Sequence record: MW349128.1
Reading direction: 5' to 3' (one strand)
DNA length: 64,000 bases
Part shown: positions 1 to 64,000 of the stretch, in pieces
How the letters are laid out: each line of letters begins with the position of its first letter
Numbering within the stretch: position 1 is the stretch's first letter
The notes under the pieces: generated by a model
The model's input: only the letters and a program-made list of their open reading frames with translations
The model's database searches: none
Told to the model about the DNA's origin: nothing
Made by a program: the position numbers and the translations under genes

Positions 1-74
1 ATAAAAAAATAAAAAACAGAAATAACTCATAACTTATAAAGTTTTTTATTACCAAGAGGGAGAGTGTCGGATAA

Positions 75-1697
75 TTGAGTAAATACTTAAGTAAAGTTAC
101 AAAGAACATCAACGAAGACATTAGCAAAAAAGAACCATTTAACGAAGACGTAATTTATTTCAGACAAAATGAAAGTTTAGAAAAAATCATCTCAGATATT
201 TATCGATCAGTAGAATTTATTAAAGGAATTAAATTCTTAGATTGTAAAGTTGTTTCACCAAGTCAGGTTTATGAATATAATCAAATGACAGATAAACAAC
301 TTAAATCTAAAGATTATAGAAAAATCAATGTTGAAGAATCTAAATTACTGGAAGTTCAAATTACAGTAGAATTTGAAGATTCAGAAGGTAATAAAGAAGA
401 ATATACACACAAATTAGATTTCCCTGAACTTATTGAAGGTCAATACTACTATATCAATAATAACAAATTTTTCCCAATTCTACAATTAGCTGATGCTGAA
501 TTTTATAAACCAAAAGCTAGTACTGTAGTAATGAAAAACTTATTACAACCACTATCAGTTAACGGATCTAAAAAAGACACTATTATGGATGACGATAATA
601 AGATGTCTAATTTCCAAAGAGGAAGAACTCTATATCTAGAAGTGTTCAATAAAAATAAGAGTGTTCCAGCATTTATGTTCTTTGTTGCAAAAATGGGATT
701 TGACGAAACATTTGAATTTTTAGAAATTAAAGACCATTGTGAAGTAATAGATATTAATGATGATAAAGAAGATAATTACTATTACTTTAAAATTAATAAT
801 AAACTTTCTTTAAAAGTTGAAAAAGAATGGTTAGATGTTGATGATCGTTATAGAAATTCTATGATCCTTTGTATTAAAGATTTATTCAAAGGAATGAGAG
901 CTGGATTAGATAAAATATACGATAGAGAATTCTGGTTAAAGGCTTTAGGTTCTATCTTCAGTGGTTCAACTAATATTGACACTAAAATAGATAAAGCGAA
1001 TTCAATGATACTTTCATTTGATCGTATATTAGATAGTCGTACTCAAGCTATATCACGATTAGAAAAAGAAGATAAAGAATCAACTTATCATGTGGTTAAA
1101 TACATGTTTAAGAACTTTGATAATCTTAACTTATTAGATAATACAGATTTAGCTAATAAACGATTAAGAGTATTAGAATACTTAACTTATCCACTGAATA
1201 GGAAAAATTCTGATACATCTTACCGTATGATTAACTTCTCAGATAAAAAACGTACTATTAAAAACCTTAAAGGTTTATTCTCAGGAGTACCTAGAGATTA
1301 TCTATTGAAAACTATTGGAACTTCTGATGGTATACGTTATTCTAATGCAGTTAATACAATTGATTTATTTACTAGAATTCTTAAAATGACTAAAGCAGGT
1401 CCACAATCAGCTGTAGACACTAGTAAACCATCTATTAGAACAATCAATATCAATAACACTTATTTCGGTAGAATTGATTTGATTGCTACTTCATCAAATA
1501 ATCCAGGTATTACTCGTACGTTAACTCCATTCTGTGAAGTTAAAGATCCTGGTGAGAATGGTTCATTCTATTTTGAAAATAAACCTAATATCAAAGAAAT
1601 TGAAGATATTGAAAATATTGATAAATTAGAGAAAGAAAATGATGATCAGGAAGTTGTTATGGACATTAAAGAAATTGTAGAAGAAGGAGAAGATTAA
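75..1697 (+). CDS. rpoB: Phage multisubunit (non-virion) RNA polymerase beta subunit, N-terminal part
   Basis: YYYINNNKFFPILQL and GRIDLIATSSNNPG correspond to the beta motifs G.FIING.ERV..QL and GRICPIETPEGPN. It resembles the AR9 nvRNAP beta-N subunit from memory. TTG start after a GAGGGAG RBS. Confidence 0.85.
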   Translation: MSKYLSKVTKNINEDISKKEPFNEDVIYFRQNESLEKIISDIYRSVEFIKGIKFLDCKVVSPSQVYEYNQMTDKQLKSKDYRKINVEESKLLEVQITVEFEDSEGNKEEYTHKLDFPELIEGQYYYINNNKFFPILQLADAEFYKPKASTVVMKNLLQPLSVNGSKKDTIMDDDNKMSNFQRGRTLYLEVFNKNKSVPAFMFFVAKMGFDETFEFLEIKDHCEVIDINDDKEDNYYYFKINNKLSLKVEKEWLDVDDRYRNSMILCIKDLFKGMRAGLDKIYDREFWLKALGSIFSGSTNIDTKIDKANSMILSFDRILDSRTQAISRLEKEDKESTYHVVKYMFKNFDNLNLLDNTDLANKRLRVLEYLTYPLNRKNSDTSYRMINFSDKKRTIKNLKGLFSGVPRDYLLKTIGTSDGIRYSNAVNTIDLFTRILKMTKAGPQSAVDTSKPSIRTININNTYFGRIDLIATSSNNPGITRTLTPFCEVKDPGENGSFYFENKPNIKEIEDIENIDKLEKENDDQEVVMDIKEIVEEGED

Positions 1698-1700
1698 GTT

Positions 1701-3373
1701 ATGGTTAGATTTTTACTCAAGAAAAAGGATTTAGAAAATGTTCCAGTTGTAACTAATCATGAATCAATTGATAAGAAAGGTGATTTCACTGAAGATGGTA
1801 TCTTCAGTGAGAAAATCTTTGGTCCTGATTCAGAAGCAGATAATATTACTAATGAAGCTATTGTAGATTTAGGTAATAATTATATTTTAAATCCGTTAGG
1901 TTATGAACGTGTTAAAAAATTAATTGGTAATAAAAGATTCCAAGAAATTATTAGTTCTGAAAAACCTATTGATGAAAATGGTAATGTAATTGAACCTGAA
2001 GATGATCATAACTCTTATATTGGTTTAATTGAATTTAGAAAGAATTTCTTAAAAATTCTTAAAGAAGAAGTTAAACGTGAAAAACGTAAAACTAAAGATT
2101 ACAATAGAGTAGTACAATGGTATTTATCTGATTTACTATTCCAAAATTATGTAACTGTATTTAGTCCTAAATTAAGACCTGCTACAGTTAATAAAGCTAC
2201 TAAAACTTTTAGACATTCTGAAATTAATAAAGATTATAATTTATTAATTGCTCATAGTAATAGTATTAAAGAACTTGATAGACATTATACAGATGATTCA
2301 GTAGAGTTACAAAAATTAAATCTATTAAGTAAAATTCAAGATGATAGTATTAATATTAGTGATCGTGTAATTAATGAGAATATTAAAGGTAAAGGTGGAA
2401 CTATTCGTAAATTACTAATGGGTAGTCGTGTTGGTTTTTCTGCACGTTCAGTAATTGTTCCAGCACCTGATCTTAAATTAAATGAAATTAGATTAAATTA
2501 TACTATTTTCTTAGAAGTTTATAAACCTATCTTAGCAAATTTAATGTATGTAACAGAAAATATTCCTTTAGCTAAAGGTGAAGAAATATTAGACAGAGCA
2601 CTAGATACATTTAATCCTAAAGTATATAAATATATGAGAGAACTAGTTGATAAAACTGAAAATGGAATGAGAGTTATTTTAAATAGGAATCCCAGTATTA
2701 GTGAAAGCTCAGTTCAAATATTGAAAATTAAAGATATTATTCAAGATATAGAATCATCAGTAGTAGGTATTAGTAATAATATACTTGCTGGTATGGGTTA
2801 TAAAGGTAGCCTTTCATTATAGTGATATAATGTCAAAAGAATTTTAATTGCTGAGAAGATTATTAAATTAATCAGCATCGATCAAAATGATTGTTCAACG
2901 ACTAAATAAATTCACTCACTAATATGAGTTTGATATAGTCTAATCTTCATAGAAAAATCTCTATGAAGTTAATATACATGGCCGATTAAATAATAGTCGC
3001 TTTAAATTGAGAGATTTATAGAAAAGAATATTAATTGCTGAGAAGATTATTAAATTAATCAGCATCAAGTTAATACAATTTGTTCAACGACTAAATATAT
3101 TCTACCTTAAATGGTAATGATATAGTCTCGTCTATATGATAATATTTATATAGATTAAGATAAACGTATGATGGTGATACTTTAAATATTATAGCACTAT
3201 TTTCAGAAGAACAATACGAACAGTTAAAAGTTCAAGATCCAGTAAATCAATTAATTTCATATAATGATGGATTATTTAATAGAACTTACTCGCTTAATAA
3301 AGACTCACAAATAGCTGTTTATTTACTAAATAACCCTAAATCAAAAAATGTAGGTATTAAAGCTAGTGAATAA
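1701..3373 (+). CDS. rpoC: Non-virion RNA polymerase beta' subunit, N-terminal catalytic part. Spliced: join(1701..2798,2981..2986,3167..3373), 436 aa
   Basis: Motifs EDGIFSEKIFGP, LMGSRVGFSARSVIVP and LNRNPSI are present. Removing two group I introns restores ATG GGT GCC GAT TAT GAT GGT GAT = MGADYDGD (the NADFDGD motif) followed by TLNII...LLNN. Confidence 0.9.
2799..2980 (+). ncRNA. Group I mini-intron R1 (182 nt, no ORF) in RNAP beta'
   Basis: P1 GGU/UAU pairs with GUAGCC, with U-G at the splice site. Core motifs: ttaattgctgagaa (P), aatcagcat (Q), gttcaacgacta (R), gatatagtc (S). P3 gaattt/aaattc. Ends ...tacatG. Confidence 0.9.
2981..2986 (+). other. 6-nt micro-exon GCCGAT (Ala-Asp of the RNAP catalytic ADYDGD motif)
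   Basis: It lies between the terminal G of R1 and the P1 splice site of R2, and it supplies exactly the two missing motif residues in frame. Confidence 0.85.
2987..3166 (+). ncRNA. Group I mini-intron R2 (180 nt, no ORF) in RNAP beta'
   Basis: P1 CGAU/UA pairs with UAGUCG. P, Q, R and S motifs are present. P3 gaatat/atattc. Ends ...taaacG before TAT GAT GGT GAT. Confidence 0.9.
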
Positions 3374-3381
3374 GTAATTTT

Positions 3382-3408
3382 AATGGATAATCTTTATGAT
3401 TATCCATT
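3382..3408 (+). terminator. Probable intrinsic terminator after rpoC-like gene
   Basis: Stem aatggataatc/gattatccatt followed by a T-rich tract. Confidence 0.6.
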
Positions 3409-3444
3409 CTTATTATACTTTATAAATATGGAGGATTTTATAGA

Positions 3445-4020
3445 ATGATAAAATATAAAACGAATAATGAAAAGAATTTAATCGATATGGCTGAAAAATC
3501 GTTAGATATATTTTATGAAGAAATTTATAAAGAATTACTTAAGATTGATCAGGATTATATTAATCAAGATATTATTAATGATATTATAAAAGAATCTAAC
3601 ATTTTTAAAGATAATTCTAAAAAACATATTAAAAAGATTGTTAACAATGATATTAATAAAGTTGTAAGTGTAACTTTAACTACAACACATTATGAAATAT
3701 CTAGATTTTTATGTAATACTTTTGCTGAAAGACTTAATATGGTTTTAAATGCTTTATATAGAGTTAATAAAGGAACTTTAGGACATAAATATGAAAATGA
3801 ATCATTAGGAATAAGTGGTACTTATGATATAACTGATGGAATTAATACGTGGAAAAACGAATTAATTTCAGAAATATATAATACAACTAATTTCTTAGAA
3901 AATGTCATTAAAAGTAGAATTAGAAAATATATTAGAAGTAATTTTAATTATAAAAAATTAGATAATACTGGTGCTTATACATTTAACAATAATATTTTTA
4001 TTGATAGACTATTAAATTGA
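3445..4020 (+). CDS. Hypothetical protein
   Basis: 191-aa ORF with GGAGG RBS. Confidence 0.7.
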   Translation: MIKYKTNNEKNLIDMAEKSLDIFYEEIYKELLKIDQDYINQDIINDIIKESNIFKDNSKKHIKKIVNNDINKVVSVTLTTTHYEISRFLCNTFAERLNMVLNALYRVNKGTLGHKYENESLGISGTYDITDGINTWKNELISEIYNTTNFLENVIKSRIRKYIRSNFNYKKLDNTGAYTFNNNIFIDRLLN

Positions 4021-4668
4021 ATGGAGAAATGCGACATGAATAAACGACAAAGAAAAAAGTTAGAAAAAGAAATTAAATTAGAAAACTCAAATAACGAAAA
4101 AATTATAGATTTGCCAAAAAATAATATTAAAAAGGATGATTCAAAAATGACTAAAAAACAAACAACTACTAAAGGTACACCAAAATTAACTAAAGAACAA
4201 GTTCACTTTATTGCTGGTTTAATCGATAAAGGACATGGTAATACTTACATTTTAAAAGAATTCAAAGAGAAATATGGAATTGAAAGAAAAACTCACACTA
4301 TTACTCATATTCGTAGAGCTGAATATTTTGGACATTTAACTGAAGATTATAGATTTGCTAAAGAAGGATATCCTACATTTAACGAATATAAGAAAATTTT
4401 ACGTGGAGACGATGTTAAACCAAGTAAAGTAGAATTAGCTGTAGAAACTGTAGTTGAATCACCTACAGTAGAGAAAACAAAAGAAGCTGCAGAAGGTCTT
4501 AAAAATAAAACAGAAGAAAAAGCTAAAGATATTAAATCTAAAATGCAAAATGTTCAAAAAGATCCTGAAACTGGTAAAGAATATCGTGATAATGTAGATA
4601 TTAAAAAAGCAGGAAAACAAGAATCTATCTTTGATAAGATTGTTCGAAAAATTATTAATCTATTATAA
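4021..4668 (+). CDS. Hypothetical protein, possible helix-turn-helix DNA-binding domain
   Basis: KLTKEQVHFIAGLI...EKYGIERKTHTITHIRR resembles phage HTH segments. The remainder is Lys/Glu-rich. Confidence 0.55.
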   Translation: MEKCDMNKRQRKKLEKEIKLENSNNEKIIDLPKNNIKKDDSKMTKKQTTTKGTPKLTKEQVHFIAGLIDKGHGNTYILKEFKEKYGIERKTHTITHIRRAEYFGHLTEDYRFAKEGYPTFNEYKKILRGDDVKPSKVELAVETVVESPTVEKTKEAAEGLKNKTEEKAKDIKSKMQNVQKDPETGKEYRDNVDIKKAGKQESIFDKIVRKIINLL

Positions 4669-4682
4669 TATAAAAGAAAGAA

Positions 4683-5744
4683 GTGTTAATCTACATGAGT
4701 AAATACGATTTAACTTTATACCATCATTTAAAACAGAATGTTAATCCATGTAGATTAACTTCTTCTCAAGATGAAACAATGGTTAGATGTCCATTTTGTG
4801 GTGATTCTAAAAAATCTAATAAATCAACACATATGTATATTCAAAATAATACACCATTTAAATATTTCTGTCAGAGATGTAATGCTTCAGGAGTTATGAA
4901 TAGTAAAGTATTAGAAATGCTAAACTCTAATCAAGCTGATATTGGTAGTTATATTAATAGTGAATATAATAATTATTTATCTAACTTAAATAGAAAATAC
5001 GGTAAAAGTTTTATAGATAGAAATACTAAAATATTAGATTACTATCCAGATCAATATAATGAATTAGAAATAGGAAAAATTAATTATATCAATGAAAGAT
5101 TAGGAATTAATATTAGTGAATCAGATATTGATTTATATAAACTGATATTAAATATAAATGATTTCTATAGAAAAAATAATTTTGATATGGACAATACGCT
5201 TCAAATAAATACATTAAATCAAAATTATTTTAGTTATATGTTAAATGATAGAAACACTATAAATTGTAGAAAAATGTTTAATGAAGTTACTGGTAGAAAA
5301 CACTTTAAACAAAAGATATTTAAAAATCTAGCAGAAGAAAGTAATAGATTTTATTCAATCACGAATAATTTGGCATTGGATCAAAATGTGTATAACATTC
5401 ATATAGCAGAAGGTTTCTTTGACATTATATCTATATTTAATCATATTCATAATAGGGAGATAAATGACAATGATTTATTTATAGCTAATAATGGAAAAGG
5501 ATATAAATTTGTATTTGATTATTTAAGTAAATTAGGTTTACTTAATATGAATATAAATATTTATTCAGATAAAGATGTTAAATTATCAGATTATAAAAGT
5601 TATAGAATGTTGGGCAATTCAATTGCAGTTAAACTTAATGATGCTAATATTTATTACAATTTACATGAAGAAGAAAAAGACTTTGGAGTTCCTAAAGAAA
5701 GAATTAAATTATCAGATCCAATATTATTTAGTAGTATTAAATAA
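4683..5744 (+). CDS. DNA primase (Zn finger plus TOPRIM)
   Basis: N-terminal CPFCGDS...YFCQRC zinc-binding motif. TOPRIM-like IAEGFFDIISI and YSDKD. Confidence 0.8.
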   Translation: MLIYMSKYDLTLYHHLKQNVNPCRLTSSQDETMVRCPFCGDSKKSNKSTHMYIQNNTPFKYFCQRCNASGVMNSKVLEMLNSNQADIGSYINSEYNNYLSNLNRKYGKSFIDRNTKILDYYPDQYNELEIGKINYINERLGINISESDIDLYKLILNINDFYRKNNFDMDNTLQINTLNQNYFSYMLNDRNTINCRKMFNEVTGRKHFKQKIFKNLAEESNRFYSITNNLALDQNVYNIHIAEGFFDIISIFNHIHNREINDNDLFIANNGKGYKFVFDYLSKLGLLNMNINIYSDKDVKLSDYKSYRMLGNSIAVKLNDANIYYNLHEEEKDFGVPKERIKLSDPILFSSIK

Positions 5745-5750
5745 GAAATA

Positions 5751-5763
5751 AATATATATTATA
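5751..5763 (+). promoter_or_regulatory. Putative early promoter motif (A)TATATATTATA. Other copies near 7783, 8791, 10131, 14658, 18222, 19461, 21987 (variant), 62328 (variant) and 43833 (minus strand)
   Basis: The same motif is repeated upstream of accessory gene blocks, usually followed by a hairpin and an RBS. It resembles the TATATTAC-type early promoters of phiKZ-related phages. Confidence 0.65.
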
Positions 5764-5816
5764 AATAGGTAATGAGCAAATATTATAACGCTCATTACCT
5801 ATATTAAATTATTAAA

Positions 5817-6344
5817 ATGGAGAGTGAAATGGATATGTCAAACAAACAAGAAATTTTTACATTTGAAGAAATATTTAAAGAATTAACGGATTTTCAAACA
5901 AGTAGTAAATTGGAAGAATTTCCTAATAAGAATATTTTAAAAGGTATATTAGAGAATATCAGTAATAAGAGAGATTTAGAAAATAATAAAATGTATATAA
6001 GTATCAATATTAATAATTCACTAAAAGAATTAAAGAACATTGAAGATAATATAATTGATATCTTCAAAGATAATGAAGTTAATGAAACTGATAAAGAGAA
6101 TATCAGTACTTTATTAAAAACATCAAGTGATATTAAAACAAATATTAATAAAGATGATTATAAATCAGTATTAATATTAGAAACATCTTTAGATGAAATT
6201 ATTAATAAAATTAATAAAGATGAATTTAATAATAAAGATCTTAAAGAACTTTATGTATCAACTTATAATAATTTATCAGTAACATTAATGTCATATAAAT
6301 TACTTAAATTAATAGACGGATTTGACAAAATTAAAAACGGATAA
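5817..6344 (+). CDS. Hypothetical protein
   Basis: 175-aa ORF after an early promoter. Confidence 0.7.
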   Translation: MESEMDMSNKQEIFTFEEIFKELTDFQTSSKLEEFPNKNILKGILENISNKRDLENNKMYISININNSLKELKNIEDNIIDIFKDNEVNETDKENISTLLKTSSDIKTNINKDDYKSVLILETSLDEIINKINKDEFNNKDLKELYVSTYNNLSVTLMSYKLLKLIDGFDKIKNG

Positions 6345-6358
6345 GGGTGAAATGAATT

Positions 6359-6976
6359 ATGAAAAATAAATTTCTAATATTTCAAGATAAAGACAATAAT
6401 AATTATTTATTATTGTCTAATTTTGAATTTAATAAAAAGGTTAAACCAGATTACACGCATGATATAAAAGATATTAATGAAGTTGTTAAATTCAATAAAA
6501 AAGGAAAAAATCAATTTAAAATGAGATTTGATTTCCATACAGGTCATATCGTTAGATTTAATGAATTTTACAATTATCTAGATAATATTGATAAAGACTT
6601 TAAAAATTCAAATGCTAAAATTATTGATAATATTATGAATTCTGATTTAAAATCAGTTGATAAAGTTAATATTATTTATACAGGAAATAAAACAGAAGAT
6701 AATGAAATAATTAAGACTAACTTATACTTTATTATACCTGTTGATATTGATACCATTGAATTAAACGAACATATTTCTAAAATAGATACTACTCTTATGA
6801 ATAAACGTTTAAATGATGTTTTTAAATCAGAGACGGTGAATCAGAAAATTCTTAATCTTAAACCAAGCGTAACAGAGATTAATATACTATCTAAACAGAG
6901 TAAAATTATAGATGAATATTTTAAAGATATTGATCAAGAATATAATTTTATTAATGAATTTAGTAAATCAGAATAG
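6359..6976 (+). CDS. Hypothetical protein
   Basis: 205-aa ORF with RBS. Confidence 0.7.
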   Translation: MKNKFLIFQDKDNNNYLLLSNFEFNKKVKPDYTHDIKDINEVVKFNKKGKNQFKMRFDFHTGHIVRFNEFYNYLDNIDKDFKNSNAKIIDNIMNSDLKSVDKVNIIYTGNKTEDNEIIKTNLYFIIPVDIDTIELNEHISKIDTTLMNKRLNDVFKSETVNQKILNLKPSVTEINILSKQSKIIDEYFKDIDQEYNFINEFSKSE

Positions 6977-6995
6977 AAAGAATGTGTTTTAAATT

Positions 6996-7721
6996 ATGAT
7001 GGATTTAATAAATAAATTAAATTTTATATCATTGATATTAAATATACCTTTCTTATTAATATCAATATATATTACATTTTATTTTTATACCTATAAGAAT
7101 ATAAAAGATAAAAAGAATAGTATATATGATATTGCTCCAGTTTCTTTTACAGTTTATTTAAGTTTATTATTAATAATATTTTTACAAATTATAATTGATG
7201 ATATATCTTCATATGGAAATTTAATATGGAATTGGAGCATTTTAATCGTAATATTAAGTGCAATAATTATTAATATATTATTAGATTTAGCATTTGTTGG
7301 TTTTATTAAAATGAAAAGTATTTTAAGAATATTTATTGTTGCTAATATATTTTTATTTGGTTTATTAATATCCGATTCTTCTATATTAAATTCAGTATTT
7401 ATGTTTTTTATAATGATATTACTTATAATAACGGTATTACATTATTCTTCAGATTATGGAATATATAAAGATAAAAGTATGAGAGTTACTTTTGCCTCAT
7501 TCTTTTCTTTATTTCCATTAATATTTTCAATACTAATTTTAAATATGAATACAATAAATTTTGAATTATCGCATTACAATATTAATAATAATGTCAATGA
7601 AAAATATATAATTATATCAATTCAAATATTATTATTACTATGGAATATGGTTGTAATTATATTTAAAGGTTTCAATATTAATATTTACACAGTAATAAAA
7701 GAATTAATAAAATTGAGGTAA
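6996..7721 (+). CDS. Polytopic membrane protein
   Basis: About 7 hydrophobic segments. Confidence 0.7.
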   Translation: MMDLINKLNFISLILNIPFLLISIYITFYFYTYKNIKDKKNSIYDIAPVSFTVYLSLLLIIFLQIIIDDISSYGNLIWNWSILIVILSAIIINILLDLAFVGFIKMKSILRIFIVANIFLFGLLISDSSILNSVFMFFIMILLIITVLHYSSDYGIYKDKSMRVTFASFFSLFPLIFSILILNMNTINFELSHYNINNNVNEKYIIISIQILLLLWNMVVIIFKGFNINIYTVIKELIKLR

Positions 7722-7761
7722 TGATCATTAATTTGATCATTACCTCTAATATTTTTTTTTT
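7702..7761 (+). repeat. About 60-bp terminator cassette, copy 1 (inverted copy at 42931..42990)
   Basis: Hairpin gaggtaatgatca-ttaatt-tgatcattacctc (7715..7746) plus a T tract. Its reverse complement matches 42931..42990. Confidence 0.8.
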
Positions 7762-7855
7762 TTCGTAATTATCATTTATTTAAATATATATTATAATAAT
7801 GAAGATATATAATATATAATGATATATCTTAAATAAATAAAAAGGAGATGAATTA

Positions 7856-8098
7856 ATGTTTATATTAGATATAATAATTGCTTTATTATATTATACGTTA
7901 ATACCAGTAGCGATAGCTTTTGGATCTTTTGAAATTTCTAAATATTTATCTACTTATTTAGAGAATTATATATTTAAAAGAAAATTAAGCTTAAGGACAA
8001 AACTTATATTAGCAATATCACTTGTAATGTTAACATCAATAGTAAAATCAATAGTTGAAATGCGAGTACATGTTGTATCTAGTTTTCTAGGTCTATAA
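7856..8098 (+). CDS. Small membrane protein
   Basis: 80 aa, two hydrophobic segments, AGGAG RBS. Confidence 0.65.
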   Translation: MFILDIIIALLYYTLIPVAIAFGSFEISKYLSTYLENYIFKRKLSLRTKLILAISLVMLTSIVKSIVEMRVHVVSSFLGL

Positions 8099-8116
8099 TT
8101 TTCTATGATCCAACAA
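8088..8116 (+). repeat. Repeated element taggtctataattttctatgatccaacaa (copies 8088, 9086, 10539; partial 11696)
   Basis: Identical 29-mer in three intergenic or gene-end positions, each just upstream of an RBS. Confidence 0.85.
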
Positions 8117-8144
8117 AAAATAAGAATTAACGGAGGAATTTATT

Positions 8145-8774
8145 ATGATAAAAGTAAATAAAAAAGTTAAAAAGGGTTTATTCAATAATGGCATTAAAAT
8201 TAAAACAGAAAATACTTATACAAAAGTAATTAATGAATATACAGATATTCTAAATGATACGATTAATGATGAAGATCTTAAAAATAATGTAGTTTTTAAA
8301 GATAGTCTTAAATTTATCATTTATTATGTAGGAAAGCTTAGAGAAGATGCTTTATTACAAAATCAAGATAATGAAACTAAATTAGATATTTTTGAATTAT
8401 CTAAGGATTTAAAATATTTTAAATCTATTCTTGATAGTAAATTATTTGACTCTAAATTGATACTTCAATCAACAGGTTTTAAATTAACAAATGGAAACTC
8501 ATATTCAATGATAATAAAAAGTATTAAAAATTTATTAGATGAATTGATAAAAACAATCAATGATAAAGATAATAAAATAATTTACGAAAATGCTTATCAT
8601 TATCTTAATGAATTAAATATCTTCTTAGAAAATAAAACAAATATTGAAAAGGAGATACGAGTAAATAAATATGACATATTAGAATTTATACCAAATAATG
8701 AAAATATAGATAAAGATGAATTTTATATTATGGTTAACCATTTATATGATTTAGGTGTTTTAGAAAAAGCGTAA
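8145..8774 (+). CDS. Hypothetical protein
   Basis: 209-aa ORF with GGAGG RBS. Confidence 0.7.
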   Translation: MIKVNKKVKKGLFNNGIKIKTENTYTKVINEYTDILNDTINDEDLKNNVVFKDSLKFIIYYVGKLREDALLQNQDNETKLDIFELSKDLKYFKSILDSKLFDSKLILQSTGFKLTNGNSYSMIIKSIKNLLDELIKTINDKDNKIIYENAYHYLNELNIFLENKTNIEKEIRVNKYDILEFIPNNENIDKDEFYIMVNHLYDLGVLEKA

Positions 8775-8860
8775 TGTATACTAAAATAAGTATATATTAT
8801 AATAATGAAGAAAGATAAAATATTAATATCTTTCTAATAAAAATTAAAGGAGAAATTATT

Positions 8861-9028
8861 ATGAAAAACTTAGTATTAAAAACATTAGTGGGATTTGGAG
8901 TAGGAATCGTATTAGGAGTAATTAACAATAAGATTGACGAATTAATTATGCAAAAGGAAATGGAAAAACAAGTTCTTAAAAGAGCTTCAGAAATAACGTT
9001 TGAACATCCGTTTTCTAATTTAGGATAG
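8861..9028 (+). CDS. Small membrane-anchored protein (55 aa), paralogue of 10201..10368; missing from the ORF track
   Basis: MKNLVLKTLVGFGVGIVLG...MQKEMEKQVLKRASEITFEHPFSNLG, with AGGAG RBS. Confidence 0.75.
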   Translation: MKNLVLKTLVGFGVGIVLGVINNKIDELIMQKEMEKQVLKRASEITFEHPFSNLG

Positions 9029-9134
9029 AGGAGGAAAGAGGATAACTGTTTTAAAGACTTAATGAATATAATGTATCAAGTTCATTAGGTCTATAATTTT
9101 CTATGATCCAACAATAAAAAGGAGCTAAAAATCA

Positions 9135-9443
9135 ATGAATAACAAAAATAAATTAGTAGAGTTAAGAAAAGAATTAAAAACTGTATATTCAAATATAGGA
9201 ATAAACAGATCATTCACTATAAGAGAAAGACTTCATAAAGAAAAAGAAAGATTAATTAAAGAAATTAATGAACTAGAAAAAGATGAAAAAACTTTCGATA
9301 GAGAAAAACATATAGCGAGAGTTAAAGATCAGAATAATGATAATATTTACAAAGGATCAGATGAATTTTCTAAAGCAGGTAGACTTCATAGAAAATATCA
9401 GAAACAAGAGAAACACGCAATTTTCAATAATTCAGAACAATAA
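9135..9443 (+). CDS. Hypothetical protein, paralogue of 10772..11077
   Basis: Shared KAGRLH motif and N-terminal coiled coil. Confidence 0.7.
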   Translation: MNNKNKLVELRKELKTVYSNIGINRSFTIRERLHKEKERLIKEINELEKDEKTFDREKHIARVKDQNNDNIYKGSDEFSKAGRLHRKYQKQEKHAIFNNSEQ

Positions 9444-9456
9444 AGGAGAAATAATT

Positions 9457-10104
9457 ATGTTAAAAATAAATAAAAGTAATTTAAAAGAGTCAAATTTAGA
9501 ATTTTCAGGAATTAAAGATTCATATCAAAAAGCTATAGATTATATTGATTTAGCATTTTTAGGAGATCAAAAGCATATAGTTAAAGGAAATGAATTTGTT
9601 AAGTTATTTTTAGAAAAAGAAAAAGAATTAAATACTGAAAAATATAATGGAAAATTAAGTAGATTAGATGTAATTTCAGTTAATGATTCTTTGAAATTCT
9701 TAATGAGAATCATGAATAATGAAATTCTAAATCCTAGAAATATTGTAGAAGAGAATACAATATCTTTATTAAACAAAGAAGATTGGAAATTAACTCATAA
9801 ACATATTATAAGATTATGTAATCAAATTATCCAACTTAATAATGAAGAACCTGAACAACAAAATGGTCTATATTATTTTTACATTATACAAAAAACTTTA
9901 AAAAATAACGAAATAGAAAATGTTAATAACATTGAAGATCTTAGAGAATTAATTATCGAGCTAGTCTATATGGATATTGATATTGAATATTTTGAAGATA
10001 AAAATTATGTAACATGGGATAATGTATTAATAGAAGAATATTTTGGAAGAGATATTGATATTATTGTAGATCAATTAATTAATAGTAAATCAGTTGAATT
10101 TTAA
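9457..10104 (+). CDS. Hypothetical protein (start moved from 9337 to the RBS-supported ATG)
   Basis: AAAGGAG RBS precedes ATG at 9457. Confidence 0.65.
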   Translation: MLKINKSNLKESNLEFSGIKDSYQKAIDYIDLAFLGDQKHIVKGNEFVKLFLEKEKELNTEKYNGKLSRLDVISVNDSLKFLMRIMNNEILNPRNIVEENTISLLNKEDWKLTHKHIIRLCNQIIQLNNEEPEQQNGLYYFYIIQKTLKNNEIENVNNIEDLRELIIELVYMDIDIEYFEDKNYVTWDNVLIEEYFGRDIDIIVDQLINSKSVEF

Positions 10105-10200
10105 AAAGCGTAACGTATAATAAAATAAGCATATATTATAATTATGAAGAAAGAGTTAATGATAATCTCTTTCTTCATAAAATTAATGGAGGAATATATT

Positions 10201-10368
10201 ATGACAAAATTATTATTGAAATTATTAGCAGGATTTGGATTAGGAATTGTGATGGGAGTTGTTTTAGACAAGATTGAAGAAATGTCTATGCAAAAAGAAA
10301 TGGAAAAACAAGTTTTTAAAAGAGCTTCAGAAATAACTTTTGAACATCCGTTCGCTAAATTAAAATAA
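10201..10368 (+). CDS. Small membrane-anchored protein (55 aa), paralogue of 8861..9028
   Basis: MTKLLLKLLAGFGLGIVMG...MQKEMEKQVFKRASEITFEHPFAKLK, with GGAGG RBS. Confidence 0.75.
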   Translation: MTKLLLKLLAGFGLGIVMGVVLDKIEEMSMQKEMEKQVFKRASEITFEHPFAKLK

Positions 10369-10384
10369 AAAAGGAGGAAACATT

Positions 10385-10483
10385 ATGAAAATCACTATCA
10401 TTAATAAACAGAATGAAAAATCTTCTTATAGAATTAGTCTTAAAACTATTCTATTTGAAAGAAAATTAATTAAGAAATTATAA
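10385..10483 (+). CDS. Small hypothetical protein (32 aa)
   Basis: Strong AGGAGG RBS. MKITIINKQNEKSSYRISLKTILFERKLIKKL. Confidence 0.5.
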   Translation: MKITIINKQNEKSSYRISLKTILFERKLIKKL

Positions 10484-10595
10484 GGAGTTGAAAAAGATAC
10501 TGTTTTAAAGAGACCTAATGGACATGGATCAAGTTCATTAGGTCTATAATTTTCTATGATCCAACAAAAAACTAAAAAGAAAAGGATGATTTATT

Positions 10596-10766
10596 ATGTT
10601 AGACTTATTAAATGAAATTGAATTTATGGAAATTAACGAAGAGGAATTGCTAAACAATTATTCAGATGGAGCAAGATACCCATCTGAACAAACGTATAAA
10701 GAAATAGAATCTATACTAGATAGCTTTGATAATTCAGCTTTCGGATTAAGAAAATGGGGAGTTTAA
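10596..10766 (+). CDS. Small acidic hypothetical protein (56 aa)
   Basis: AAAGGA RBS. MLDLLNEIEFMEINEEELLNNYSDG... Confidence 0.55.
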   Translation: MLDLLNEIEFMEINEEELLNNYSDGARYPSEQTYKEIESILDSFDNSAFGLRKWGV

Positions 10767-10771
10767 TTAAA

Positions 10772-11077
10772 ATGGTCAGAGAAGAAAAAATCAAACAATT
10801 GAAACAAGAATTACAAGCAATATTAGAAAAAGAAATTAGATTCGGAGATAAACCAATTTCAAATAAACAATTTGAAAGGAAATTAGATTTAATGAAACAA
10901 ATAGAGAAATTAAAATTTGACATTAGATCAGAAAGATATTTAAGAAATGTCAAAAAGAATAAAATTAAGGAATATAAAGTTAACAGTGATTATGCGAAAG
11001 CTGGAAGATTACATCAATCTTTCCAAAGTAAAGAAGAGCATAATCTATGGAAAGACGATTTATTAGTAATTCAATAA
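10772..11077 (+). CDS. Hypothetical protein, paralogue of 9135..9443
   Basis: DYAKAGRLHQ versus EFSKAGRLHR. Confidence 0.7.
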   Translation: MVREEKIKQLKQELQAILEKEIRFGDKPISNKQFERKLDLMKQIEKLKFDIRSERYLRNVKKNKIKEYKVNSDYAKAGRLHQSFQSKEEHNLWKDDLLVIQ

Positions 11078-11097
11078 TATAAATGGAGGATTTTATT

Positions 11098-11340
11098 ATG
11101 AAAATTTTAAGATTAAGAACTGAATGGGCATTAGTTTTAGGTATGACATTAGGATCAACTATTGGTTTAATGTCAAATGATTTCTTTGTAGGAGCTACAA
11201 TTTCTATGTTAACACCATTAATTGCTATAGCAATTAATTATGCAATTGGAGATGAAAGAAAATCTAAAATACAAGAAAGTAAAAGTAATAAAGTATACTA
11301 TATTAGAATAAATAGTGAGAAAGGAGATGTATTTAGATAA
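11098..11340 (+). CDS. Small two-TM membrane protein, paralogue of 11340..11537
   Basis: LRLRTEW...INYAIGDERK versus LKLKPW...INYTVGEIRK. Confidence 0.7.
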   Translation: MKILRLRTEWALVLGMTLGSTIGLMSNDFFVGATISMLTPLIAIAINYAIGDERKSKIQESKSNKVYYIRINSEKGDVFR

Positions 11341-11537
11341 TGAATGAAGAAAAAAGATTATTGAAACTAAAGCCATGGATATTATTTTGGTTTACTTTTA
11401 TAATTGGTTTTATCATAGGAGAAATGATTGGATACGTAGAAGGAAAATCTTTAGCACTTGGATTAGTATTATCAGCTGTATCATTATTAATTAATTATAC
11501 AGTAGGAGAAATTAGGAAAGGAAATTTTTGGAAATAA
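11340..11537 (+). CDS. Small two-TM membrane protein
   Basis: Hydrophobic and translationally coupled (TAATG). Confidence 0.7.
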   Translation: MNEEKRLLKLKPWILFWFTFIIGFIIGEMIGYVEGKSLALGLVLSAVSLLINYTVGEIRKGNFWK

Positions 11538-11567
11538 TCAATTAAACTATAAGGAGGTGTATCGGAT

Positions 11568-11678
11568 ATGTTAATCGCAAACTTTATTACAATCATCGTG
11601 TTGCTTGTATTCATGAAAGCAACAGGATGTTTCAAATTTATGAAAGAAGTCTTCAATAATAACAATGAAGATAAATAG
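11568..11678 (+). CDS. Small hydrophobic peptide (36 aa)
   Basis: Perfect AAGGAGGTG RBS. MLIANFITIIVLLVFMKATGCFKF... Confidence 0.55.
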   Translation: MLIANFITIIVLLVFMKATGCFKFMKEVFNNNNEDK

Positions 11679-11743
11679 ATTTAAAAGAGTGGATTATTTT
11701 CTATGATCCACTCTACATATTAAAAATAAAGGTGGACGACAAA

Positions 11744-12013
11744 ATGACAGATACAATTAAAATTATTAAAACAAAAAGAGGATTCCAACCTCAAATAAAT
11801 GGAGTGACAGTTCTAGAGGTGGTAGCTAAAGACAAAGAGGGTCTGGATCTTGCTCTATCTCAAGATGTGTTTGACCTAACTGAAGCCATCGAGAGACAGT
11901 TTCACGATGAGGAGAACAACTTCGGTCTCCTGTTCCACATGGCAGGAGCAGACGGAAGAAAGCAGGAAGAAGTCTTTGAATTCTTTGAAGGCTTTGACGT
12001 TGACGTATTCTGA
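11744..12013 (+). CDS. Acidic hypothetical protein with anomalously high GC
   Basis: Hand count of 83 G+C in 180 nt (46 percent) over 11821..12000, against an AT-rich background. Confidence 0.65.
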   Translation: MTDTIKIIKTKRGFQPQINGVTVLEVVAKDKEGLDLALSQDVFDLTEAIERQFHDEENNFGLLFHMAGADGRKQEEVFEFFEGFDVDVF

Positions 12014-12090
12014 TCATTGTTAGGCTATCTATTAAGGTAGATAGCTTATAGAGTGATTAACTCACTATTAAAATTAAAGGAGAAATTATT

Positions 12091-12681
12091 ATGAAAAAAA
12101 TTTTAGGTGTATTAGGTGTAGTAGTATTATTAGCGGTATTAGGTGTAACAGTTTTATTTGGATACAGTCAATATAAGAATATAAAAAGTAATGATAAAGA
12201 ACTGAAGACAGAACAAAAACAAGAAGTTAAAGAAAAACCTAATAAAAATAACAACGAAGAAAATAACAAAGAAGTAAACAACGAAGAGAATCAATCTTTA
12301 GAAACAGAACAAAGTTCAGATTCAACAGAAGTTAATAGTAATGTTGAAAATACTCAAGAAGTTGATAACAGTGACCAACCAAAAGCAGATGATCCTCAAA
12401 GCATAAACGAAGAAATTATTAAGGCTGATAAGAATGGAGATGGAATTGCCACAACAGATGAAATGACACCAGAGCTAAATAGATTAGCCGAAGAAGGTAA
12501 ATTCCAACCAGTTTCACCTGAAATGGCGAATCCTGAACTTCATAAAAAATATGAATTGAGCGAAGAAGAAAAACATAGTGGTTCTGAAGAAGAAGATATG
12601 GATGCAGAATATGAAAAGCAAAAAGAGATGTATGAGAAAGCATCTAGAGGGGAAATTCCAGAACCAGGCGAAGGTATGTAA
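12091..12681 (+). CDS. Membrane-anchored Glu/Asn/Gln-rich protein 1 (tandem paralogue family)
   Basis: MKKILGVLG...LFGYSQYK anchor, low-complexity stalk, DKNGDG loop. Confidence 0.8.
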   Translation: MKKILGVLGVVVLLAVLGVTVLFGYSQYKNIKSNDKELKTEQKQEVKEKPNKNNNEENNKEVNNEENQSLETEQSSDSTEVNSNVENTQEVDNSDQPKADDPQSINEEIIKADKNGDGIATTDEMTPELNRLAEEGKFQPVSPEMANPELHKKYELSEEEKHSGSEEEDMDAEYEKQKEMYEKASRGEIPEPGEGM

Positions 12682-12728
12682 TTGATATAATTGAATAGAA
12701 TAAATAAAATATTAAAGGAGAATTTATT

Positions 12729-13184
12729 ATGAAAAAATTATTAGGTGTATTAGGTGTATTAGTATTATTATCAGTATTGGGAGTAACAGTATTATTTGGT
12801 TATTCAGTATATAAAGATCTAAATGAAACTCAAGAAGAGCAAAATAAAGTATCTCAAGAAAATAATCAAAAAGATTCTGAAGAAGATAAAAATCAAGAAA
12901 CGGTAAGTAACACACAAACAAATAACAATCAAGAACAAGCAGTTCAAGAAGAAACTCCAAGTCAAGAAGAAAATAATAATGTAGACACTAGTAATAAAGT
13001 TAATACAGATATCGGTACTATGAGCGATGAAGAATTAATGGAATACTATATGACTTACATGGATGAAAATGACAGAGCTATTACTGAAGGAAAAGTAGAA
13101 GCACAACGTGGTAATGAATATGTTGATAGCATCAGAGAAGAAGTAAACAATAACCCAGACATCATTAAAGAATGGGCAAAATAA
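12729..13184 (+). CDS. Membrane-anchored Glu/Asn/Gln-rich protein 2
   Basis: MKKLLGVLG...LFGYSVYK, nearly the same N-terminus as 12091. Confidence 0.8.
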   Translation: MKKLLGVLGVLVLLSVLGVTVLFGYSVYKDLNETQEEQNKVSQENNQKDSEEDKNQETVSNTQTNNNQEQAVQEETPSQEENNNVDTSNKVNTDIGTMSDEELMEYYMTYMDENDRAITEGKVEAQRGNEYVDSIREEVNNNPDIIKEWAK

Positions 13185-13210
13185 AAATAAATTAAAAGGG
13201 GAAATTAAAA

Positions 13211-13651
13211 ATGAAAAAACTATTAATAGGTTTAAGTGCAATTTTAGTATTGGCAGTATTATTCGTAGGAGCTTTATTTGCATACACAAGTTATAAGGAT
13301 TTACAATTAGAAAAACAAAAATTACAAACTGAACAAAAAGAAGTTAAAAAGGAAAAAGAGAATAAGAAAGAAAAAGAACAACAGCAAAATACAGAATCTC
13401 AACAACAGGCTACAAATGAAAATGATCAACAAACTACAAATAACAATGTAGCAGAAAATGATAATGTAAACACTAGCAATGAAGTTCAACAAAATGAAAC
13501 ATCAACAGAAGAACCAGTATATTCAGCGAATGGTCGTGAAGAAGAGTTAGCTGCAGAAGGTGAAGTTAAATCACCAGGTGAACCAGGAAGTACTTCAAGA
13601 GAAATCACTCCAGAAACAGATCCAGAATTATTTGAACTTGAAGAAGAATAA
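13211..13651 (+). CDS. Membrane-anchored Glu/Asn/Gln-rich protein 3
   Basis: MKKLLIGL...LFAYTSYKDL, with a TEQK.EVK segment shared with 12091. Confidence 0.8.
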   Translation: MKKLLIGLSAILVLAVLFVGALFAYTSYKDLQLEKQKLQTEQKEVKKEKENKKEKEQQQNTESQQQATNENDQQTTNNNVAENDNVNTSNEVQQNETSTEEPVYSANGREEELAAEGEVKSPGEPGSTSREITPETDPELFELEEE

Positions 13652-13678
13652 TAATATAAATTATAAGGAGAAATCATA

Positions 13679-13921
13679 ATGATTAAAACGTTAACTAGAA
13701 AAGAAGAAACATTTAATAGATTTATTTCAAATTTAGGACTAACTAATGTGTATGATAGTTTCATTATACATGTACCATCAGGACCTAAATTTATTAAATT
13801 AAATGAATTTGATGAAATTGAAGTGTATAAAAATCATCATAGTGAATTAATCAAAGTAGTTATTATGGATGAATACAATGATGATCTAGATTTATTTCTC
13901 AAAATAACAAGAGGTATTTGA
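13679..13921 (+). CDS. Hypothetical protein
   Basis: 80-aa ORF with AAGGAG RBS. Confidence 0.65.
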   Translation: MIKTLTRKEETFNRFISNLGLTNVYDSFIIHVPSGPKFIKLNEFDEIEVYKNHHSELIKVVIMDEYNDDLDLFLKITRGI

Positions 13922-13927
13922 ATTATT

Positions 13928-13959
13928 AGATCATGGATCTTTTTATAGATCCATGATCT
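13928..13959 (+). terminator. Probable intrinsic terminator
   Basis: Perfect 13-bp stem agatcatggatct/agatccatgatct. Confidence 0.7.
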
Positions 13960-13987
13960 TCATTAATTATTTTTTTACAAGAAAGAA

Positions 13988-14659
13988 GTGTATAAAGTGG
14001 AAGAAATTATAATAACAATTTTAACTGTAATAATGGTATATATTACTTATTTTTCTTTATTTAAAATTCTTGTAACAGCGTATAAAGAAAAATTAGATAA
14101 GAAATTTTTACCAACTGTATTAACATTATCAGGTTTAGTATTTCCAATAGTTTCACTTATATTTAATCATGAAGTAGCTAAATCATATATTGTATATTAT
14201 TTCTTTATAATACTTATGATAAATATAATTATAAGAAAAATTTTAAAAGGTTATGACGTAATTATTTATACAATAATATTTTATTCTTTATATATGGTGA
14301 ATGTAAACTATGAGATAACTGATACTACTTATATGGGTATATTCATTATAATTATAATGAGTCTAATACCTATGATAAGATATACATTATTTCAATATGA
14401 ATTAATAAAAGAAAGTGATGGAAATTTAAGTTTTGAAAACAAGAAATATGTATTTAGTAATTTAGAAATGAAAGATAAAGATGGAAATATAATTAAATTT
14501 GAAGAACTTATAAAAAATTTTAAAGACAATAAGGACTTAGAAAAGTATTTAGATAGTATAATATTTAAAGTATATGAAGAAAGAATAAATAAAAAATTAT
14601 TCTATTTTCATATTATAATGGGATTATTAACTATATACTTTCTATTATCTCAAATTTAA
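13988..14659 (+). CDS. Polytopic membrane protein
   Basis: Several hydrophobic segments; GTG start. Confidence 0.65.
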   Translation: MYKVEEIIITILTVIMVYITYFSLFKILVTAYKEKLDKKFLPTVLTLSGLVFPIVSLIFNHEVAKSYIVYYFFIILMINIIIRKILKGYDVIIYTIIFYSLYMVNVNYEITDTTYMGIFIIIIMSLIPMIRYTLFQYELIKESDGNLSFENKKYVFSNLEMKDKDGNIIKFEELIKNFKDNKDLEKYLDSIIFKVYEERINKKLFYFHIIMGLLTIYFLLSQI

Positions 14660-14716
14660 ATATATATTATAAAAATGAGTAATATTAATTAATATTACTC
14701 AAAAATAAAATAAAAG

Positions 14717-15241
14717 GTGGAAATAAAAATGAAATATTATTTAATTGGTAAATTTACTAGTAACAGAGAATTTAAAGGAAGAGAATATATTTATAAAGTG
14801 CCAGAAAAATTAGTAACTCCAGAACTTATAGAAAATATTGGATCTTTTGATAGAGATTATGCTTTAGTAACTACTGCAAATTATAGCACAGCTACAACAT
14901 TAGAAGATTTTGCGGTTAGCGTTAAACCAATTAGAGTTGAATCTATTATGACAGAAGATGAATTCATTAGATCAGAATATGTAAAAGATTTAAATGATTT
15001 AGAATATAGAACTGATGAAGAAGATGAAGTTCATGAATATAAAGAAATTATAAGTTTTATTGGTAGAGATATTTTTGAACATTTTAAAAATCTAGATAAG
15101 AAGAAAGAAAAAGAAAAATTAGAAAAGTTAATGAAATTAAGAATGCAGAAATTAGAATCTGAAAAAGATATTGAAGACAAAATTTCTAAATATGAAGATA
15201 AAGAATTATCTGAATTGTATAATAAATACAAAGAACTATAA
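14717..15241 (+). CDS. Hypothetical protein
   Basis: 174-aa ORF after an early promoter; C-terminal coiled coil. Confidence 0.7.
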   Translation: MEIKMKYYLIGKFTSNREFKGREYIYKVPEKLVTPELIENIGSFDRDYALVTTANYSTATTLEDFAVSVKPIRVESIMTEDEFIRSEYVKDLNDLEYRTDEEDEVHEYKEIISFIGRDIFEHFKNLDKKKEKEKLEKLMKLRMQKLESEKDIEDKISKYEDKELSELYNKYKEL

Positions 15242-15243
15242 TA

Positions 15244-15465
15244 ATGAATCCCAATGAGATAAATATTCTCATTGGGATTATTTTAATTAAATTAATAGGA
15301 GTTGAATTGGATATGTTTGAGACGATATTTTTATTTTCTTTATTATTAATTGCTTTTATAATAGGTTTTATTGGAATGAAAAAAGAATTAATGACAATGG
15401 TATTATTAGCTATGATAATTGCAATTGGAGAAGTCATATTAACAATAACATTTTTATCAATATAA
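15244..15465 (+). CDS. Small membrane protein
   Basis: Very hydrophobic 73 aa in the operon direction. Confidence 0.55.
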   Translation: MNPNEINILIGIILIKLIGVELDMFETIFLFSLLLIAFIIGFIGMKKELMTMVLLAMIIAIGEVILTITFLSI

Positions 15466-15487
15466 TAAATAGGGAGCTGAAACGGAT

Positions 15488-15985
15488 ATGTTAAAAAATA
15501 AAAATATTGAAATTAATCAAGATATTATTAATAATGAATTACTAAAAACAAAATACTTAGAAATGGAGATTACAAAAATGTTTAAAAATGACTTATTATT
15601 AAATTTAAGATATCTAAAAGATAATCTATTATCATCATGGTTATTTGATATGAGTGTAGCACATTTTACTAATTTAGAGGTTTTCTATGATCCTGACTAT
15701 AAAATTAAAATGACTTTTATAGTAGATGATAAAAATATCGAATATACTTTAAATGAATCAGTTCAAGAAATGATTTATAATTTCATGATTAAAAAATCAG
15801 ATGATGAAAGAGCATGTGAGATTATTAAATCTATTATTGAATTTGAATATTTTAAAAAGATGAATAAAAAGGGTCATGATATTGATATGGAGTATGCTAA
15901 TTTACTTATGGATAAAGTTAAAGAATTACAAGATAAATACAATATTAGTAATAAACAAGCTAAGAAATTATATATTGCTTATTAA
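15488..15985 (+). CDS. Hypothetical protein
   Basis: 165-aa ORF with RBS. Confidence 0.7.
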   Translation: MLKNKNIEINQDIINNELLKTKYLEMEITKMFKNDLLLNLRYLKDNLLSSWLFDMSVAHFTNLEVFYDPDYKIKMTFIVDDKNIEYTLNESVQEMIYNFMIKKSDDERACEIIKSIIEFEYFKKMNKKGHDIDMEYANLLMDKVKELQDKYNISNKQAKKLYIAY

Positions 15986-15996
15986 AGGAGATAGTT

Positions 15997-16191
15997 ATGG
16001 CTGGAAGAAACTATAAATTAACACCTAAAGAACGTAAAGAAGTAATGCAATATATAATTCATAATAATTGGAAAACATTAGATCAATTTGCTGAAAGATT
16101 TAATGTTAGTAGACAGTGTATTACTGATATTATTGATTATTATGAAAATATGTACGGAAGAACATTTTATAGAAGGAAGAAAGAGAAGTGA
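15997..16191 (+). CDS. Small helix-turn-helix DNA-binding protein
   Basis: KLTPKERKEV...TLDQFAERFNVSRQCITDII is an HTH pattern. Confidence 0.7.
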   Translation: MAGRNYKLTPKERKEVMQYIIHNNWKTLDQFAERFNVSRQCITDIIDYYENMYGRTFYRRKKEK

Positions 16192-16197
16192 TAAATT

Positions 16198-16821
16198 ATG
16201 AAAAATAAAGTAAATATATTTGACTGGTATCTTTATAAAACAGGTTATGATGCAATGATACCTTTTATAATTAAAATGATAATGATGCTTGGATCAGTAT
16301 TATTATTCTTTTCATTACTAGGAGTTAGCTCTAAATTAGCATTACTATCTTTATTTGTATTAGTTCCAATAATAATTTCTTCTATAATTATAGGTGAAAA
16401 ATATTTTAATTCAAGAATAATGGAAGAGTATCAACATTTAAATAAATCATATAAGTATAAAGGAAAATATTATTCTGCATGGTATATAATATTAAATAGT
16501 AAAGATCCATACTTCAAAGAGTTAATGGATATTATGAGAAATGACGGCACTCTTAGTGAAGACCGTAATATACTTTATAATCTAGACGGACTATATATGC
16601 CTCCATTTAAAAAAGGAGTTATAGAAAGTCATGAAAGGAAATATAAAAATCACTGGAAAAATAATATTGAAACTAATCGTCTTTTAACGTATATTGAATT
16701 CTTAAGATATAAAAAGAATAAACTTAAGATAGAAAAATCAAATGAGATGGTTAAAGAAATAAAAGAATTTCAAGATTACTATAATTTAAACACTAAAGGA
16801 GAAAATAAAAATGAATACTAA
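16198..16821 (+). CDS. Membrane-associated hypothetical protein
   Basis: Two N-terminal hydrophobic segments. Confidence 0.65.
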   Translation: MKNKVNIFDWYLYKTGYDAMIPFIIKMIMMLGSVLLFFSLLGVSSKLALLSLFVLVPIIISSIIIGEKYFNSRIMEEYQHLNKSYKYKGKYYSAWYIILNSKDPYFKELMDIMRNDGTLSEDRNILYNLDGLYMPPFKKGVIESHERKYKNHWKNNIETNRLLTYIEFLRYKKNKLKIEKSNEMVKEIKEFQDYYNLNTKGENKNEY

Positions 16822-17275
16822 AATTATCGCAGCATTTCCAGGTACAGGTAAATCTTATATTAAAAACAATATCACATTCTTAAAAACATCTGATTCGGAT
16901 TCAACTAGCTTTTCATGGTTAGTAAAAGATGGGGAAAAGATTAGAGATCCTAGATTTCCAAAGAATTATATTCGTTATATTAAAGACCTTTATTATAAGA
17001 ATGTAATGGATTACATTTTTGTATCTACACACAAAGAGGTTATCCAAGAATTGATTGATAATAATTTAGAATTTGTTGTAGCTTATCCTAAACGTTCAGA
17101 TAAAGAAATTTATCTAAATAGATATAAAGAAAGAGGTTCAGATAGTAAATTCATTGAACTTCTTGATAATATGTTTGATAGTTTTATAGATGATATAGAG
17201 AATAAAGTTCCTGAAGAAAACAGAATTGAACTCAATCATAATGAATATCTAGCTAATGTATTAGATAAAATTTAA
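16811..17275 (+). CDS. Small P-loop NTPase (nucleoside/nucleotide kinase-like)
   Basis: Walker A AAFPGTGKS at the N-terminus. Confidence 0.7.
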   Translation: MNTKIIAAFPGTGKSYIKNNITFLKTSDSDSTSFSWLVKDGEKIRDPRFPKNYIRYIKDLYYKNVMDYIFVSTHKEVIQELIDNNLEFVVAYPKRSDKEIYLNRYKERGSDSKFIELLDNMFDSFIDDIENKVPEENRIELNHNEYLANVLDKI

Positions 17276-17291
17276 ATAAGGAGATATTAAT

Positions 17292-17744
17292 ATGAAATAC
17301 TTTAAAACAATTTTGAGAGGAAAAGAATGTTATTTTCAAGGTAAAAGTAAAGAAACGGTCTTTGATGAATTAATAAAAAGTGAAATATTTAAGGTGAATA
17401 GTTTTGTATTAACACTAACCAGCGAAATATCTTTTGATACCGAGACTTTATCCGAAGATATTATATTTTTCTTTTATGGTGAAGAAGATGATGGTTTAAT
17501 AGTTAAAGATGTTAATAATTTAATTATAAGTAAATTAAAAGATGAATTTGAATATGAACAATATTATGATGATACGATACTTATTCCAGAAGATGAAGAA
17601 GGATTAATAAAAATAATAGACAATGTACTATTAATTATTAAAAATAATCTAAGTGAAGGATATTGTAATTCAATGGATTTTAATTTAAGAGATATAACAG
17701 AGAAAGAGTATAAAAATAATTTAATAAAGGACAATTTTAGATAA
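17292..17744 (+). CDS. Hypothetical protein with shared C-terminal EYK...K..F motif
   Basis: Ends ITEKEYKNNLIKDNFR. Confidence 0.7.
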   Translation: MKYFKTILRGKECYFQGKSKETVFDELIKSEIFKVNSFVLTLTSEISFDTETLSEDIIFFFYGEEDDGLIVKDVNNLIISKLKDEFEYEQYYDDTILIPEDEEGLIKIIDNVLLIIKNNLSEGYCNSMDFNLRDITEKEYKNNLIKDNFR

Positions 17745-18214
17745 TGAAGAATAAAAAGAATATAGATAAATTAATAAATAATAACTTAAAATTACCAGTT
17801 GAAGTTACACAAAATTATATCAATAATTTCATATATAAATCATTAGATACAATTAATAAAGAAACTGAAGTTAAACCAAATAGAACTTATATTATTAATG
17901 AAAAACATAATCTATTTCATAAAGCAGAAAATTTTATTGATTGTATATTAGAAATGTTGGATGTTGAAGTGGGAACTTTAATAGACAATGAAGATTTAAA
18001 ATTAGTAAGGAATATTAAAAAGGATGATATAGGTAGAGATATTGAAATATATACAACTATAGAAACCTTAACATACAATAATTCAATTACAATGTTGTTA
18101 GTAAAAAGTATTAATAATAAAAATAAATCTGTAGTTGGAGATTTAATATTTGATATTAATATAGGTAATAAATTAGGTAAGGATAATTATAATAAAAATA
18201 TCTATTTAAATTAA
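17744..18214 (+). CDS. Hypothetical protein
   Basis: 156 aa, translationally coupled. Confidence 0.65.
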   Translation: MKNKKNIDKLINNNLKLPVEVTQNYINNFIYKSLDTINKETEVKPNRTYIINEKHNLFHKAENFIDCILEMLDVEVGTLIDNEDLKLVRNIKKDDIGRDIEIYTTIETLTYNNSITMLLVKSINNKNKSVVGDLIFDINIGNKLGKDNYNKNIYLN

Positions 18215-18286
18215 TTATAAGTATATATTATATAAATGAAGTTGATAAACTTCATATCAATTAAAACAATAGGAGTGAAATAGATA

Positions 18287-18619
18287 ATGTTAAAAGATAG
18301 TAAAAAAGTTATAGATAGAATTTATGATAAAATTGTAGGAGACTTAATTGTTATATCTAATTGCAGACATTTGATGGAAGAAAGTTTCTTCTATAATATA
18401 GAAGATTCTAGAGAAAAAGATCTTGATAATTTAGCAGATTCTCTAACAGTAGTATCTTCAGATATATTTACATTAAAAGAAATATTAGAAATTGATGAAG
18501 AAACTATTAATGTAGAATTATTAGAAGAATATGGTTTAAATTATAAAATGATAGAGAACTTTCACCTTAAATTAGAATTAGGAAGTTATCATATGAAAGA
18601 ATTAAATAGTTTTGTATAA
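18287..18619 (+). CDS. Hypothetical protein
   Basis: 110 aa after an early promoter, AGGAG RBS. Confidence 0.7.
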   Translation: MLKDSKKVIDRIYDKIVGDLIVISNCRHLMEESFFYNIEDSREKDLDNLADSLTVVSSDIFTLKEILEIDEETINVELLEEYGLNYKMIENFHLKLELGSYHMKELNSFV

Positions 18620-18645
18620 ATAATATATTAAAGGAGATTAAATAT

Positions 18646-19131
18646 ATGAAGTATTTGGAGAATAAAAATAAGGAGGTCTTTCCAGTCACAGAAGAAGGAA
18701 TTGAAGATTTATTATTCTTTCTTCTAGACTACTCACAGAAGAATAACTTTAATACAATGCCTATAGTGAAAGAGATTAATGACCATGTGATGTTAGGGGA
18801 AGATATTAGAAAGAAATTTATTAATTCTAAAACAAATGAAAGTATCTTAGAATTAGGTAATGTAAAAGGAAGTTTAACAAATGAATTAGCTAGAAGTGGT
18901 TATATAACTAATTTTTCCGGTAATAAAAGATCTATTTCAATATATGTAAAAAACAATAATTTTAAATTTATTAGAATTTCAGATCATGCAATTAATAAAA
19001 AAGTAAACAATAAAGGAATCATTACAAATAGGTTTGACGGACAATTAGTATGTAAAAATAATTTAGTTAAATCTTCTGATTTGAAAAAGCATGGAATTGA
19101 TATTAGTGAAGGAATATACTATTTAGAATAG
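18646..19131 (+). CDS. Hypothetical protein with IRISDH motif
   Basis: 161 aa, AAGGAG RBS. Confidence 0.65.
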   Translation: MKYLENKNKEVFPVTEEGIEDLLFFLLDYSQKNNFNTMPIVKEINDHVMLGEDIRKKFINSKTNESILELGNVKGSLTNELARSGYITNFSGNKRSISIYVKNNNFKFIRISDHAINKKVNNKGIITNRFDGQLVCKNNLVKSSDLKKHGIDISEGIYYLE

Positions 19132-19148
19132 AATGGAGAAAATAAATT

Positions 19149-19454
19149 ATGAAAAAGATTTTAATGTTATTTGGAGTTATAGTATTAACAACAGTACTGG
19201 CAGGTTGTACATGGTTTGACGATGCTGCTAAAGATCATAAATCAGATACATCAGGTCTAGAAAGAAAAGTAACTATATATAGTAAAGATGGTAAAGTATT
19301 ACATCAATATGAAGGAAAGAAAATCAGAACTAAATATAGTGATGAAGCAGGTGGTAGTTACATTGTTATTAATGTAGATGGTAAACGTTTGCAAGTATTA
19401 AATGCAGATGTAGTTATTGAAGAAAAAGGTATTGAGAAATTTGAAACGAAATAA
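19149..19454 (+). CDS. Lipoprotein
   Basis: Signal peptide with lipobox VLAG-C. Confidence 0.8.
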   Translation: MKKILMLFGVIVLTTVLAGCTWFDDAAKDHKSDTSGLERKVTIYSKDGKVLHQYEGKKIRTKYSDEAGGSYIVINVDGKRLQVLNADVVIEEKGIEKFETK

Positions 19455-19534
19455 AGATTAAATATATATTATAATAATGAAGAAAGATAGAATATTAATA
19501 TCTTTCTAATATAAAATTAATGGAGGAATTTGTT

Positions 19535-19834
19535 ATGGCAAAATTAAATGAAGAAGTACTAAGAGATTTACAACTTAAAGGTGAAGTAGATGGAGAATAT
19601 GAAGTACTAGAAAGTAATGAATTAGGTGTTGATGAAGGTTATGGAACTGAATCAGGTTTAATTGAAGAATTAGGATTAGATTCAGATTCAAGTATCTTCT
19701 CTTATACAGTAGTTAATATTAATGATGAAAATGACATGTATACTTTAGAATATTCTCATGAAGATGTGTTATTAACTATTCATGATTATGATGAAGAATT
19801 TGTACCTGAAACTATCTATAAAAATGTAATTTAA
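19535..19834 (+). CDS. Acidic hypothetical protein
   Basis: GGAGG RBS before ATG 19535, after an early promoter. Confidence 0.7.
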   Translation: MAKLNEEVLRDLQLKGEVDGEYEVLESNELGVDEGYGTESGLIEELGLDSDSSIFSYTVVNINDENDMYTLEYSHEDVLLTIHDYDEEFVPETIYKNVI

Positions 19835-19842
19835 TAAAATAT

Positions 19843-19872
19843 GAGATGATACTTTAATTAAAGTATCATCTC
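19843..19872 (+). terminator. Probable intrinsic terminator
   Basis: Stem gagatgatacttt/aaagtatcatctc. Confidence 0.65.
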
Positions 19873-19915
19873 TATTATAATTAATTTTTTTATTTGAAGG
19901 AGATGAAAAAGGTAG

Positions 19916-20542
19916 ATGAATTATTTCATGTTGGATTTTAGAGGTTTATTAAGAAATTTTAAAAATATTGATGCACTAAAATTACCATATAAACAAAATA
20001 AAGATAGTATTGATTCTCAAGAATTAAATATTATTTTATTTGAACAATTTTTCAATGAATTTTATACTGATAGAATGAGAAAAATAATTAAATATAACAC
20101 AATCACTATTGAATTGAATAGCTTAAGAAATATTATAGAATTTAAATACCATATAGTATCAAGAGGTAATATAGGTTTATTTAGAGAAGACGTATATGGA
20201 GATTATTATAGATTGACAGATAATATAGAAAATTCTAAAAATATATTTAATCTAATTAAAGAAGATATCAACAATTTAGATTTAGAATTTTCAAACCTAG
20301 AATTAATTATCGATATAAGTGAAAATAGGAATATCGTATTTGAATTAATTTCACATTGTAACTCTAAAGAAATTATCGAACCTATAAATAATAATATTGG
20401 ATATGATAATGGAAATAGTGCAAGAATGTATAAAGTTAATAATATGAGGCTATACAACTTTATGAATATTGTAAATAATAGAATACAAGAAATTAATGAA
20501 AAAGAATATAAAAATGAATTAATAAAAAGGGGATTTAAATAA
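19916..20542 (+). CDS. Hypothetical protein with shared C-terminal motif
   Basis: Ends INEKEYKNELIKRGFK. Confidence 0.7.
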   Translation: MNYFMLDFRGLLRNFKNIDALKLPYKQNKDSIDSQELNIILFEQFFNEFYTDRMRKIIKYNTITIELNSLRNIIEFKYHIVSRGNIGLFREDVYGDYYRLTDNIENSKNIFNLIKEDINNLDLEFSNLELIIDISENRNIVFELISHCNSKEIIEPINNNIGYDNGNSARMYKVNNMRLYNFMNIVNNRIQEINEKEYKNELIKRGFK

Positions 20543-20543
20543 T

Positions 20544-21083
20544 ATGGAAATCATTAAAAAATTTAGAATAGAACAAGACGGTCACTTTGATATATTTCAT
20601 TTAATAAGAGATGAAGGAGAAATTTCAGATAAGGAAATCATCGACACTTATATGTTTTATAGATTTAAACATAATGTAGAAACTACACCAGGAAATGTAT
20701 TGATTAATTTTAAATTGATAAATATGAATAATGAAGTAGTTAAACATATATCATTTGAGAATAGTCCTGAATGGGTTGAAGATAATCATTTAAATAATAT
20801 AATTCACGTTCATGAAAATGGAGAAGAATATACTAAAAATATTAGTTTCTTAGAAAGTAAAAATATGAATAAATTTATATTTAATAGCTATATACGTAAT
20901 ATTAAAGAAGATATGTATATAGTTTTTTCATACAATTTTGATTTTCTTCCAGAACATGATGGAGAGGAAGAAGATGTTATTTTCTATAGTTCTGATTATA
21001 ATTTATATGAATATAAAGGGTATATAGATGATATGTCTAAAGAAGAATACAAAAAATTTATAGTAAGAGAGACATTTAAATAA
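20544..21083 (+). CDS. Hypothetical protein with shared C-terminal motif
   Basis: Ends MSKEEYKKFIVRETFK. Confidence 0.7.
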   Translation: MEIIKKFRIEQDGHFDIFHLIRDEGEISDKEIIDTYMFYRFKHNVETTPGNVLINFKLINMNNEVVKHISFENSPEWVEDNHLNNIIHVHENGEEYTKNISFLESKNMNKFIFNSYIRNIKEDMYIVFSYNFDFLPEHDGEEEDVIFYSSDYNLYEYKGYIDDMSKEEYKKFIVRETFK

Positions 21084-21101
21084 GGAGATGAAATTGTTAT
21101 T

Positions 21102-21944
21102 ATGGAAATCATTAAAATAGATAAAAGACTAACTAAAAAGGATAATGAGAATACAAAATTGAATATGTTGTATAAAAATAATGAAGATGATAATTTTTAT
21201 AAATTCTTTATCAATTCTGTTGTAGATTATAATTCAAATTATAAAAATGATGGAAAATTTATGCCCCAAGTAGGTACAATATTTGTACATGATATTGTAC
21301 CTGAAGATGAAAGATATAGTGATAATTATTTTGACATAAGTGAAGTAATGCAATTATTTAATAAAAAATTATTTAGACATGTTAAAAAGGATATAGACAA
21401 TAGAATAGATATATTATATATAGAAAATCGTGGTACTAAAGAAAGTTATTATTTAATTTTATCTAATAAAGTAAATAAAAGAATATTAAATAGATTTAAA
21501 GAGTATCAATTTAAATTAGATAATTATGTAAAAGGTAAAAATAGAAAGCAAATCAATCCTTATCTTTTTAATAATTATTCATCTCCAAATAAATTATATG
21601 AAGTTATTTCAAAAACAATAACTTCATATATCAATATATCTAGGAGAGATCGTATAAATAATAAAGAAATGAAAAATATGAAATTCTTTTTAATTCCTAA
21701 TAAAGAAGAATTAAATAATTTCTTATCAGTTTTAATGAAAAAATATAATTATGAAATACTAAATTGCAATTTCTTTAGAGATAAAAAAGGTATTGAATTA
21801 TATTCTTTATATTTTAAAGATGAAGTAATAGATAATTTAGATTCTATATCATATAAAGATATTATTAATAAAAATAAAGAAAAAATAACTTTTGTACCAG
21901 AAGATGAATATAAGAAGATAGCAGTAAAAGAAAGTTTTAAATAG
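21102..21944 (+). CDS. Hypothetical protein with shared C-terminal motif
   Basis: Ends VPEDEYKKIAVKESFK. Confidence 0.7.
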   Translation: MEIIKIDKRLTKKDNENTKLNMLYKNNEDDNFYKFFINSVVDYNSNYKNDGKFMPQVGTIFVHDIVPEDERYSDNYFDISEVMQLFNKKLFRHVKKDIDNRIDILYIENRGTKESYYLILSNKVNKRILNRFKEYQFKLDNYVKGKNRKQINPYLFNNYSSPNKLYEVISKTITSYINISRRDRINNKEMKNMKFFLIPNKEELNNFLSVLMKKYNYEILNCNFFRDKKGIELYSLYFKDEVIDNLDSISYKDIINKNKEKITFVPEDEYKKIAVKESFK

Positions 21945-22021
21945 ATTATATAACATCTCATCCATAAATAATATAGTAACTTTTTATTATATTATAATAT
22001 AGAAATGGATGAGATGCTTTT

Positions 22022-22684
22022 ATGGTTAACTACTTATATCGTTTTAACAAAGAAAATGTAAATATATTTTATCATAAGAGAAGTGCCAATGGTAATAAAA
22101 AGATCTATGACTTTAATGATAATAAAGACAGATCAATTTATTTAATTAATTCTGATGAAGAAATTAATAATATGGAAAAAGCATCTAAATGTATAGCTAA
22201 TAAAATATTTGAAATTCTTAATAGAGAAAATATGAAAGTAGTTCATATGGATTTCTTTAATAGTAAATTAGAATTCTTTATTAGTAAAACATCTAAAAAT
22301 AGATATATAATGAATATGTATTTCAGTTTAAAAAGTTATTCAGATTTAATTGAAAACGAAAAAGAATTTATAGATAGTATACATGAAATTGATCTAGATT
22401 TTTTAAAATCTGTTTCTCTGGATCATTACAATACAGAGTATGTATTAGATTTGACATTAATATTTTTAATAGATAAAAATAAAATAGATGAATTTATAGA
22501 GAATTTATTTTACTCAAACTATATTAAGATCATTCAATTCATTTTGGATAATATTGCAGTATATGCAGATGATTATAATAAATTCAATAATGAGATAAAA
22601 GTTCTTTTGGATCATAGAAATTTTATAGAAAGTATAGATAAAAAAGAATATAAATCAATATTAACTAAAGAATTATTTATATAA
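22022..22684 (+). CDS. Hypothetical protein with shared C-terminal motif
   Basis: Ends IDKKEYKSILTKELFI. Confidence 0.7.
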   Translation: MVNYLYRFNKENVNIFYHKRSANGNKKIYDFNDNKDRSIYLINSDEEINNMEKASKCIANKIFEILNRENMKVVHMDFFNSKLEFFISKTSKNRYIMNMYFSLKSYSDLIENEKEFIDSIHEIDLDFLKSVSLDHYNTEYVLDLTLIFLIDKNKIDEFIENLFYSNYIKIIQFILDNIAVYADDYNKFNNEIKVLLDHRNFIESIDKKEYKSILTKELFI

Positions 22685-22697
22685 TAATAGAAAGAAA

Positions 22698-23396
22698 GTG
22701 ATTAATATCAGAATACTTAAAGAAAAAGAACTAATAGGTCCTAGAGTAATTCCTTTAAGTTTTAATCAATTATGTGATCTATATAAAGATAATCCAGTTT
22801 ATTTAAGAATACCAAACATGGTTAATAATTTTAATAAATCAGTAAAATTAAATGACATGCATCTAGACTATTTAAAAACTTTTATAAATAAAGAAACTAT
22901 AGTTGATATACTGAAATCTTTAAATGATTATAATAATATGGATTATTATAACAATGAAGACTTTTTAAATATAGTGTTATATAAAAGTAATTACAATAGA
23001 CCTTATAATCCTAATGATGAAAGAGCATTATTAAATATGAGCTTTGAATTCATGATTAGTAATAAAGAACAAAAAGAACAAGCTGAATTATTAATAAAAA
23101 ATATTCATAAAGAAATAAAATATTTAAGGGATAAGTATACCTATATATTTACATTAAGTAAACCTAAAAATAGAAAACGAGATAGAATAATAATTAATAT
23201 AAAGAATTATAATGATGAAGACACTTTTTCTATAATAGATTTGATAAGTAATTTAGGAGAAGAATATTGTAAGAAAAGTCCTATTTTTAATACATTGACT
23301 TATGCATTAATGTCTAATTATAATTTTGATTTTATAGAAGAAGATGAATTCAAAGATATAGAAAGAAAAGCAAAAATTAAAAATGCATTTATTTAA
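22698..23396 (+). CDS. Hypothetical protein with shared C-terminal motif (variant)
   Basis: Ends IEEDEFKDIERKAKIKNAFI. Confidence 0.7.
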   Translation: MINIRILKEKELIGPRVIPLSFNQLCDLYKDNPVYLRIPNMVNNFNKSVKLNDMHLDYLKTFINKETIVDILKSLNDYNNMDYYNNEDFLNIVLYKSNYNRPYNPNDERALLNMSFEFMISNKEQKEQAELLIKNIHKEIKYLRDKYTYIFTLSKPKNRKRDRIIINIKNYNDEDTFSIIDLISNLGEEYCKKSPIFNTLTYALMSNYNFDFIEEDEFKDIERKAKIKNAFI

Positions 23397-23412
23397 TGTT
23401 TATTAATAACAT

Positions 23413-23444
23413 TCACATATCTTAATTAATTTTAAGATATGTGA
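23413..23444 (+). terminator. Probable intrinsic terminator
   Basis: Stem tcacatatcttaa/ttaagatatgtga plus a long T tract. Confidence 0.7.
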
Positions 23445-23487
23445 TTTATTTTTTTTTATCAGAAATTGTATTTTTTAGATTAATATG

Positions 23488-23499
23488 AACAATTTTTTA
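23488..23499 (+). promoter_or_regulatory. Putative late promoter AACA-N6-TA. Other + copies: 44967, 52326, 54101, 54157, 58027, 59613. Minus copies: 27756, 29612, 30711, 30920, 31412, 41122, 52300
   Basis: Exact AACA-N6-TA match upstream of structural genes. This is the established AR9 nvRNAP late consensus. Confidence 0.7.
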
Positions 23500-23585
23500 T
23501 TAATCTGTACACGTATTTAGAAAAATAACAAAACATAATTTTTATATCATTATATAAATATTTTGAAAAAGGAGAATTACTTATT

Positions 23586-24197
23586 ATGGAAAAACAAAAT
23601 GCAATTCAAGAAGAGTTAGAACAACTTTTCGAACAAGCTCAGGAAGAAGCTCTTGAAGAACAATTCGAAAGTATCATTGAATCAGCAGATGAAGATGAAA
23701 GTAAATCTAAAGAAGATTCTGAAACAAAATCTGATGAAGATGATGATGAAACTTCAGTAGAAGAACAATTCGAAAGTATCATTGAATCAGCAGATGAAGA
23801 TGATTCTGAAGATGATGAAGATTCAGTTGAAGAGTCTGATGAAGATGATTCTGAAGATGATGAAGATTCAGTTGAAGAAGACGAAGATGAAGATTCTGAA
23901 GATGATGAGGATTCAGTTGAAGAAGACGAAGATGAAGATTCTGAAGATGATGAAGATTCATTAGAAGAAGAATTAGAACGTCTATTCGAAGAAAATGAAA
24001 AGCCTGAGATGGATGTTTCTAAACAAACAACTAAAGCTAACAAAATGAATTCAGAAAAATCTCCAGATTCTAAAGAACACCCAGAAGAAGATGTAGATAA
24101 AATTACTAAAGAAGATGAAGACGAAGAAGAAGATTCAGAAGATGAAGAAAGCACAAACGAATCATTAGAAGAATCATTAGATCGTATCTTTGGATAA
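23586..24197 (+). CDS. Highly acidic repeat protein, possible internal head or scaffold protein
   Basis: Repeats EEQFESIIESADED x2 and SEDDEDS(V/L)EE x4. Late promoter upstream. Confidence 0.7.
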   Translation: MEKQNAIQEELEQLFEQAQEEALEEQFESIIESADEDESKSKEDSETKSDEDDDETSVEEQFESIIESADEDDSEDDEDSVEESDEDDSEDDEDSVEEDEDEDSEDDEDSVEEDEDEDSEDDEDSLEEELERLFEENEKPEMDVSKQTTKANKMNSEKSPDSKEHPEEDVDKITKEDEDEEEDSEDEESTNESLEESLDRIFG

Positions 24198-24215
24198 TTA
24201 AAATTTAAAAATATA

Positions 24216-24245
24216 TCCCCTAACCTATTAATTTAGGTTAGGGGA
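24216..24245. terminator. Bidirectional terminator between convergent genes
   Basis: Stem tcccctaaccta/taggttagggga. Confidence 0.75.
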
Positions 24246-24261
24246 ATTTTATTATTTTTTT

Positions 24262-24696
24262 TTAATATATACGATTACCAAAAGCATCAATACCATCTAA
24301 AGGATTTGTTTTGCTACCTAATGACTGGAAGTCGTCTCCACCATAAGTTCCTTTAAAGTTTGTATCTACACCTTTAGATAACTCTTCACTCATAAGATTC
24401 ATATTCTTAATACGATCTATTTTACGTCTTTGATGATCTTCAATATCAGATTCTGACATTAATCTATTTTCATCAATTTCTTCATTTTCTTTTAATTTAG
24501 TTACCGGTTTAAATCCTTCCATAACTACATAAAATTTATCTATTTGATCTTTATATTTAAAAGGTATTTTTGTTTTTAAATGTAAAGTTGTAGGTTCATC
24601 TTCATATTGAAGAGTTTCATAGTCAATAATATTTCCTTCTTTATCAACTGTTACCGCTAAATCTAACATAACTTCTTCTTTATTTTCTTCTGACAA
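24262..24696 (-). CDS. Hypothetical (tail-associated) protein
   Basis: 144 aa, downstream of the tail fibre-like gene. Confidence 0.65.
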   Translation of the reverse strand: MSEENKEEVMLDLAVTVDKEGNIIDYETLQYEDEPTTLHLKTKIPFKYKDQIDKFYVVMEGFKPVTKLKENEEIDENRLMSESDIEDHQRRKIDRIKNMNLMSEELSKGVDTNFKGTYGGDDFQSLGSKTNPLDGIDAFGNRIY

Positions 24697-24717
24697 AGTT
24701 CTTCATCCTTTCATATA

Positions 24718-27714
24718 TTAATTTCTACCATAAATATAAGAGTTTAAGAACCAAGCATTACCTTTTTGACCCGGTTTAACTCTAGCTCTAATAGCAATGG
24801 ATGCTATAGATTGGTGAGGAGTTCCCATATCTACTCTTATCTCTTTAAATTTAGTCTTAGTTACACTAGTTGAAGTATCTTTAGCTATAGAAATAGTTTT
24901 ATCAAAGATAACACCATTTTGTTCATTAAATGAATCTACTTTAATATCTATTCCACATTGTGGAGTAGCATACCAAATACCTATATGCAACCATCTAGTT
25001 TCATGTTGACCGTATAGAGTCATTGCACGTCTGAAATAACTACCTGTAGTTTTATCACTAAACATAAATGCATTACCAACATTTTTAAATCTAGGTGTAC
25101 CATTAGACATTAAATCTTGTACCCCTGGTTCTGAACGTACATAAGCTGTAGCAAACTGAGGCATACCATTGTATATAATATAACCTCCATCTGGACGTTT
25201 TATCGTCATACCACCTTTAACTTGTCCCATTGCATCCATCATAGTTTGGATAACTATATTTTTAGACATCAAATTAGTAATAGAAGCTTCTTTAATAGTA
25301 GCTCTACCATTTTGAATAATAACGTCTCCATCATTAATATTAACCATATTAGATTTAAGAGCAATACTATTAGGATCAATATCAAAAGTAGATAGCTTAT
25401 CATTTGAACTAGATGACATAGAAATACCGTTTGCTAATATAGATAATGCAGAACCCATTTTTTCCATTTTAGATTTATCTGCATTATATGTTTCTTTTGT
25501 TACAGATAAGTCTATTTTAGATTCAGTTTGACTGATTCTACTTTCCATATTAGTTATTCTAGCATTACTATCATTTATTGAAGGTTGCCAAGCAGTAGCT
25601 TTATTACCTTCTTCTACTTTTAATCCTTCTACATCTACAGATAATGGGAATGCACCATTACGATTAATAACCATTTCTATAAGATTACTAGCTGTGAAAC
25701 TGTCATTAGGTATAAATACAACTTCAATAAATGTTAATGATGTTGTATCGTTAAATGTAATACTTCTAGAATCACTTCCAATTTTATTACCATTAACAGA
25801 ACAAGAAGTTACAGAAGCATTAGGAATATTAATATCAACATTTGTAAGTGTCCCAGTTTTCTTTTCTAAATTAAAACCTAATACATGTTCACGTCTATTT
25901 CTCACTTTATCTAATTTAAATTTAATACCTTGTCCGTTAGCAGTTAAAGCTACATTCATTTCACCGTTCTCTTTATAAGTATTCTTATTTAGAGTTGCAG
26001 ATCCTATAGCTAAAATATTTTCATAACTTACTAAGTTCATTCCACCTACAGTGATTTTGCTAGCTTCATCAACTGCATATCCATTAGAAATATTATCTAC
26101 TGCCTTTTGAATAGATGATTTAATATTTGACTGTGCTTCATTATATCTTAAGAAATTTGTATTAAATTGAGCTACTTCTTCTTTAGTAGCTATTCCATCT
26201 GAAATTGTATTAGTTATATCTTGTAGTAATATATTATATTTTTCATTGAATAAATCATAATTATTTTTCAATTCAGTTTTAACACTATTTGTCATCATTT
26301 TATTTGCATATAATGAATTAAATATTTGATCTATTTCTTTTTTATCTTTATCAATGATATTCTTTTGCTTTTCAATAGCTATTTTTTCTGCATTAGATAT
26401 AATACCATCTTTAAAAGCTTCAGTAACAGTATCTCCTAATCCAATGGCATTCTCTTCAATATTATCTATTTTACTATTGATATCTTTGTTATAATTCTCT
26501 AACATATTATCAAAGTCTTCTGGAGCAGGAGTCCAGTCAGATGATACACTACCTCTTTCAACTTTAACACTAGATATATCAAATGTACCATTTAATTGAT
26601 TTAAATTAGTATCCACACCAATTAATAATTTTGTACTATTTCTTCCAGTTAAAGTTTGTTTATATACAAATGAATATCTATGCCATTCTTCATCAATATC
26701 TAAATATTTTTCAGAAATAGGTGTAGTATAATTACCTGAAGGATCAATAAAGTAACAATGATCAAGTCTATTAAATGTATCTGATCTAAAATCAAATGAA
26801 ATAGTATAAGTCTCATTATATTTTAAAGGGAAAGAATTATAGCTTATAGCTCCAACTTCTCCTTCTATTCCATCGGTATTAATAGTAAAATAACTCTTAC
26901 CGTTATTATCTTGACCGAATGTTAAAGCATTCTCTTTAGTTGAAGATAAACTTTCAGGGTATAATAACCAATTACCTTTAATAGCTAATGAATTTTCTAG
27001 TAAGTTTTTACCACCAATAGTAATTCCGTCAATTTCTGATTTAGAAACAGTCTGTTCTATTAAATCTGCAAACTGAGATACTTGACTTTCAAATTCAGTT
27101 ACTTTATTATTCATAGTATCTATATCAGCTCTAGTAACTGTATCTTGTAAAACTCTAGCTGTTTGTTCTCTAAATGATTCTAATTTAGTAATACTTTGAT
27201 TAATTTCATTAAGTGTGTAATCAGTAGCAATACTCTTAATAGACTCAGCTGTTTGTTCAACTTTAGTACTTAAATATTGTATAGATGATTCATATTTATT
27301 AACTTTAGACATAGTTGAAGAAATTGATTCTTCATTAGCTGAGACTCTGCCATTAAGGTTTTCTAAATTACCTTTAATATCAGAATCCCAACCACCTTCA
27401 GCTAATCTATCAATATAGTCAATACTTAATTTTTGATATTTTCTTAATTCTGTTTTAAGTGTATCAAGTGTAACATAATTAGAAAGATCTAAATCAATAT
27501 CATGACTACCATCTAAATTTCTTAATTTTTCTATTAAGTTATCATTTTCTTTATCAATATTATCCAGATTTTCATTAAGTACATTAATCTTATTCTTATT
27601 ATCTTCTGATAAATTCTTAATACTATCTTGATCTTGAACTAAAGAATTTATCTTAGACTTAATAGAATTCATCTCTTCACTTATTTGTAAGAGATTTTTA
27701 TCTTTATCTTCCAT
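24718..27714 (-). CDS. Tail fibre / receptor-binding-like protein (998 aa)
   Basis: Coiled-coil stretches plus two modules of the form IGGKNLL...KVERG..SDWTPAPED. Late promoter at 27756. Confidence 0.7.
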   Translation of the reverse strand: MEDKDKNLLQISEEMNSIKSKINSLVQDQDSIKNLSEDNKNKINVLNENLDNIDKENDNLIEKLRNLDGSHDIDLDLSNYVTLDTLKTELRKYQKLSIDYIDRLAEGGWDSDIKGNLENLNGRVSANEESISSTMSKVNKYESSIQYLSTKVEQTAESIKSIATDYTLNEINQSITKLESFREQTARVLQDTVTRADIDTMNNKVTEFESQVSQFADLIEQTVSKSEIDGITIGGKNLLENSLAIKGNWLLYPESLSSTKENALTFGQDNNGKSYFTINTDGIEGEVGAISYNSFPLKYNETYTISFDFRSDTFNRLDHCYFIDPSGNYTTPISEKYLDIDEEWHRYSFVYKQTLTGRNSTKLLIGVDTNLNQLNGTFDISSVKVERGSVSSDWTPAPEDFDNMLENYNKDINSKIDNIEENAIGLGDTVTEAFKDGIISNAEKIAIEKQKNIIDKDKKEIDQIFNSLYANKMMTNSVKTELKNNYDLFNEKYNILLQDITNTISDGIATKEEVAQFNTNFLRYNEAQSNIKSSIQKAVDNISNGYAVDEASKITVGGMNLVSYENILAIGSATLNKNTYKENGEMNVALTANGQGIKFKLDKVRNRREHVLGFNLEKKTGTLTNVDINIPNASVTSCSVNGNKIGSDSRSITFNDTTSLTFIEVVFIPNDSFTASNLIEMVINRNGAFPLSVDVEGLKVEEGNKATAWQPSINDSNARITNMESRISQTESKIDLSVTKETYNADKSKMEKMGSALSILANGISMSSSSNDKLSTFDIDPNSIALKSNMVNINDGDVIIQNGRATIKEASITNLMSKNIVIQTMMDAMGQVKGGMTIKRPDGGYIIYNGMPQFATAYVRSEPGVQDLMSNGTPRFKNVGNAFMFSDKTTGSYFRRAMTLYGQHETRWLHIGIWYATPQCGIDIKVDSFNEQNGVIFDKTISIAKDTSTSVTKTKFKEIRVDMGTPHQSIASIAIRARVKPGQKGNAWFLNSYIYGRN

Positions 27715-27793
27715 TATGAATATTCACCAAACTTTCGCTCCTATTTTTATTATTATAAGAGAATGTTTTACTAGTTTTAATAGTATTCATGTA

Positions 27794-28309
27794 TTAAATA
27801 AATAATGAAAGATTGATTGCATTAGTATAAGGATCTGATAATTTATATACATAAATATTTGTAATCATTAAATCTTTCATTTCTAGCTCATTATCTTTTA
27901 ATAATCTATCTAATTCACTATCATCTTTAATAGAATCAAAAATAGCTTTACCTATATATTTTAAAACTTCTCTATCAAGCTTATCAGCTACATCTTTTTC
28001 ATAATTATCTATATAACTTTGATAATCACTTTCACTACCTTCAAAGCTTTGTTTATTCTTAGCAGATAGTTCACTATCATCTAACTTAATAACAAATACA
28101 GGTTTTTTAACATCAATAAATTTTTCAGCTTGTTTAGATCTAAAGCTAAAGTTTTCAGAATCATTAATTACATCTCGAATAATATCAATTGTATTTTCTA
28201 CATCTACATAATTCATAATATTATTTCTAATTCTCATTAATAATTGTAAATCTCTAATATCTTTTTCTTCTCCGATTAATACATCTCTACTATTTTTCAT
28301 TTCAGCCAT
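27794..28309 (-). CDS. Hypothetical protein
   Basis: 171-aa ORF. Confidence 0.65.
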   Translation of the reverse strand: MAEMKNSRDVLIGEEKDIRDLQLLMRIRNNIMNYVDVENTIDIIRDVINDSENFSFRSKQAEKFIDVKKPVFVIKLDDSELSAKNKQSFEGSESDYQSYIDNYEKDVADKLDREVLKYIGKAIFDSIKDDSELDRLLKDNELEMKDLMITNIYVYKLSDPYTNAINLSLFI

Positions 28310-28310
28310 T

Positions 28311-28940
28311 TTATAAAATACCTCTTTCTTTATACATTTTAATTTTTTCTATTAATTCTTTATATTGCTCTTTTTCTTCTTTAGTTAATGAACCTTTTTC
28401 ATAATCTTTATGATCTTCATGATAAGTCAGTTTTATGTAAGTCTTATCTTTAAAATCATATGAGTATTTTTTCTCTGCATTAATTTTAACAATTTGTGCA
28501 TCATCTTTCCAAAATATATCATTCATAATATCGAATATAGTTTTTTGAAAATTATCTGTATCAGGCGTTTTAACTCTAAAAACTTTACCTAATAATTTAT
28601 ATAATATTTTTTTAATAGAGTCTGTATTGTTAACTGGATTACATTCTACTATTAAAGTTATATCTATTGCATTATTGAAATTTTCTTTAACTAACTCATT
28701 TATATCATCATTTATTATTAATAAATTTTTAAACATATCTTCTAATACTTTTTTATAAGCATGTAGAGGATCATACATTCTATAACCATTTCTACGGTGT
28801 CTTAAGTATTGATAAACTTCATGGTCTTCAATATCTATTATAATAGAATTTTCTTTTTTATTCATATTTATATTACATTTTTTAGCTTCTTCAATTTTGT
28901 CTAGTATTTTTTTAGGAACTTCTTTTTTCTTTTTTGCCAC
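28311..28940 (-). CDS. rusA: RusA-like Holliday junction resolvase
   Basis: KTPDTDNFQKTIFDIMNDIFWKDDAQIV matches the RusA KPD.DN..K...D......DD.QIV signature. Confidence 0.8.
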   Translation of the reverse strand: MAKKKKEVPKKILDKIEEAKKCNINMNKKENSIIIDIEDHEVYQYLRHRRNGYRMYDPLHAYKKVLEDMFKNLLIINDDINELVKENFNNAIDITLIVECNPVNNTDSIKKILYKLLGKVFRVKTPDTDNFQKTIFDIMNDIFWKDDAQIVKINAEKKYSYDFKDKTYIKLTYHEDHKDYEKGSLTKEEKEQYKELIEKIKMYKERGIL

Positions 28941-29017
28941 CCCTAAACTCCCTTTCTAAGTAACACATTAATTTATAATATTAACGTTATATATGTATTA
29001 AAAATTTTTATAAAATA

Positions 29018-29047
29018 ACGGTAACACTCAGTTAAGAGCGTTACCGT
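29018..29047 (-). terminator. Probable terminator after holin
   Basis: Stem acggtaac.ctc/gag.gttaccgt, with a T-rich tail on the minus strand. Confidence 0.6.
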
Positions 29048-29069
29048 AAATTATATTTATTATTGATTT

Positions 29070-29594
29070 TTAATTATCTTCAGAAGAAGATCCTCCACCA
29101 AATATTTCTGGATTGTAATTAGAATCTATATTAACTTCATTATCAATAGTTTCATTACCTACTGATCCACCACCAAAATTACTTTCATTGGAATTTTGAT
29201 TGTTTTGCAAGTTTGTAGTTTCTTGGTTGTTGTTTTGCTCCAAAAAAGGTTTAACTGGAGGTAAAACTGAACCATCATAATCCATTGCTTGAAGAGATTT
29301 TTCATCATTTGTAGTTAATCGAGTTTTAGCTAAGTTACGTTCAGAGTCTGCTGTTCCACTAGTTGTAGGATCCATAAATCTACCTACTATACTTGAAATG
29401 GCCATTGCTGCAACTTGAATAATACTACCTATATTTTCTTCAGTACTACCTGAAACATTCCCACCAAATGCTCTAATCATAAAAATTACAAAGTTTACAA
29501 TTTGAACTAATAATGCTGCTGTCCAAGTAGTATTTTTAAATCTTAAAGCTACATTAATATATTTATCTTTACCTACTTTTAAATTCTTTGCCAT
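29070..29594 (-). CDS. Holin (phi LC3-like family) with long Asn-rich tail
   Basis: VALRFKNTTWTAALLVQIV resembles VRFKN..FW of the family. Two TMs, then DPTTSG..DS. Confidence 0.7.
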   Translation of the reverse strand: MAKNLKVGKDKYINVALRFKNTTWTAALLVQIVNFVIFMIRAFGGNVSGSTEENIGSIIQVAAMAISSIVGRFMDPTTSGTADSERNLAKTRLTTNDEKSLQAMDYDGSVLPPVKPFLEQNNNQETTNLQNNQNSNESNFGGGSVGNETIDNEVNIDSNYNPEIFGGGSSSEDN

Positions 29595-29621
29595 TAAATT
29601 TTCCTACTTTCTATATTATTG

Positions 29622-30170
29622 TTACCAAAATTTTTGGATTAAATATAAAACAACTGAAGGTGATAGTAATACCGTTAGTATAGTTAAAGAAGCATTACGT
29701 CTAAAAGCTTTGGTCTCTTTGTCACTATCATTTTCAGCCTTTTCTATATCATCAAATTTAGTCTCAAAATCATCAATATTAAGTTTTGTATCTAACCCTA
29801 ATTTAACTTCTTTAATTTCATCACTAAGTTTTCTCTCTACAGTCTCTACATTATCATTCAATTCATCTTTGACAGACATTATTTGTTTTTCTAAATCATT
29901 ATGTCTTCTAATTCTGTCTTCTTCTTCTAATTTTCTGACTGCACGATCTTCTTTCATTTCTTTTCTAATTTCTTCTGTATTTTTCCCCATATTTTCTAAT
30001 AGTACTTCAACTCTCACTAAAGTATTATTAGTTTTAACATTGTCTGTTTTTATATCTTCAATTTTTTTATCGAATTTTTCTTCTATTTCCTCTTTTAAAG
30101 AATTATTAACTTTATATAGGTCTAACTCTGTTATATTTTTGTTATTTTGAAAATGTTTATTTTCGGACAT
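29622..30170 (-). CDS. Coiled-coil protein with C-terminal membrane anchor
   Basis: Heptad-rich body and a hydrophobic C-terminus, next to the holin. Confidence 0.65.
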   Translation of the reverse strand: MSENKHFQNNKNITELDLYKVNNSLKEEIEEKFDKKIEDIKTDNVKTNNTLVRVEVLLENMGKNTEEIRKEMKEDRAVRKLEEEDRIRRHNDLEKQIMSVKDELNDNVETVERKLSDEIKEVKLGLDTKLNIDDFETKFDDIEKAENDSDKETKAFRRNASLTILTVLLSPSVVLYLIQKFW

Positions 30171-30663
30171 CTATAATATTCTCAACTTTCATTTCTAAAA
30201 ATGTAAATATTGCTAAGAATAAGTTAACAAAAGAAAATACAATTCGAATAATCATAGTAGATTGCATTCCTGCACTATCTAAAGATATAACAGCGTATAT
30301 GAAGAATAATACGAAAGATATAAATGAACCGACAATTAAAAAAGGTCTTCCTATATATTTGTTTAAAAATAATGAAATACCTATACAAAAACCTGAGACT
30401 AATAAAAATACACCGTATATTTGCAAATCCATAAATTTTGATAACGCAATATATAATTCAGATGTCCTATACGCTTCTCTAGTTCTAAAAACAAATTGAA
30501 TACCGTAAATTATTGCGTAAACAGAAAGGAAAATTGGGGTTAAATAAAATTTAAATTGCTTAATATAGTAGTATATTTTTACAATTAGATTTTCATTAGT
30601 ATCATTATTAATGTCAATTTCATTTTCATCTTCTACAATATTTTTATCTTTACTATTTTCCAT
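30157..30663 (-). CDS. Membrane protein (about 4 TM)
   Basis: Hydrophobic segments; located in the lysis cluster. Confidence 0.65.
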   Translation of the reverse strand: MENSKDKNIVEDENEIDINNDTNENLIVKIYYYIKQFKFYLTPIFLSVYAIIYGIQFVFRTREAYRTSELYIALSKFMDLQIYGVFLLVSGFCIGISLFLNKYIGRPFLIVGSFISFVLFFIYAVISLDSAGMQSTMIIRIVFSFVNLFLAIFTFLEMKVENIIDVRK

Positions 30664-30774
30664 TTTATAAATTACCTTCCTTTCTTCTATTTAATTAATT
30701 TATTTATTTATAAATCATTGTTCCAATAGAATGAACAAGAGATATGATAGATTTGATCGACTTGCAAATAAATA

Positions 30775-30803
30775 GTCCTAACAATCATTGAGATTGTTAG
30801 GAC
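30775..30803 (-). terminator. Probable terminator of the tail operon
   Basis: Perfect 12-bp stem gtcctaacaatc/gattgttaggac followed by TATTTATTT on the minus strand. Confidence 0.6.
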
Positions 30804-30958
30804 ATTTTGAAGACTTTGCCAAAAATTAATAGAAAAAGAATAAAGCTTTATAGAGTCAACTCAGAAAAGAACAAAGAAAAAGTTAGTATGAAAGCTAAAT
30901 ACTATGTAAATAACTTTCATATATTTTTGTTCTATTTTTATTAACTTAATGAACTCTA

Positions 30959-31384
30959 TTATTGAGGTAAAATTCCTCCACGAGCAGAATTTTCATTTTC
31001 AGAATCTTCTTGAGGTTCAACTTCAGTAGCTCTACCAATACCTTGAACTTCTGAATCTTCATTAAAACCTTCTACACGATGTTCTTCTTCAATCGGATCG
31101 ATCTCAGCTTCAACAGGTGTATTTTCAGGTTTTGAAGGAATAGGTTCCTCATCTGAATATTCATAATCTGGTAAAGATTTTGGTAATACTAGATTTGAAG
31201 ATTGAATTGATGCAGTAGTCCAATCATCATTATTTTCTTTTTCTCCAAAACCAATTTCATTTAAAACTTCTTCAACTAATGATTTTAATCCATTACCTTC
31301 AGACACTTCTTCTAATTCTAACAAACCTTTAACTACTAAAGTAGCATGGAATGTTACAATAAAAGATTTTTTATTTAAAACCAT
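30959..31384 (-). CDS. Acidic hypothetical protein
   Basis: 141 aa, GGAGG RBS, late promoter at 31412. Confidence 0.7.
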   Translation of the reverse strand: MVLNKKSFIVTFHATLVVKGLLELEEVSEGNGLKSLVEEVLNEIGFGEKENNDDWTTASIQSSNLVLPKSLPDYEYSDEEPIPSKPENTPVEAEIDPIEEEHRVEGFNEDSEVQGIGRATEVEPQEDSENENSARGGILPQ

Positions 31385-31443
31385 AATTTAATTTCCTCCT
31401 TGGAATTATTATAATTATATGTTGTTGTATGAAATATAATGTT

Positions 31444-31815
31444 TTATTCATCCCTTTTCATATTTTCTAACATAAATTTTAACTCTCTATTTTCTCTTTC
31501 CATTTCTTCTCTCTCTCTTTCTCTTTTTTCTTCTTCTGTTTCTACTTTTGGTACAAATGTTTCTCCTTCCTTAACAACTAATTCGTTTCTTCCATCCACT
31601 GTTTTAACTGCAAGTTTGTCAATTTGTTCATAGGTATATTCATCTATAACAAAAGAAATTGCTGGTGAAGATGAACTAAACATATTGCCTATAGACATTG
31701 CATTGAACGAACCATCTTCTTCAATTTGTTTATTTTCAATAACAAGCAAAAGTCTTCCCGGAATTAACTCTCCAGTTTTATCTCTTATATCTTCATAAGT
31801 TTTTATAATCTCCAT
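31444..31815 (-). CDS. Hypothetical tail-associated protein
   Basis: 123 aa directly after the giant tail gene. Confidence 0.65.
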   Translation of the reverse strand: MEIIKTYEDIRDKTGELIPGRLLLVIENKQIEEDGSFNAMSIGNMFSSSSPAISFVIDEYTYEQIDKLAVKTVDGRNELVVKEGETFVPKVETEEEKREREREEMERENRELKFMLENMKRDE

Positions 31816-31837
31816 ATTATTTTAAATTCCTTTCTTT

Positions 31838-34800
31838 TTAATCTTTGAAATTACTCATAGTCATACGTGTTATACGGAATTCTCCTGTATTGAAATTGGC
31901 ATTAGCTTTTGACAAACCTGCTTGCAATTCAAAGAATTTATTTCTATTATCAGGCTTTCCTAAATCTATTACTATATCAGGAAAAACAAATGATGTCTCG
32001 GTTACTATAAGTTCATGATATATAGTCCCTCCAGTAGTAGACATCCATCTGAGATGAAGTCTCATACCACTTGTATTGACTCGACATGATAATTTTACTT
32101 TAAGATATCTTTGATTGTGAAAATATGTGTATCTATTAACACGAGCAAATGCAGTATTATTTTTTTCAATTAACTGTTTTTTGTCTCTCCCTAAACTGTA
32201 TGCTCCCCAGTCTATTCCATATAACCCATTTATGCCTTCGGTAACTATTTTCCTACTATCGTATTGACTGCCAGTCCCTGCAAAGTTCCACGTAACAAAC
32301 TGAGGTTCATATGCTTGGACATTGGACTCACCCAAGTCAAGTCCATCAATCATTTTATTTACTCCATCTTTTCTTATAGTTATTCCTTCTGAATTCATTT
32401 CAACATAGTTGTCTTTATCTGAAGAAGTTTTAGATATTTGTAATTTATCATCTACAAATGTTAAGTTGCCTTTATCATTGTATATTCTTGCATTATTTGT
32501 ATTGATATTTAAATGATTACTTATGATGTCAATTGATTCTGGATTCATAGATATTTTACTTGCCATAGATTCTGTACTAAAAGTATCTAATCTGGATGGT
32601 GTCCATTTAGTTAATTTGTCGTTTATTTCTATCTGAGGCAGTCCATAGTAAAATGTAGCATTTGTATTTTTTGGTTGACCTGGTCCTGAGAATCTCATTA
32701 AGAATCTGATATAATTAGTTTTACCATTACTAGAAGTAGAAGGTATTTTTCCTTTAAAAGAAACTCTTACCCATTCATCATATTTAAAATCTTTAGGTAA
32801 ATATTCATATCTAGCAAACATAGAATTGGAACCCTGAGATTTATTTTCGTAAGTTGCAAATTCAATATAAGGATTACTAACCAAATTATCTAAAGAAGAT
32901 GATGGAACATATATATAAACTGAACCAGTGATCGTATCACCAATGTCAAAATCTCCACCTTTACCAATAGACATGTAATTAGACGTAATGGAAGGCCATG
33001 AATCAGTTCCTGTCATAGAAAATTTAAAAACTCTTTTAGAAGATCCATAACTGTAAGGTAAAGAATCTTTTTCGCTTTCTCCTTCTATCATAGTTACATT
33101 TTCAAATAAAGCATTTGCATTAGCATTATCATCTGTACCTGCTTTAGCTGCATAAAGTAAGATTTGGTTAGCATCTCTATTTGCAGTGAATTTGATTATA
33201 TTTCTTTTACTAGAACTTACAGGTGCCTCAAATCTGTCACTATCTGGTGCCATATCCGGTAATTTGGGATTTGATCTACTATGTGGATATATATAAGGGA
33301 ACACACTTACTTCATTAGTTGTATTACTACCGGAAAGTAGAGTATAATCAAATGAAAGTATATACGTTTTACCTTTTTTAATAGGTCTTGTTAAGTAAAA
33401 AGTTGTACGCTTATATGTTCCAGATGAAATATGATCGTCTCTATATCTACCTCCGACAATCATATTATTGTCAGTATTAATCGACATCGTATTAACGTCC
33501 TCTATATTATAGTATCCAGAAGAATACCCACTTATTTCCCATCCTTCCATACCATTACGTAAATCACTGTTAATAAGCATATTATTACTATCAAAATAAC
33601 TTTTCATTTGACTAACAGATAATTCTATAGAATCGGTTTTTTGGTCTATTTTAGATGATACAGTTGAAATAGATGTTTGAACGTCTTCAGGAGATGGAGA
33701 CCAATCAGTAGCTTTATTACCTTTTTCAATTTTAATATTAGATACATAAATAGGAGCAGTGGAATTTGCTTCTCTCGTTAAATAAAAACGCATATAATTA
33801 CATTCATAAGAATTAAATGGAATACTATATCTAACTATATCATTTGTAAGAGATTTATTAAATTCATTATACCCAAAAATAGCAACAAATGGATCAAAAT
33901 CAGTCTTATCATCTTTTAATTTTCTAATTTGAGGATAAATATTTCCTGTATTCGAACCATCTTTATAAGCATCAAAAGATATAATATATTCTGTATTAGG
34001 ATCTGTTTTAAAGGTTTGATTGATCCAATTTTGAGTTCCGTTTGTATTTTGTAAAGGTACAAAAATTCTTCCATTATTTTGAAATTTATTTGTAAAATTA
34101 CCATTCCAAAAAATTGGATTAAAATCACTAGTTCCATTTAATATATTTTTACCACCAACCTCAATTTTACCAATTTCAGTTATAGTGGTTTTCTTAGCTT
34201 CTAATAATATTTGTTCAGGTAATTGATTGATAGATGTAGTTAATGAAATTACGCTATTATCAATATCTTCTGGTGCTAAACCATAACCAGTTAATTTAGA
34301 TCCTTCAACTAAAATAGCATCTTTTATAGTAGCACTTATAGTTCCATTATTTGTAGTTCCTGTTTGAGCTGGATATAAATAGAATTCTGTACTAGCTGCA
34401 GTAGGTATGAATGTATATTCATTTCTATTATTTTCATTATTTTCAAAAGTTAAAACTTTAGATGCTGGTGTATAAGGATAAATTGAGAATTTACCTCCAT
34501 CATCACCTGAATTAACAACCTTAGTAAAAGCAAAAGTATATTCCACATTAGGTTTTAAAGGTTCAGAAAGTTTGTATTGAATACGTCTTGAATTAGTTCC
34601 TCCAACAATATCATTACGAACTCTACTATTTAATAGTAAGTTTCTAGAACCTATTTTAATATTATTAATTTTGCTATCAACATCTTCAGGAGCCGGTGTC
34701 CAATCAGTAGCTTTATTACCTTTTTCAAGTTTAGCATTTATTATACTACCATTAGAATTTAGATTTTCATCAGTGTATCCAGTTCCAAAATAAATAGATA

Positions 34801-37800
34801 TTTCATTAGAATTTGCACTTGCGACAAAAGTATATGCATTTCTTATTTTTGTGTCTAATGTTACATTTTTTCTATCGGATGAGTTATTTGTAAATTGTAA
34901 TGAAGTTTTGTTATTGATATTTCCAGAAGTAACATTAATTTCATAAGTTAATGTATAAGTTTCTCCAGCTATTATATTATTACTTAAATTATAAGTAACT
35001 CTTTTAGAGTTTGTAGAACCATTTATAGGAGCTCTATTTTTAGAATCTAATAATAGGTTTCTAGCACCAACTTGAATATTATTAATATTCTCATTAACTC
35101 TACTTTCGACAGCAGAAACTTGTGATGTTATTTGACCTGGTAACTGTTCAATACTAGAAGTATTAGCAGAAATTTTACCATCCATTTCATCTTGTTTATT
35201 AACAATACTACTAATCTTATCAGTCTCTACTTTTAATTCACTATACTGATTAGTAGTTTTAGTATCTAATTTTGTAATAGAAGATGCATTTAAACTTATA
35301 TCTTTTTCAGTTTGAGTTATACGAGTTTCACTTGCAACTAATCTACTTTCAATATCTTCTGGTGCTGGAGACCAATCAGTTGCTTTATTACCTTTTTCTA
35401 ATTTAGGTTTATTATAAGTTAAAACTAAATCTGTAGCAGAAGTTTTTATTACTATAGGTATATTAGTTATAGCATTTGAATTTATCCATTTAAATGTGTA
35501 ATAAATTCTTTTAAATTCTCCTACATTTAATGAATAAGTATTAACCTTAATTGTATTACTATTAGGATTAATAACTCCTGAACTATTTATTCCAATATCA
35601 ATATCAGTTGATTTATTACTTTTAACATCCATAGAAAAAGTATACCATTCATTAAGAACAATAGGTTCTGAAGTTATATTGTCTGTATTATTTTTTAAAA
35701 ATACATATGAACTTATATAATTACCTGAAGTTGGTGTTATATTCCAACTATTGTCACTATTTTTTACAGGTGTACCTAAACCAACATTATTAGGTTTAAA
35801 AATTATATTTGTTAAACTTTTTAATAGTAAATTTCTACTACCTATCTGAATATTATCAATTTGATCATCTACATCTTCAGGAGCAGGTGTCCAATCTGTG
35901 ACTTTATTACCTTTTTCTAATTTTAAATTTTTAATTTTTATTTTATTACTGTATCTATCTGTAGCTGAAGTTCCATCAGGAGTATATAACCCAGAATAAA
36001 TTATAAATCTATGATCAGTTAATTTAGGACATACAAAAGTTTGACTTACTTTTATTTTATTTCCTATAATTGCTTCTATACTTTGGTAACCCATTACTCT
36101 ATCGGATACAACAGAATCACTATAAAAAATTATACCATGACTTCTACTATTTATCTTATATCCTTTAGTATCTACTTCTAAAATTTCTAAATCATAAGAG
36201 TAAGTGTAAGTTTCTCCTTCAGTTAAAACATTTTTTAAATAATCAACGGTATATAAGTTCGTAGCCCAATAACTTCCTGTAAATTCTCCTGTTGATGTGA
36301 CATCTTTATTTATTGATGTACTGTATTTAGGTTTATATTTTTGGAATAAGTTTCTTCCACCAATTTGAATATTATTGATATTATTATTAACTCTATTCTC
36401 TACAGCAGAAACTTGACTAGTAATTTGATTTGGTAACTGTTCAATACTAGATCGGTTAGCAGAAATTTTACCATCCATTTCATCTTGTTTGATAACAATG
36501 GAAGTGATTTTATCAGTTTCTACTTTTAATTCACTGTATTGGTTAGTAGTTTTGGTATCTAATTGAGATATAGATGAAGCATTCAAAGTAATATCTTTCT
36601 CAGTTTGAGTTATACGAGTTTCATTTTTAGCAAATCTACTTTTATAATCTTCAGGAGAAATATCCCAAGCAGAAGCTACATTACCTTCTTCTAATTGAAT
36701 ATGACCAACATAAGTATCTTTAGTTGTATTATCTGAAGTGAACTGAATTTTAATGAAATTGTTAGTTCTAGAATTAAATTTCAACTCATAACGAGTAGGA
36801 GTTGTTGTCAATGTTTTAGCACTTTCAGTTAAAGTAATTAAATAGTTTTTAGGTGAAACTTCAGTAGTTAGACTTGAAGCTTTCGTAATAGGTGTTTTAA
36901 TTACTGGAGATGCAGCTGCTGAATAAGCATCATAACTTAACACATAATTTGTATTAGGTTTAACTGCTACTATCTGAGATACTTCAGCTAAATTTGTTTT
37001 GGTATTAGCATAAGTAATACCATTATTATCTTTTTTAGTAATACTAGCTAAGAAAGGTAAATCAAATTTTTCAGTTCCAGCAAGCATATTCTTAGTACCA
37101 ATTTTAATTTTACCTGAAATAGCTTCAGTACTTGTCTCAGAAGTTACTCTTTGATCAATTCTACCAATTTCAGCTGTAATATTAGTATTTAGATTTGATA
37201 CAGTTTCATTAACAGAATTTTTGGTAGCATAATCTTTAGAAATATCTTGTTTAATAGAATCAGCTGTAGCAGTAATACTAGCTTGTAAAGTTTGTGTAGT
37301 ATCATCAATAGCCGATTTTCTATCAGTAACTTCTTGAGTAATGGCATCATTTGCTACAGTTAATTTACCCGAAAGATCTGTTATATTTTCACCTTGTTTT
37401 TCAACCTTTTCGGCAGTAATAGAATAACTACTATCAAGTTGTTCTACTTTAGTTGATAAATCACTATAGTTATCTTCAGTTGCTGTTATTCTTTGTACTA
37501 ATGATGTAATTTTATCAGTTTCAATTTTTATTTGACCGATTTGTTTTTCTAATTCTTCTTTATCTACTTTTTGAGCTTCAGAAACTAAGTCAATCTGACC
37601 TGCAATAGTTTCTATTCTTGAAGTAACTTCATTAATAACTTTATCATCAAGATCATTAATCTTTTTAGTTACTTCTTGTCGAATCATATCTACTGTTTGA
37701 CTAACCTCAGAGAAACCTTCGATTACTTGTTTACGGTAATCATCCATTTCTTTTTTAGTCATCATAGTAGCTACTAATTCATTAGTATCAATTACAGTTT

Positions 37801-40800
37801 TCTTAACAGATTCTAATCCAGTAACATCATACATTTCTAAATTAGTAACCCAGAATTTAGGTTCATTAGATCCATCTTCAAATTCAACAACATCTGAATC
37901 TTCAGATTGGTTTACTTTAAAGTATAGTGTCATATAGAAAGCACCATATAAGAAACCATTAGTACCTCTAACATTCTCTTTAGTTATTAAACCTTGACGA
38001 TGATACCAACCATTAAATTCTTCTGGATCGTCATCTTCTTCTGTATTAGGAATATCTTCATCTTTAATTAAAGACCATTCTACATTATTGTCAGTGAATG
38101 TTCCTGAAACTTTAGTTCCAGCAGGGAAACCTCCATCTTCAGAATCATAATTAATTAAATCAAAAGGTCTATTTAAATAGATACAATTATTTTCTCTATC
38201 AATAGCACCAAAATCCCAACCATTCATGAATACATTTCTAGAATAAGTTGATTCTCCGTAATTATAACCATCATTACTCTTGAAGTTCCAAATAACTAAT
38301 GAGTGATTATCATTATAATCTGTTAAATTAGGATTGATATTTTTATTAACAATTCCTGCATTAGATACGTTATAATTATTAGTCATATTCTTAATAGCTT
38401 CTTCTTCATCTACTGGAGTTGAATTAGTTTCAACTGGTTCTTCAGATTCTGACATAGGTAAATCAGGTTCTGTAGTTTTATCTTCTTCAGGTGTATCATC
38501 TGCATATATTACACTATCTTCTTCTTCATCAGGTAATGCGTTAGGATCATCTATAGAAAGAATATCGTCTGCATCGTTAGGTAATACAACTGAACCGTCT
38601 CTATCATAATCATAAGCAGGTGTGTCATCTTCTTCATCTAAAGGTGCAGATTGAAATCTATAAGTGTCATCAAGACCATCAAGACTATTGAAATAAATAA
38701 CTTTATCTCCTTGTCTTAATTCTTGAGCTAATTCAATTACAGGTTTCTCACTACCCATTACATGTTGAGATTCTATTAATTGTCCGTCTTTATCATAACT
38801 TAAATGACCTATAGAAGAAGGAAGAGAATTATTATTTTTCATAAACATAGAAAGTTTGTATGTCTTCTCTGGATTAATCGGTATTAATCTTTCAGAAGAA
38901 GTAGTGGAGTTAAATCCTTCCATTCTAAATGAAGCTGCTGACTGAAAGGCATCTGAATTATCGTAATACATTCCAGGGAAGTTTGATTCATCTCCTTGAT
39001 CTGCATTACCGTTAAAAATTAAATTATCTCCACGAGAATCCATATAGTAATTAAACTCTTTTTGAGAAACTTCTAATTCTTGACCTAAATCTTCTCTAAC
39101 ACTATTAGCTTCAGCCATAGCTTTATCTATATCTTTAGATTTTTGATCTAACTCTTCTTGTTGTTTTTCTAATTCTGTTTTAGTATTTTCTAAATTAGCT
39201 TTAGATTCATTAATTTCATCTTTAGTTTTCTGAATCTGTTCTTGGATAAGGTCAAACATGTCTTGTTTATCTATAGTTCCATCTATTAAACCAGATTCAG
39301 AATTAAGAGGTAAACCTAATACGCTGGATAGATTTTCTTTCAGTTTAGTTAAGTTTTCTTTTAATCCTCTATCAGAATCATTAAGATCATTTTCAATTCT
39401 ATTAACTTTTACTTTCATTAATTCTAAAGAAGTTTTTACTTCATTGATATCCTCAGTTACATTGATATTTCCTGTTAATTTTTGAGTTTTACTATCATAA
39501 GATAATCCTAAAACTCTTCCAATTTCAGAAAATACAGTATCTTTAATACCATGAGAATATTCATTTTGAAGCTTATTCATTTCTAAATTAATAGCTTCAT
39601 TAGATAATTCAATAATATTTTTAGTACTATTAACTACAGAATAGAATCCTACAAAAGATTTATTAATATCTTTCATTAATGATTCATTCTGATCAGCTCT
39701 ATTAAGTTTATTAACTTCGGATTTTATTTTATCAAAATCATTATTAATTTCTTTAATTTTGTCTCTAACTTGAATTTTAATTGCATCTTCTTTAAGATAA
39801 GCAGAATCAAATATGGATTTCAATTGGTTAACAACTTGATCTTTTTGAGATTTAATTAAATTAAAATCAGAAATAATAGCATCAAAGTTAAGCTCTTTAT
39901 TTGATTGTAATACACTTGAACCATCTGTACCACTATTACTATTATTACTGATATCATTAATATAATTTTTAAATGACTCTAATTGTTTATTAACTAAAGA
40001 TTCAACTAATTTAACATCATTACTTTTAGAAGATGTATTGTCTTTAATAAAGATGTTATCATTAGCGTATTTAGTATAATTCTCTAACATTTCAGGTTTA
40101 TAAACTTCATTAGAATCTTTATACTTAGCAAAGAAGTTAAATTTCTCTATATTATAATCGAATAAACTTCTCTCTAATTTATATATTTGGAAACCTGCTG
40201 TTAATTCAGGTTTTATATTTTTATAATTGATGAATATTTGACTTGATATAAATTTATTATAATGACAGTTAGTCCAATTTCTTAATACTAAACCAGTCAT
40301 TTTTAAATCTATAGCATTCAAAGAACTATCGTTAAGGTATTTAGAAGCAATTTCTTCCATTTCATCTCTAGTTTTTCCTTTAACTTCCATAGTGTCAAAT
40401 ATATAATTTTCATCTTTAATAAATCTAGCTTGGTTTAATGAGTCTTTAACAGTAATAGATTCATTATTATCATTATACATGATTAAACCAGTTTTAATAT
40501 TTGATTTGTCTACATTAAATTCAAAACCAGGTATTCTACCAGAAATTTCTTTAGGATTAGATTTTCTTAAATCTTTACCTTTATTAATTATTAAAGTTCT
40601 TTCATTTGTATTAATATCATATTTATGTCTAATAGATAAATCTTTTTCAAATACAATATCTAATAATTTCTTAAATACAGATTTATTATCTTCAGGTAAA
40701 GTGATTTCCTCATCAACAACTAAATCATTATACTCAATACTATATCCTGTATTCAATAATAAAGTACTTAACACTGATTTTAATTGTCCATTTAATTCTT

Positions 40801-41092
40801 TATTAGAATTCATAAAGACATTATCTAAATCTTTTACATAAGCAGGAATTAATGAAGATTTTAAACCATTTTCTTCAATACAAACAAACTCAGAATCATT
40901 CTTACTTTCATCTTTAATAATTATATGTGTATTTTCTGAAATGTAGTTTTTACTTTTGAATTCAATATTGATAATTTCAGTTTTTTTACTAAAATCATAT
41001 ACTAATTTCTCACTAGAGATTACATTTTCAAAAGTTTCTGCAACTAATTTACCTTCAATTCTTTTATGTTCTTTATCTAGAATACTAATCAA
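31838..41092 (-). CDS. Giant modular tail / receptor-binding protein (3084 aa)
   Basis: N-terminus resembles phage tail spike/endopeptidase-type proteins. Coiled coils follow, then 7-8 repeats of IG.RNLL...LEKGNKATDW.PAPED (carbohydrate-binding-like modules typical of Firmicute phage antireceptors). Confidence 0.75.
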   Translation of the reverse strand: MISILDKEHKRIEGKLVAETFENVISSEKLVYDFSKKTEIINIEFKSKNYISENTHIIIKDESKNDSEFVCIEENGLKSSLIPAYVKDLDNVFMNSNKELNGQLKSVLSTLLLNTGYSIEYNDLVVDEEITLPEDNKSVFKKLLDIVFEKDLSIRHKYDINTNERTLIINKGKDLRKSNPKEISGRIPGFEFNVDKSNIKTGLIMYNDNNESITVKDSLNQARFIKDENYIFDTMEVKGKTRDEMEEIASKYLNDSSLNAIDLKMTGLVLRNWTNCHYNKFISSQIFINYKNIKPELTAGFQIYKLERSLFDYNIEKFNFFAKYKDSNEVYKPEMLENYTKYANDNIFIKDNTSSKSNDVKLVESLVNKQLESFKNYINDISNNSNSGTDGSSVLQSNKELNFDAIISDFNLIKSQKDQVVNQLKSIFDSAYLKEDAIKIQVRDKIKEINNDFDKIKSEVNKLNRADQNESLMKDINKSFVGFYSVVNSTKNIIELSNEAINLEMNKLQNEYSHGIKDTVFSEIGRVLGLSYDSKTQKLTGNINVTEDINEVKTSLELMKVKVNRIENDLNDSDRGLKENLTKLKENLSSVLGLPLNSESGLIDGTIDKQDMFDLIQEQIQKTKDEINESKANLENTKTELEKQQEELDQKSKDIDKAMAEANSVREDLGQELEVSQKEFNYYMDSRGDNLIFNGNADQGDESNFPGMYYDNSDAFQSAASFRMEGFNSTTSSERLIPINPEKTYKLSMFMKNNNSLPSSIGHLSYDKDGQLIESQHVMGSEKPVIELAQELRQGDKVIYFNSLDGLDDTYRFQSAPLDEEDDTPAYDYDRDGSVVLPNDADDILSIDDPNALPDEEEDSVIYADDTPEEDKTTEPDLPMSESEEPVETNSTPVDEEEAIKNMTNNYNVSNAGIVNKNINPNLTDYNDNHSLVIWNFKSNDGYNYGESTYSRNVFMNGWDFGAIDRENNCIYLNRPFDLINYDSEDGGFPAGTKVSGTFTDNNVEWSLIKDEDIPNTEEDDDPEEFNGWYHRQGLITKENVRGTNGFLYGAFYMTLYFKVNQSEDSDVVEFEDGSNEPKFWVTNLEMYDVTGLESVKKTVIDTNELVATMMTKKEMDDYRKQVIEGFSEVSQTVDMIRQEVTKKINDLDDKVINEVTSRIETIAGQIDLVSEAQKVDKEELEKQIGQIKIETDKITSLVQRITATEDNYSDLSTKVEQLDSSYSITAEKVEKQGENITDLSGKLTVANDAITQEVTDRKSAIDDTTQTLQASITATADSIKQDISKDYATKNSVNETVSNLNTNITAEIGRIDQRVTSETSTEAISGKIKIGTKNMLAGTEKFDLPFLASITKKDNNGITYANTKTNLAEVSQIVAVKPNTNYVLSYDAYSAAASPVIKTPITKASSLTTEVSPKNYLITLTESAKTLTTTPTRYELKFNSRTNNFIKIQFTSDNTTKDTYVGHIQLEEGNVASAWDISPEDYKSRFAKNETRITQTEKDITLNASSISQLDTKTTNQYSELKVETDKITSIVIKQDEMDGKISANRSSIEQLPNQITSQVSAVENRVNNNINNIQIGGRNLFQKYKPKYSTSINKDVTSTGEFTGSYWATNLYTVDYLKNVLTEGETYTYSYDLEILEVDTKGYKINSRSHGIIFYSDSVVSDRVMGYQSIEAIIGNKIKVSQTFVCPKLTDHRFIIYSGLYTPDGTSATDRYSNKIKIKNLKLEKGNKVTDWTPAPEDVDDQIDNIQIGSRNLLLKSLTNIIFKPNNVGLGTPVKNSDNSWNITPTSGNYISSYVFLKNNTDNITSEPIVLNEWYTFSMDVKSNKSTDIDIGINSSGVINPNSNTIKVNTYSLNVGEFKRIYYTFKWINSNAITNIPIVIKTSATDLVLTYNKPKLEKGNKATDWSPAPEDIESRLVASETRITQTEKDISLNASSITKLDTKTTNQYSELKVETDKISSIVNKQDEMDGKISANTSSIEQLPGQITSQVSAVESRVNENINNIQVGARNLLLDSKNRAPINGSTNSKRVTYNLSNNIIAGETYTLTYEINVTSGNINNKTSLQFTNNSSDRKNVTLDTKIRNAYTFVASANSNEISIYFGTGYTDENLNSNGSIINAKLEKGNKATDWTPAPEDVDSKINNIKIGSRNLLLNSRVRNDIVGGTNSRRIQYKLSEPLKPNVEYTFAFTKVVNSGDDGGKFSIYPYTPASKVLTFENNENNRNEYTFIPTAASTEFYLYPAQTGTTNNGTISATIKDAILVEGSKLTGYGLAPEDIDNSVISLTTSINQLPEQILLEAKKTTITEIGKIEVGGKNILNGTSDFNPIFWNGNFTNKFQNNGRIFVPLQNTNGTQNWINQTFKTDPNTEYIISFDAYKDGSNTGNIYPQIRKLKDDKTDFDPFVAIFGYNEFNKSLTNDIVRYSIPFNSYECNYMRFYLTREANSTAPIYVSNIKIEKGNKATDWSPSPEDVQTSISTVSSKIDQKTDSIELSVSQMKSYFDSNNMLINSDLRNGMEGWEISGYSSGYYNIEDVNTMSINTDNNMIVGGRYRDDHISSGTYKRTTFYLTRPIKKGKTYILSFDYTLLSGSNTTNEVSVFPYIYPHSRSNPKLPDMAPDSDRFEAPVSSSKRNIIKFTANRDANQILLYAAKAGTDDNANANALFENVTMIEGESEKDSLPYSYGSSKRVFKFSMTGTDSWPSITSNYMSIGKGGDFDIGDTITGSVYIYVPSSSLDNLVSNPYIEFATYENKSQGSNSMFARYEYLPKDFKYDEWVRVSFKGKIPSTSSNGKTNYIRFLMRFSGPGQPKNTNATFYYGLPQIEINDKLTKWTPSRLDTFSTESMASKISMNPESIDIISNHLNINTNNARIYNDKGNLTFVDDKLQISKTSSDKDNYVEMNSEGITIRKDGVNKMIDGLDLGESNVQAYEPQFVTWNFAGTGSQYDSRKIVTEGINGLYGIDWGAYSLGRDKKQLIEKNNTAFARVNRYTYFHNQRYLKVKLSCRVNTSGMRLHLRWMSTTGGTIYHELIVTETSFVFPDIVIDLGKPDNRNKFFELQAGLSKANANFNTGEFRITRMTMSNFKD
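35068..35330 (-). repeat. Internal about 263-bp duplication (second copy 36361..36623)
   Basis: ETRITQTEKDI...QITSQVSAVE.RVN.NINNIQ occurs twice, with high DNA similarity. Confidence 0.85.
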
Positions 41093-41136
41093 ATTTTTTC
41101 ACCATCCTTCCGTCTTATTGATATTAATGTGTTTTA

Positions 41137-41556
41137 TTAATCTTCTAACTGCTCTGCTACACTATCAATAATAATTGCAGTTTCTCCTGATAATTGAGTT
41201 TCCATTCCATCGATAATATTTAATAATATTTCTCTATCTTTTACAGGAATATACGCATATTCAACATCAATAGCAAGTATATCTTCTTTAGCGTTTGGAA
41301 ATTCTTGAATATTAAGAATAATACTATTAGGATCATTAGGATCTTGAATTGAATTTCCTTCACTATCTTTTTTAGAAAATTCATTTATCATTTCTTCTCT
41401 ATCTTTAGCAAACTCTTCATGAGCTTCTTTAATATTATTAATAAATTTAGTACGATGTCTAGATTTATTACCATTTAATGGGATATTAAAAAGAATTTCA
41501 TGTACTTTATTAAGATCTTTATTTTTAATTTTTACTCTTTCAATTGTTTCAGTCAT
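41137..41556 (-). CDS. Tail-associated protein, DUF1617-like
   Basis: KIKNKDLNKV...SRHRTKF...INEFSKKDSEG resembles this siphophage tail-module family from memory. Confidence 0.55.
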   Translation of the reverse strand: MTETIERVKIKNKDLNKVHEILFNIPLNGNKSRHRTKFINNIKEAHEEFAKDREEMINEFSKKDSEGNSIQDPNDPNSIILNIQEFPNAKEDILAIDVEYAYIPVKDREILLNIIDGMETQLSGETAIIIDSVAEQLED

Positions 41557-41667
41557 TTTTAAATTTCTCCTTCATTTTTAATAATATATAATAAAAGTTA
41601 ATAATGCACTTTAAAAAATTACTCAACATTTTTATTATTATAATGATAATAGAAAGTAGGTAAATAT

Positions 41668-42930
41668 ATGCCTCAATTAGGAGAAAATAGTAATTATTCA
41701 ATGTGTACTGCATCGCCTTCATTATCAAGTGTCATAAGTGGTGTACAGTCATTTATGTGGAATTATTTTAAATCAATGTTCCCTAGCAATTTTTTTGCTT
41801 CAACTTATGTAAGTACAGCTTTGAATTCAAATTCTTTAAAAGATATGAAGAATTTAAAAAAGGGATATCCTCATTTAGCTATGACTACACAATTTGAATT
41901 AGGCGATGGTTTTATGTCTAGTTTACCGATGTGGCATAAAACAGATAGATTTGTAATGAAGAATTTAAAAAGAAATTATAGAATGATATTTGAAGATGAT
42001 ACAAGAGGTATAAGAATATTCATGGTACCTCAAAGATATAAAATAGTATTTAATTATGGTATATTATTGCAAACACAAATGGGTGCTTGGAATACTCTTA
42101 ATCATATTAATCAAACTTTTGAATCTGGTGGATATAATTTTGCAAATGAAATAAGAATACCAACACAATTACCAGAAATATTTATTGTAAATATATGTAA
42201 GAAATTAAATTTAGATATTAATAACAATGAAGATAGACTTAAGTTAAATGATTATATGATGTCTAATGGTTTAGGTCCAATAACTAACAAAAAAAATTTA
42301 GCCAATGGTAAAGAGAAATATACTTACGATTTTACAACTAATATACTTTTAAATTATCCAGATTTAGTTAATTATGAAAATGAAATAAGTAACTTAATAA
42401 ATAAACAGAGTGCAGTTAAATATGCAATATCTGCTGAATTATGGGTACCTGGTAGTTATATATTAGAAATTGAAGAAGACTTTAATATTCAAAGGGAGAT
42501 AGAAAATCCTGGTGAAGATATATTACAATTTGATATTGCTATTTTACAAGATATGATTCCTAAAGAAAATGATAGAGGAATGAAATTATTACTTGAAAGA
42601 AATTTCAATACTGAAATGAATGTTAAATTTGATAGTACTCCAATAGAGTCTATAATGGATAAAGACATAATAAAATCTATTAAAGAAATTAATAAAATTG
42701 GTGGAAATATAGAAAAAATTATTGAATTCAAATTATTCAGAAATAATAAACCTATGGACAAAAGTGAATTTTATATTGACTATGATAATTTCGAATTGAT
42801 TGTTAAAGAACCTCAGTCTAATGTAGTTCATACACTTGTATTATATGCAGATATGAGAAAGATTAATATGATTAATGAATTAATTAATCAAGGAAGAAAA
42901 AAAGATATTCATAAAATGGATATTTTTTAG
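41668..42930 (+). CDS. Hypothetical virion structural protein
   Basis: 420 aa in the structural region; no motif recognised. Confidence 0.6.
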   Translation: MPQLGENSNYSMCTASPSLSSVISGVQSFMWNYFKSMFPSNFFASTYVSTALNSNSLKDMKNLKKGYPHLAMTTQFELGDGFMSSLPMWHKTDRFVMKNLKRNYRMIFEDDTRGIRIFMVPQRYKIVFNYGILLQTQMGAWNTLNHINQTFESGGYNFANEIRIPTQLPEIFIVNICKKLNLDINNNEDRLKLNDYMMSNGLGPITNKKNLANGKEKYTYDFTTNILLNYPDLVNYENEISNLINKQSAVKYAISAELWVPGSYILEIEEDFNIQREIENPGEDILQFDIAILQDMIPKENDRGMKLLLERNFNTEMNVKFDSTPIESIMDKDIIKSIKEINKIGGNIEKIIEFKLFRNNKPMDKSEFYIDYDNFELIVKEPQSNVVHTLVLYADMRKINMINELINQGRKKDIHKMDIF

Positions 42931-42990
42931 AAAAAAAAAATATTAGAGGTAATGATCAAATTAATGATCATTACCTCAATTTTATTAATT
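42931..42990 (-). repeat. About 60-bp terminator cassette, copy 2 (bidirectional position)
   Basis: Reverse complement of 7702..7761; hairpin at 42946..42977 between convergent genes. Confidence 0.8.
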
Positions 42991-43780
42991 ATTTTTTATA
43001 TTCAATTAGAGTATTTACTAGTGACATATCTACATTATTTTCATTAGCAATTTTACTTGCTTGTTTCTTAATTTCATGTAGTAAACTATTAATATCAGGT
43101 TTAACTTGTGGTGGAAAATTCTTTAATATACTACTATTAATTTCATCAAATATTTCTGTAGCTTTTATAGATTCATTTAAGAAATCATTAATATAACTTT
43201 CAGAGAATAATTTAATTTCATTAGATTCTTCTTTTAATTCTAAAATATTATTACCGTTCATTAATTCTTCTTTATAGAAGAAAATATACATATCAATATA
43301 AGTAGCTACCATAATATTGTATATATTATAATAATTTAAATTATATTTCTTATTATATTCTTCTGTAATATAACTAGACATTAATGCAATTAATCTATCT
43401 TCAATATTTTCTTTTCCATCTGGAAACATTTCTGATTTATCTTGTTTTCTTAAGATTGTTAAAAACTCAAATATATTTTTAGCAAAGTTATAATCTTTAT
43501 TAAGTTCTAAACTATCTAAAAAGAAATCATTAAAATTATCAAAAGCAATTCCTTTAATAAAATCTGATTTTCTTCTAATCATTTTAAAACTATAAAAATC
43601 TCTAAATGTTTTTGTATCTTCAATATTGATTAATCTTCTTTCTAAATCATCAAATTCTTTTCGATTATCCTCTTCTTTAAGTTCATCCATAATATTTTTA
43701 GCTATATCAATTTCAATATCTTTCTTATCTTCCTTAAATAAATATATAGCCTTGATTAAAGCTTCTTCTGTCATATCCAT
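42989..43780 (-). CDS. Hypothetical protein
   Basis: 263 aa, early-type promoter at about 43833. Confidence 0.7.
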   Translation of the reverse strand: MDMTEEALIKAIYLFKEDKKDIEIDIAKNIMDELKEEDNRKEFDDLERRLINIEDTKTFRDFYSFKMIRRKSDFIKGIAFDNFNDFFLDSLELNKDYNFAKNIFEFLTILRKQDKSEMFPDGKENIEDRLIALMSSYITEEYNKKYNLNYYNIYNIMVATYIDMYIFFYKEELMNGNNILELKEESNEIKLFSESYINDFLNESIKATEIFDEINSSILKNFPPQVKPDINSLLHEIKKQASKIANENNVDMSLVNTLIEYKK

Positions 43781-43863
43781 TTCATCTCCTAATTTTTATA
43801 TAATATATAAATCTTTAATGATTTACATTTATATAATATATATTTAAAATAAATATTAAAAAT

Positions 43864-44499
43864 TTATATATCTGAAGCTTCTATAAGTTCATTATACTGT
43901 TCTATTTGATGGTCAAGTATATAGTCTTTATAATAACTTACAAATTCATTTACTTTACCAAATATTGATGATAATGGTATTATAATCTTACCTGCATGAG
44001 CTAATTGATGATTTGTTTTTGTTAATAATACTAATCCTACTTTATTCTCAAAATGTAATTTTAAAACTCTTTCAGCTATATCTATTGATGTAAACTGTTC
44101 ATCTTCCATGATAGCTTTATTTGTAACAATTTCAACAATTTCATAAAGAGTAAAAGGAAAGTGATGATATTCTGTAGTTGCCATATCTTCTGTAATATTT
44201 GACATTATTATATCATTTTTCAAATTGTATTCTTCTTTTAATATTGATAAATACTTTTTATATTCATTTGATCTTCTTACTAATCCTTCTACATTTTTAA
44301 TGAATTTCTTTAAACTGTTTTCTGATTCTATTTCAAAATATAGACTTGATATTTGAAACTTACTTTGTTTATTTACTAATATTGTATTATTATTAGAATC
44401 TTTTTTTATTAATACATTATTGATCTTATTATTTTTATTTAACTTTACTTTTTTATTATTTAAGTTATTGAATTTTATATCAATATTTTTATTATCCAT
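43864..44499 (-). CDS. Hypothetical protein with HNH-like His cluster
   Basis: EYHHFPF...VLLTKTNHQLAH. Confidence 0.6.
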   Translation of the reverse strand: MDNKNIDIKFNNLNNKKVKLNKNNKINNVLIKKDSNNNTILVNKQSKFQISSLYFEIESENSLKKFIKNVEGLVRRSNEYKKYLSILKEEYNLKNDIIMSNITEDMATTEYHHFPFTLYEIVEIVTNKAIMEDEQFTSIDIAERVLKLHFENKVGLVLLTKTNHQLAHAGKIIIPLSSIFGKVNEFVSYYKDYILDHQIEQYNELIEASDI

Positions 44500-44991
44500 T
44501 TTTATTCAATTCCTTTTTATTAATTAATATCAAATTCATTATTACTTTTTCTTTGAAATTTTCTTTTATTAAATTTAATATATTAATTTATTTTTAATAA
44601 TATTTTTAATTACTATTATTTTTTATAATATTAATTAAAATTAAAGAAAATTTTAAAAATTATTCCCCTAAAAAATATTTATTTATTATTTATATAATTT
44701 TATATTAAAAATATAATAATATATTCTGGAGATTTTCTAAAAAAATTTGTATAAATATTTCATTTCTTTAATTTTAATAATCTTCATTAATATATTATTA
44801 AGTTAATTTTATTTGTATGAATTTCATTATAATTTTTAATTTAATATATTTATTAATACCAATTTTAATATAAAAAATTAAAAATCAAAATAAATATATT
44901 ATTATATTTTGATAGAAATATAATAATATATTATTTTTTATTTGATAAAAATATAAATTCTCAAGTAACAACTAAATATTAAGAAAAATAA
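44500..44991. other. Extremely AT-rich divergent intergenic region
   Basis: Hand count of 31 G+C in 420 nt (about 7 percent) over 44521..44940. Confidence 0.8.
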
Positions 44992-47556
44992 ATGAAAGAG
45001 AGGATTTCAATGGCCATAGAATACACTGATTATAAGAACTTCAGTAAAGATGATTTAAGAAAATACAATCCTCTTTATTTTTATAAAGCCTTTACTGAAG
45101 AAGATATAGAAAATTTAGATGATATAGTTAAATTCTGTCAAGGTTTAATAATAAAAGATCAAGAATTTGCAGATAGATTAGAATCAAATGATTCTATGAT
45201 GGAGTCAGATTTATATATTAGAGCTAAAGAAAACACTTTAGATGATTACTATTCAGTATTTGATAAAGATAGTATTTTAAGAAACTATAAAGAACGTAAT
45301 CCATACTATGGAAAATTACAAAATATATATGATATTGATCCATATGTATCACGTACAGCAAATGATTTTGATATTATTAAAATAAGTAACCATACATTGG
45401 ATAAAAAAGAAGAATCATTATTATTAGAAAGTTATTCTGAAGCTCTTAATTATTTTAAAAAAGTAACACATACTAGAGCTTTTAATAATCAAGTTTATTA
45501 TAGAGAAATGTATTATATGTATTTAATTAATGCAACTATACATAGATATATAAACAAAACAATGTATAGAGTATTTGATGTTGATAGATATACTAAAAGA
45601 GATTTAAAGAATGCTTTCATTTCTAATGGACTTGATTACTTTGATGATTTCCCTTTAGAATATCAAAGAAGAACATACAAACGCATAAATGATTTAATTC
45701 GTAATAAAGGCACAAATGAAATATTTCCAATTATAGAAGATATATTCTCCATTAACTCCATAGACATTAATAAATATTATTTGGCTAAACATGAAGATGA
45801 TCTAAAGTTTTATAAAACAAATGTAAATGATAATCTTGATGTATACAATGATAATCAATACGGTTATAATGAAATCATTGATCTTGATCCATACTGGAGA
45901 AATACTAAAGAAGAAGTTATGGATAAAGCATTTAATGTAATACAAACTAAATATCTTTCTACCGATGCTGTTATAGATATAATTAATAATAGTAAATCTT
46001 TATCATTCTTATACAGTTTAATTAACTTAATGAAAGAAGATAAAGATATTATTGAAGATGATAGCTTTAATATGACTAACTCAAGAATCAGTTCTAGAAA
46101 GTTTAATGTTTTTGATGGAATTGTTACACTTAATACACTTGTCATAAATTATATTAAATGGAATGATAGAATCAAGAATGATAAGAATATGAATATTTAT
46201 GGTTATAATTTTAATGCAGATATTAAAGATACCGTAGATGATATTCGTAGTTATATTTATTCCAGACAATTTGATAAATCAGATTACACTGATTTTGCTA
46301 GAGAACTAAATTTCCTTAATATTAAGAAATTTAAAAATAGAAATACGCTAAGCTATGAAGATATTGTTAAAGAATATGAAATGTCTGATTTAGCTCAAAG
46401 ACAATTTAAATTTATTTCAGAAATAATGACCGGTATAAATGGTTCTACGCAATTAGAATACTATATTGAAAATGATTTAATTATAGATGGAATGAGATAT
46501 TTGTGGACACAGATATCTAAACCTGAAAGAGAATTTGATTTTAAAAATATATCTTACTATAAGAACTTTATGGAAATATACAAAAAATTTTTAAATGTAA
46601 TGATTCATGATGGTCGTATAAATAAAGAAGATGTATATTTAATTATGATAGAAGATAATTCTATTGATAAAGATATTGATGAATTTGTTAAAGTTATGAA
46701 TGTTAAGTTTTTAGATAAATCTTATCAAGATTATAAACAAAATAAAAATGAAGAAAATATAGATAATTTAGTAACATCTATAAGAAGATCAATAGATTAT
46801 TCAATTAAGAATAAATTATACACTCCTAAAAAGCAAATAACTAGATATCCAGCTTTAAATTCTTACATCAGTGATATATTAGCTTACAGTGATTCTGATA
46901 AAGATCTTATTAACATTTATGATATTATTGAAATGTATAAATATAATGAAGAATTTCGTAAAGAATTAGAAGAGTTAATATATAATTCAAATGATCCTCA
47001 TTTACGAAAAAAATTTACTAATCTCCATAAACAGCTATTTATAACTAATTCTAGTAATGATATTTTTAAAGGTTTTAAAACTTATTCAGATTATCTTAAA
47101 TTTAAAGAACCTGATTTGTATTATTATACAGTTGTTGAAAGTGAAATTTATGATGAAGATGTTTTTGATAGAGAAAATATTTTTAGAGAAAGAATATTTG
47201 AATTAGTAAGTAGTATTGATAATCATCTTAATCTTAAAGAACAGTACTTCACAAATAGTAATTTTGTAGGTGTTGTTAATTTTATTAGAGATTATATTAC
47301 TATATTGATAACTCTATTCAAATCATATACAACTGATTTAATTTATACAAGTCTATTATTTAAATTGGATGATAAATTTGAAAATAGTATTCATTTAATT
47401 GATGAAGGAAATATTAAATATACTGGAACTACAAAATATGTAGATAAGATTAATACATTAGATAATAGAAATATAACTGATAAGATCATCAGAAAAGAAA
47501 ATATTGAGATGAAAGACAATGTTAACATTTCAATAATCAAAAGGGAGGAAAATTAA
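44992..47556 (+). CDS. Large structural protein, probable baseplate component
   Basis: 854 aa with a late promoter at 44967. LIRNKGT resembles baseplate wedge KGT motifs. Confidence 0.55.
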   Translation: MKERISMAIEYTDYKNFSKDDLRKYNPLYFYKAFTEEDIENLDDIVKFCQGLIIKDQEFADRLESNDSMMESDLYIRAKENTLDDYYSVFDKDSILRNYKERNPYYGKLQNIYDIDPYVSRTANDFDIIKISNHTLDKKEESLLLESYSEALNYFKKVTHTRAFNNQVYYREMYYMYLINATIHRYINKTMYRVFDVDRYTKRDLKNAFISNGLDYFDDFPLEYQRRTYKRINDLIRNKGTNEIFPIIEDIFSINSIDINKYYLAKHEDDLKFYKTNVNDNLDVYNDNQYGYNEIIDLDPYWRNTKEEVMDKAFNVIQTKYLSTDAVIDIINNSKSLSFLYSLINLMKEDKDIIEDDSFNMTNSRISSRKFNVFDGIVTLNTLVINYIKWNDRIKNDKNMNIYGYNFNADIKDTVDDIRSYIYSRQFDKSDYTDFARELNFLNIKKFKNRNTLSYEDIVKEYEMSDLAQRQFKFISEIMTGINGSTQLEYYIENDLIIDGMRYLWTQISKPEREFDFKNISYYKNFMEIYKKFLNVMIHDGRINKEDVYLIMIEDNSIDKDIDEFVKVMNVKFLDKSYQDYKQNKNEENIDNLVTSIRRSIDYSIKNKLYTPKKQITRYPALNSYISDILAYSDSDKDLINIYDIIEMYKYNEEFRKELEELIYNSNDPHLRKKFTNLHKQLFITNSSNDIFKGFKTYSDYLKFKEPDLYYYTVVESEIYDEDVFDRENIFRERIFELVSSIDNHLNLKEQYFTNSNFVGVVNFIRDYITILITLFKSYTTDLIYTSLLFKLDDKFENSIHLIDEGNIKYTGTTKYVDKINTLDNRNITDKIIRKENIEMKDNVNISIIKREEN

Positions 47557-48392
47557 TGTTCAATTTTGAACGTTTTTCACGTAAATTGGTTGAAAATGGA
47601 GCTATGGAACAAGATCAAATAGATGATATAAGTTCTAGAGTTGAAACAAGAGATTCAAATTCTATAAATGTAAAATCTGGTTTTAAAGAAAATTTAAATA
47701 ATTATATTAAGGGTATTGTTAAATTTACAAATCCTAAAACAGGTGAGTTAATTCATCAAGAAGAAAATTTAGTTTTAATGAGAACTAGAGTTTGGATTTT
47801 AGAAAAACTATTCGGTCAAGGTATACCGTCTAATTATAATGGTGATGAAACTGAAGGAAGAACAATATGCTTATTTTCAGTAGGTTCAGGTGGAGCTGAT
47901 GTAAATAACTCTGCATTTACTCCATACACTGTAAAATTCTCAGATCAAAAATTAAACCGTCCTGTTCCTTTTGTAGTAGAAAATCCAGATAAAGAAAATT
48001 CGGATTTAACTGCAAATAATCCTAGTATGATAGAAGAACTATCAGAACAACAAAAGAAAAAATATTATCTATCAGAAGATAAACAAGATGGTACTACTAG
48101 TTTTTACGGTAAAAGATTTACTAATGCTACAAAAGATAAACCTTTAGGTGAATCAAAAGGATTTATTATTGATAATGAAGATGGTTCAGTTGCATTTTCT
48201 TTAAAAATGTCTGTAGAACCAGATGAATGTAGAGGAAGTATTATTAATGAGTTAGGTCTTTGGTTAGCTAAATATAATGAAGATACTAATAAATTTGATG
48301 GAACTGAATTAGCTACACGTTTAACATTTGATAGTCGTTCATTAAAGAATCTATCTGATGGTTTAGATATAGAATATATTATTTATATTTAG
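47556..48392 (+). CDS. Structural protein, probable baseplate or tail-fibre attachment
   Basis: GSGG...INELGLW...ATRLTFDSRSL...IEYII pattern; translationally coupled to the previous gene. Confidence 0.5.
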   Translation: MFNFERFSRKLVENGAMEQDQIDDISSRVETRDSNSINVKSGFKENLNNYIKGIVKFTNPKTGELIHQEENLVLMRTRVWILEKLFGQGIPSNYNGDETEGRTICLFSVGSGGADVNNSAFTPYTVKFSDQKLNRPVPFVVENPDKENSDLTANNPSMIEELSEQQKKKYYLSEDKQDGTTSFYGKRFTNATKDKPLGESKGFIIDNEDGSVAFSLKMSVEPDECRGSIINELGLWLAKYNEDTNKFDGTELATRLTFDSRSLKNLSDGLDIEYIIYI

Positions 48393-48403
48393 TGCAATAA
48401 TTC

Positions 48404-48431
48404 CCACAACGATATTTTATTATCGTTGTGG
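48404..48431. terminator. Bidirectional terminator
   Basis: Stem ccacaacgata/tatcgttgtgg between convergent genes. Confidence 0.7.
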
Positions 48432-48435
48432 ATTT

Positions 48436-48660
48436 TTATTGCCTATCTTTTTCTTGTTCTTTTATTTCTTCTAAAAGAGCTTCATTAAACTTAGATAATC
48501 TGAAAATTAAATTTCTTTGATTATTTGTTTCCTTTTCTATTTTTGTTAATTTTTCTCTTAAAGAATTCAACTGTTTAGTAATTCTAAAATAACCTAAAAT
48601 CAGTGGAAAACTAAAAATCAAAAAATAAATAAAGAGGCATAGTAAGACTAACTGTAACAA
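48436..48660 (-). CDS. Small membrane protein (74 aa; start moved to TTG 48660)
   Basis: GAGGGGG RBS, N-terminal TM, then coiled coil. Confidence 0.55.
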   Translation of the reverse strand: MLQLVLLCLFIYFLIFSFPLILGYFRITKQLNSLREKLTKIEKETNNQRNLIFRLSKFNEALLEEIKEQEKDRQ

Positions 48661-48709
48661 GACATTTCCCCCTCGATGCATTATAAATAGAAAGGAGCTC
48701 ATAAAATAC

Positions 48710-49378
48710 ATGCAATATAAAGAATCGTTTAAAGAATTTGATTTTAGTAGAGACTTTGAAGCTGTAGTTATAGATAATACAGATTTCGATGAAAAGTATG
48801 AAGTAAAGCTATTTGTGTATGAACTTATTATGACTAAATTGCAGGATTCCCCAAGAAATATCAAAAGAAACCTAAATATTAATAATATAATAAACGTAGA
48901 AGATTTAGATGTAAGAAGTCAAGTAGATATAGGTAATTATTTAATTTGTCAACCATTAATGAATAATGATTTAGATAAACCTTTAAGAAAACCTAACCTT
49001 TATGATAAAGTTATACTTAAATTCCATAATGGTAATCCTAAATTTCCTTATTACTATGATATGCATTTACCTAGAAAATATAAACCTGAAGAACCAATTA
49101 TTTCAAATAATAGAAATCTTAAAGGAAGTTATTACAGATTATTAATGTATAGGGAAGATAACATGAAAGGTAATGATGTTAATACAGTAGGTATCGCACT
49201 GACAGGTTTGGGGTATTCTGCTAATAAATACGATAGTGAAAACTATGTATTTGATAGAACTATGTTAAGTTCTTTATTACAGTTTCAGAGTGATAATAAT
49301 CTTAAACAAGATGGAGACGTTGGTCCTATTACATTTAATAAATTGATAGAGAAATATAATTCAATTAGTTATTGCTAA
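48710..49378 (+). CDS. Protein with C-terminal peptidoglycan-binding domain; N-terminus possibly a gp5-like OB fold
   Basis: GNDV..VGIALTGLGY...LLQFQSDNNLKQDGDVGPITFNKL is a PG_binding_1 pattern. AVVIDNTD at the N-terminus. Confidence 0.7.
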   Translation: MQYKESFKEFDFSRDFEAVVIDNTDFDEKYEVKLFVYELIMTKLQDSPRNIKRNLNINNIINVEDLDVRSQVDIGNYLICQPLMNNDLDKPLRKPNLYDKVILKFHNGNPKFPYYYDMHLPRKYKPEEPIISNNRNLKGSYYRLLMYREDNMKGNDVNTVGIALTGLGYSANKYDSENYVFDRTMLSSLLQFQSDNNLKQDGDVGPITFNKLIEKYNSISYC

Positions 49379-49403
49379 TTTTTAGAAAGAAGTGAAATAA
49401 AGA

Positions 49404-49988
49404 TTGTATTATGATATAAAACAAGATAGACGTAGAAGAAGTAATACATTTCAAACCCATGTAGTTATTACTCATATGAATAATTTAATACTTAAAGAAA
49501 ATAAGTTTAATGACAGAAATATATTAAAGGGATCTTACAAATATTCTTGGGGTAAAGTTCAGAATTATTTAATCAGACATGCTAATATAAGAGCTTTACC
49601 TATGCATTATTTCGTTGAATTGATAGACAAGGATTATGTAGTTATAGAAGCACTATCAGATTATAAACCTAGTTATTATTTACAAGAATTAGCAGATAAA
49701 GGTATCATACCTCAAAAATATAGAAATAGTATTCTAATAGCTATATCTGATGATTTTAGTTTATATAATCCTGACACTAGAATGTTTAAACATTTATCTG
49801 ATAAATTATTAATTCCTTTAGCTAAAAGACATAGACTTAGTTTTCATGAAATAAAATTAATAGATGAGATATATTCAGATGATTATATTGATAAACTCAA
49901 TACAAATCGTTTTGAAACTAAATCAATGATTAAATTTGATAAGCAAAGATTAAAAAATCAATTTAATATGTATAATGTAATGAAATAA
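49404..49988 (+). CDS. Degenerate amidase_2-like protein
   Basis: HVVITHM...MHYFVE...RNSILIAISDDF loosely follows the amidase_2 pattern. Confidence 0.4.
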   Translation: MYYDIKQDRRRRSNTFQTHVVITHMNNLILKENKFNDRNILKGSYKYSWGKVQNYLIRHANIRALPMHYFVELIDKDYVVIEALSDYKPSYYLQELADKGIIPQKYRNSILIAISDDFSLYNPDTRMFKHLSDKLLIPLAKRHRLSFHEIKLIDEIYSDDYIDKLNTNRFETKSMIKFDKQRLKNQFNMYNVMK

Positions 49989-50150
49989 ATTTATGATATA
50001 AATTAGTATTGTAACAAATTTTTATAGAAATTTATTTTTCTATAATTTATTCCTTTTTAAGTAATAAATTAGCGTATAGTTATAATGAAATTACTTATAC
50101 AAAGTTCTTTAATTTTATCCATATCCATTACTCCCTTATCCTAAAAATAT

Positions 50151-50182
50151 ATCCCAATACCTAAATTAATAGGTATTGGGAT
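50151..50182 (-). terminator. Probable terminator
   Basis: Stem atcccaataccta/taggtattgggat. Confidence 0.7.
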
Positions 50183-50186
50183 TTTA

Positions 50187-50900
50187 TTATCCGAAAAATA
50201 ATTTTTTTCTATTAGAATTATAAATAGAGTTATTTTCCATTTTTTCAACTAATTCTCTTCTTTTTTCTCTAGCATCTCTTAAATCATCCATATTTAGATT
50301 TAATTCACCAAAAGTAGTTTGTAAATTTTGAAATCTACCTCTCATAGAGTATAATGACATTTGAACATCATATGAAGCTAATTCTAAAAAGTAATCATGC
50401 ATATTATTTGGTATTGAACCAAAATGTTTATCATGATAAGTATTTGCAATTATTAATAGATTAGTTGTACTCATAACAGATCCATTCATTATCTCTATTT
50501 TATTAGGATGAAGATATCTAAATGTAGATGGATTTAAATTAATAGCCATTAAATCTGCCATCATTTGAGAGTCAATAGGTGAACCCATCATAAAACCTGC
50601 ATAAGGACTCATACTACCAGCATACCCAGTTAAATTAGAAATATTGTTATTAGCACCAATCACTCTATTAATATTAACTATTGGATTTGGTGAATCAATA
50701 TAATAAACATTCTGAGTTCCTTCTACTTTATCTTCAGGCTTTACTATTATTCTTTCTTGTTTAGGATGAAATTTACTAAAAGTAGGAATTGTAAATCTTT
50801 CTACTGTTTTAATAATCTCATCAGGATTTAGTTCTAACTCATTAAACAGAAATCCTGTATCACGTTCTATATAATTAAGTACTTCTGTATTAGTTATCAT
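50187..50900 (-). CDS. Probable neck / head-completion protein (T4 gp13-like)
   Basis: C-terminal TFGELNLNMDDLRDAREKRRELVEKM pattern and head-module context. Confidence 0.45.
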   Translation of the reverse strand: MITNTEVLNYIERDTGFLFNELELNPDEIIKTVERFTIPTFSKFHPKQERIIVKPEDKVEGTQNVYYIDSPNPIVNINRVIGANNNISNLTGYAGSMSPYAGFMMGSPIDSQMMADLMAINLNPSTFRYLHPNKIEIMNGSVMSTTNLLIIANTYHDKHFGSIPNNMHDYFLELASYDVQMSLYSMRGRFQNLQTTFGELNLNMDDLRDAREKRRELVEKMENNSIYNSNRKKLFFG

Positions 50901-50923
50901 AAACTATATCACTTCCATACATA

Positions 50924-52258
50924 TTATTTAAAGTTTCTATAGAAATCATCAAGTCCATTAAGAACAGATTCTTCTAAGAAAACTTTAATAGTTTTATTAC
51001 TTTCTTTAATTGAAGCTAATTGAGATCCTTTATCGTAAATGATATTAGATTCATCAGCTTTATCAAATCCCATATCTTCAGCGATATATTTGATATTGTC
51101 TGAATTTTCTTTAATATAAGTTAAAACTTCTCTAGGAGAAAATTCTGTAACTTTACCGTTAGAAAACATATCAATTGATTCATTAACCATTTGTAAATCA
51201 CTAGTATTGTAATTATTATGATTCTCTGAAATTATATTTTGGATATAAGAATCTTGATGTGATGGAATTACACGTTATCTTAACTATATGATTTTCATAT
51301 AGACGAGACTATATCTTCCTAATTTATATTAGGTAATATATTTAGTCGTTGAACGGAATTTAATCCGATGCTGATTATCTTAATAAAGATTTCCAGCAAT
51401 TAATATTATTTATACTAAGCAATAATTTTTTACCCAGTCATACGTACATCTTAGCTATATGGTTTCCATATAGACGAGACTATATCATACTCTTAGTAAG
51501 AGCGAATATATTTAGTCGTTGAACAACTTGTATTAAGTTGATGCTAATTGGCTTAATTAAACTTCTTAGCAATTAATATTCTTTTTCATTATATATCACT
51601 ATATAAAGCTGCTATAATTTAACAGATTAATCTTAAAGGTTTAGTAACTTCTACTTCACCATTAGGTTTTCTTTCTATTTTACTAAAACCACGCATTGAG
51701 AAAGATACATCAGATTTTTGTCCAATTAAACCTTTCATATCCTTACCAGCTGATGTTTGAGCTGTTTCTACTTCTCCCATTAATTTATTACCATTCCACC
51801 AAGTTCTAGTGATAATATGAGAAATATTACGTTGATCAATATACATTTGACGTTTAGGTTCATCACTTAAAGGATGACCTGCAAATTATTATTCTTTATT
51901 ATTTTAATAAAGATTAGACTATATCATCTAGGTTATATATTTAGTCGTTGAACAACTTGTATTAAGTTGATGCTGATTACTTTAAATAAGATTTCAGCAA
52001 TTAATATAATTTAACGTGAGCCATTTTAACCTAAAACTCACCATAAAAAGTTCTTCTTGCTAATTTTTCTTGTACTACTGGACTATCTAAACCACTTTGG
52101 ATAACATCTTTACGATAAACACGACCATTACGGTTTTGTCTATCAGCTTCTTGTAACTCAGCAATGAATCTAACTGATTTATTATTATCTTGAACTACTT
52201 CTGGTTGAGAAGTTGTATTAGATTCATTAATAATGTAAGCTTTAATATCTTTAGACAT
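50924..52258 (-). CDS. Prohead core protease (T4 gp21-like). Spliced: complement join(52036..52258,51622..51881,51432..51442,50924..51272), 280 aa
   Basis: Motifs LQEADRQNRNGRVY, GESGHP, SFSMRG and CYDWVVIPSH are contiguous only after removing three group I introns. The exon sum of 843 nt is in frame. Confidence 0.88.
51273..51431 (-). ncRNA. Group I mini-intron PC (159 nt, no ORF) in protease
   Basis: P1 ACUGGGU/GCUUAGU; P10 GUAAU/AUUAU. P, Q, R and S motifs present. Ends ...taacG. Confidence 0.88.
51432..51442 (-). other. 11-nt micro-exon TATGACTGGGT (Y-D-W-V)
   Basis: Lies between the terminal G of PB and the P1 site of PC, and restores CYDWVVIPSH. Confidence 0.85.
51443..51621 (-). ncRNA. 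Group I mini-intron PB (179 nt, no ORF) in protease
   Basis: P1 CUGU/UA with UAGCAG. P4 covaries (ttgcta/ttagca). R and S motifs present. Ends ...gtacG. Confidence 0.88.
51882..52035 (-). ncRNA. Group I mini-intron PA (154 nt, no ORF) in protease
   Basis: P1 GUGAGU/GCUCAC with U-G; P10 CA/UG. P, Q, R and S motifs present. Ends ...aatttG. Confidence 0.88.
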
Positions 52259-52345
52259 CTATTTATACTTCCTTTCAAATTTTGATTGTAAATTAAGAAT
52301 ATTTCTATGTTATTCTTCTGAATTTAACAATCTTTTATTAGATTA

Positions 52346-53383
52346 ATGAAATATATGATAGGAGGAAAATCTTTGAAAAGTTTTGAAGAAGTAAAAGATA
52401 TATTACTTAATATTAAAGAACAAACGGATGAAAATTCTTTTCCTAATGAAGCTTATGATTATTTAGTTGATATTGAGAAGTATGCTAATATTGATAGTTT
52501 TACGAATGATCAAATTAGAAAAATTGTAAAATATCTAGTAGGTATTAAAGATTCATTAGAAAGATACGAAATTGAAAATGAACAATCTGAAATGGCAATA
52601 AATATGGTTCTTCATAAAATAGAAACTCTTAAAGATAGATATAATACACTTTATATCAATAATCGTATTCCTAATAATGGTTATATTGATAGTTTATATA
52701 AAGAAGATTTTAGTTCAAATAAAAGTGCAGAATTTAATTTTAAACAATTAACTGTAGCTTTAGCTGAAAGTCCTGCTGGTTCTAAATTAGAAAGAAAAGC
52801 TGTTATTAACTTCTTAATGGAAGGTAGTATGAATTATCTTAATGAAGCTTATGATGATGACGATGATGAAGATTATCTTGATGGTCTTGATAGTAGCTTT
52901 GAAACCTCTAAAGAACCTAAAGTTGCTGAAAAGAATTTAAATAAATTAATTGGTTCTGTTAAGAAAGCTACTGCTTCATCTAAAAATATGGATGACAAAC
53001 AATTAGCTAAAGCAAATAGAATTCGTTTTGTAAGAGCTATTTTAACAGCAATAATCTTCTGTATTGGATTAGAAGTAAGTGCTGGTGTTATTGGTAAAGC
53101 TAAAACTGCTTTATTAGGATTATTGGTTGCTATTGTGTATAATAGTACTAAAAATAGTGAACTTAATAGATTAATTATTGTACTAGAAGAAAGAATTCAA
53201 TCATTAGAAAATAAAATCGATTCAACTGATAATGAACAAAAGAGAAAAGAATTAAGAATATTAAAATCAGACTTAGAAGGTCAATTGAAAAAAGCAAATT
53301 TCCAAAAGAAAGCTATAGATAAAACTAAAAATGCTATCTCTCGTGGAGATGTAAATGACAGTGGTAATGACTATGGATATTAA
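52346..53383 (+). CDS. Probable head-associated protein
   Basis: Late promoter at 52326, divergent from the protease promoter; hydrophobic stretch and coiled coil. Confidence 0.6.
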   Translation: MKYMIGGKSLKSFEEVKDILLNIKEQTDENSFPNEAYDYLVDIEKYANIDSFTNDQIRKIVKYLVGIKDSLERYEIENEQSEMAINMVLHKIETLKDRYNTLYINNRIPNNGYIDSLYKEDFSSNKSAEFNFKQLTVALAESPAGSKLERKAVINFLMEGSMNYLNEAYDDDDDEDYLDGLDSSFETSKEPKVAEKNLNKLIGSVKKATASSKNMDDKQLAKANRIRFVRAILTAIIFCIGLEVSAGVIGKAKTALLGLLVAIVYNSTKNSELNRLIIVLEERIQSLENKIDSTDNEQKRKELRILKSDLEGQLKKANFQKKAIDKTKNAISRGDVNDSGNDYGY

Positions 53384-54044
53384 TAGAGATTTACTAACTG
53401 AATCAATAAATAAACTAATGAAACAAAATATTCTTAATGAAGCTGAAGGTGATGAAGATAATCAAGATCAGAATTCATTAGATGATACTGAATCAACTTC
53501 ATCAGAAGAAGAGAATAACGAAGAAACTGAAGAAGATAATTCTAATGATGATTCTAGTGATGATTCTACAGAAGATCAAGAAGAAAATGAAGATGAATTA
53601 GATAGTGATCCTGAACAACCTGAAGCTGAAGAAACTGACACAGATAATCCAGAAGAAACACCTGAAGAAACTCCAGAAGAAACACCTGAAGAACCCAAAG
53701 AAAGTAATTCAGATAAGTTTTTAAAATTACAAATATTTAATAAATTAGTTGAATTAAAAGATGTAATGGACAAATTTAACTACATTATTAATGACAGAAA
53801 TATGGAAAATTTTTCAGATTCAGAAAGAAACGATATGTTTGATATAACTGAATTAACTACAAAATCTCTTGATCAACTTAAAGATAATATAAATTTATTT
53901 AACAATAAATTTATAAATATTGTCGATGTAGATAAATCTGAGAAGTTATATAAAAAATTTGAAAATACTTACAAAGAAATATTTGACAATTATTTAAAAG
54001 AATACAATAAGTTAGAAAGTACAAAAAAGCGTAGTAAAAAGTAA
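53355..54044 (+). CDS. Acidic scaffold-like protein
   Basis: D/E-rich linker with PEET repeats, directly upstream of the capsid gene. Confidence 0.6.
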   Translation: MTVVMTMDINRDLLTESINKLMKQNILNEAEGDEDNQDQNSLDDTESTSSEEENNEETEEDNSNDDSSDDSTEDQEENEDELDSDPEQPEAEETDTDNPEETPEETPEETPEEPKESNSDKFLKLQIFNKLVELKDVMDKFNYIINDRNMENFSDSERNDMFDITELTTKSLDQLKDNINLFNNKFINIVDVDKSEKLYKKFENTYKEIFDNYLKEYNKLESTKKRSKK

Positions 54045-54228
54045 AATAAATGAATTTAATTACTTTTAATAATAGTTTTATTATTCTTTTTAAATTTAAT
54101 AACAATAACATATGAAAGTAAAAATACCCTTGAATATAATGGTTATTTTATTTCTTAACAAATTTATATAATAAAATTAATAATATAAAACTACACGCTA
54201 ATATATTTGAAAAGGAGCAGAAAAAATT

Positions 54229-55824
54229 ATGTTGAGTGCAAATAGAATTAAAGATGAATTCTCTAAACTCTTAGAGGATATCGAACAAAATATCAACGAA
54301 CAGTACAAATTAAGTACAGTTGGTAATGACTTCGCTTCAATTGCTACTGATGACGTAGTATTTGAAAGTTATAAAGATCAATTATTAGAAGGTTTTGATG
54401 AAGAGGAGCAGCTTTCTTTAGAAAGTATGTTAGATAATACTCGTGAAGAAATCTTATTAGAGTCTTCAATGGGACCTATCCAACCTTATGCTTCATTATC
54501 TATGCCTATCTTAGTTAAACTTTGGGCTCGTTTAGCTTTAACTGAAGCTTTACCAACTCAAGTTGCTAATAAACCACAATTCACAGTGCCAATCTTAACA
54601 CCTTACGTTGTAGATGCTGATGGAAACAAACATGCATTACCTGAATCAATTAATAACACACCTGAAACTTTAGTAGGATTAGTTCCTCTTAAAGAAGAAG
54701 TTACAATTTCTGGTGGTAAAGTTGAAGCTTACGATTTATTCGATGGCTTAAAAGAAGGTAAAGAAGTTCGTAAAGGCATTGATCGTGTTGACCGTAAATT
54801 CAAAGTTGTAGAAGCTAAATGGAGCGATTCTTTTGATGTACGTACAAACGAAAAAGGATTTGTTGAATTAGGTTCTCAAGTTATTAAAATGGAAAATGAC
54901 TCTCTAATGGCAGAAGTTAAATACCCTACAAATGGTGACGGTGAAGTTGCTGTTGATACAGTATTAGGTAAAGTTGACGTTTCTAACGGTACTTTAGCTT
55001 TAGCTTCAACTTCTGGTAAATTAGAAGCAATTAAAATTAAAGGTTATGTAGCTTCTGAACAACATACTTCAGCTACTAACATTGAGCTTGGTTTAGATCG
55101 TAAAGATATCACTATCGATACAGCTCAACACATCGAGGCTACAGTACCTCTTGAAGTAATTCAAGATATGAAAGCTACTTATGATATCGATGGAGTTGCT
55201 CGTTTATCTGAAACAATGTCTCAATTATCTAGTCAAAAAGTTGACTTAGATATCATTGAATTCTTAGATCACGAATACGAAGAAACTGATGCTAAATATC
55301 ACTTCAGCTTCGATGTTTATCCACATAGTGATTACAGTGCTCACCCTAAAGATTGGTTAGAAGGTCTACGTGAAGTAATTGACCATACTACACAATCAAT
55401 GAAAAATGATTACAAACTTTACGATGTACAATTCGTTATCGTAGGTAACCCAGTTGACGTTCGTTTAATCCCTAACGTTTCTTGGACATTTAATGGTGGT
55501 ACTGAAGATTCTTACTCTAACGGAATCAAAATTAACTATTCATTAGGTGCTGCTTCAGGTACTGCTAACTACCGTATTATCGGTTCTGACTTAGTTCGTC
55601 AAGGTGAATTGACTATTATTGCAATTCCTCAACAAGACAACTATAAAACATTCATGTTCTACCCTTACACATTCAACGTTGTAAATGGTGGAGGATACTT
55701 GAATACTCGTAACCCTAATGTTCCTAACATGATGATGACTCGTAGATATACAGTTGAATCATTTGTTCCGATCATTGGTCGTATTACAATCAAAAACAAC
55801 AACGGTTCAGTATACGCTCGTTAA
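54229..55824 (+). CDS. Major capsid protein precursor
   Basis: 531 aa with strong high-expression codon bias, two late promoters and a strong terminator. It lies between the protease/scaffold genes and terminase. Confidence 0.8.
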   Translation: MLSANRIKDEFSKLLEDIEQNINEQYKLSTVGNDFASIATDDVVFESYKDQLLEGFDEEEQLSLESMLDNTREEILLESSMGPIQPYASLSMPILVKLWARLALTEALPTQVANKPQFTVPILTPYVVDADGNKHALPESINNTPETLVGLVPLKEEVTISGGKVEAYDLFDGLKEGKEVRKGIDRVDRKFKVVEAKWSDSFDVRTNEKGFVELGSQVIKMENDSLMAEVKYPTNGDGEVAVDTVLGKVDVSNGTLALASTSGKLEAIKIKGYVASEQHTSATNIELGLDRKDITIDTAQHIEATVPLEVIQDMKATYDIDGVARLSETMSQLSSQKVDLDIIEFLDHEYEETDAKYHFSFDVYPHSDYSAHPKDWLEGLREVIDHTTQSMKNDYKLYDVQFVIVGNPVDVRLIPNVSWTFNGGTEDSYSNGIKINYSLGAASGTANYRIIGSDLVRQGELTIIAIPQQDNYKTFMFYPYTFNVVNGGGYLNTRNPNVPNMMMTRRYTVESFVPIIGRITIKNNNGSVYAR

Positions 55825-55851
55825 GAGTAACTTTACTTTTGTTATTTATAT

Positions 55852-55880
55852 ACCCATACATCTCTCTGAGGTGTATGGGT
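55852..55880 (+). terminator. Intrinsic terminator after capsid gene
   Basis: Stem acccatacatctc/gaggtgtatgggt plus T tract. Confidence 0.8.
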
Positions 55881-55908
55881 TTATTTTATAAAAAGAAAGG
55901 AAAATTAT

Positions 55909-57078
55909 ATGGTATCTTTAAAAGAAGAAATACAATTAAATAAAATAAATAAAATAATGAACATCAATGAAGATGCATTTAACTTTGGTAAAAATACTTC
56001 ATTACTAAAAGAAATAGATGAAGAATTTGATTCATTAATTAGTAAATATAATTTTGAAAAATCTGATTTTGATGTAATTGATAAGAATGAATACAATGAT
56101 ATTGCAAAAAGAATATCAGATATTGCTAAGAAATTATTTAACACTAATATGAAATTAAAATTTATTGAAGCCGATAAGCGTGGAAAAGATAAATTTAGAG
56201 TAGGTTCAGTAGCACATACATTAATTAAACCTGAAGATATTAGAAATATTACAGATGGAATCACTAAAATTGTTATTGAAGAAAAAAATGGTATTTACTA
56301 TTCTAAACCTAGAGAAATTGAAGTAAATATTGAATTATCTTCATTGAGATATTTTATAGAAAAGAAAGAATCAGGTCAAAAAGAATTTACTACTCTTAAT
56401 GGTAGAATGTATACCTTTTTATTATTACATGAAATAGGTCATAATTTATTTTTCCCTGTAGAAATTAATGTACTCTCTGGTGGTAAAACTCCTACATTCG
56501 AACTCAAATATAAAGATAATAAACCAGTTCAGTTTAAGTACACTAAAGAAATAGAAGCTGACACTAGAAGAAATAGAGTATTAGCAGCTCCTATGATTCT
56601 TGCAATGTCAACATTAGTAATGTGTTTAACTGCTGTATTTATAGGTGCTAGCATATCAATGGGTTCATTTATGGGAACAGGAATGTTACTAACAAGTGCA
56701 AGTTTCAATAGAAAAACTACTATGGATTATAATCTTTCAGAAAGATCTGCCAACCAATTACCTGCTCTTTATGGATATTCTGTAGAAATGGTTAAATTTT
56801 ATGATTTAGTGTATAAAGCATTTAGAATGAAATCTGAAAAAAGACCTAATAACTTAATAGCTAAAGCTATGAGAGGACTTTTATATCCTATGAGTGGTTT
56901 TATTAAAAGTTATAAAGATTATCCAACAGATTCAATTGATGCAGTTATTAAGACATTAAAATTTGAAATTAGTAACAATAATAATTCTAATGAAGTTAAA
57001 AAAGAACTCAAAAGACAATTAGATGAAATTCAAAGAATAATAAAATATTCTAATAGACTTAATACTAAGACAAGATAG
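55909..57078 (+). CDS. Hypothetical protein with HExxH zinc-peptidase motif
   Basis: FLLLHEIGHNL, with later ERSANQL and a hydrophobic segment. Confidence 0.6.
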   Translation: MVSLKEEIQLNKINKIMNINEDAFNFGKNTSLLKEIDEEFDSLISKYNFEKSDFDVIDKNEYNDIAKRISDIAKKLFNTNMKLKFIEADKRGKDKFRVGSVAHTLIKPEDIRNITDGITKIVIEEKNGIYYSKPREIEVNIELSSLRYFIEKKESGQKEFTTLNGRMYTFLLLHEIGHNLFFPVEINVLSGGKTPTFELKYKDNKPVQFKYTKEIEADTRRNRVLAAPMILAMSTLVMCLTAVFIGASISMGSFMGTGMLLTSASFNRKTTMDYNLSERSANQLPALYGYSVEMVKFYDLVYKAFRMKSEKRPNNLIAKAMRGLLYPMSGFIKSYKDYPTDSIDAVIKTLKFEISNNNNSNEVKKELKRQLDEIQRIIKYSNRLNTKTR

Positions 57079-57092
57079 TAAGAAAGAAGTGA

Positions 57093-60000
57093 ATGAAGAC
57101 TATGGCTATAACAAAATTAAAGAAAAAAATTTATTACGATTATAAAACTAATAACGTAAGCTTTTTAAGAGTTGCTAAAGAACTTAAAGATAATAATATA
57201 CAAAATTATGGTCTACCATTAACTCTATATGATAAGAAATTAATTGGCGTTGATCCTTGGGATGAAGATTTAGATAATGAAATGAAAACTCGTGTTATTA
57301 GGGAAGCTAAACTTAATATATGGTTTTATTTAAGAGAAGTTATCAGAGTTCCAGTTCCAGGTGGTAAGGTAATGTATGAACTTCATAGAGGTAACTTAGC
57401 TATGACGTTTTGTATGCTGCATAATTTAGATACTGCAATAATGTTACCACGTCAGCACTATAAAACATATTCTGCAGTATGTTATTATTCATGGATTATG
57501 TTATTGGTAGGTAATAACTATACAATGTTATTTACACATAAATCATACTCGGACACTACTGAAAACCTTAAAAGATTAAAAAATCTATTCAAAGAGAAGT
57601 GTTTACCTGAATATGTATTAGCTAACTTTGGAGATAAAAATGATAGAGATAAAATTAATGAATTTTCTTTAGCAAGTAATAACAACACAATAAAAACAGT
57701 ATCACCTCCAACAAATGCTGAGAGTAAAATACGTGCTCTCATTAAACTCTATTAACTGCTGAAAAAGATACTAAACCAATCAGCATCAATCAAATTGATT
57801 GTTCAACGACTAAATATAGAGATAATTAATATTATAAGATATAGTCTAGTGTGTATGAATATCATACAATGTATTACGGCAAACAAAGCAGGAAGAGGTA
57901 GCACCGTATGTAGATGCAGTGCATAAAGATTTTTAATTGCTGGAAGACTAATAATGAAGTTAATCAGCATCACTTTAATTAGTGTTCAACGACTAAATAA
58001 AATCAATTTTAATAATTTTTACTGTTAACATTCCTTTATCAGTACGATAACGGAGGGATAAAATGCCTAAAGGTGTTAAAAGTAAAGAAAAATTCATAGA
58101 ACAAAAAAATAAAACTTTTAAAGAAATAAAAGATATCAATGGAGATAAATTTGAAATACTGGGAGAGTATAAAAATTCTAAAGAACCAATTAAATGTCAT
58201 TGTAATATATGTGATAGAGATTTTTTCTTACCTACTGAAAAACTAAGATTAAAAAGAAAATTCTGTAATAGAAAAGATTGTAGATATTCAGAAAAACCCA
58301 AGAATTCTAAAGGTAAAGAAACTTTTTTAATAGAATTAAAAGATAAGTTCGGATTTAATTATACTTATATTGAAGGATTCAATGGAATGAATAAAAAGTG
58401 TAGATTCCGTTGTGGAAAATGTGGAAATATAAGATATTTTGCAAAGCCTTCTACTCTAATGGATAAAAGAAAGAAGTATAATTCAGTAAACTGTAACAGA
58501 TGTATAAATAATGAAAATTATATCATATTAGATAGTCAAGAATTATCTAAAAAGACAACAGAAGAGTTTCAAGGTGAATTAGATATGATATTTGGATATA
58601 ATAAATTTAATGTGTTAACTGAATATACTAGGAGCAAAGATTATATCTATTTGAAGAGTAATGACTGTGGACACAAATTTAAAACGAGACCAGATGATAT
58701 ACTTAAAAGAAAAAGATGTAGTGTATGTTCTAAAAGTATAGGAGAAATTGCCATCATTGAATTACTTCAAGAGAATAATGTAGAATATGAGAATGAAGTT
58801 ACTTTTGAAGGATCTAGTTTTAGATTTGATTTTTATTTTAAAAAAATAAATACTGTAGTTGAAGTAGATGGAAAAGGTCATATAAAAGGTTATGGAAATT
58901 TCATTAATGATAAAAGAAACAAAAGCAAAAGAACACCTGAAGATATAAAAAAATTAGATAATGAAAAAGATGAATTTATAAGAAGCAAAGGAATAAATAT
59001 GATACGTCTCCCTTACCAGAATAGAATAAATGAAGAATTAATTATCCCTATGAAAAAATTATTAAAATTATGATATAGTCTGATCTGCATGGATTATCAT
59101 GTAGTTTAACGTAAATGACCTATGGTTTGGCTTGATGAGTGGGCGTTTATACCGCATAATCAAGTAATGTTTGAAGCGATGAGTAAAAAGGCTCCATCTT
59201 TATAGAAATATAGATGATGAATAATATTAACTGCTGAAAAGTTTAAAAACCAATCAGCATCATTAAATAATGTTCAACGACTAAATTTATTAAATCTTAA
59301 AAAGATTATGATATAGTCTGATCTGCATGGATTATCATGCAGCTAACATAAATGACCAGCAATAAGTACAGCTTCAAGAATTGCAAAAGAAAATGGTTCT
59401 CCTTATGGACTTCTTATCACAACTACACCTAAAATGACTGGGTGAAGATAAATTAAAATTTATCTTAAGGACTTTATTAATTGCTGAAAGGTCCTTAGAG
59501 CTTAATGAGCTACAACGTGACTGGCAACAGTGAGCGTGATATGCTTAAAAATCATTAAGATTGGAAAATCAGCAGCTAATTTTCAATTTAATAAATTATT
59601 AAATCAATAATGAACAACTCTTTATACAAAAGATGTAGGAGTTGGTAATTTTGGATTTTTATGAAAAATTAAATAAAAAATTTGATAACAGTATAATAAC
59701 AAAAGAAAAATATATAAACGGCAATGAAAAGATTAAATTCTATTGTAAAAATTGTAAAAATTATTTTTATTCTAAACCTAGAAAAATTATTGAATCATCT
59801 TATAAATCATGTCATTTATGTAGGAAAAGGGAAAAAGAAAATATATTTAGGAATAATCTCATTAATATGATAAATAAAGAAATATATGAAATTATTGAAA
59901 TGAAAGATCCTATAAAAAATAATGAAAAATTTTCTTTAAAACATAAAGAATGTGGAAATATCTTTTCTATATCAGTGAGTAATTTTAAAAAAGGAAGAAA

Positions 60001-62190
60001 ATGCCCATATTGCTCAAATAAGCCTATGAAAAGGGATCAAAATTTCTTTTTAGAAAAAATAAATAATATTGATTCAAGTTTCTTAAAAGAATATGAATTA
60101 AAAAGCAATTATATAAGCGTTAACGAAAATATTAAAATTAAACATAAAGAATGTGGAAATATCTTTAATACTACCCCTAATAGAATTTATAGAGGTAATA
60201 GATGTAGTATGTGTTCACATAAATCTGATAAATATAATTTTAAAGAGGTAAAGAGTATAATAGAAAAAGATGGAAAATTTAAACTTTTATCTAATAATTA
60301 TATAAATAATAAATATAAATTAAAAATAAAATGTCTTAACTGTGGTAATATACAAGAGAAAAGTTTAGTTACATTTCAAGATAAAAGAAATAGAAAATGT
60401 ATATGTGAAAAATATTCTTTACCAATTCGTTATATAACAAATTTTTTAATAGATAAAAATATAAATTTTGAGCTAGAAAAAAGATTTGATAATTGTAGAA
60501 ATATTAGACCTTTACCCTTCGATATTTTTATAAATGATTTTAATATTCTAATTGAATATGATGGGGAACAACATTTTAAACCAATATATGGTATAGAAAA
60601 ACTCAATAAAACTAAAATAAATGATGAAATAAAAAATAATTTTTGTAATAAAGAAGGAATAGAATTAATTAGAATAAACTGTTATGATAATTATGAAGAT
60701 AAAATTGAAAATTTAGTTCAACGACTATCGAAAGTTGAGTATACATCGTGAGGATATATACAATATAAATGAGTAGAGTACAGCCAAGCGGTTAGTTTTT
60801 AAGTGATATTAGCTTAATATAATTCTATTAAATGGAAACATAAAGACGTGTATATTAACACATATACGTAAGATATAGTCTCAACGTTTAGGGAAAACCT
60901 AAAGAAGTTCATAAGAGAACTGGTATAGATTAGCGATCTATATTGAAGATTTTGAGTACTCTCGACACATCTCAAGGGCAATTTTTCTTTCAACAAATGA
61001 ATGAAGCAGCTCAATGGAATGAAAAAATATATGATTATTTTATTGATAGTGAAGAAGAAGGAAATTCTAAATTAGAAAAATACATGGAAGATAATTCAAA
61101 TAATGAATTCATGTATATAGAATATTCATATAAAGAATTAGGTAAAGATGAAAATTGGTTAGAAAAACAAAAGAGACAAATTGGTTCTTTAGAAGCTGTT
61201 AAACGTGAGATATTATTGGAATGGGCTTATAGTTCTGATGATTCATTATTCTCTGAAGAACAAATGACTGAAATATCTATGTATGCTAATAAAGAAATAT
61301 ATAATACTCTTGAATTTAATATTGATGGTAGAACTTATTATGTAAATATGATTAAATATATGGATAATATTACAGAGAAAAATTGGCTTATTGGTATTGA
61401 TATGTCTGGTGGTTTAGGACGAGATAATACAGCGTTTACTGTAGTGGATCCAGCTACTTTGGAACCAGTAATGACTTTTAAAAATAATGTAATTAATGGA
61501 CCTACATTCAGAAAATTAATTAAAGAATTGGTTAGTTTCTATATACCTAACGCTATATTAATACCTGAACGTAACTATGCAGGTTTAACAGTAATTGATC
61601 ATATGATATCTTATGATGGTTTAGAATCTAATTTATTCTATACGCTTAAAACTCGTGTAGCTGAAAAGCAAGTAGAAAATAAAAGTTTATTTAATGAAAT
61701 GTCTAGATATAGCAAAACTGAAAAAGTTAAAAAAGAAACTCGTAGATATGGTATTGATACAACTAAAAAATCTCGTGATATAATGTTAAATGAAATATTA
61801 TCTATGCTTGTTGAAGAAAAACCACATTTAATTAATAATAAACCACTTTTCCAAGAAATCAAATCTTTACAAATGATTAAAGGACGTATTGACCATCCAC
61901 CGGGAGGTCACGATGACTTAATGATGTCTTATTTATTCTGTTTATATGCGTATTACTATGAAAAAGATATTAATAAATTTGTAAAAATTAAATATGGTTC
62001 TAAACTCTCACCTAACAGTGAAAATGCAGAAGGAATGAAAAAAGAACAAGAAGCTAGAAGAAAAGATATTGCTTCAATTAAACGTATCAATAGTGTTATT
62101 GAAGGAAATGATATGAGTAATTCTATATTTGGTCAACAACAAAAACCAATGGATAACAATAATAAACGTATTATGGATTTATTCAAATAA
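57093..62190 (+). CDS. terL: Terminase large subunit. Spliced: join(57093..57725,57879..57907,59118..59184,59356..59430,60955..62190), 679 aa
   Basis: Walker A-like LPRQHYKT, then AGRGSTVP, Walker B VWLDEWAF, motif C LITTTP and nuclease IGIDMSGGLGRD and HDDLMM. The central motifs become contiguous only after removing four introns. Confidence 0.88.
57726..57878 (+). ncRNA. Group I mini-intron T1 (153 nt, no ORF) in terminase
   Basis: P1 UGAGAGU/GCUCUCA; P3 ctctat/atagag. P, Q, R and S motifs present. Ends ...ttacG. Confidence 0.9.
57879..57907 (+). other. 29-nt micro-exon (ANKAGRGSTV)
   Basis: In frame between T1 and T2. Confidence 0.85.
57908..59117 (+). mobile_element. Group I intron T2 (1210 nt), mini-intron-type core with a homing endonuclease ORF in the P8 loop
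   Basis: P1 GCACCGU/GCAGUGC. R motif lies before the ORF and S motif overlaps its stop codon. Ends ...aaatG. Confidence 0.88.
58063..59073 (+). CDS. Intron-encoded putative homing endonuclease (Cys-rich repeats plus Vsr/DUF559-like nuclease domain)
   Basis: Multiple CxxC motifs; C-terminal FRFDFYF...VVEVDGKGH...IRLPY. Confidence 0.8.
   Translation: MPKGVKSKEKFIEQKNKTFKEIKDINGDKFEILGEYKNSKEPIKCHCNICDRDFFLPTEKLRLKRKFCNRKDCRYSEKPKNSKGKETFLIELKDKFGFNYTYIEGFNGMNKKCRFRCGKCGNIRYFAKPSTLMDKRKKYNSVNCNRCINNENYIILDSQELSKKTTEEFQGELDMIFGYNKFNVLTEYTRSKDYIYLKSNDCGHKFKTRPDDILKRKRCSVCSKSIGEIAIIELLQENNVEYENEVTFEGSSFRFDFYFKKINTVVEVDGKGHIKGYGNFINDKRNKSKRTPEDIKKLDNEKDEFIRSKGINMIRLPYQNRINEELIIPMKKLLKL
59185..59355 (+). 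ncRNA. Group I mini-intron T3 (171 nt, no ORF) in terminase; 3' boundary anomalous
   Basis: P1 GAUG-AGU/GCU-C-CAUC. P, Q, R and S motifs present. Frame requires the exon to resume at CCA 59356, which makes A59355 the terminal base. Confidence 0.8.
59431..60954 (+). mobile_element. Group I intron T4 (1524 nt), full-size phage IA2-like, with a homing endonuclease ORF in the P6 region
   Basis: P1 CACCU/GGGUG; P10 AGU/ACU. Extended P5, aatcagcagc, gttcaacgactatcg, gtacagccaagcgg (P7.1/7.2 region), aagatatagtc and several P9 helices. Ends ...ttttG. Confidence 0.88.
59642..60751 (+). CDS. Intron-encoded putative homing endonuclease (Cys-rich repeats plus Vsr/DUF559-like nuclease domain)
   Basis: Repeated KHKECGNIF...CxxC; C-terminal LPFDIFI...LIEYDGEQHF. 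The 3' end overlaps the intron R motif. Confidence 0.82.
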   Translation: MVILDFYEKLNKKFDNSIITKEKYINGNEKIKFYCKNCKNYFYSKPRKIIESSYKSCHLCRKREKENIFRNNLINMINKEIYEIIEMKDPIKNNEKFSLKHKECGNIFSISVSNFKKGRKCPYCSNKPMKRDQNFFLEKINNIDSSFLKEYELKSNYISVNENIKIKHKECGNIFNTTPNRIYRGNRCSMCSHKSDKYNFKEVKSIIEKDGKFKLLSNNYINNKYKLKIKCLNCGNIQEKSLVTFQDKRNRKCICEKYSLPIRYITNFLIDKNINFELEKRFDNCRNIRPLPFDIFINDFNILIEYDGEQHFKPIYGIEKLNKTKINDEIKNNFCNKEGIELIRINCYDNYEDKIENLVQRLSKVEYTS

Positions 62191-62198
62191 AATATATA

Positions 62199-62230
62199 AG
62201 AGTAATGATGATTAACTTCGTCATTACTCT
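62199..62230 (+). terminator. Terminator after terminase
   Basis: Stem agagtaatga.g/c.tcattactct plus T-rich tail. Confidence 0.7.
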
Positions 62231-62362
62231 ATTTTATTGGAAATTTTTATAAAATGTTATTAACTAAGTTGTATAGTAGAGTTGATTTTAGAAAAGATAA
62301 AAGAAAATTTTAGTTATTCGTCAGAATAATATATTATATAAAAATAAAAAGATAAATGGGAA

Positions 62363-63163
62363 GTGAAAATTTTGACTAAGACATACTTAATTGATGACAA
62401 AGATGATTTAGAAATGGTTAAAGAAGAATACGATGAAATTATTATGAATATTTCTGAAGATATTATGGTAGATAATATTAAAGATCAAATTCATGAATCT
62501 AATACAAAGCAATTTTATACTGATCAACATCATAAGAATTTCTTTGAATACTTTGAAATCCGATTTAATTTTGTATTAGAAAGATATAAAGATGATAATG
62601 ATATTTTAAATAGAACTAAAGAAGTTTATAATGATATTTTAAATGAAATATTAGAATCAATTCAAGATACTTATCAATTATCTATTGAATTTTCAGAAGA
62701 TATTTTAGTTGAAGATAAAGCTCAGTATATTAAATCATTATACTATTTCTTTGTATTAAATAAAAAAGAAATGATTAATAATCTATTTATTAATTATATT
62801 GAAAAGAATATTGTACATTTATCTAAGACTTATGAAGATAATTTAAATGATGATATTAATACTTCATTATCATATAACAATTTAAAGAAAACTATTGATA
62901 ATGAATACACAGCTATGATTTATTCTATTCCAGATATTATTGAAGGAATTTATATTGGAGATAATGAAGATATTATTGAAACTATAATTCTAGATGAAGA
63001 ATCTGAATTGAATAATTATCAGATTGATAAAATGTTAGTAGAACAATCAATTACTGATGTTAGATTTGATAATAATCTTATTAACGTATTAAGAGAAACA
63101 TTTGAAGATAATAACGTATTATTTAGAGAAATCCAGTATTATTTCATTAATAAATATAAATAA
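62363..63163 (+). CDS. Hypothetical protein
   Basis: 266 aa, GTG start. Confidence 0.7.
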   Translation: MKILTKTYLIDDKDDLEMVKEEYDEIIMNISEDIMVDNIKDQIHESNTKQFYTDQHHKNFFEYFEIRFNFVLERYKDDNDILNRTKEVYNDILNEILESIQDTYQLSIEFSEDILVEDKAQYIKSLYYFFVLNKKEMINNLFINYIEKNIVHLSKTYEDNLNDDINTSLSYNNLKKTIDNEYTAMIYSIPDIIEGIYIGDNEDIIETIILDEESELNNYQIDKMLVEQSITDVRFDNNLINVLRETFEDNNVLFREIQYYFINKYK

Positions 63164-63169
63164 GGAGAT

Positions 63170-63922
63170 TTGTCAAAAATGGTAGAAGAGAATAAATATG
63201 TTGAAGAATTAGAAAAAGATTTACAAAATGCGATGGAAGAATTTGATAAAGAAAATGAAGAATTAGAAAAAGAAATCGAAGAAAAAAAGAAAGATATCAA
63301 TAAAGAATTATCAACTTACTATGGTAAAGATAATATTGATATCAATGACGTACTATCTGTAGATTCTAAAGTTCAAAGATATCAAGAAAAATTAGATTTC
63401 ATTAATGGGGATTTAACTTTTGAAAAAGATGAAGATATTCCTGAAAGATTAAAACCTTTAAAAGATTTAAAGATTAATGATACCAAACAAATTGAAAATA
63501 TCATTGAACAAATTAAAGATAGTAAAGAAGCTAAACATATGTTAGATAATATTACTATTAGTAAATTACCTGTTAAAGAAAATAAACTTAAAAAAGTAAA
63601 TGAAAAATTAAATATGAAAATTTACAATCATAATAAAATTCATGGAAATGAAAATAATGAATACAATTATATTGATCTAGAAGAGATCTATGAAAATCTA
63701 AAAAATGCATTAGACAGTGATAGTTTCAAAGAAACAAATTCATTGTATAAATTTATGTGTTCATTAGGTTCATACATGTTACAAAATTATGAAAAATCTC
63801 CTTATTATATAAAATCTCTTTCTGAAAATGTTGATTATATTGGAAAATTCGGTAATAAATTAGAACAGAACGAAGATTTTATCAAAGTAATTAATAGTAT
63901 CTTAATTAGATACCAAAAATAA
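63170..63922 (+). CDS. Hypothetical protein
   Basis: 250 aa, TTG start after AAGGAG. Confidence 0.7.
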   Translation: MSKMVEENKYVEELEKDLQNAMEEFDKENEELEKEIEEKKKDINKELSTYYGKDNIDINDVLSVDSKVQRYQEKLDFINGDLTFEKDEDIPERLKPLKDLKINDTKQIENIIEQIKDSKEAKHMLDNITISKLPVKENKLKKVNEKLNMKIYNHNKIHGNENNEYNYIDLEEIYENLKNALDSDSFKETNSLYKFMCSLGSYMLQNYEKSPYYIKSLSENVDYIGKFGNKLEQNEDFIKVINSILIRYQK

Positions 63923-63960
63923 ATTATAAAAATTAGAATAGAAAGAGGTTAGAGTTAGTT

Positions 63961-64000
63961 ATGCCAGAAATTAAATTTTATACAAAGAATAATTGTAGTA
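63961..64000 (+). CDS. Start of a probable glutaredoxin/NrdH-like protein (truncated by the window edge)
   Basis: MPEIKFYTKNNCS resembles the NrdH I.VYTK..C..C start. The second Cys is not visible. Confidence 0.45.
   Translation, partial: MPEIKFYTKNNCS

Follow-up and report, generated by a model that had tools for sequence, protein, structure and literature searches.

Results

Interrupted genes in the Machias genome

The window analysed here, 64,000 nt in length, comprises bases 1-64000 of MW349128.1, the genome of the Staphylococcus jumbo phage Machias (274 kb, 25% G+C). The first-pass annotation had described seven ultra-small, very AU-rich group I introns without ORFs in essential genes of this region, all shorter than the Azoarcus intron. 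These points are borne out: the seven introns have exactly the sizes first claimed (153-182 nt, against 205 nt in Azoarcus), they are ORF-less, their A+U content is 73-78%, and they lie at catalytic motifs in the genes for RNAP beta'-N, the prohead protease and the large terminase (terL). The earlier list holds for the compact introns, and the same range additionally contains two ORF-bearing group I introns, T2 and T4. A covariance model search revealed no further intron copy in the 64,000-nt window. By position, the features are as follows.

2799..2980 (+), intron R1, 182 nt: non-virion RNAP beta'-N gene, insertion after ...AGMG; P1, P2 with GUGA loop, P3-P9; RF00028 26.8 bits, CM R1 128.7 bits
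2981..2986 (+), 6-nt micro-exon GCCGAT: Ala-Asp of the catalytic ADYDGD loop, separating R1 from R2
2987..3166 (+), intron R2, 180 nt: beta'-N gene, separating AD from YDGD; P1, P2 with GAGA loop, P3-P9; RF00028 38.8 bits (E 2.8e-8), CM R1 131.9 bits
51273..51431 (-), intron PC, 159 nt: protease gene; without P2; RF00028 41.6 bits, CM R1 133.4 bits
51432..51442 (-), 11-nt micro-exon TATGACTGGGT: YDW and the first base of V, separating PB from PC
51443..51621 (-), intron PB, 179 nt: protease gene, 3' of ...LRLIC; GUGA loop on P2, compensatory G-C to A-U change in P4; RF00028 45.5 bits, CM R1 153.8 bits
51882..52035 (-), intron PA, 154 nt: prohead protease gene, inside the codon joining FYGE and SGHP; without P2 and without the P8 hairpin; RF00028 32.6 bits
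57726..57878 (+), intron T1, 153 nt: terL, 3' of ...NAES; P5 weak, without P2; RF00028 25.3 bits, CM R1 122.3 bits
57908..59117 (+), intron T2, 1210 nt: terL, directly 5' of the Walker B segment (GSTV / PMVWLDE); core type as in the compact introns, homing-endonuclease ORF 58063-59073 within P8
59184..59354 (+), intron T3, 171 nt: terL, FEAM(R) / PAISTAS; GAAA loop on P2; RF00028 37.3 bits, CM R1 122.6 bits
59431..60954 (+), intron T4, 1524 nt: terL, TTTP / STLD; larger group I intron with extended P5 region, P1 CACCU/GGGUG; ORF 59651-60751 with weak Pfam matches to CapR and DUF2726

The predicted splice junctions were placed by comparison with intron-less alleles, which puts each intron within the predicted pre-mRNA of the RNAP beta'-N, prohead protease or large terminase gene. 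Excision leaves a continuous gene, as seen in the intron-less alleles of MarsHill, PALS_2, UFV_DC4, PB50, Madawaska and AH12. The beta'-N exons (1098+6+207 = 1311 nt) equal the intact MarsHill gene and read AGMG/AD/YDGD, and the protease exons (223+260+11+349 = 843 nt) equal the intact PALS_2 gene, with which they align as four blocks. The five TerL exons total 2031 nt, against 2034 in UFV_DC4, and after excision the Walker B (LDEWAFIP) and TTTP motifs are in frame; the intact UFV_DC4 TerL reads NAES/ANKAGRGSTV across the T1 site. Intron T4 is missing in PB50, T3 and T4 in Madawaska, and T1-T3 in AH12, while the protease introns are all missing in PALS_2, S6, DC4 and SA1. At the T3 site, Arg-Pro-Ala is kept in the DC4, Madawaska, LY01 and AH12 alleles, which are without this intron. 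The predicted spliced sequences read GGGT/GCCGAT/TATGAT for beta'-N, GTGAGT/CAGGTC and ATCTGT/TATGACTGGGT/TGTAAT for the protease, and GAGAGT/GCAAAC, CACCGT/ACCTAT and ACACCT/AGTACT for terL, in addition to the T3 junction described below.

The exons of 6 and 11 nt are too short for separate gene products, which supports intron removal. Their equivalents read GCAGAC (AD) in MarsHill and LICYDWVVIPSHQD in PALS_2, respectively. Read from the sequence, the last five bases of GCCGAT form the 5' side of R2 P1. The T4 empty site in PB50 reads ...ACCCCT followed by TCAACTCTC. Small ORF-less introns occupy the T4 site in AH12 and LY01 and stand in place of T2, which the covariance model recovered as two halves, in Madawaska and LY01.

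Core structure, covariation and splice sites

All seven introns contain the group I core, with P1, P3-P9 and the P, Q, R and S elements, the one exception being P8 in PA. P2 is found in four (R1, R2, PB and T3), in each case capped by a GNRA loop (GUGA, GAGA, GUGA and GAAA, respectively), and is absent from PA, PC and T1. The P9 loops (L9) are not GNRA in any of the seven, and P5 has only 3-4 bp. P5abc, P7.1/7.2 and extra P9 helices are absent, as had been claimed; between P7 (GACUA) and P3' there is only AAU in 7/7 introns, which places them outside the IA2 type as defined by P7.1/P7.2.

The five P3 pairings quoted in the earlier annotation are exactly correct, and P3 of T3 (UAAUAU/UUAUUA) forms 5 bp with one U-U. 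In an alignment of 31 genome copies, pairing holds for 96.3% of cells, and both sides have changed in 25/31 pairs. The covariation score was 0.585 against 0.149 for shuffled data (0/500 reach the observed value), and slid controls gave 28-52% of cells paired. Minimum free energy folds, whose z values lie between -4.2 and -2.3, regain P1, P2, P4-P6, P8 and P9. The sequence GTTCAACGACTAAA has 8 exact occurrences, compared with 0.46 expected with up to 2 mismatches (0/100 shuffles reach the count). The shared core motifs are indeed present, as proposed, but they do not constitute a family-specific signature, since all four match the RF00028 consensus and correspond to the P, Q, R and S elements common to group I introns in general.

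Each of the seven introns, as well as T2 and T4, ends in a G (omega G) just before the restored exon. A U·G pair at the 5' splice site, first attributed to every copy, is found in R1, R2, PA, PB, PC and T1, and likewise in T2 and T4, but not in T3. The T3 junction (AUGAG/U...AAAUG/ACC), which is set by frame and homology and is identical in PB50, restores the frame after G59183 (G at -1), with the U·G wobble one nucleotide further 3'. The frame-restoring product would read ATGAG/ACCAGC, whereas splicing at the wobble (ATGAGT/ACCAGC) would cause a frameshift; an alternative intron of 159 nt (CCATCTT/CAATAAG) is also conceivable. One vRNAP copy outside the window has C opposite A and no U·G at the frame-restoring site.

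Detection by Rfam and consequences for annotation

The suggested Infernal search with RF00028 gave end-to-end alignments with all seven introns (E 3.7e-10 to 1.6e-4), although the scores of 25.3-45.5 bits are under the 50-bit gathering score. Matches were obtained only when the slices did not exceed about 1 kb; a scan of the whole window, in gathering and in E-value mode, returned zero RF00028 matches, as did a 3.5-kb slice. These sub-threshold scores do not count against membership, as they reflect the limited sensitivity of RF00028, whose model derives from larger introns. Routine annotation therefore misses these introns, and as a consequence the Machias beta'-N and TerL were deposited in GenBank as fragments. 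The GenBank join for the protease seems to leave out the 11-nt exon.

Related introns outside the window

Machias carries about 27 compact copies in addition to ORF-bearing introns. The smallest, outside the window, are about 147 nt, lengths being approximate for the 22 copies there as they come from an automatic P1 finder. The introns are often back to back, with intervening exons of 6-29 nt at catalytic motifs. Recent tandem duplication of adjacent introns was considered and rejected, as core identities are 55-83% and the closest relatives are mostly in other genes. In LY01 (OR836606.1) one TerL intron, at 2250-2376 of locus L099, is 127 nt and is without both P2 and P9. With a covariance model, 240 compact cores were recovered from IMG/VR viral contigs of 200-400 kb, which may be Jug phages; counted from P3 through the terminal G, these cores measure 116-165 nt. 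One IMG/VR RNAP beta' gene has an intron after ..NAD and a second soon after FDGDTVSI, which indicates that the RNAP catalytic loop is targeted as in Machias. The exact Q..R pattern gave 0 matches in 185,579 bacterial genomes.

Discussion

Our data make it highly probable that the seven elements are true group I introns, spliced in cis and reduced in architecture, as judged from the core, the covariation and the intron-less alleles. The G at -1 of T3 and the predominance of A-U pairs in the helices are points against it. Splicing would presumably follow the standard two-step transesterification, in which an external guanosine bound in P7 would attack 3' of the U in the P1 U·G pair; next, with the terminal G of the intron in the G site, the 3' splice site would be attacked by the 5' exon, so that exon joining would recreate the uninterrupted reading frame. 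As the compact introns have no ORF, their spread must depend on something else. Candidate routes are trans-acting endonucleases, encoded by T2, T4 and many free-standing genes in the genome, recombination during co-infection, and reverse splicing at sites matching the short guide sequence.

It is possible, but in our estimation rather unlikely, that these group I introns have lost the capacity to fold alone, so that splicing would require a maturase or RNA chaperone, of phage or host origin, or would occur only co-transcriptionally in vivo. The A+U content, the helices of almost exclusively A-U pairs, the short P5, the P9 without GNRA loops, and the missing P2 (PA, PC and T1) and P8 (PA) suggest that unaided folding may be poor, and the frame-restoring sites of T3 and the vRNAP copy without U·G point in the same direction. 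On the other hand, the full core is present and strongly conserved, any P2 is capped by a GNRA loop of the kind seen in small introns that fold by themselves, and no candidate cofactor was found. Self-splicing is the rule among the phage group I introns tested (phages T4, SPO1 and Twort), which also counts against dependence on protein.

That the elements stay in the RNA, with the genes truly split or decaying and the fragments serving as separate subunits, is very improbable. GenBank does list beta'-N and TerL as separate fragments, and AR9-like phages naturally have split RNAP subunits (bioRxiv 10.1101/2020.12.14.422802). However, the breaks here fall within the ADYDGD catalytic loop and leave pieces of 2 and about 4 codons, the downstream pieces have neither start codons nor ribosome-binding sites, and sister phages have uninterrupted genes. 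A dispersed repeat, REP-like or regulatory, with a chance likeness to group I motifs would fit the commonness of short AT-rich motifs at 25% G+C and the merely mild enrichment of GATATAGTCT with one mismatch, but it is effectively refuted by the intron-less alleles (MarsHill, PALS_2, UFV_DC4) together with covariation in five helices, and is further opposed by an approximately 20-fold enriched 14-mer, by end-to-end RF00028 alignment and by the location of copies solely inside ORFs where excision restores the frame.

Taking the elements as cis-splicing group I introns, their proposed status as a distinct "minimal ribozyme subclass" is not established, and nor is the protein-dependent splicing suggested as its alternative. 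It is tempting to speculate that the clade holds the smallest natural group I ribozymes with a complete core, self-splicing free of protein and at some sites breaking the U·G rule, although we regard this as rather unlikely. The rule breakers on such a reading would be T3 (G at -1) and the vRNAP copy (C opposite A). If the introns do self-splice, natural group I ribozymes with a complete core would extend to sizes well under the usual minimum of 200-205 nt, and the introns would offer compact scaffolds for structural work and RNA circularisation. A link between the AU-rich introns and the 30 °C growth limit of these phages (no growth at 37 °C) proved uninformative and was dropped, because the intron-free relative UFV_DC4 is likewise handled at 30 °C.

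Comparison with known systems

Novelty, for which the first description of these introns had asked for a literature check, is reduced by two earlier reports, one on introns in these Machias genes and one on swarms of group I introns of about 200 nt in jumbo phages. Korn et al. described the Machias protease, terminase and RNAP genes as intron-disrupted from protein alignment only, left TerL unreconstructed, and cited the introns of Twort orf142, K-like phage, SPO1 and AR9 as precedents (bioRxiv 10.1101/2020.12.14.422802); they gave no intron class, size or structure. The gut "Jug" jumbo phages have 2513 group I introns with a mean of about 206 nt and 18.5 per genome, mostly ORF-less, in terL, polymerase and nrd genes, with splicing in metatranscriptomes (PMC12880540, 2026). 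Machias resembles them in carrying numerous small group I introns in one genome, most of them ORF-less, but is of a separate phage lineage with Staphylococcus as host instead of Bacteroides/Phocaeicola. Its intron load provides a cultivable Staphylococcus system for a phenomenon so far mainly metagenomic.

The Twort orf142, K-like, SPO1 and AR9 introns, of which those in orf142 are multiple and ORF-less, also belong to Firmicutes phages with several group I introns per essential gene. Blast matched about 40 nt of P7-P9 to introns of K-like Staphylococcus phages at 86-90% identity. These known introns measure roughly 250 nt upwards and, as members of subgroup IA2, contain P7.1/7.2, whereas the Machias copies have just AAU from P7 to P3'.

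The Azoarcus pre-tRNA-Ile intron (IC3, 205 nt) is G+C-rich, thermostable and a proven self-splicer (PMC13168695). It shares with the Machias introns the minimal P1-P9 layout, the GNRA loop on P2 and the lack of P5abc, P7.1/7.2 and extra P9 helices, but has GNRA also on L9 and sits in a tRNA anticodon loop, while the Machias introns are in protein-coding genes, are 23-52 nt shorter, have 73-78% A+U and in some cases are without P2 or P8. In the literature searched by phrase, we found no description of complete-core group I introns below 200 nt. The degenerate insertions of 56-81 nt in Phialophora rDNA, claimed as group I introns, are missing most of the core, being without P2, P5, P6 and P9 (PMC3160393). 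Both they and the Machias introns are under the usual group I size range; in Machias, however, the catalytic core is retained in full, together with the P/Q/R/S consensus.

Results

Seven elements of the Staphylococcus jumbo phage Machias (AR9-like, 274 kb, 24.7% G+C; MW349128.1, whose bases 1-64000 are 100% identical to the window) are genuine group I introns, notably small. Their positions and fold, and the exact restoration of the genes on their removal, have been established. Boundaries were fixed against uninterrupted copies in the sister phages MarsHill (non-virion RNAP beta'-N), PALS_2 (protease) and UFV_DC4 (terL), and all the lengths given in the first-pass annotation proved correct.

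Introns of the window, with the reference used for their boundaries, and their ORFs
R1, 182 nt, plus strand, beta'-N intron between exons 1701-2798 and 2981-2986 (MarsHill)
R2, 180 nt, plus strand, beta'-N intron between exons 2981-2986 and 3167-3373 (MarsHill)
PA, 154 nt, minus strand, protease intron (PALS_2)
PB, 179 nt, minus strand, protease intron (PALS_2)
PC, 159 nt, minus strand, protease intron (PALS_2)
T1, 153 nt, plus strand, terL intron (UFV_DC4)
T2, 1210 nt, plus strand, ORF-bearing terL intron (UFV_DC4)
T2 ORF, 58063-59073, plus strand, Cys-rich repeat protein
T3, 59184-59354, 171 nt, plus strand, terL intron (UFV_DC4)
T4, 1524 nt, plus strand, ORF-bearing terL intron (UFV_DC4)
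T4 ORF, 59651-60751, plus strand, Cys-rich repeat protein with weak CapR and DUF2726 (Vsr-like) matches

The beta'-N gene is intact in MarsHill (1311 nt), and the Machias blocks 1701-2798, 2981-2986 and 3167-3373 sum to exactly 1311 nt and read ...AGMG/AD/YDGDTLNI when joined (slashes mark junctions), against AGMGADYDGDTLNI in MarsHill. Both the exon sum and the reading match MarsHill, and R1 and R2 thus border a two-codon exon within the polymerase metal-binding loop. This 6-nt internal exon, placed between back-to-back group I introns, encodes Ala-Asp of the RNAP catalytic loop. The GenBank gene ends at 2822, and the last 68 codons of beta'-N (3167-3373) are without annotation. The protease gene is intact in PALS_2 (843 nt), and the Machias blocks 52258-52036, 51881-51622, 51442-51432 and 51272-50924 likewise total 843 nt, giving FYGE/SGHP and LRLIC/YDWV/VIPSHQD. 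An 11-nt internal exon (51432-51442) separates the back-to-back PB and PC; GenBank has the gene as a join of three pieces, whereas four exons are required. For terL, intact in UFV_DC4 with 2034 nt, the comparison gave the exons 57102-57725, 57879-57907, 59118-59183, 59355-59430 and 60955-62190. GenBank has this gene in two pieces, each labelled 'terminase large subunit', and a homing endonuclease and a hypothetical ORF lie between them. The T4 site is empty in PB50, T1-T3 are absent from AH12, and neither T3 nor T4 is found in Madawaska, whose T2 site holds a small ORF-less intron.

The Rfam group I model RF00028 aligned whole-length to all seven introns, with 25.3-45.5 bits (E 3.7e-10 to 1.6e-4). 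All these scores are below its gathering score of 50 bits and scans of the whole window gave no match, which accounts for routine annotation missing the introns. The four motifs originally taken as a family-specific core are present, but they align to the P4/Q/R/S consensus of RF00028 and are a generic group I signature. P3, P4, P6, P7, P8 and P9 map cleanly onto the introns, except that PA has no P8 hairpin. P2 occurs in R1, R2, PB and T3, with GNRA loops throughout (GUGA, GAGA, GUGA and GAAA, respectively), and is missing from PA, PC and T1; P5 has 3-4 bp. Only AAU separates P7 from P3', which excludes P7.1/7.2, as had been noticed before. Minimum free energy folds give P1, P2, P4-P6, P8 and P9 (z -2.3 to -4.2). 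Among 31 copies from the whole Machias genome, 96.3% of cells are paired, both partners have changed in 25 of the 31 pairs, and the covariation score is 0.585 vs 0.149 in shuffles (0/500), while sliding the partner by 1-3 columns lowers pairing to 28-52%. This alignment was fitted to a covariance model, a bias toward the structure; the same compensatory changes are already visible in a MAFFT alignment of the seven copies.

Every intron ends in G. A U-G pair at the 5' splice site, proposed for all seven, was found in R1, R2, PA, PB, PC and T1 (also in T2 and T4) but not in T3. Five alleles without T3 keep Met-Arg-Pro-Ala at the site (ATGAGACCAGCA, ATGAGGCCT, ATGCGTCCAGCT), and Machias homology to them breaks between ATGAG and ACCAGCA, so that the frame-restoring junction is AUGAG/U...AAAUG/ACC, with G at -1. 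The best P1, GAUGAGU paired with GCUC(C)AUC, has a guide of the type in T1 and PA, and its wobble lies at U59184, one nt downstream of this junction; cutting canonically at that point would put the exons out of frame. A reading canonical throughout would place a 159-nt intron at 59201-59359, its P1 being the hairpin aligned as P1 by RF00028; the frame would be kept, but the conserved RPA would become SKKAPSS. Sequencing error is ruled out as the cause of the odd junction, since PB50 has the identical T3 sequence. In the vRNAP beta'-N gene (Machias ~115330-115495; L011 2283-2515) an intron lies within the DFDGD motif, and its frame-restoring 5' splice site follows C (GAUGGC/AAAA), opposite a guide-sequence A. 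Here a C·A wobble may replace U·G.

The motif GTTCAACGACTAAA has eight exact copies and one with two mismatches in the window (0.46 expected): two in beta', three in the protease gene (minus strand) and four in terL. The covariance model, trained on the seven small copies, matched these, both T2 halves and the T4 3' part, and found no further copies in the 64-kb window. Across the whole genome it matched 27 full compact cores, plus 4 that are interrupted by an ORF, with locations in nrdE, both DNA polymerase genes, gyrB, a virion protein gene and seven RNAP subunit genes; full lengths outside the window are estimated at ~147-185 nt. Complete compact cores lie immediately upstream of three TnpB-like 'transposase' genes (79271-79416, minus strand; 205563-205713; 227936-228083; loci L010, L012 and L013), one of the three within the gene of a virion protein, in an IStron-like layout; these three are mutual closest relatives.

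Places matched by Blast numbered 28 (Machias), 31 (LY01), 22 (AH12), 16 (PB50), 10 (Madawaska) and 8 (MarsHill); PALS_2, S6, UFV_DC4 and SA1 gave no dispersed copies, the gene itself only. The LY01 terL copy (OR836606.1; L099 2250-2376) is 127 nt long, has P1 and P3-P8 without P2 and the P9 hairpin, scores 42.1 bits with RF00028, and is flanked by KAG/RGSTV, followed by a 14-nt exon. The exact Q..R pattern matched 84 stretches on IMG/VR contigs, mostly of 200-400 kb, and had 0 matches in a set of 185,579 genomes of bacteria and archaea. Taking the custom covariance model beyond Machias, as first suggested, yielded 240 compact cores on IMG/VR contigs, often arrayed. In one uncultivated phage (contig 3300035283_000053; L036 6150-7520) an RNAP beta' gene contains six compact group I cores in a stretch of 1.2 kb, and introns after ..NAD and soon after FDGDTVSI show that the same catalytic loop was hit as by R1 and R2.

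Discussion

The novelty is lower than first assumed: neither introns in these genes nor an abundance of small group I introns in the genomes of jumbo phages is new. Korn et al. (bioRxiv 10.1101/2020.12.14.422802) reported from protein alignment that Machias protease, terminase, polymerase, gyrase and RNAP genes are intron-disrupted; their TerL reconstruction failed, and intron class, size and fold were not given. For gut jumbo phages, 2513 group I introns have been reported, 18.5 per genome and ~206 nt long on average; of 76, 37 were confirmed to splice (PMC12880540). The 205-nt Azoarcus intron is still termed compact or unusually small (PMC13168695), the size range quoted in reviews starts at 200 bp, and below this only degenerate fungal insertions of 56-81 nt have been claimed (PMC3160393). 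In the part of the literature that was searched, which did not include the length table of the gut jumbo phages, complete-core introns of 127-182 nt were not found described.

Excision would follow standard two-step splicing initiated by guanosine. Adjacent introns have tiny exons in common, and all but the first base of the 6-nt exon forms the 5' strand of the R2 P1, so that the end of a neighbour sits beside each folding intron. The guide type GCUC.. and 5' exon ends like GAGAGU or (U/G)GGGU are common to several copies in different genes, a lead that would fit site choice by guide pairing, i.e. reverse splicing. The 10-mer ATGACTGGGT occurs at 51432-51441, the PC 5' exon, and at 59435-59444, the T4 P1 loop and guide sequence; this reuse, and the GCTC... 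guides after (T/G)GGGT or GAGAGT exons, may reflect guide-directed site choice.

The small introns have no ORF, and mobility must therefore be supplied from elsewhere, candidate sources being the free-standing endonucleases, many in the Machias genome, and the endonuclease ORFs of T2 and T4. The T2 ORF had no match in Pfam. The domain combination of the T4 ORF, with its weak CapR and DUF2726 matches, resembles the CapR + EDxHD/Vsr homing-endonuclease family of phage group II introns (PMC12350094).

Follow-up and report, generated by a model that had tools for sequence, protein, structure and literature searches.

Group I introns separated by very short exons have been described in phage, bacterial and mitochondrial genes. 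In orf142 of the Staphylococcus phage Twort, two similar small group I introns, I2 and I3, lie around a short exon of 23 nt; splicing and exon skipping are reported to have been observed experimentally, with a composite 'single large ribozyme' put forward for the skipping (Landthaler and Shub 1999, via PMC10136302). The Twort exon is not known to carry a catalytic residue. The same source describes the tandem introns of Coxiella burnetii 23S rRNA, which belong to different subgroups and are separated by an exon of 34 nt (PMC10136302). In placozoan mitochondrial cox1, a micro-exon of 1 nt, long overlooked in annotation and evidenced by RNA-seq, lies between two independent, large group IB introns and restores the codon of an indispensable residue (PMC5436844). 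Group I introns are also known from multisubunit RNA polymerase (RNAP) genes of jumbo phages. PhiPA3 gp210, a virion RNAP beta-type gene, carries a single intron right after conserved aspartates, and the HNH endonuclease of this intron attacks a co-infecting phage (PMC11620839). In AR9 g270 a single group I intron of ~880 nt, with the HNH homing endonuclease g271, splits DYDGD (residues 370-374), the catalytic Mg-binding motif of gp270 (PMC9209446), as DYDG^D (GGT^...G^GAC, where ^ marks intron boundaries). IStrons, finally, are group I introns fused to an IS605-family TnpB element (PMC10690162).

We analysed a window of 64,000 nt, bases 1-64000 of the Staphylococcus jumbo phage Machias (MW349128.1), in which two introns, R1 and R2, lie six bases apart in the orthologue of AR9 g270, within the same catalytic motif. 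The locus takes features already described elsewhere to an extreme and does not amount to a novel type of system. As in Twort, two similar small introns (in Machias 74% identical, with a shared block of 36 nt) surround a short exon; the Machias exon has 6 nt instead of 23, it is predicted to carry a catalytic residue, and its splicing is predicted from the sequence. With placozoan cox1 it shares a micro-exon between two independent introns that restores an indispensable codon, here in a phage mRNA whose minimal introns are members of a multi-copy family. Coxiella differs in having an rRNA host gene, and PhiPA3 gp210, which is alike in the intron position after aspartates, concerns another subunit and motif and has no micro-exon. 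The AR9 intron belongs to a different sequence family, of the GACUAUCGAAAA...GAGUAGAGUACA type, and its site is 9 nt downstream of that of R2; AR9 lacks a micro-exon, its three Asp codons being carried by ordinary exons. At the AR9 site, an intron with a homing endonuclease is also found in PB50, which is closely related to Machias. R1 and R2 have no ORF. They also differ from IStrons in being bare ribozymes, with neither an ORF nor a guide-RNA region. Among reports on phages and bacteria we came across none with a shorter exon flanked by group I introns; the smallest that we found are the 23 nt of Twort and the 34 nt of Coxiella.

Gene layout and annotation

The host gene of both introns encodes the beta'-N subunit of the non-virion RNA polymerase (nvRNAP), the phage's own polymerase. 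All its parts are on the plus strand. Exon 1 (1701-2798; 1098 nt, 366 codons) is an open reading frame whose translation ends in ...ILAGMG. It is followed by R1 (2799-2980; 182 nt, guide GCCU), the micro-exon GCCGAT encoding Ala-Asp (2981-2986; 6 nt), R2 (2987-3166; 180 nt, guide GUCG) and exon 3 (3167-3373; 207 nt, 68 codons plus the stop at 3371-3373), which translates as YDGDTLNII...KASE. The layout that the earlier note had described, ATG GGT (2793-2798), R1, GCC GAT, R2 and TAT GAT GGT GAT (3167-3178), was read directly in the sequence, and the translated pieces are ...NNILAGMG, AD and YDGDTLNII.... An in-frame stop occurs in R1 at 2820-2822, R2 opens with another (UAA, its first three bases), and exon 3 has neither an in-frame start codon of its own nor a ribosome-binding site.

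The GenBank coding sequence for beta'-N covers only 1701-2822, truncated and without a join. For many other genes of Machias the same authors did enter joins, and the missing one points to an oversight. Hidden exons of 6-29 nt are likewise read in several other genes of these phages, the lengths predicted around the family copies being 6, 11, 16, 18 and 29 nt, and overlooked short exons probably explain why the original authors failed to reconstruct TerL. A second, intron-free copy of beta'-N, which the earlier note had set against its own reading, was not found in the Machias genome. As a mobility agent we considered a free-standing homing endonuclease beside the gene and rejected it, since neither of the neighbouring ORFs, at 3445-4017 and 4021-4665, gave a match to an endonuclease family of Pfam or PHROGs.

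Coding evidence for the micro-exon

Joined, the three coding pieces (1098 + 6 + 207) make 1311 nt, exactly the length of the uninterrupted orthologue in six phages, Madawaska, MarsHill, SA1, S6, PALS_2 and DC4, all of which read GISNNILAGMGADYDGDTLNIIALFS (GMGADYDGD, that is, GMG-AD-YDGD over the pieces). In phage LY01, ATGGGTGCCGATTATGATGGTGAT is contiguous and identical over the predicted ligated junction, and an uninterrupted site is also present in a metagenomic allele (L026). Phage AH12 retains both introns together with the same GCCGAT. Alleles in which the site is empty do not have the U required there, reading GGA, GAC or GGC. Together with the ribozyme searches below, the agreement of frame, length and uninterrupted alleles is far beyond chance.

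The solved AR9 homologue locates the micro-exon in the protein. Searches were run on the separate exon pieces. The exon 1 protein aligns to residues 21-367 of AR9 gp270 (chain 7s01_d) and the exon 3 protein to residues 371-426 (E 3.6e-8); query residue 366 stands opposite chain residue 368, and exactly two chain residues (369-370, GD) are left uncovered between the pieces. In the alignment the Asp of the micro-exon falls on D370, with which 370-DYDGD-374 begins, so that the three-Asp D-x-D-x-D motif of the beta' double-psi beta-barrel is found in the joined product, and by this alignment the micro-exon is predicted to encode one of the polymerase's three catalytic aspartates. The proposal that a 6-nt exon carries the first metal-binding Asp, made in the earlier note, is thus borne out, and the AR9 sequence given there, ALSGDYDGDVLNII, holds when the AR9 intron is taken out. 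In Pfam, RNA_pol_Rpb1_2 matches exon 1 at profile positions 1-120 of 166, the domain being cut off at the intron. Taken together, alignment and ribozyme structure indicate that the two-intron, micro-exon organisation of Machias beta'-N is real and had gone unannotated.

Relatives were not found in a scan of IMG/VR with the exon 1 protein. Three metagenomic loci (L023-L025) carry a larger, AR9-type intervening sequence located at most a few bases from the x^D boundary; Rfam gave no match to them at E <= 0.001, and we found no junction in them at which the expected GxD reading goes together with U at -1 and G as the last intron base.

Ribozyme structure of R1 and R2

A scan of the whole window at the Rfam gathering thresholds returned zero matches, and R1 and R2 become visible in Rfam only with an E-value threshold on the local region. 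In a 601-nt search, full-length alignment to RF00028 gave 26.8 bits for R1 (E 8.5e-5) and 38.8 bits for R2 (E 2e-8), both under the gathering threshold of 50 bits for a model of 253 positions, than which these introns are much shorter. A covariance model built from other copies of the family, with R1 and R2 left out, scored them at 135.5 and 132.7 bits, respectively, and R2 was its sole match in 47 kb.

Each intron has its own P1. The R1 hairpin (2795-2812, plus strand; 2795-2801 with 2806-2812; minimum-energy fold -6.2 kcal/mol, z -2.05) pairs GGGU with GCCU and places a U2798-G2809 wobble at the 5′ splice site. The R2 hairpin (2981-3000, plus strand; 2981-2988 with 2994-3000; minimum-energy fold -3.5 kcal/mol, z -2.5) pairs CGAU with GUCG, with a U2986-G2996 wobble, and its helix takes up nearly the entire micro-exon. 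The U at -1 is thus U2798 in R1 and U2986 in R2, and the terminal G (omega-G) is G2980 and G3166. No alternative boundaries preserve both the frame and GMGADYDGD.

The cores are equally complete. The 5′ part of the R1 core (2839-2913, plus strand) is delimited by P3, GAAUUU at 2839-2844 with AAAUUC at 2908-2913, and encloses P4-P6 and the P7 5′ strand GACUA (2900-2904), which pairs with UAGUC at 2936-2940, found by the core-motif scan. In R2 the corresponding part (3026-3102, plus strand) is delimited by GAAUAU at 3026-3031 and AUAUUC at 3097-3102 and encloses P4-P6 and the P7 5′ strand (3089-3093), whose partner UAGUC lies at 3123-3127. P7 (GACUA/UAGUC) is invariant in 14 of 14 aligned copies, and across the family 5 of the 6 pairs of P3 have changed on both strands. 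In the alignment of these 14 copies (A1), 98.6% of cells pair, against 29-46% with slid partners, and 15 pairs change on both sides; none of 500 shuffles reached the observed values. P8 was recognised by eye and was left out of the helix count on A1. Both introns thus contain the group I core, with P3-P4-P6, P7-P8-P9, the P3/P7 pseudoknot and the J6/7 and P7 sequences of the G-binding site.

With their P1 wobbles, terminal Gs, full cores and covariance-model scores of about 130 bits each, R1 and R2 agree with the earlier description of two back-to-back group I ribozymes. They are two separate group I introns by these features, and both are predicted to splice. No ORF, and hence no homing endonuclease, fits in 180-182 nt. 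With only a minimal P5 and no sign of peripheral stabilising domains in either intron, efficient splicing may need a protein or chaperone. A twintron was considered and rejected, as the cores are complete and side by side and the six intervening bases are coding and required by every orthologue.

Intron family and choice of sites

R1 and R2 belong to a family whose core motif occurs about 29 times in the genome of Machias and whose members in this phage group measure 150-190 nt. In each of the 19 curated members, position -1 is a U, the intron ends in G and P1 includes 3-8 base pairs with the exon. Those of the R1 type (guide GCC) sit after GGU and those of the R2 type (guide GUCG) after CGAU, the two classes being defined by guide and P2 sequences and not by supported clades. 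Several of the CGAU sites come after the Asp codon of a metal-binding motif. Both guide types are also found singly: GUCG-guide introns in gyrB (TGCCGAT^GATGATGG) and in DNA polymerase motif C (ATCGAT^ACAGAT), and a GCC-guide intron, vB_C_a, after TATGGT. An allele with R1 alone or R2 alone at the beta'-N site was not found, and it is from these related introns at other sites that we infer the independence of the two.

The block of 36 nt that R1 and R2 share, their longest common substring (J3/4-P4-P5-P4′; 2844-2879 in R1 and 3031-3066 in R2, plus strand), is confined in its exact form to this pair and its AH12 copy among all fetched sequences, including the whole of Machias. A tree of 35 family introns was mostly unresolved; R1 and R2 did not come out as sisters, with weak support, and to that degree the tree argues against a simple local duplication as the origin of the pair.

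Elsewhere in Machias, three TnpB genes (at loci L018, L020 and L021) lie directly downstream of family ribozymes and have the domains OrfB_IS605, Cas12f1-like_TNB and HTH_OrfB_IS605. The IStron arrangement, with tnpB or tnpA inside the intron, is present at these three loci and in neither R1 nor R2.

Splicing model and alternatives

It is highly probable, in our judgement, that R1 and R2 are two independent ORF-less group I introns, six bases apart in the catalytic codons, each of which splices itself and which together restore the full subunit. Guide, catalytic core (P3-P9, including the P3/P7 pseudoknot) and terminal G would be separate for each. The R1 guide GCCU would pair with GGGU of exon 1 and the R2 guide GUCG with CGAU of the micro-exon, and each intron would be excised by two guanosine-initiated transesterifications. 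Ligation would yield GGU-GCCGAU-UAUGAU, in an mRNA encoding GMG-AD-YDGD and the full subunit of 436 residues, with the peptide GMGADYDGDTLNII across the junction. The guide may set the choice of site, for example through reverse splicing, and the two introns would then lie side by side because the string GGU GCC GAU offers the targets of both guide classes six bases apart. As the micro-exon is the 5′ strand of R2 P1 and abuts the R1 3′ splice site, it is probably not possible for both ribozymes to be docked on it at once, and R1 and R2 would take turns, whichever came first.

The earlier note had gone further and suggested an ordered or coupled pathway, in which the same six bases serve as P1 strand of R2 and, through a GCC/GGU P10, as 3′ exon of R1. 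The first role is present in the sequence, as CGAU/GUCG. The P10 is feasible, with 3 bp, only when offset by one base; in register R1 pairs 0 bp with the micro-exon, and across the 19 curated members in-register P10 ranges inconsistently from 0 to 5 bp, so that P10 was rejected as evidence for coupling and cannot carry that argument. That one intron splices obligatorily after, or together with, its neighbour nevertheless draws on real features of the locus: the micro-exon is almost wholly within the R2 P1 hairpin, the base of that helix is where the R1 3′ splice site lies, the offset P10 would overlap R2 P1 by one to three bases, and a six-nucleotide tether would seem too short for two cores of ~180 nt to hold it simultaneously. 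These features make mutual exclusion in time likely, yet this differs from a fixed order. Nothing in the sequence requires one: each P1 is self-contained and forms from local sequence regardless of the state of its neighbour, a P10 that is weak or absent in many members is unlikely to be required, both guide types exist as single introns at other sites, and the ligated product is the same whichever order is taken. We regard an obligatory order as unlikely.

Independent splicing also has to be set against the loss of the micro-exon and against no splicing at all. A composite ribozyme made of the 5′ half of R1 and the 3′ half of R2 would remove 2799-3166; the frame would be kept and the product, a dead subunit, would lack Ala-Asp. 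The shared 36-nt block spans P4-P5, 5 of 6 pairs would still form in a chimeric P3 of 2839-2844 and 3097-3102, and the R1 guide pairs in register with 3 bp of exon 3 (UAU). Precedents are the 23-nt exon between the two similar IA2 introns of Twort orf142 and the 34-nt exon of Coxiella 23S rRNA, both reported to be skipped, and tandem Tetrahymena introns, from which a 24-nt exon was lost via a single large ribozyme (PMC10136302). On the other side, pairings of three bases come close to chance when the RNA is AU-rich, co-transcriptional local folding would favour two separate cores, and GCCGAT is retained in AH12 and agrees with uninterrupted LY01. The gene is the only copy of an essential subunit and the residue lost would be a catalytic Asp (PMC9209446), so that skipping cannot be the main route in a plaque-forming phage; as a main or functionally used outcome we hold it to be very improbable. 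A function for the skipped isoform is speculation. In its most developed form the six-base exon would be a cassette, removed in some transcripts by the composite ribozyme, which the 36-nt block would make possible, to give a full-length subunit without the first catalytic Asp and hence a dead polymerase that sets the level or timing of late transcription, which we rate as a long shot; if true, it would be a functional alternative-splicing switch made of group I ribozymes only, in a bacterial virus. That the gene is dead, or further split with pieces of 373 and about 68 aa translated separately, would accord with the GenBank coding sequence that stops at 2822 without a join and with the natural division of jumbo-phage RNAP genes into N- and C-terminal genes (PMC7598289). 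The separate pieces would miss the first catalytic Asp, and the second of them has neither a ribosome-binding site nor a start codon; in each intervening block the ribozyme is intact, all its core helices being paired, the phage is a viable isolate with a single copy of the gene, and its annotators did give joins for many other genes. We find an unspliced gene scarcely credible.

Implications

If R1 and R2 splice as proposed, six bases would hold the residue without which the polymerase cannot work. The public beta'-N protein is truncated and misses the catalytic motif, and any protein search or phylogeny based on it goes wrong at the active site. With about 400 nt and two ribozymes of ~180 nt, the locus would be a compact natural substrate, suited to asking how two ribozymes share a strand, in which order they act and how often the exon between them is skipped. 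These questions have been studied so far mainly with engineered Tetrahymena tandems. The GGU^ and CGAU^ guide classes recur at several sites, some of them directly after Asp codons in RNAP, in motif C of DNA polymerase and in the Toprim motif of gyrase, and with about 29 copies in the Machias genome they would offer a testable picture of the guide-directed spread of endonuclease-free introns.

Two introns around a six-nucleotide exon in the beta'-N gene

The first 6 kb of the window are 100% identical to positions 1-6000 of Machias (MW349128.1), an AR9/PBS1-like jumbo phage infecting S. aureus. In GenBank, gene 002 ('non-viral RNA polymerase beta-prime subunit, N-terminal') is an unjoined CDS, 1701..2822. 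The Machias authors described introns for several genes, and in the same record many other intron-split genes have predicted joins. On the plus strand we read exon 1 ending ATG GGT (2793-2798), the 182-nt intron R1 with terminal base G2980, the micro-exon GCC GAT (2981-2986), the 180-nt intron R2 with terminal base G3166, and exon 3 starting TAT GAT GGT GAT (3167-3178). The earlier note had placed and read these pieces identically, in exact agreement with the sequence and its translation, ...NNILAGMG / AD / YDGDTLNIIALF...KASE and a stop. R1 contains a stop in frame at 2820-2822, and the UAA that opens R2 is itself a stop in the GCC GAT reading frame, so that unspliced or half-spliced RNA could not be translated into a full-length protein.

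Four independent lines of evidence agree on the predicted splice junctions. Together the exons (1098 + 6 + 207 nt) come to 1311 nt, the same length as the uninterrupted gene of phages Madawaska, MarsHill, SA1, S6, PALS_2 and DC4, and all six of these orthologues read GISNNILAGMGADYDGDTLNIIALFS. The gene of phage LY01, whose single intron lies elsewhere (LNR/NPS, the slash marking the insertion point), contains contiguous ATGGGTGCCGATTATGATGGTGAT, the same as the Machias exons as predicted after ligation, and a metagenomic allele (P0003) with its first 366 residues equal to Machias exon 1 is uninterrupted at the site. When the exon 1 and exon 3 proteins were compared with solved structures as two separate queries, exon 1 aligned with residues 21-367 of the orthologue AR9 gp270 (chain 7s01_d), query 366 lying opposite chain residue 368, and the exon 3 alignment began at chain residue 371. 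The micro-exon's share is exactly two residues, 369-370 (Gly-Asp), and its Asp corresponds to D370, as expected from the claim that it encodes the first metal-binding Asp: D370 opens 370-DYDGD-374, whose three Asp are poised for catalytic Mg2+ binding (PMC9209446). Alternative boundaries at either intron lose the frame or conserved sequence. An intron-free copy, which could have made this gene non-functional, was looked for in the Machias genome, and beta'-N is single-copy there. Just 3' of it, a 191-aa ORF (3445-4020) is present in Machias and phage AH12 and missing from Madawaska, MarsHill, S6 and others; it had no significant match in Pfam or PHROGs (one sub-threshold Pfam hit, E 0.005).

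R1 and R2 belong to a family of small group I introns

The Rfam group I model (RF00028) matched R2 (38.8 bits, E 2e-8) and R1 (26.8 bits, E 8.5e-5) end to end in a 601-nt search; neither reached the gathering score (50), and a whole-window scan at that threshold was empty. We therefore gathered related copies and aligned 14, from the window and relatives, counting P3, P4, P6, P7 and P9 with the P3/P7 pseudoknot included. Paired cells amounted to 98.6%, versus 29-46% with partners slid by 1-3 columns; both sides had changed in 15 of 31 pairs, and none of 500 shuffles reached any observed measure. P3 varies across the family (GAAUUU/AAAUUC, GAAUAU/AUAUUC, UUAUAU/AUAUAA, CUCUAU/AUAGAG and others). 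With a further covariance model, built from 17 copies with all beta'-N introns left out, R1 scored 135.5 bits and R2 132.7 bits, R2 being the sole match in 47 kb. At the -1 position of each intron a U forms a U-G wobble with the guide, and each intron ends in G; these features are shared by 19 of 19 end-curated family members. The P1 hairpins of R1 and R2 are local minimum-energy folds. Both introns are probably IA2-like. Given their very small size and minimal P5, they may not self-splice unaided.

Across its genome, Machias has 29 copies of the family's core motif. The window holds eight full-length ORF-less copies (154-182 nt) and three weaker partial matches in TerL, adjoining its two endonuclease ORFs. 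Family matches were found at 21-28 places each in Machias, AH12, LY01 and PB50 and at 10-12 in Madawaska and MarsHill; a search of the phage collection gave none in S6, PALS_2, DC4 or SA1, although these phages too are related.

Insertion sites and the catalytic motif

Two guide classes are evident. Introns with a GCC guide, among them R1 and members located in three virion-RNAP genes, lie after GGU, and those with a GUCG guide (such as R2, gyrB, DNA polymerase, the downstream LY01 protease intron and a virion beta'-N intron) after CGAU. The introns in the gyrB Toprim motif (DAD/DDG, L021 16996-17172), in DNA polymerase motif C (ID/TDS, L018 about 45409-45590) and in the LY01 prohead protease (YD/W, L015 2670-2853) each immediately follow an Asp codon, xxC GAT. 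Around the gyrB insertion the sequence, TGCCGAT/GATGATGG, is almost that of the beta' site, TGCCGAT/TATGATGG. Both targets are present in GGU GCC GAU, six bases apart, which is the simplest account of back-to-back insertion. Empty-site alleles read GGA, GAC or GGC, without the required U, except in LY01: a 41-nt stretch around its site matches Machias, as would fit an earlier co-conversion or the precise loss of the introns.

AR9 and PB50 carry a different, endonuclease-bearing intron in the same motif, at DYDG/D, where several metagenomic relatives are also truncated; these sequences mark the beta'-N catalytic motif as a hot spot for intron insertion. The paralogous virion beta'-N of Machias is split at ADFDG/D (L019 about 1340-1494), the same relative position as in AR9 and PB50, its last exon base apparently being C, not U (GGC/), opposite a guide A. 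Distant and close metagenomic relatives have larger AR9-type intervening sequences within a few bases of the GMGx/D boundary (L023 4103-4490, L024 4106-4462, L025 4196-4664); at none of their junctions did the expected protein sequence go together with a U at -1 and a terminal G, and Rfam gave no match to them at E <= 0.001.

Splicing order and exon skipping

We infer catalysis, splicing order and skipping at R1 and R2 from sequence. Each intron would splice by itself through the standard group I pathway, and removal of both would restore the reading frame and catalytic triad. Nearly the entire micro-exon forms the 5' strand of R2's P1, with R1's 3' splice site at the foot of that helix; simultaneous engagement would thus be impossible, and the micro-exon would be open to one core at a time, R1 and R2 acting in succession. 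A fixed order, as in the ordered or coupled pathway suggested in the earlier note, found no basis, as both P1 helices are local and each guide type also occurs alone at other sites. Nor did its possible P10 between R1 and the micro-exon hold: none is in register, and P10 is weak and inconsistent across the family.

Skipping, also raised there, would proceed through a composite ribozyme. R1 and R2 are 74% identical overall and share an identical 36-nt P4-P5 block (2844-2879 = 3031-3066) that occurs nowhere else among the fetched sequences, which suggests local gene conversion. Because of this block, a chimeric P3 keeping 5 of 6 pairs, 3 bp in register between R1's guide and exon 3, and precedents in Twort (23-nt exon), Coxiella (34-nt exon) and engineered Tetrahymena tandems (PMC10136302), some skipping is plausible. 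The skipped product would lack one catalytic Asp and the single-copy gene is essential, so skipping would be only a side reaction, barring a regulatory role, which would be speculative.

Other short exons and split genes

Short internal exons between adjacent family copies are common in Machias: besides the 6 nt in beta'-N, two virion-RNAP genes have exons of 16 and 18 nt, TerL one of about 29 nt, and the prohead scaffold/protease gene one of 11 nt (TATGACTGGGT, 51442-51432, minus strand) between its second and third introns. This prohead gene (50924-52258, minus) is interrupted by mini group I introns at 52035-51882 (154 nt), 51621-51443 (179 nt) and 51431-51273 (159 nt), which implies four exons versus the three-piece join in GenBank. 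The LY01 prohead protease gene likewise has a 6-nt exon: TACGAT, encoding Tyr-Asp, is flanked by a tandem pair of introns (L015 2483-2853). The whole pair aligns with R1-GCCGAT-R2 in one BLAST alignment (76.6% identity), the same spacing recurring in a different gene. The large terminase gene TerL (57102-62190) is split by four or more group I introns, at about 57726-57878, about 57908-59107, 59185-59354 and about 59448-60990; endonuclease ORFs lie in two of them (58063-59073, 59651-60751). In GenBank TerL stands as a pair of unjoined CDS pieces, and the genome paper deemed reconstruction not possible. Elsewhere in Machias, three IStron-like elements (L021 13895-15560, L020 41522-42987, L018 14006-15461) have an R1/R2-type ribozyme directly 5' of a TnpB gene (Pfam domains OrfB_IS605, Cas12f1-like_TNB and HTH_OrfB_IS605). 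One interrupts a virion protein gene; another lies within gyrB between ...RHRSD and MYVGAIDG, so that the annotated CDS apparently misses its first short exon.

Comparison with known systems

Group I introns at jumbo-phage RNAP catalytic motifs are likewise found in AR9 g270 and in PhiPA3 (PMC11620839), and tandem group I introns flank short exons in Twort and Coxiella. In placozoan mitochondria, as in Machias, a micro-exon between two group I introns restores an essential codon (PMC5436844). The R1-GCCGAT-R2 arrangement is thus of a known kind, in an extreme and unannotated example, and the locus offers a neat natural test system.

Follow-up and report, generated by a model that had tools for sequence, protein, structure and literature searches.

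The window analysed here comprises nucleotides 1-64000 of the 274-kb genome of Staphylococcus jumbo phage Machias, an AR9-like phage (sequence record MW349128.1). On its minus strand, at 52258..50924, lies a prohead protease gene composed of four exons of 223, 260, 11 and 349 nt and three introns, all coordinates below referring to this strand. Exon 1 (52036..52258, 223 nt), on whose side the GenBank record annotates an RBS at 52270-52273, encodes Met1-Glu74 together with the first base of the Ser75 codon, and its final base is U. It is separated by intron A (51882..52035, 154 nt) from exon 2 (51622..51881, 260 nt), which encodes the rest of Ser75 and Gly76-Cys161 and includes the codons of His77 (51876-51874) and Ser136 (51699-51697). 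Beyond intron B (51443..51621, 179 nt), the third exon consists of only the 11 nt UAUGACUGGGU (51432..51442), corresponding to Tyr162, Asp163 (codon GAC, 51439-51437), Trp164 and two bases of Val165. Intron C (51273..51431, 159 nt) precedes exon 4 (50924..51272, 349 nt with the stop codon), which supplies the last base of Val165 and Val166-Lys280 and carries the invariant Ser169-His170 (PSH). Each of the three introns belongs to the group I class, contains no ORF and ends in G. In the ORF list the gene appeared as three minus-strand fragments of 75, 75 and 88 aa at 52258-52031, 51846-51619 and 51190-50924. The gene for the major head subunit precursor is located about 2 kb from the protease gene.

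The alignment of the Machias locus with the intact 843-nt gene of phage PALS_2 identified exactly three insertions, all of them in Machias. Exon 1 aligned with PALS_2 nt 1-223 and exon 4 with nt 495-843, exon 2 was also aligned to PALS_2, and the 11-mer TATGACTGGGT sat opposite PALS_2 TATGATTGGGT between the second and third insertions. The exons were 91-96% identical to PALS_2, while the inserts had no PALS_2 counterpart and contained 3-8 stop codons in every reading frame. The exon total of 843 nt was the length of the uninterrupted PALS_2 gene. The predicted spliced junctions were GAGU-CAGG, CUGU-UAUG and GGGU-UGUA. PALS_2 read TFYGESGHP and LICYDWVVIPSH across the junction positions, and the proteins of the intronless phages PALS_2, UFV_DC4 and SA1 matched the joins TFYGE-S-GHP and LIC-YDWV-VIPSH exactly. 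In MarsHill, where site A is empty, the sequence GAGTCAGGTCAT was the same as the predicted join of exon 1 and exon 2, GAGT followed by CAGGTCAT, which supports Ser (TCA) over Ala as the probable residue at junction A. The arrangement in AH12 was identical to that in Machias, and LY01, Madawaska and PB50 had variants of it. A three-insert arrangement of this kind is far beyond chance. The initial annotation had read the locus as a protease gene split by three mini-introns whose join is missed by the three fragments of the ORF track, with an in-frame exon sum of 843 nt and the two protein junctions given above, and these points were all borne out by the comparison with the intronless relatives.

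The genome carries about 28-31 copies of the repeat family to which the inserts belong, and one could regard the locus as a pseudogene broken by the insertion of repeated elements, with the protease function supplied from elsewhere. This is highly improbable, as the exons still share 91-96% identity with uninterrupted homologues and differ from them mostly by synonymous changes, the frame and the triad are intact, and five phages isolated independently of each other carry the same inserts. A second copy of the protease gene was not seen among the BLAST places. As the intron-bearing phages were isolated as viable, the conserved protease gene is presumably expressed.

For the assignment of the protein family, each piece of the Machias gene was searched separately in Pfam, with the intact orthologue from PALS_2 serving as the full-length query. 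Exon 2 was the sole Machias piece matching Peptidase_S77, with a score of 18.9 bits that is under the cut-off of 27, whereas the PALS_2 orthologue (93% identical) scored 36.9 bits against PF03420 Peptidase_S77 and passed the same cut-off. A profile of ten homologues matched the T4 gp21 structure 5JBL with E=1.3e-10, when the match of the single sequence was weak (E=0.018). In the profile alignment, GHP fell opposite GELNAP of gp21, placing His77 on the His position that is Ala in the crystal; FSMRG fell opposite VASRG, placing Ser136 on the Ser position, likewise Ala in the crystal; and cYDwv fell opposite gvDav, pairing Asp163 with an Asp. The catalytic triad of gp21 is His-Ser-Asp (PMC5694885). 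His77, Ser136 and Asp163 were invariant in all ten homologues, down to 31% identity.

These alignments support the prediction of a prohead serine protease of the T4 gp21 type, MEROPS S77-S80, which would act in head-protein processing, and support Asp163 as the probable catalytic Asp. The gp21 analogy and the location of the likely catalytic Asp in an 11-nt exon, both proposed in the initial annotation, were in agreement with the ten-homologue profile, in which the three residues fell on the triad positions. Its further claim that the His and Asp positions are the interrupted ones stood for Asp, the codon of which is bracketed by introns B and C, but had to be modified for His, since intron A does not interrupt the His codon but precedes it by two codons. 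The Machias protease shares with T4 gp21 a homologous catalytic domain in which His, Ser and Asp occupy aligned positions, and in both phages the gene is beside head genes; it differs from gp21 in being interrupted by introns and in having about 100 extra C-terminal aa, called scaffold in the deposited records. T4 gp21 is itself related to phiKZ gp175 / S80 and to the herpesvirus assemblin fold.

A permissive Rfam scan of the region detected RF00028 in intron A (32.6 bits, E=4e-6), intron B (45.5 bits, E=5e-10) and intron C (41.6 bits, E=8e-9), each match being full-length over model positions 1-253. None of the three reached the Rfam gathering threshold (50 bits), and the scan of the whole window at gathering thresholds gave zero matches; the E-values (5e-10 to 4e-6) are significant all the same, and the scores were below the threshold because peripheral and P8 or P2 segments are missing. 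Exact matches to the conserved elements GUUCAAcGACUAAAU and GAUAUAGUC were present in the three introns. Both the P7 guanosine-binding element and the J8/7 element were found, their alignments agreeing with the consensus GUUCAaAGACUAAA and AAGAUAUAGUC, and the core motif GTTCAACGACTAAAT was found 8 times without mismatch in the window, where 0.21 occurrences are expected. The P7..J8/7 motif was also considered as a marker of the Machias intron family and was rejected; at least 119 viral contigs, giant-virus bins included, match it, and it is thus a general feature of many group I introns. The protease introns showed a mutual identity of 66-70% and a G+C content of 22-27%, and were without peripheral domains. 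No endonuclease ORF was found inside them (154-179 nt, 3-8 stops per frame).

The fold was examined in a family alignment of 14 members, consisting of the three protease introns together with the LY01, Madawaska and PB50 orthologues of these, and of four further copies from the Machias window. Pairs were counted in P3, P4, P6, P7, P8 and P9. As RNAalifold makes no pseudoknot prediction and mispaired part of P3', P3 and P7 were supplied by hand and entered as a pseudoknot. Over the 14 members, 97.9% of the cells were paired, when compared with 26-42% with the partners slid; compensatory changes were present in 19 of the 36 pairs, and none of 500 shuffles reached any of the measures. P7 was invariant across the alignment and thus uninformative for covariation. 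The 5' ends (P1/P2) were left unaligned by MAFFT, and P1 and P10 were therefore analysed sequence by sequence.

In all 15 introns analysed in this way, the 5' exon ended in U paired to a G of the guide, and the last intron base was G. The length of P1 over the 15 introns was 4-7 bp, with 6, 4 and 7 bp in introns A, B and C, respectively. These helices are short and AU-rich, and the comparison of cognate with non-cognate pairings (4.9 versus 3.4 bp) is a weak one with only a modest gap. The P1 of intron A was GUGAGU/GCUCAC with the guide at 52021-52016; this intron has no P2, and its P8 is cut to about 2 bp in Machias, AH12, LY01 and Madawaska, while a normal 7-bp P8 is retained in the PB50 orthologue. 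Intron B has a P1 of CUGU/GCAG (51612-51609) and a P2 hairpin. Intron C has a P1 of ACUGGGU/GCUUAGU (guide 51420-51414) and a P10 of 6 bp with exon 4.

Junction C is ambiguous by one base, with Val165 read as GTT from an 11-nt exon and as GTA from a 12-nt exon, the protein being unchanged. The four-exon structure with this junction moved by one base would thus have a 12-nt exon (UAUGACUGGGUA) and an intron ending in ...ACGU. Its join, TGGGTA+GTAATT, is that of the uninterrupted alleles of LY01, Madawaska, PB50 and PALS_2, but it violates both rules kept by all 15 introns, the U.G at the 5' splice site and the terminal G, and we consider it improbable.

The covariation, the splice-site rules and the empty sites bear in the same manner on the structure deposited in GenBank, where the gene is named CPT_Machias_065, 'prohead core scaffold and protease', and given as a join of three pieces, the exon boundaries being predicted, by the record's own statement, from an alignment to YP_009283018. 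This two-intron structure merges intron B, the micro-exon and intron C into one intron, removing 349 nt (~51621-51273) whole and joining ...UGU to CGUGUAAUU, and it displaces junction A by one base. The reading frame is kept, and the resulting protein (QQO92457.1) has 277 aa and reads GEAGHP and LICR---VIPSH, whereas relatives with intact or correctly joined genes have 280 aa with YDWV. The deposited annotation can hardly be correct at this point. The 349 nt contain two complete group I cores, each with P1, P3-P9 and a terminal G; their removal as a unit deletes the invariant Tyr-Asp-Trp with the aligned catalytic Asp and requires an intron ending in A, not G; and relatives having one of the two introns have the YDW codons uninterrupted or split differently. 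The initial annotation was correct in its interpretation and better than the public one.

Precise removal of the three introns restores the uninterrupted conserved ORF, and intron-less alleles exist. We infer from these features that the protease gene is, very probably, split by three group I introns into four exons and spliced to give a 280-aa enzyme. In the mechanism proposed here, a single 1335-nt precursor would be transcribed, interrupted by three independent, ORF-less, compact group I introns, each predicted from the family alignment to fold into a P3-P4-P5-P6 and P7-P8-P9 core with the P3/P7 pseudoknot. The 5' splice site would be chosen by a P1 of 4-7 bp, where the U at the end of the exon is paired to a G of the internal guide, and the intron would be freed after its terminal G via two transesterifications begun by free guanosine, presumably by autocatalysis. 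Three such splicing events would join the four exons into the 843-nt ORF encoding a T4 gp21-type protease of 280 aa, to which the micro-exon would contribute Tyr-Asp-Trp.

The handling of the micro-exon is suggested by the guide pairings. The intron B guide UUAUA (51617-51613), just 5' of the P1 guide, forms P10 with the initial 5 nt (UAUGA) of the micro-exon, and the last 7 nt of the micro-exon are used in P1 of intron C. These two guide pairings would thus engage essentially the whole micro-exon, which would have to be recognised by introns B and C each. Relative to Machias, LY01 has UACGA for UAUGA in the micro-exon and UUGUA for UUAUA in the guide of intron B, a compensatory change in P10. 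The LY01 micro-exon is 6 nt long (TACGAT, Tyr-Asp), as its downstream intron is located 5 nt further upstream, at site 489. Skipping of the micro-exon in Machias is predicted to cause a frameshift and a stop after 179 aa.

It is possible, though rather unlikely, that the inserts are group I introns but non-autonomous, with at least one of them, above all the P8-less intron A, needing a phage or host protein or another intron RNA. Their size of 154-179 nt is far below the 253-position Rfam consensus, which is matched end to end by skipping the periphery; intron A is without P2 and P8, when the PB50 orthologue has a 7-bp P8; and the approximately 31 related cores in one genome could share a cofactor. 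No maturase-like ORF was found in or beside the three introns. Dependence on a cofactor is compatible with the four-exon, three-intron structure preferred here.

The split protease gene itself has already been published and annotated. Intron-disrupted genes for RNA polymerase subunits, protease, DNA polymerase, terminase and gyrase B are described in the Bacillus jumbo phage AR9 and in MarsHill, Madawaska and Machias in a preprint (bioRxiv 10.1101/2020.12.14.422802), according to which the exons of these phages were predicted via protein alignment. The text searched of that preprint (bioRxiv 10.1101/2020.12.14.422802) has no mention of exons of 6-18 nt, and the literature search found no paper on these Machias micro-exons. 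The new elements are the 11-nt exon and the exact junction at site A. They correct the public records, in which the deposited Machias protease is without the tripeptide containing the catalytic Asp. Several entries for Machias RNA polymerase subunits also appear truncated or without short exons, because exons of 6-18 nt escape both ORF calling and protein alignment; the introns themselves are also under the Rfam threshold.

Small exons between group I introns have been described in Twort orf142, where a 23-nt exon is subject to exon skipping, and in the 23S rRNA of Coxiella, with a 34-nt exon (PMC10136302). The likeness to Twort is close, as that Staphylococcus myophage also has three ORF-less group I introns in one protein gene, with similar introns flanking a tiny exon. 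Compared with the 23-nt exon of Twort, the exon is 11 nt in the Machias protease gene and 6 nt in the LY01 protease and Machias RNA polymerase beta' genes, and all bases of the Machias micro-exon are taken up by P10 with the upstream intron and P1 with the downstream one. For Twort, both splicing and the skipping of the exon were experimentally shown, whereas splicing in Machias is deduced from sequence. The Machias introns share with the RF00028 family (Tetrahymena, Azoarcus and Twort ribozymes) the core helices, the P3/P7 pseudoknot, J6/7-P7 and J8/7-P7, the U.G pair, the terminal G and P10, but they measure only 154-179 nt, lack peripheral domains, can do without P2 and, in the case of intron A, retain almost no P8. 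The Machias case is of a known kind but goes further, with smaller exons and introns and a higher copy number. It shows that group I introns in tandem can sit as little as 6-11 nt apart in essential phage genes, a spacing below the 23 nt (Twort) and 34 nt (Coxiella) of the examples in PMC10136302. Two ribozymes sharing one tiny exon via P10 and P1 offer a natural test system, and the cores of approximately 154-180 nt are very compact natural group I cores that, if self-splicing, might serve as minimal ribozyme scaffolds.

Across the clade, five insertion sites were identified within the protease gene, each occupied in some phages and empty in others. Site 219 (position in the CDS) holds a 1168-nt intron with a LAGLIDADG gene in MarsHill, 4 nt upstream of site A. 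Site 223 (A) is occupied by introns of 154-164 nt in Machias, AH12, LY01, Madawaska and PB50, and is empty in PALS_2 and MarsHill. Site 483 (B) holds 179-181 nt in Machias, AH12 and LY01, and is empty in Madawaska, PB50, MarsHill and PALS_2. Site 489 is occupied by 180-184 nt in LY01, Madawaska and PB50, and site 494 (C) by 159 nt in Machias and AH12, the latter site being empty in LY01, Madawaska, PB50, MarsHill and PALS_2. All five sites are empty in PALS_2, UFV_DC4 and SA1. Phage S6 appears to have a large intron near site 219 as in MarsHill, its gene being deposited as fragments of 79 and 208 aa. Conserved DNA stretches are the usual homing targets of such intron elements, and the introns may lie at or next to catalytic-site codons because the most conserved DNA is found there.

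The introns of the protease gene are members of a larger family. A search with an HMM of the 5' core detected 31 related intron cores in the first 264 kb of Machias. BLAST with intron B found 31 places in LY01, 28 in Machias, 22 in AH12, 16 in PB50, 10 in Madawaska and 8 in MarsHill, and 0 places in PALS_2, S6, UFV_DC4 and SA1. A retron-type reverse transcriptase was considered as a gene tracking the intron load and was rejected, as all ten Staphylococcus jumbo phages have it, the intron-free ones included. Elsewhere in Machias, short exons of 6, 16, 18 and 29 nt are flanked by tandem introns in genes for RNA polymerase and terminase. The 6-nt exon, GCCGAT, at positions 2981-2986 of the window, belongs to the gene for the non-virion RNA polymerase beta' and encodes the 'AD' of ADYDGD; it was verified against the intact PALS_2 gene, which reads AGMGADYDGDT. 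The 16- and 18-nt exons were also verified against intact relatives, and the 29-nt exon is that of the large terminase gene.

A tentative proposal, which we rate as rather unlikely, goes further: in the Machias lineage, minimal, endonuclease-free introns of approximately 150-185 nt would have expanded to about 31 copies and repeatedly inserted two at a time, with a spacing of 6-29 nt, into catalytic motifs. The ectopic insertion would have been directed by the guides, through reverse splicing or a similar route, and cooperative or ordered splicing would be a means of control. The motifs concerned would be the Asp of the protease, the AD within the ADYDGD metal site of RNA polymerase and, possibly, an ATPase motif of the terminase. 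Guide-directed spread is supported by unrelated genes sharing pre-splice-site bases and guide, CGAU/GUCG being common to the protease genes of Madawaska, LY01 and PB50 and to the RNA polymerase beta' gene of Machias. If the proposal is true, doubly paired micro-exons would force ordered or cooperative splicing, with skipping leading to a truncated or catalytically dead enzyme, and tandem introns could control the amount of active protease or polymerase. Alternatively, they could block the endonuclease-carrying intron aimed at the neighbouring site 219. The intron-rich and intron-free sister phages provide a good setting to study the spread of these introns.

The split region of the non-virion RNA polymerase beta' gene (window 2799-3166, + strand), which includes a 6-nt exon, was compared with the intact PALS_2 protein. 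The predicted spliced product, AGMG-AD-YDGDT, was the same as the PALS_2 sequence, indicating that the deposited Machias RNA polymerase beta' protein lacks the catalytic metal-binding motif and all residues beyond it. Two further Machias gene regions with group I cores, located outside the window at about 164.63-164.99 kb and 243.44-243.81 kb of MW349128.1, both agreed with intact relatives (PALS_2; UFV_DC4 protein VGYLHVKRLQQLLSKK), and the number of introns annotated in GenBank was one fewer than the number of group I cores in each of these genes. The window contained at least eight group I cores, none of which reached the Rfam gathering score, and the whole family is thus missed by standard RNA annotation.

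The large terminase gene was interrupted by at least four introns (window 57726-61000, + strand). These were a mini-intron of 153 nt (57726-57878), an intron that carries a homing endonuclease gene (58063-59073), a mini-intron of 170 nt (59185-59354), and an intron containing an ORF (59651-60751), all on the + strand. The first was followed by a short exon of 29 nt (57879-57907, + strand) encoding ANKAGRGST, possibly the ATPase motif of the terminase. In GenBank, the Machias gene is represented by two distinct fragments, each labelled 'terminase large subunit', and reconstruction of the gene was not possible according to the paper describing the phage (bioRxiv 10.1101/2020.12.14.422802). The end of one terminase exon, ATGACTGGGT (59438-59447), lay just 5' of an apparent intron at about 59448, and its 10 bases were identical to the final 10 of the protease micro-exon (51441-51432) before intron C. 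This identity may reflect either chance or a common insertion target.

All three annotated 'transposases' of Machias, located outside the window at 78.0-79.4, 205.6-207.0 and 227.9-229.4 kb of MW349128.1, were of the TnpB type, with OrfB_IS605 and Cas12f1-like TNB domains. A group I core of the mini-intron family was present about 130-210 nt upstream of each, and one of the three genes lay within the intron annotated for a virion protein gene. The TnpB-type genes together with the adjoining cores constitute an IStron-like arrangement; IStrons are known in Clostridium botulinum phages (PMC4227781).

In the protease gene of MarsHill (locus L003, 1634-3644), a different intron, of 1168 nt and with a LAGLIDADG endonuclease gene, occupied CDS position 219. 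Site A (223), where other phages carry a mini-intron, lies just 4 nt downstream of it. No phage examined had introns at both positions, and an intron at either one would disrupt the target of the other.

In several large uncultivated viral contigs of 110-400 kb (IMG/VR; L020, L021, L058, L073, L074, L080 and L090), a pair of group I core motifs was also observed at a spacing of 300-450 nt, suggesting that tandem introns lying close together may be widespread among jumbo phages.

Follow-up and report, generated by a model that had tools for sequence, protein, structure and literature searches.

A probable five-exon large terminase gene with four group I introns in the ATPase centre of Staphylococcus jumbo phage Machias

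The DNA that we analysed, hereafter the window, is a 64,000-nt stretch of the jumbo phage Machias of Staphylococcus (MW349128.1), and it contains the large terminase gene (TerL) in several pieces. Used as a tblastn query, the intact TerL of phage SA1 returned five collinear blocks in the window, and the exact junctions were set by comparison with the intron-less DNA of phages SA1 and S6. As judged from this comparison, the Machias large terminase gene very probably consists of five exons (E1 to E5) interrupted by four group I introns (T1 to T4; Table 1). The joined exons comprise 2040 nt including the stop codon and encode a protein of 679 aa, which matches SA1 TerL at 543 of 680 alignment columns (80%). 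Joining the exons recovers the host reading frame, with a one-base departure from the splice-site rule needed at T3. GenBank starts the TerL coding sequence at the second ATG (57102) and lists no more than two TerL fragments, with two ORFs between them, in this region, and those who described phage Machias stated that the mature TerL could not be reconstructed. A terminator-like hairpin lies just 3' of TerL, and its partner lies at 55852-55880, 3' of the capsid gene; the terminator scan found no further such site between these two, and none within the TerL introns.

Table 1. Exons, introns and intron-borne genes of the Machias TerL region, in window coordinates.
Feature	Position	Length	Strand	Evidence and remarks
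TerL exon 1 (E1)	57093-57725	633 nt	+	90% identity to SA1 TerL (tblastn)
Intron T1	57726-57878	153 nt	+	model R1, 109.9 bits; boundaries from SA1/S6; no ORF
TerL exon 2 (E2)	57879-57907	29 nt	+	protein identical to SA1 and S6
Intron T2	57908-59117	1210 nt	+	compact core; endonuclease gene in P8 loop (L8)
T2 endonuclease gene	58063-59073	336 aa	+	phrog_559, E 4e-36; phrog_9084 homing endonuclease
TerL exon 3 (E3)	59118-59184	67 nt (or 66, ending 59183)	+	SA1 comparison, gp17 alignment
Intron T3	59185-59354	170 nt by U/G rule	+	model R1, 116.7 bits; no ORF; extra P2 hairpin
TerL exon 4 (E4)	59355/59356-59430	76 or 75 nt	+	SA1 comparison, gp17 alignment
Intron T4	59431-60954	1524 nt	+	folds, AR9 homology, U before and G at end, in frame
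T4 endonuclease gene	59642-60751	369 aa from TTG 59642	+	phrog_559, E 1e-78
TerL exon 5 (E5)	60955-62190	1236 nt incl. stop	+	74% identity to SA1 residues 267-677 (tblastn)
Terminator-like hairpin	62199-62230		+	scan; just 3' of TerL

The exons divide the enzyme among its motifs. SA1 TerL aligns with phage T4 gp17 (3EZK) at SRQLGKT, IYIDECAFIP and ITTTP and has the ordered motifs followed by a C-terminal nuclease that characterize a gp17-type large terminase, although the Pfam Terminase_6N model scored TerL at only 14.7 bits, under its cut-off. On the gp17 alignment, Walker A (LPRQHYKT) falls within E1, which also matches the phrog_32359 terminase large subunit (E 1e-54); the GRG motif lies in E2, which codes for ANKAGRGST plus two bases of a Val codon; Walker B and the catalytic Glu (WLDEWAF) lie in E3; and the TTT of motif C (LLITTTP) forms the end of E4. 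E5 is the C-terminal nuclease half, with matches to the phrog_2 and phrog_24361 terminase families. The proteins encoded by the micro-exons agree with SA1 at 10/10 (E2), 20/21 (E3) and 21/25 (E4) positions. The four cuts are confined to 57 codons (mRNA nt 633 to 804) and are placed among the GRG motif, Walker B and motif C. The first-pass annotation of this DNA had proposed a terminase ATPase domain of five exons and four introns with all cuts within about 60 codons, which the SA1 alignment and the exact junctions confirm, and its internal exons of 29, 67 and 75 nt and 2040-nt frame are reproduced by the SA1/S6 comparison. Its division into 67 and 75 nt does keep the frame, but T3 then ends in A rather than in the canonical G.

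T1, T2 and T3 have a compact core, whereas T4 is a full-size intron, as had been proposed and as a covariance model and folds now bear out. The compact family, with about 20 copies in phage Machias, is characterized by P1, P3, a 6-bp P4, a P5 hairpin of 3-5 bp, P6, P7, P8 and a single P9, without P7.1/7.2. Neither the introns nor the micro-exons with their matches to SA1 can be put down to chance: against a covariance model of the compact core (R1), T1 reaches 110 bits (E about 1e-19) and T3 reaches 117 bits. The model finds T2 in two halves (57925-58037, 70.6 bits; 59039-59118, 36.6 bits), which flank a P8 stem formed as a 13-bp duplex between about 58005-58018 and about 59053-59065. T1 has P1, P3, P4, P6, P7, P8 and P9 but no convincing P5, and its terminal base is G; all of these helices except P7 are recovered by its unconstrained minimum free energy (MFE) fold, and the corresponding fold of T3 contains P1 (GAGU/GCUC), P2, P4, P5, P8 and P9. 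Across 18 compact introns, 93.6% of cells are paired, compared with 75.3% after shuffling, and 21 of 37 pairs change on both sides; slid controls pair at 29-44% (29-47% over both alignments). When copies from IMG/VR are included, giving 68 distinct sequences, the values are 94.5% and 61.7%, with 28 of 32 pairs changing on both sides. RNAalifold recovers P4, P6, P7, P8 and P9 unaided. P7 is invariant in the family, so that its support is that of sequence alone, but covariation strongly supports the compact core from P3 to P9 with its P3/P7 pseudoknot. In the J8/7-P7-P9 sequence, we take T2 and T3 to resemble the phage T4 td intron closely.

Searching the window and a 5.5-kb region with Rfam, at the gathering threshold and at E values up to 10, gave no intron match, in the case of T4 because of its ORF. 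T1 alone, as a 181-nt stretch, aligned with Intron_gpI (RF00028) end-to-end and in the expected register at 25.3 bits (E 7e-5), against a gathering threshold of 50. The boundaries are those of group I introns. A U precedes the intron and a G ends it, in frame, for T1, T2, T4 and five other compact introns in the window, as well as for the four TerL introns of Bacillus phage AR9 and the introns of LY01, MarsHill, AH12 and Madawaska, and all four Machias TerL introns end in G at a position that fits the family tail. The U.G wobble of P1 is present at the splice site of T1 (exon GAGAGU with GCUCUC), T2 (GCACCGU with GCAGUGC) and T4 (CACCU with GGGUG); it is also present in T3 (GAGU/GCUC), but there its use would break the frame.

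For T4, the predicted helices are P1, P2, P3 (59472-59477 with 60840-60845), P4 (59481-59487 with 59569-59575, enclosing a long P5 extension), inserts like P7.1/7.2, P8, P9, P9.1 and P9.2, and the stretch of about 110 nt that separates P7 (60716-60728) from the P3 3' strand (60840) folds into hairpins. In the 3' half, T4 shares 78-80% identity with the corresponding halves of the four AR9 TerL introns. T4 is modelled as an intron of the larger AR9 type with features of the IA-type subgroup, namely P7.1/7.2, P2 and the P9 extensions. The first-pass annotation had spoken of two different classes of intron; two structural grades are indeed present, but they have the same P4, P7 and J8/7 core sequences and so are not unrelated types.

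Both larger introns carry a putative endonuclease gene. The two ORFs match the phrog_559 profile and lie in a ribozyme loop within an intron of a conserved gene, and they are 31% identical to each other in the nuclease domain. GenBank names the product of the T2 ORF a homing endonuclease and begins the T4 gene at ATG 59651 (366 aa); the T4 product has weak Pfam matches to the DUF4379 zinc finger and to DUF2726. Searches for solved structures related to either protein returned only spurious matches. Each gene runs into the ribozyme, the stop codon of the T2 gene overlapping J8/7 and the 3' end of the T4 gene overlapping the 5' strand of P7 at 60716-60728. According to a study of Bacillus phage introns (PMC11878797), phrog_559 endonucleases have a Vsr-like fold and sit specifically in the TerL introns of Bacillus phages.

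The arrangement is best explained by one TerL gene that would be transcribed as a single precursor, from which the four group I introns would be spliced out to yield the 679-aa protein. A reading without splicing, in which separately produced polypeptides assemble into TerL and the DNA between the pieces consists of inert insertions or free-standing endonuclease cassettes, agrees with the GenBank annotation of just two TerL fragments and two intervening ORFs. We nevertheless reject it as scarcely credible, because the 29-, 67- and 75-nt pieces lack a start codon or ribosome-binding site of their own; moreover, purifying selection acts on the GRG motif, Walker B and motif C that they encode, and each interruption corresponds precisely to a group I fold bounded as expected.

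Although splicing of this kind would account for three of the introns by the ordinary rule, T3 is an exception, which the first-pass annotation had overlooked: the rule of a preceding U and a terminal G cannot be followed here in frame. To hold the reading frame, 171 nt must be removed, and U59184 is either the last base of E3 or the first base of T3. Canonical removal of T3 would give an mRNA of 2041 nt with a +1 frameshift and a stop at codon 269. Sequencing error was rejected as the source of the frameshift, because the T3 junctions are identical in phage PB50. By inspection, the sole other canonical U/G pair near T3 that is in frame (after GCGAU) lacks a P1 to support it and would remove a conserved residue, and the remaining pairs introduce stops. 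A search for a close relative of T3 with an ancestral 5' end found none above 77% identity except PB50.

An in-frame product would need a non-canonical junction at T3, displaced by one nucleotide, and the most likely one is a cut after G59183, with U59184 as the first intron base. The P1 of T3 places its U.G wobble at U59184, which argues for a cut after that base and against one after G59183, and two other readings respect this pairing. In one, T3 comprises 59185-59355; this retains the P1 wobble with a U immediately 5' of the intron and restores the frame, at the cost of an intron ending in A and a junction codon AGU (Ser). Arg stands at this codon in 8/8 Staphylococcus relatives, through three different codons, which speaks against Ser, but phages AR9 and Goe21 have Ala here, so Arg is not conserved outside the Staphylococcus clade and its conservation in distant TerL proteins is not decisive. 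The terminal G also weighs against this reading: in group I introns it is bound by the P7 site and is nearly invariant, P7 is identical in all members of the compact family, every other member ends in G after a similar tail of 11-13 nt, and the T3 tail length fits G59354. We consider an A-ending T3 unlikely.

In the other reading, splicing of T3 follows the ordinary rule, with cuts after U59184 and G59354, so that most mRNA is frameshifted and ends at codon 269, and full-length TerL arises from minor mis-splicing or ribosomal +1 frameshifting; T3 would then be a recent insertion that is poorly adapted, or would serve to reduce the amount of TerL. Besides the position of the wobble, the terminal G kept across the whole compact family and the 2041-nt length of the canonical product favour this view, and T3 has the look of a chimera (closest to T1 in the 5' half, at 82%, and 93% identical to T2 in the 3' tail), which suggests recent recombination. 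Against it, packaging requires TerL, the analysis identified no frameshift signal, and the junction is common to two independently isolated, viable phages, Machias and PB50, whose flanking exons differ only synonymously in the TerL frame (2 differences in E3 and 7 in E4). It therefore seems to us a decidedly improbable account, and cleavage after G59183 is the reading that we retain. A bolder proposal can be made only tentatively, and is perhaps doubtful: that T3 is accurately spliced after G instead of the near-universal U, with its own first U in the wobble position, and that it and the other ORF-less members (127-171 nt, some without P2 or P9) are the smallest self-splicing group I ribozymes and function even where exons of just 6-29 nt lie between them.

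Among related phages, comparison of these sites, as the first-pass annotation had suggested, revealed patchy occupancy. The TerL introns are absent from SA1, S6 and DC4, PALS_2 has only the intron at the T4 site, and PB50 has T1-T3 and lacks T4. In LY01, four compact introns lie in the same TerL region, with a fifth interruption downstream, at codons 540/541; the site-b intron of LY01, like that of MarsHill, is 127 nt long and lacks P9. In Machias and its Staphylococcus relatives (ten jumbo phages), six distinct insertion sites lie within about 57 codons, and AR9 adds two more. Across the greater part of the gene, PALS_2 and S6 are about 100% identical, but identity drops to 80-86% in the 200 nt beside the PALS_2 intron, a stretch that is visibly a co-conversion tract. 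The paralogous endonucleases of T2 and T4 would presumably cut intron-less TerL alleles of co-infecting relatives and so drive homing. T1 and T3, situated within 30-70 nt of T2, lack such a gene; co-conversion would carry them over together with T2, and their presence may also disrupt sequences that other endonucleases target.

A large terminase gene with four introns is not new in kind. Annotation already shows the AR9 gene (AR9_g121; KU878088) as a five-piece join at the corresponding place, LY01 contains its four compact introns, and the compact family is common in huge-phage contigs, all of which limit the novelty of the Machias arrangement. Likewise, the density of insertions, which the first-pass annotation had called unusual, is so in general but recurs within this clade, in AR9 and LY01. 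As in Machias, the AR9 gene, from the same phage clade, is interrupted four times by group I introns in the same stretch of ~55 codons at the ATPase centre, and its internal exons are 28, 44 and 84 nt long. Two AR9 sites are shared with Staphylococcus phages, G|R and the one after TTTP (the T4 site). However, the four introns of AR9 all belong to the 290-320 nt type, with no full endonuclease gene in any of them (their sole annotated ORF is the 120-nt g122), whereas Machias has three other sites (S|A, V|P and MR|P), three compact introns and two endonuclease genes. The AR9 junctions are all canonical, in contrast to that of T3.

Group I introns in conserved enzyme motifs are also familiar from Twort orf142, which has three, and from td, nrdB and sunY of phage T4. 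The tRNA-Ile intron of Azoarcus, at ~205 nt usually cited as the minimal self-splicing group I intron, resembles the compact introns as a small ribozyme with few peripheral elements; T1 (153 nt) and the site-b intron of LY01 and MarsHill are shorter, although these are predicted ribozymes. A literature search for the smallest known group I intron gave nothing usable. Genomes of the huge gut "Jug" phages each contain numerous ORF-less group I introns that are short (mean ~206 nt), and their terL is in two or three fragments, with splicing confirmed by metatranscriptome reads for part of them (PMC12880540). The compact introns of Staphylococcus phages are shorter (127-206 nt), and TerL here has four. 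Core strings of the compact family also occur in 100 IMG/VR stretches; among the matches listed (90 of 100), the contigs are mostly 200-400 kb and the copies often stand in tandem ~220 nt apart. In Bastillevirinae and other Bacillus phages, group I introns likewise lie in conserved enzyme motifs, and TerL genes with two or three introns are reported; the introns of these phages average ~800 nt, unlike the compact family, and the passages on which we draw describe no internal exons of 6-29 nt (PMC11878797).

In summary, our analysis maps for the first time all exons of the Machias and PB50 terminases and identifies the TerL ATPase centre as a recurrent target of introns. Variable occupancy together with a co-conversion tract makes these genes a convenient system for studying the spread of introns between co-infecting jumbo phages. 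The compact introns and tiny exons set practical limits on how much RNA a group I ribozyme and its P1/P10 contacts need, and T3 provides a natural case in which to ask whether a 5' splice site can depart from the U.G rule.

The large terminase gene (TerL) of Machias, an AR9/PBS1-like jumbo phage of 274 kb, consists of five exons separated by four group I introns, which confirms the observation made in the first-pass annotation and supports its interpretation. The 5.1-kb TerL region matches the record of Staphylococcus phage Machias (MW349128.1) at 100% identity, with coordinates unchanged. With the SA1 TerL as query, tblastn located five collinear blocks in the window, and the exon junctions were set by comparison with the DNA of intron-less relatives. 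The joined exons form a 2040-nt frame of 679 codons plus stop, with internal exons of 29, 67 and 75 nt, exactly as had been claimed. This frame is identical to SA1 TerL at 543 of 680 alignment columns, and PHROG profiles back the terminase identity of its product. Alignment to T4 gp17 placed the GRG motif, Walker B and motif C among the interruptions, all four of which fall inside 57 codons, in agreement with the proposed four cuts in about 60 codons of the ATPase core.

Coordinates of TerL exons and introns and of other features in the window
Feature	Position	Strand	Length	Remarks
E1	57093-57725	+		Walker A
T1			153 nt	P1, P3, P4, P6, P7, P8, P9, no other helices
E2	57879-57907	+	29 nt	GRG motif
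T2			1210 nt	compact core; endonuclease gene (336 aa) in P8 loop
E3	59118-59183/4	+		Walker B with catalytic Glu
T3			170-171 nt	compact core and small P2
E4	59355/6-59430	+		TTT motif C
T4			1524 nt	different grade; predicted P2, P9.1, P9.2
E5	60955-62190	+		last exon; junctions read against intron-less DNA
Terminator-like hairpin	55852-55880			3' of capsid gene
Terminator-like hairpin	62199-62230			directly 3' of TerL
Gene directly upstream of TerL	55909-57078	+		annotated hypothetical
beta' intron	2799-2980	+	182 nt	compact
beta' micro-exon	2981-2986	+	6 nt	GCCGAT
beta' intron	2987-3166	+	180 nt	compact
Prohead scaffold/protease gene	50924-52258	-		three compact introns
Prohead intron	52035-51882	-	154 nt	compact
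Prohead intron	51621-51443	-	179 nt	compact
Prohead micro-exon	51442-51432	-	11 nt	TATGACTGGGT
Prohead intron	51431-51273	-	159 nt	compact

This map corrects the GenBank annotation, in which 'terminase large subunit' appears as two fragments (57102-57755 and 60997-62190) with one 'homing endonuclease' and one hypothetical protein between them. The phage's describers noted that TerL is intron-disrupted and that the mature peptide 'could not be confidently reconstructed', the reason given being that there was no intact homologue (bioRxiv 10.1101/2020.12.14.422802). Intact homologues are now available, TerL being uninterrupted, at 2034 nt, in SA1, S6 and DC4. A scan reported no further terminator-like site between the hairpins that follow the capsid gene and TerL, and their placement is thus consistent with a single precursor RNA spanning TerL. 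The gene directly upstream encodes a HEIGH zinc-protease-like motif and has a weak DUF4344 metallopeptidase match (E 0.004).

Although neither the window nor the TerL region has a match that reaches the Rfam thresholds, the intervening sequences carry the hallmarks of group I introns. A P1 helix that places U.G at the 5' splice site is present in every one, as are a P4 hairpin (UGCUGA...UCAGCA), GUUCAACGACUAA as the P7 5' strand, GAUAUAGUCU as J8/7 plus the P7 3' strand, a P9 hairpin and a terminal G. The P7 string has nine occurrences in the window, where 1.2 would be expected. From an alignment of 18 copies without ORFs, taken from Machias and related phages, RNAalifold recovered P4, P6, P7, P8 and P9 unaided. 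With P3 (as a pseudoknot) and P5 added to this structure before counting, 93.6% of cells were paired, compared with 75.3% in shuffles and only 29-44% in slid controls, and 21 of 37 pairs had changes on both sides. A set of 68 distinct sequences, metagenomic copies included, gave 94.5% against 61.7% in shuffles and both-sided changes in 28 of 32 pairs, counts that are flattered by an alignment fitted to the model. R1, a covariance model of the compact core built on the 18-copy alignment, scored T1 at 110 bits, T3 at 117 bits, T2 in two halves (71 and 37 bits) and the 3' part of T4 at only 23.5 bits. Searched alone, T1 matched the full Rfam Intron_gpI model (25.3 bits, E 7e-5; curated cut-off 50 bits) in the register that we had assigned.

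The suggested division into two intron classes reflects a real distinction between compact T1-T3 and full-size T4, but both are group I and have core strings in common. R1 matches and folds substantiate the compact core, which lacks P7.1/7.2, in T1, T2 and T3. An unconstrained minimum-energy fold reproduced all the nested helices of T1, in which no convincing P5 pairing was found. In T2, a 13-bp stem closes the P8 loop that holds the endonuclease gene, whose stop codon falls in J8/7. The full-size character of T4 is indicated by its predicted folds, in which P4 encloses a P5 extension of about 75 nt and additional hairpins totalling about 110 nt occupy the P7.1/7.2 position, from P7 to the 3' strand of P3, and by its homology to AR9 introns, its 3' half being 78-80% identical to the four in AR9 TerL. 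Its endonuclease gene (366-369 aa) extends into the P7 5' strand. Both intron endonucleases belong to phrog_559 and are distant paralogues, with 31% identity across the nuclease domain; PMC11878797 describes this family as having a Vsr-like fold and, among Bacillus phages, as being specific to introns of TerL.

Compact introns also interrupt other genes in the window. Two in the non-virion RNA polymerase beta' gene (start 1701, +), both with canonical boundaries and in frame, are parted by a micro-exon within the catalytic ADYDGD motif; GenBank ends this CDS at 2822, and the last exon (~3167-3370) is unannotated. The prohead micro-exon may have been overlooked in GenBank, since the join there has only three pieces.

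T3 departs from the boundary rule of its neighbors. T1, T2, T4 and five further compact introns of the window are each preceded by U, end in G and leave the exons in frame, and the same U/G boundaries are found in the four AR9 TerL introns and in introns of LY01, MarsHill, AH12 and Madawaska. The T3 junctions read ...AUGAGU|AAAAAGGCUC...AUAAAUG|ACCAGC..., and intron-less alleles read AUGAGACCAGC. Cuts after U59184 and after G59354 leave one extra base, so that the mRNA is 2041 nt long and its frame stops at codon 269. The independent isolate PB50 has the same junction sequences, which rules out sequencing error as the source of the frameshift, and its nine differences from Machias in E3 and E4 are all synonymous in the TerL frame, indicating that both exons are translated in frame.

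Either of two one-base shifts would restore the frame. A cut after G59183 would yield Arg and an mRNA identical at the junction to the intron-less allele; in its favour, this Arg is retained in 8/8 close relatives through the codons AGA, AGG and CGU, the introns of the compact family all have tails of about the same length with a final G, and P7 is invariant among them, but the wobble pair in P1 falls at U59184, which speaks against it. Alternatively, T3 could end at A59355, giving Ser and the exon sizes of the first-pass annotation; in favour of this shift, AR9 and Goe21 have Ala at the junction, so that the residue is not universally constrained. By sequence identity T3 looks chimeric: T1 is the nearest match to its 5' half (82% identical), and its 3' tail shares 93% identity with the T2 tail. 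Its P9 loop (59330-59335) is GATTAT in Machias and the exact reverse complement, ATAATC, in PB50 with the stem unchanged, a hairpin-loop inversion.

A comparison of intron occupancy among related phages, proposed at first pass, revealed a patchy distribution. SA1, S6 and DC4 have no TerL introns, PALS_2 has only a T4-site intron (1511 nt, with an endonuclease gene), and PB50 has T1, T2 and T3 and lacks T4. Introns lie at the G|R site (206 nt) and T4 site (156 nt, compact) in AH12; at the G|R (127 nt), V|P (157 nt) and MRP|A (159 nt) sites in MarsHill; at the same three sites (127, 156 and 160 nt) in LY01, together with a compact T4-site intron (161 nt) and a fifth interruption at codons 540/541; and at the G|R (1253 nt, with an endonuclease gene) and V|P (159 nt) sites in Madawaska. 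When Machias and its Staphylococcus relatives are pooled, six different sites are used inside about 57 codons. In LY01, MarsHill and Madawaska, just 14 nt of exon separate the first intron from the second. The G|R-site intron of LY01 (locus L007, 2750-2876) and MarsHill (locus L009, 2611-2737) has no P9; its terminal G lies 12 nt past P7, directly before the 14-nt exon and the next intron. A blastn search with T3 located about 20 compact-intron places in Machias, 21 in LY01, 19 in AH12, 12 in PB50 and 4-5 in Madawaska and MarsHill, and reported none in SA1, S6, DC4 or PALS_2.

Over most of its length, PALS_2 TerL matches S6 and DC4 at ~100% identity, but the figure falls to 80-86% in the 200 nt that precede its single intron (locus L003, exon nt 601-800; intron 2292-3802). 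We read this tract, whose drop in identity beside an intron is the signature of co-conversion, as exon co-conversion during homing. The tract resembles LY01 and MarsHill exons joined without introns. Together, these sequence patterns of occupancy and identity support endonuclease-driven spread; ORF-less neighbor introns could be carried along in the co-converted tract.

An ATPase centre in five exons with four group I introns has a precedent on record in AR9, the closest well-studied relative, as the annotation and mapping of its TerL attest. AR9_g121 is annotated as a five-piece join, and its four introns (289-320 nt; locus L116, 701-2087) map to G|R, W|Y (inside Walker B), A|S and after TTTP, with internal exons of 28, 44 and 84 nt and canonical junctions throughout. 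In contrast, Machias TerL has three insertion sites absent from AR9 and contains introns of both the compact and the AR9 type. The intron density called unusual at first pass is so in general, but it recurs within this clade, AR9 TerL having four in the same region. A study of huge gut phages found 2513 introns (mean ~206 nt), among them short, ORF-less group I introns in bulk, and terL in two or three fragments, and RNA reads bore out part of the splicing (PMC12880540); PMC11878797 reports Bastillevirinae TerL genes with two or three introns. Exact Machias compact core strings occur in 100 IMG/VR stretches, 90 among the matches listed, on contigs mostly of 200-400 kb. Across ~530 kb of sequence, in which 50 of the IMG/VR stretches were included, R1 found 161 copies, frequently in tandem at a spacing of about 220 nt. 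In the IMG/VR loci L011-L090, for example L031 (7129-7953), L058 (3203-4027) and L018 (3375-4203), the family is abundant, and four to six copies follow one another at this spacing, implying that there are many more arrays of micro-exons.

In summary, the four-intron TerL of Machias is the kind of arrangement already known. Its interest to specialists lies in the small size of the ribozymes, 153 nt in Machias and 127 nt in LY01 and MarsHill, in the very short exons that separate the introns, and in the non-canonical T3 junction.
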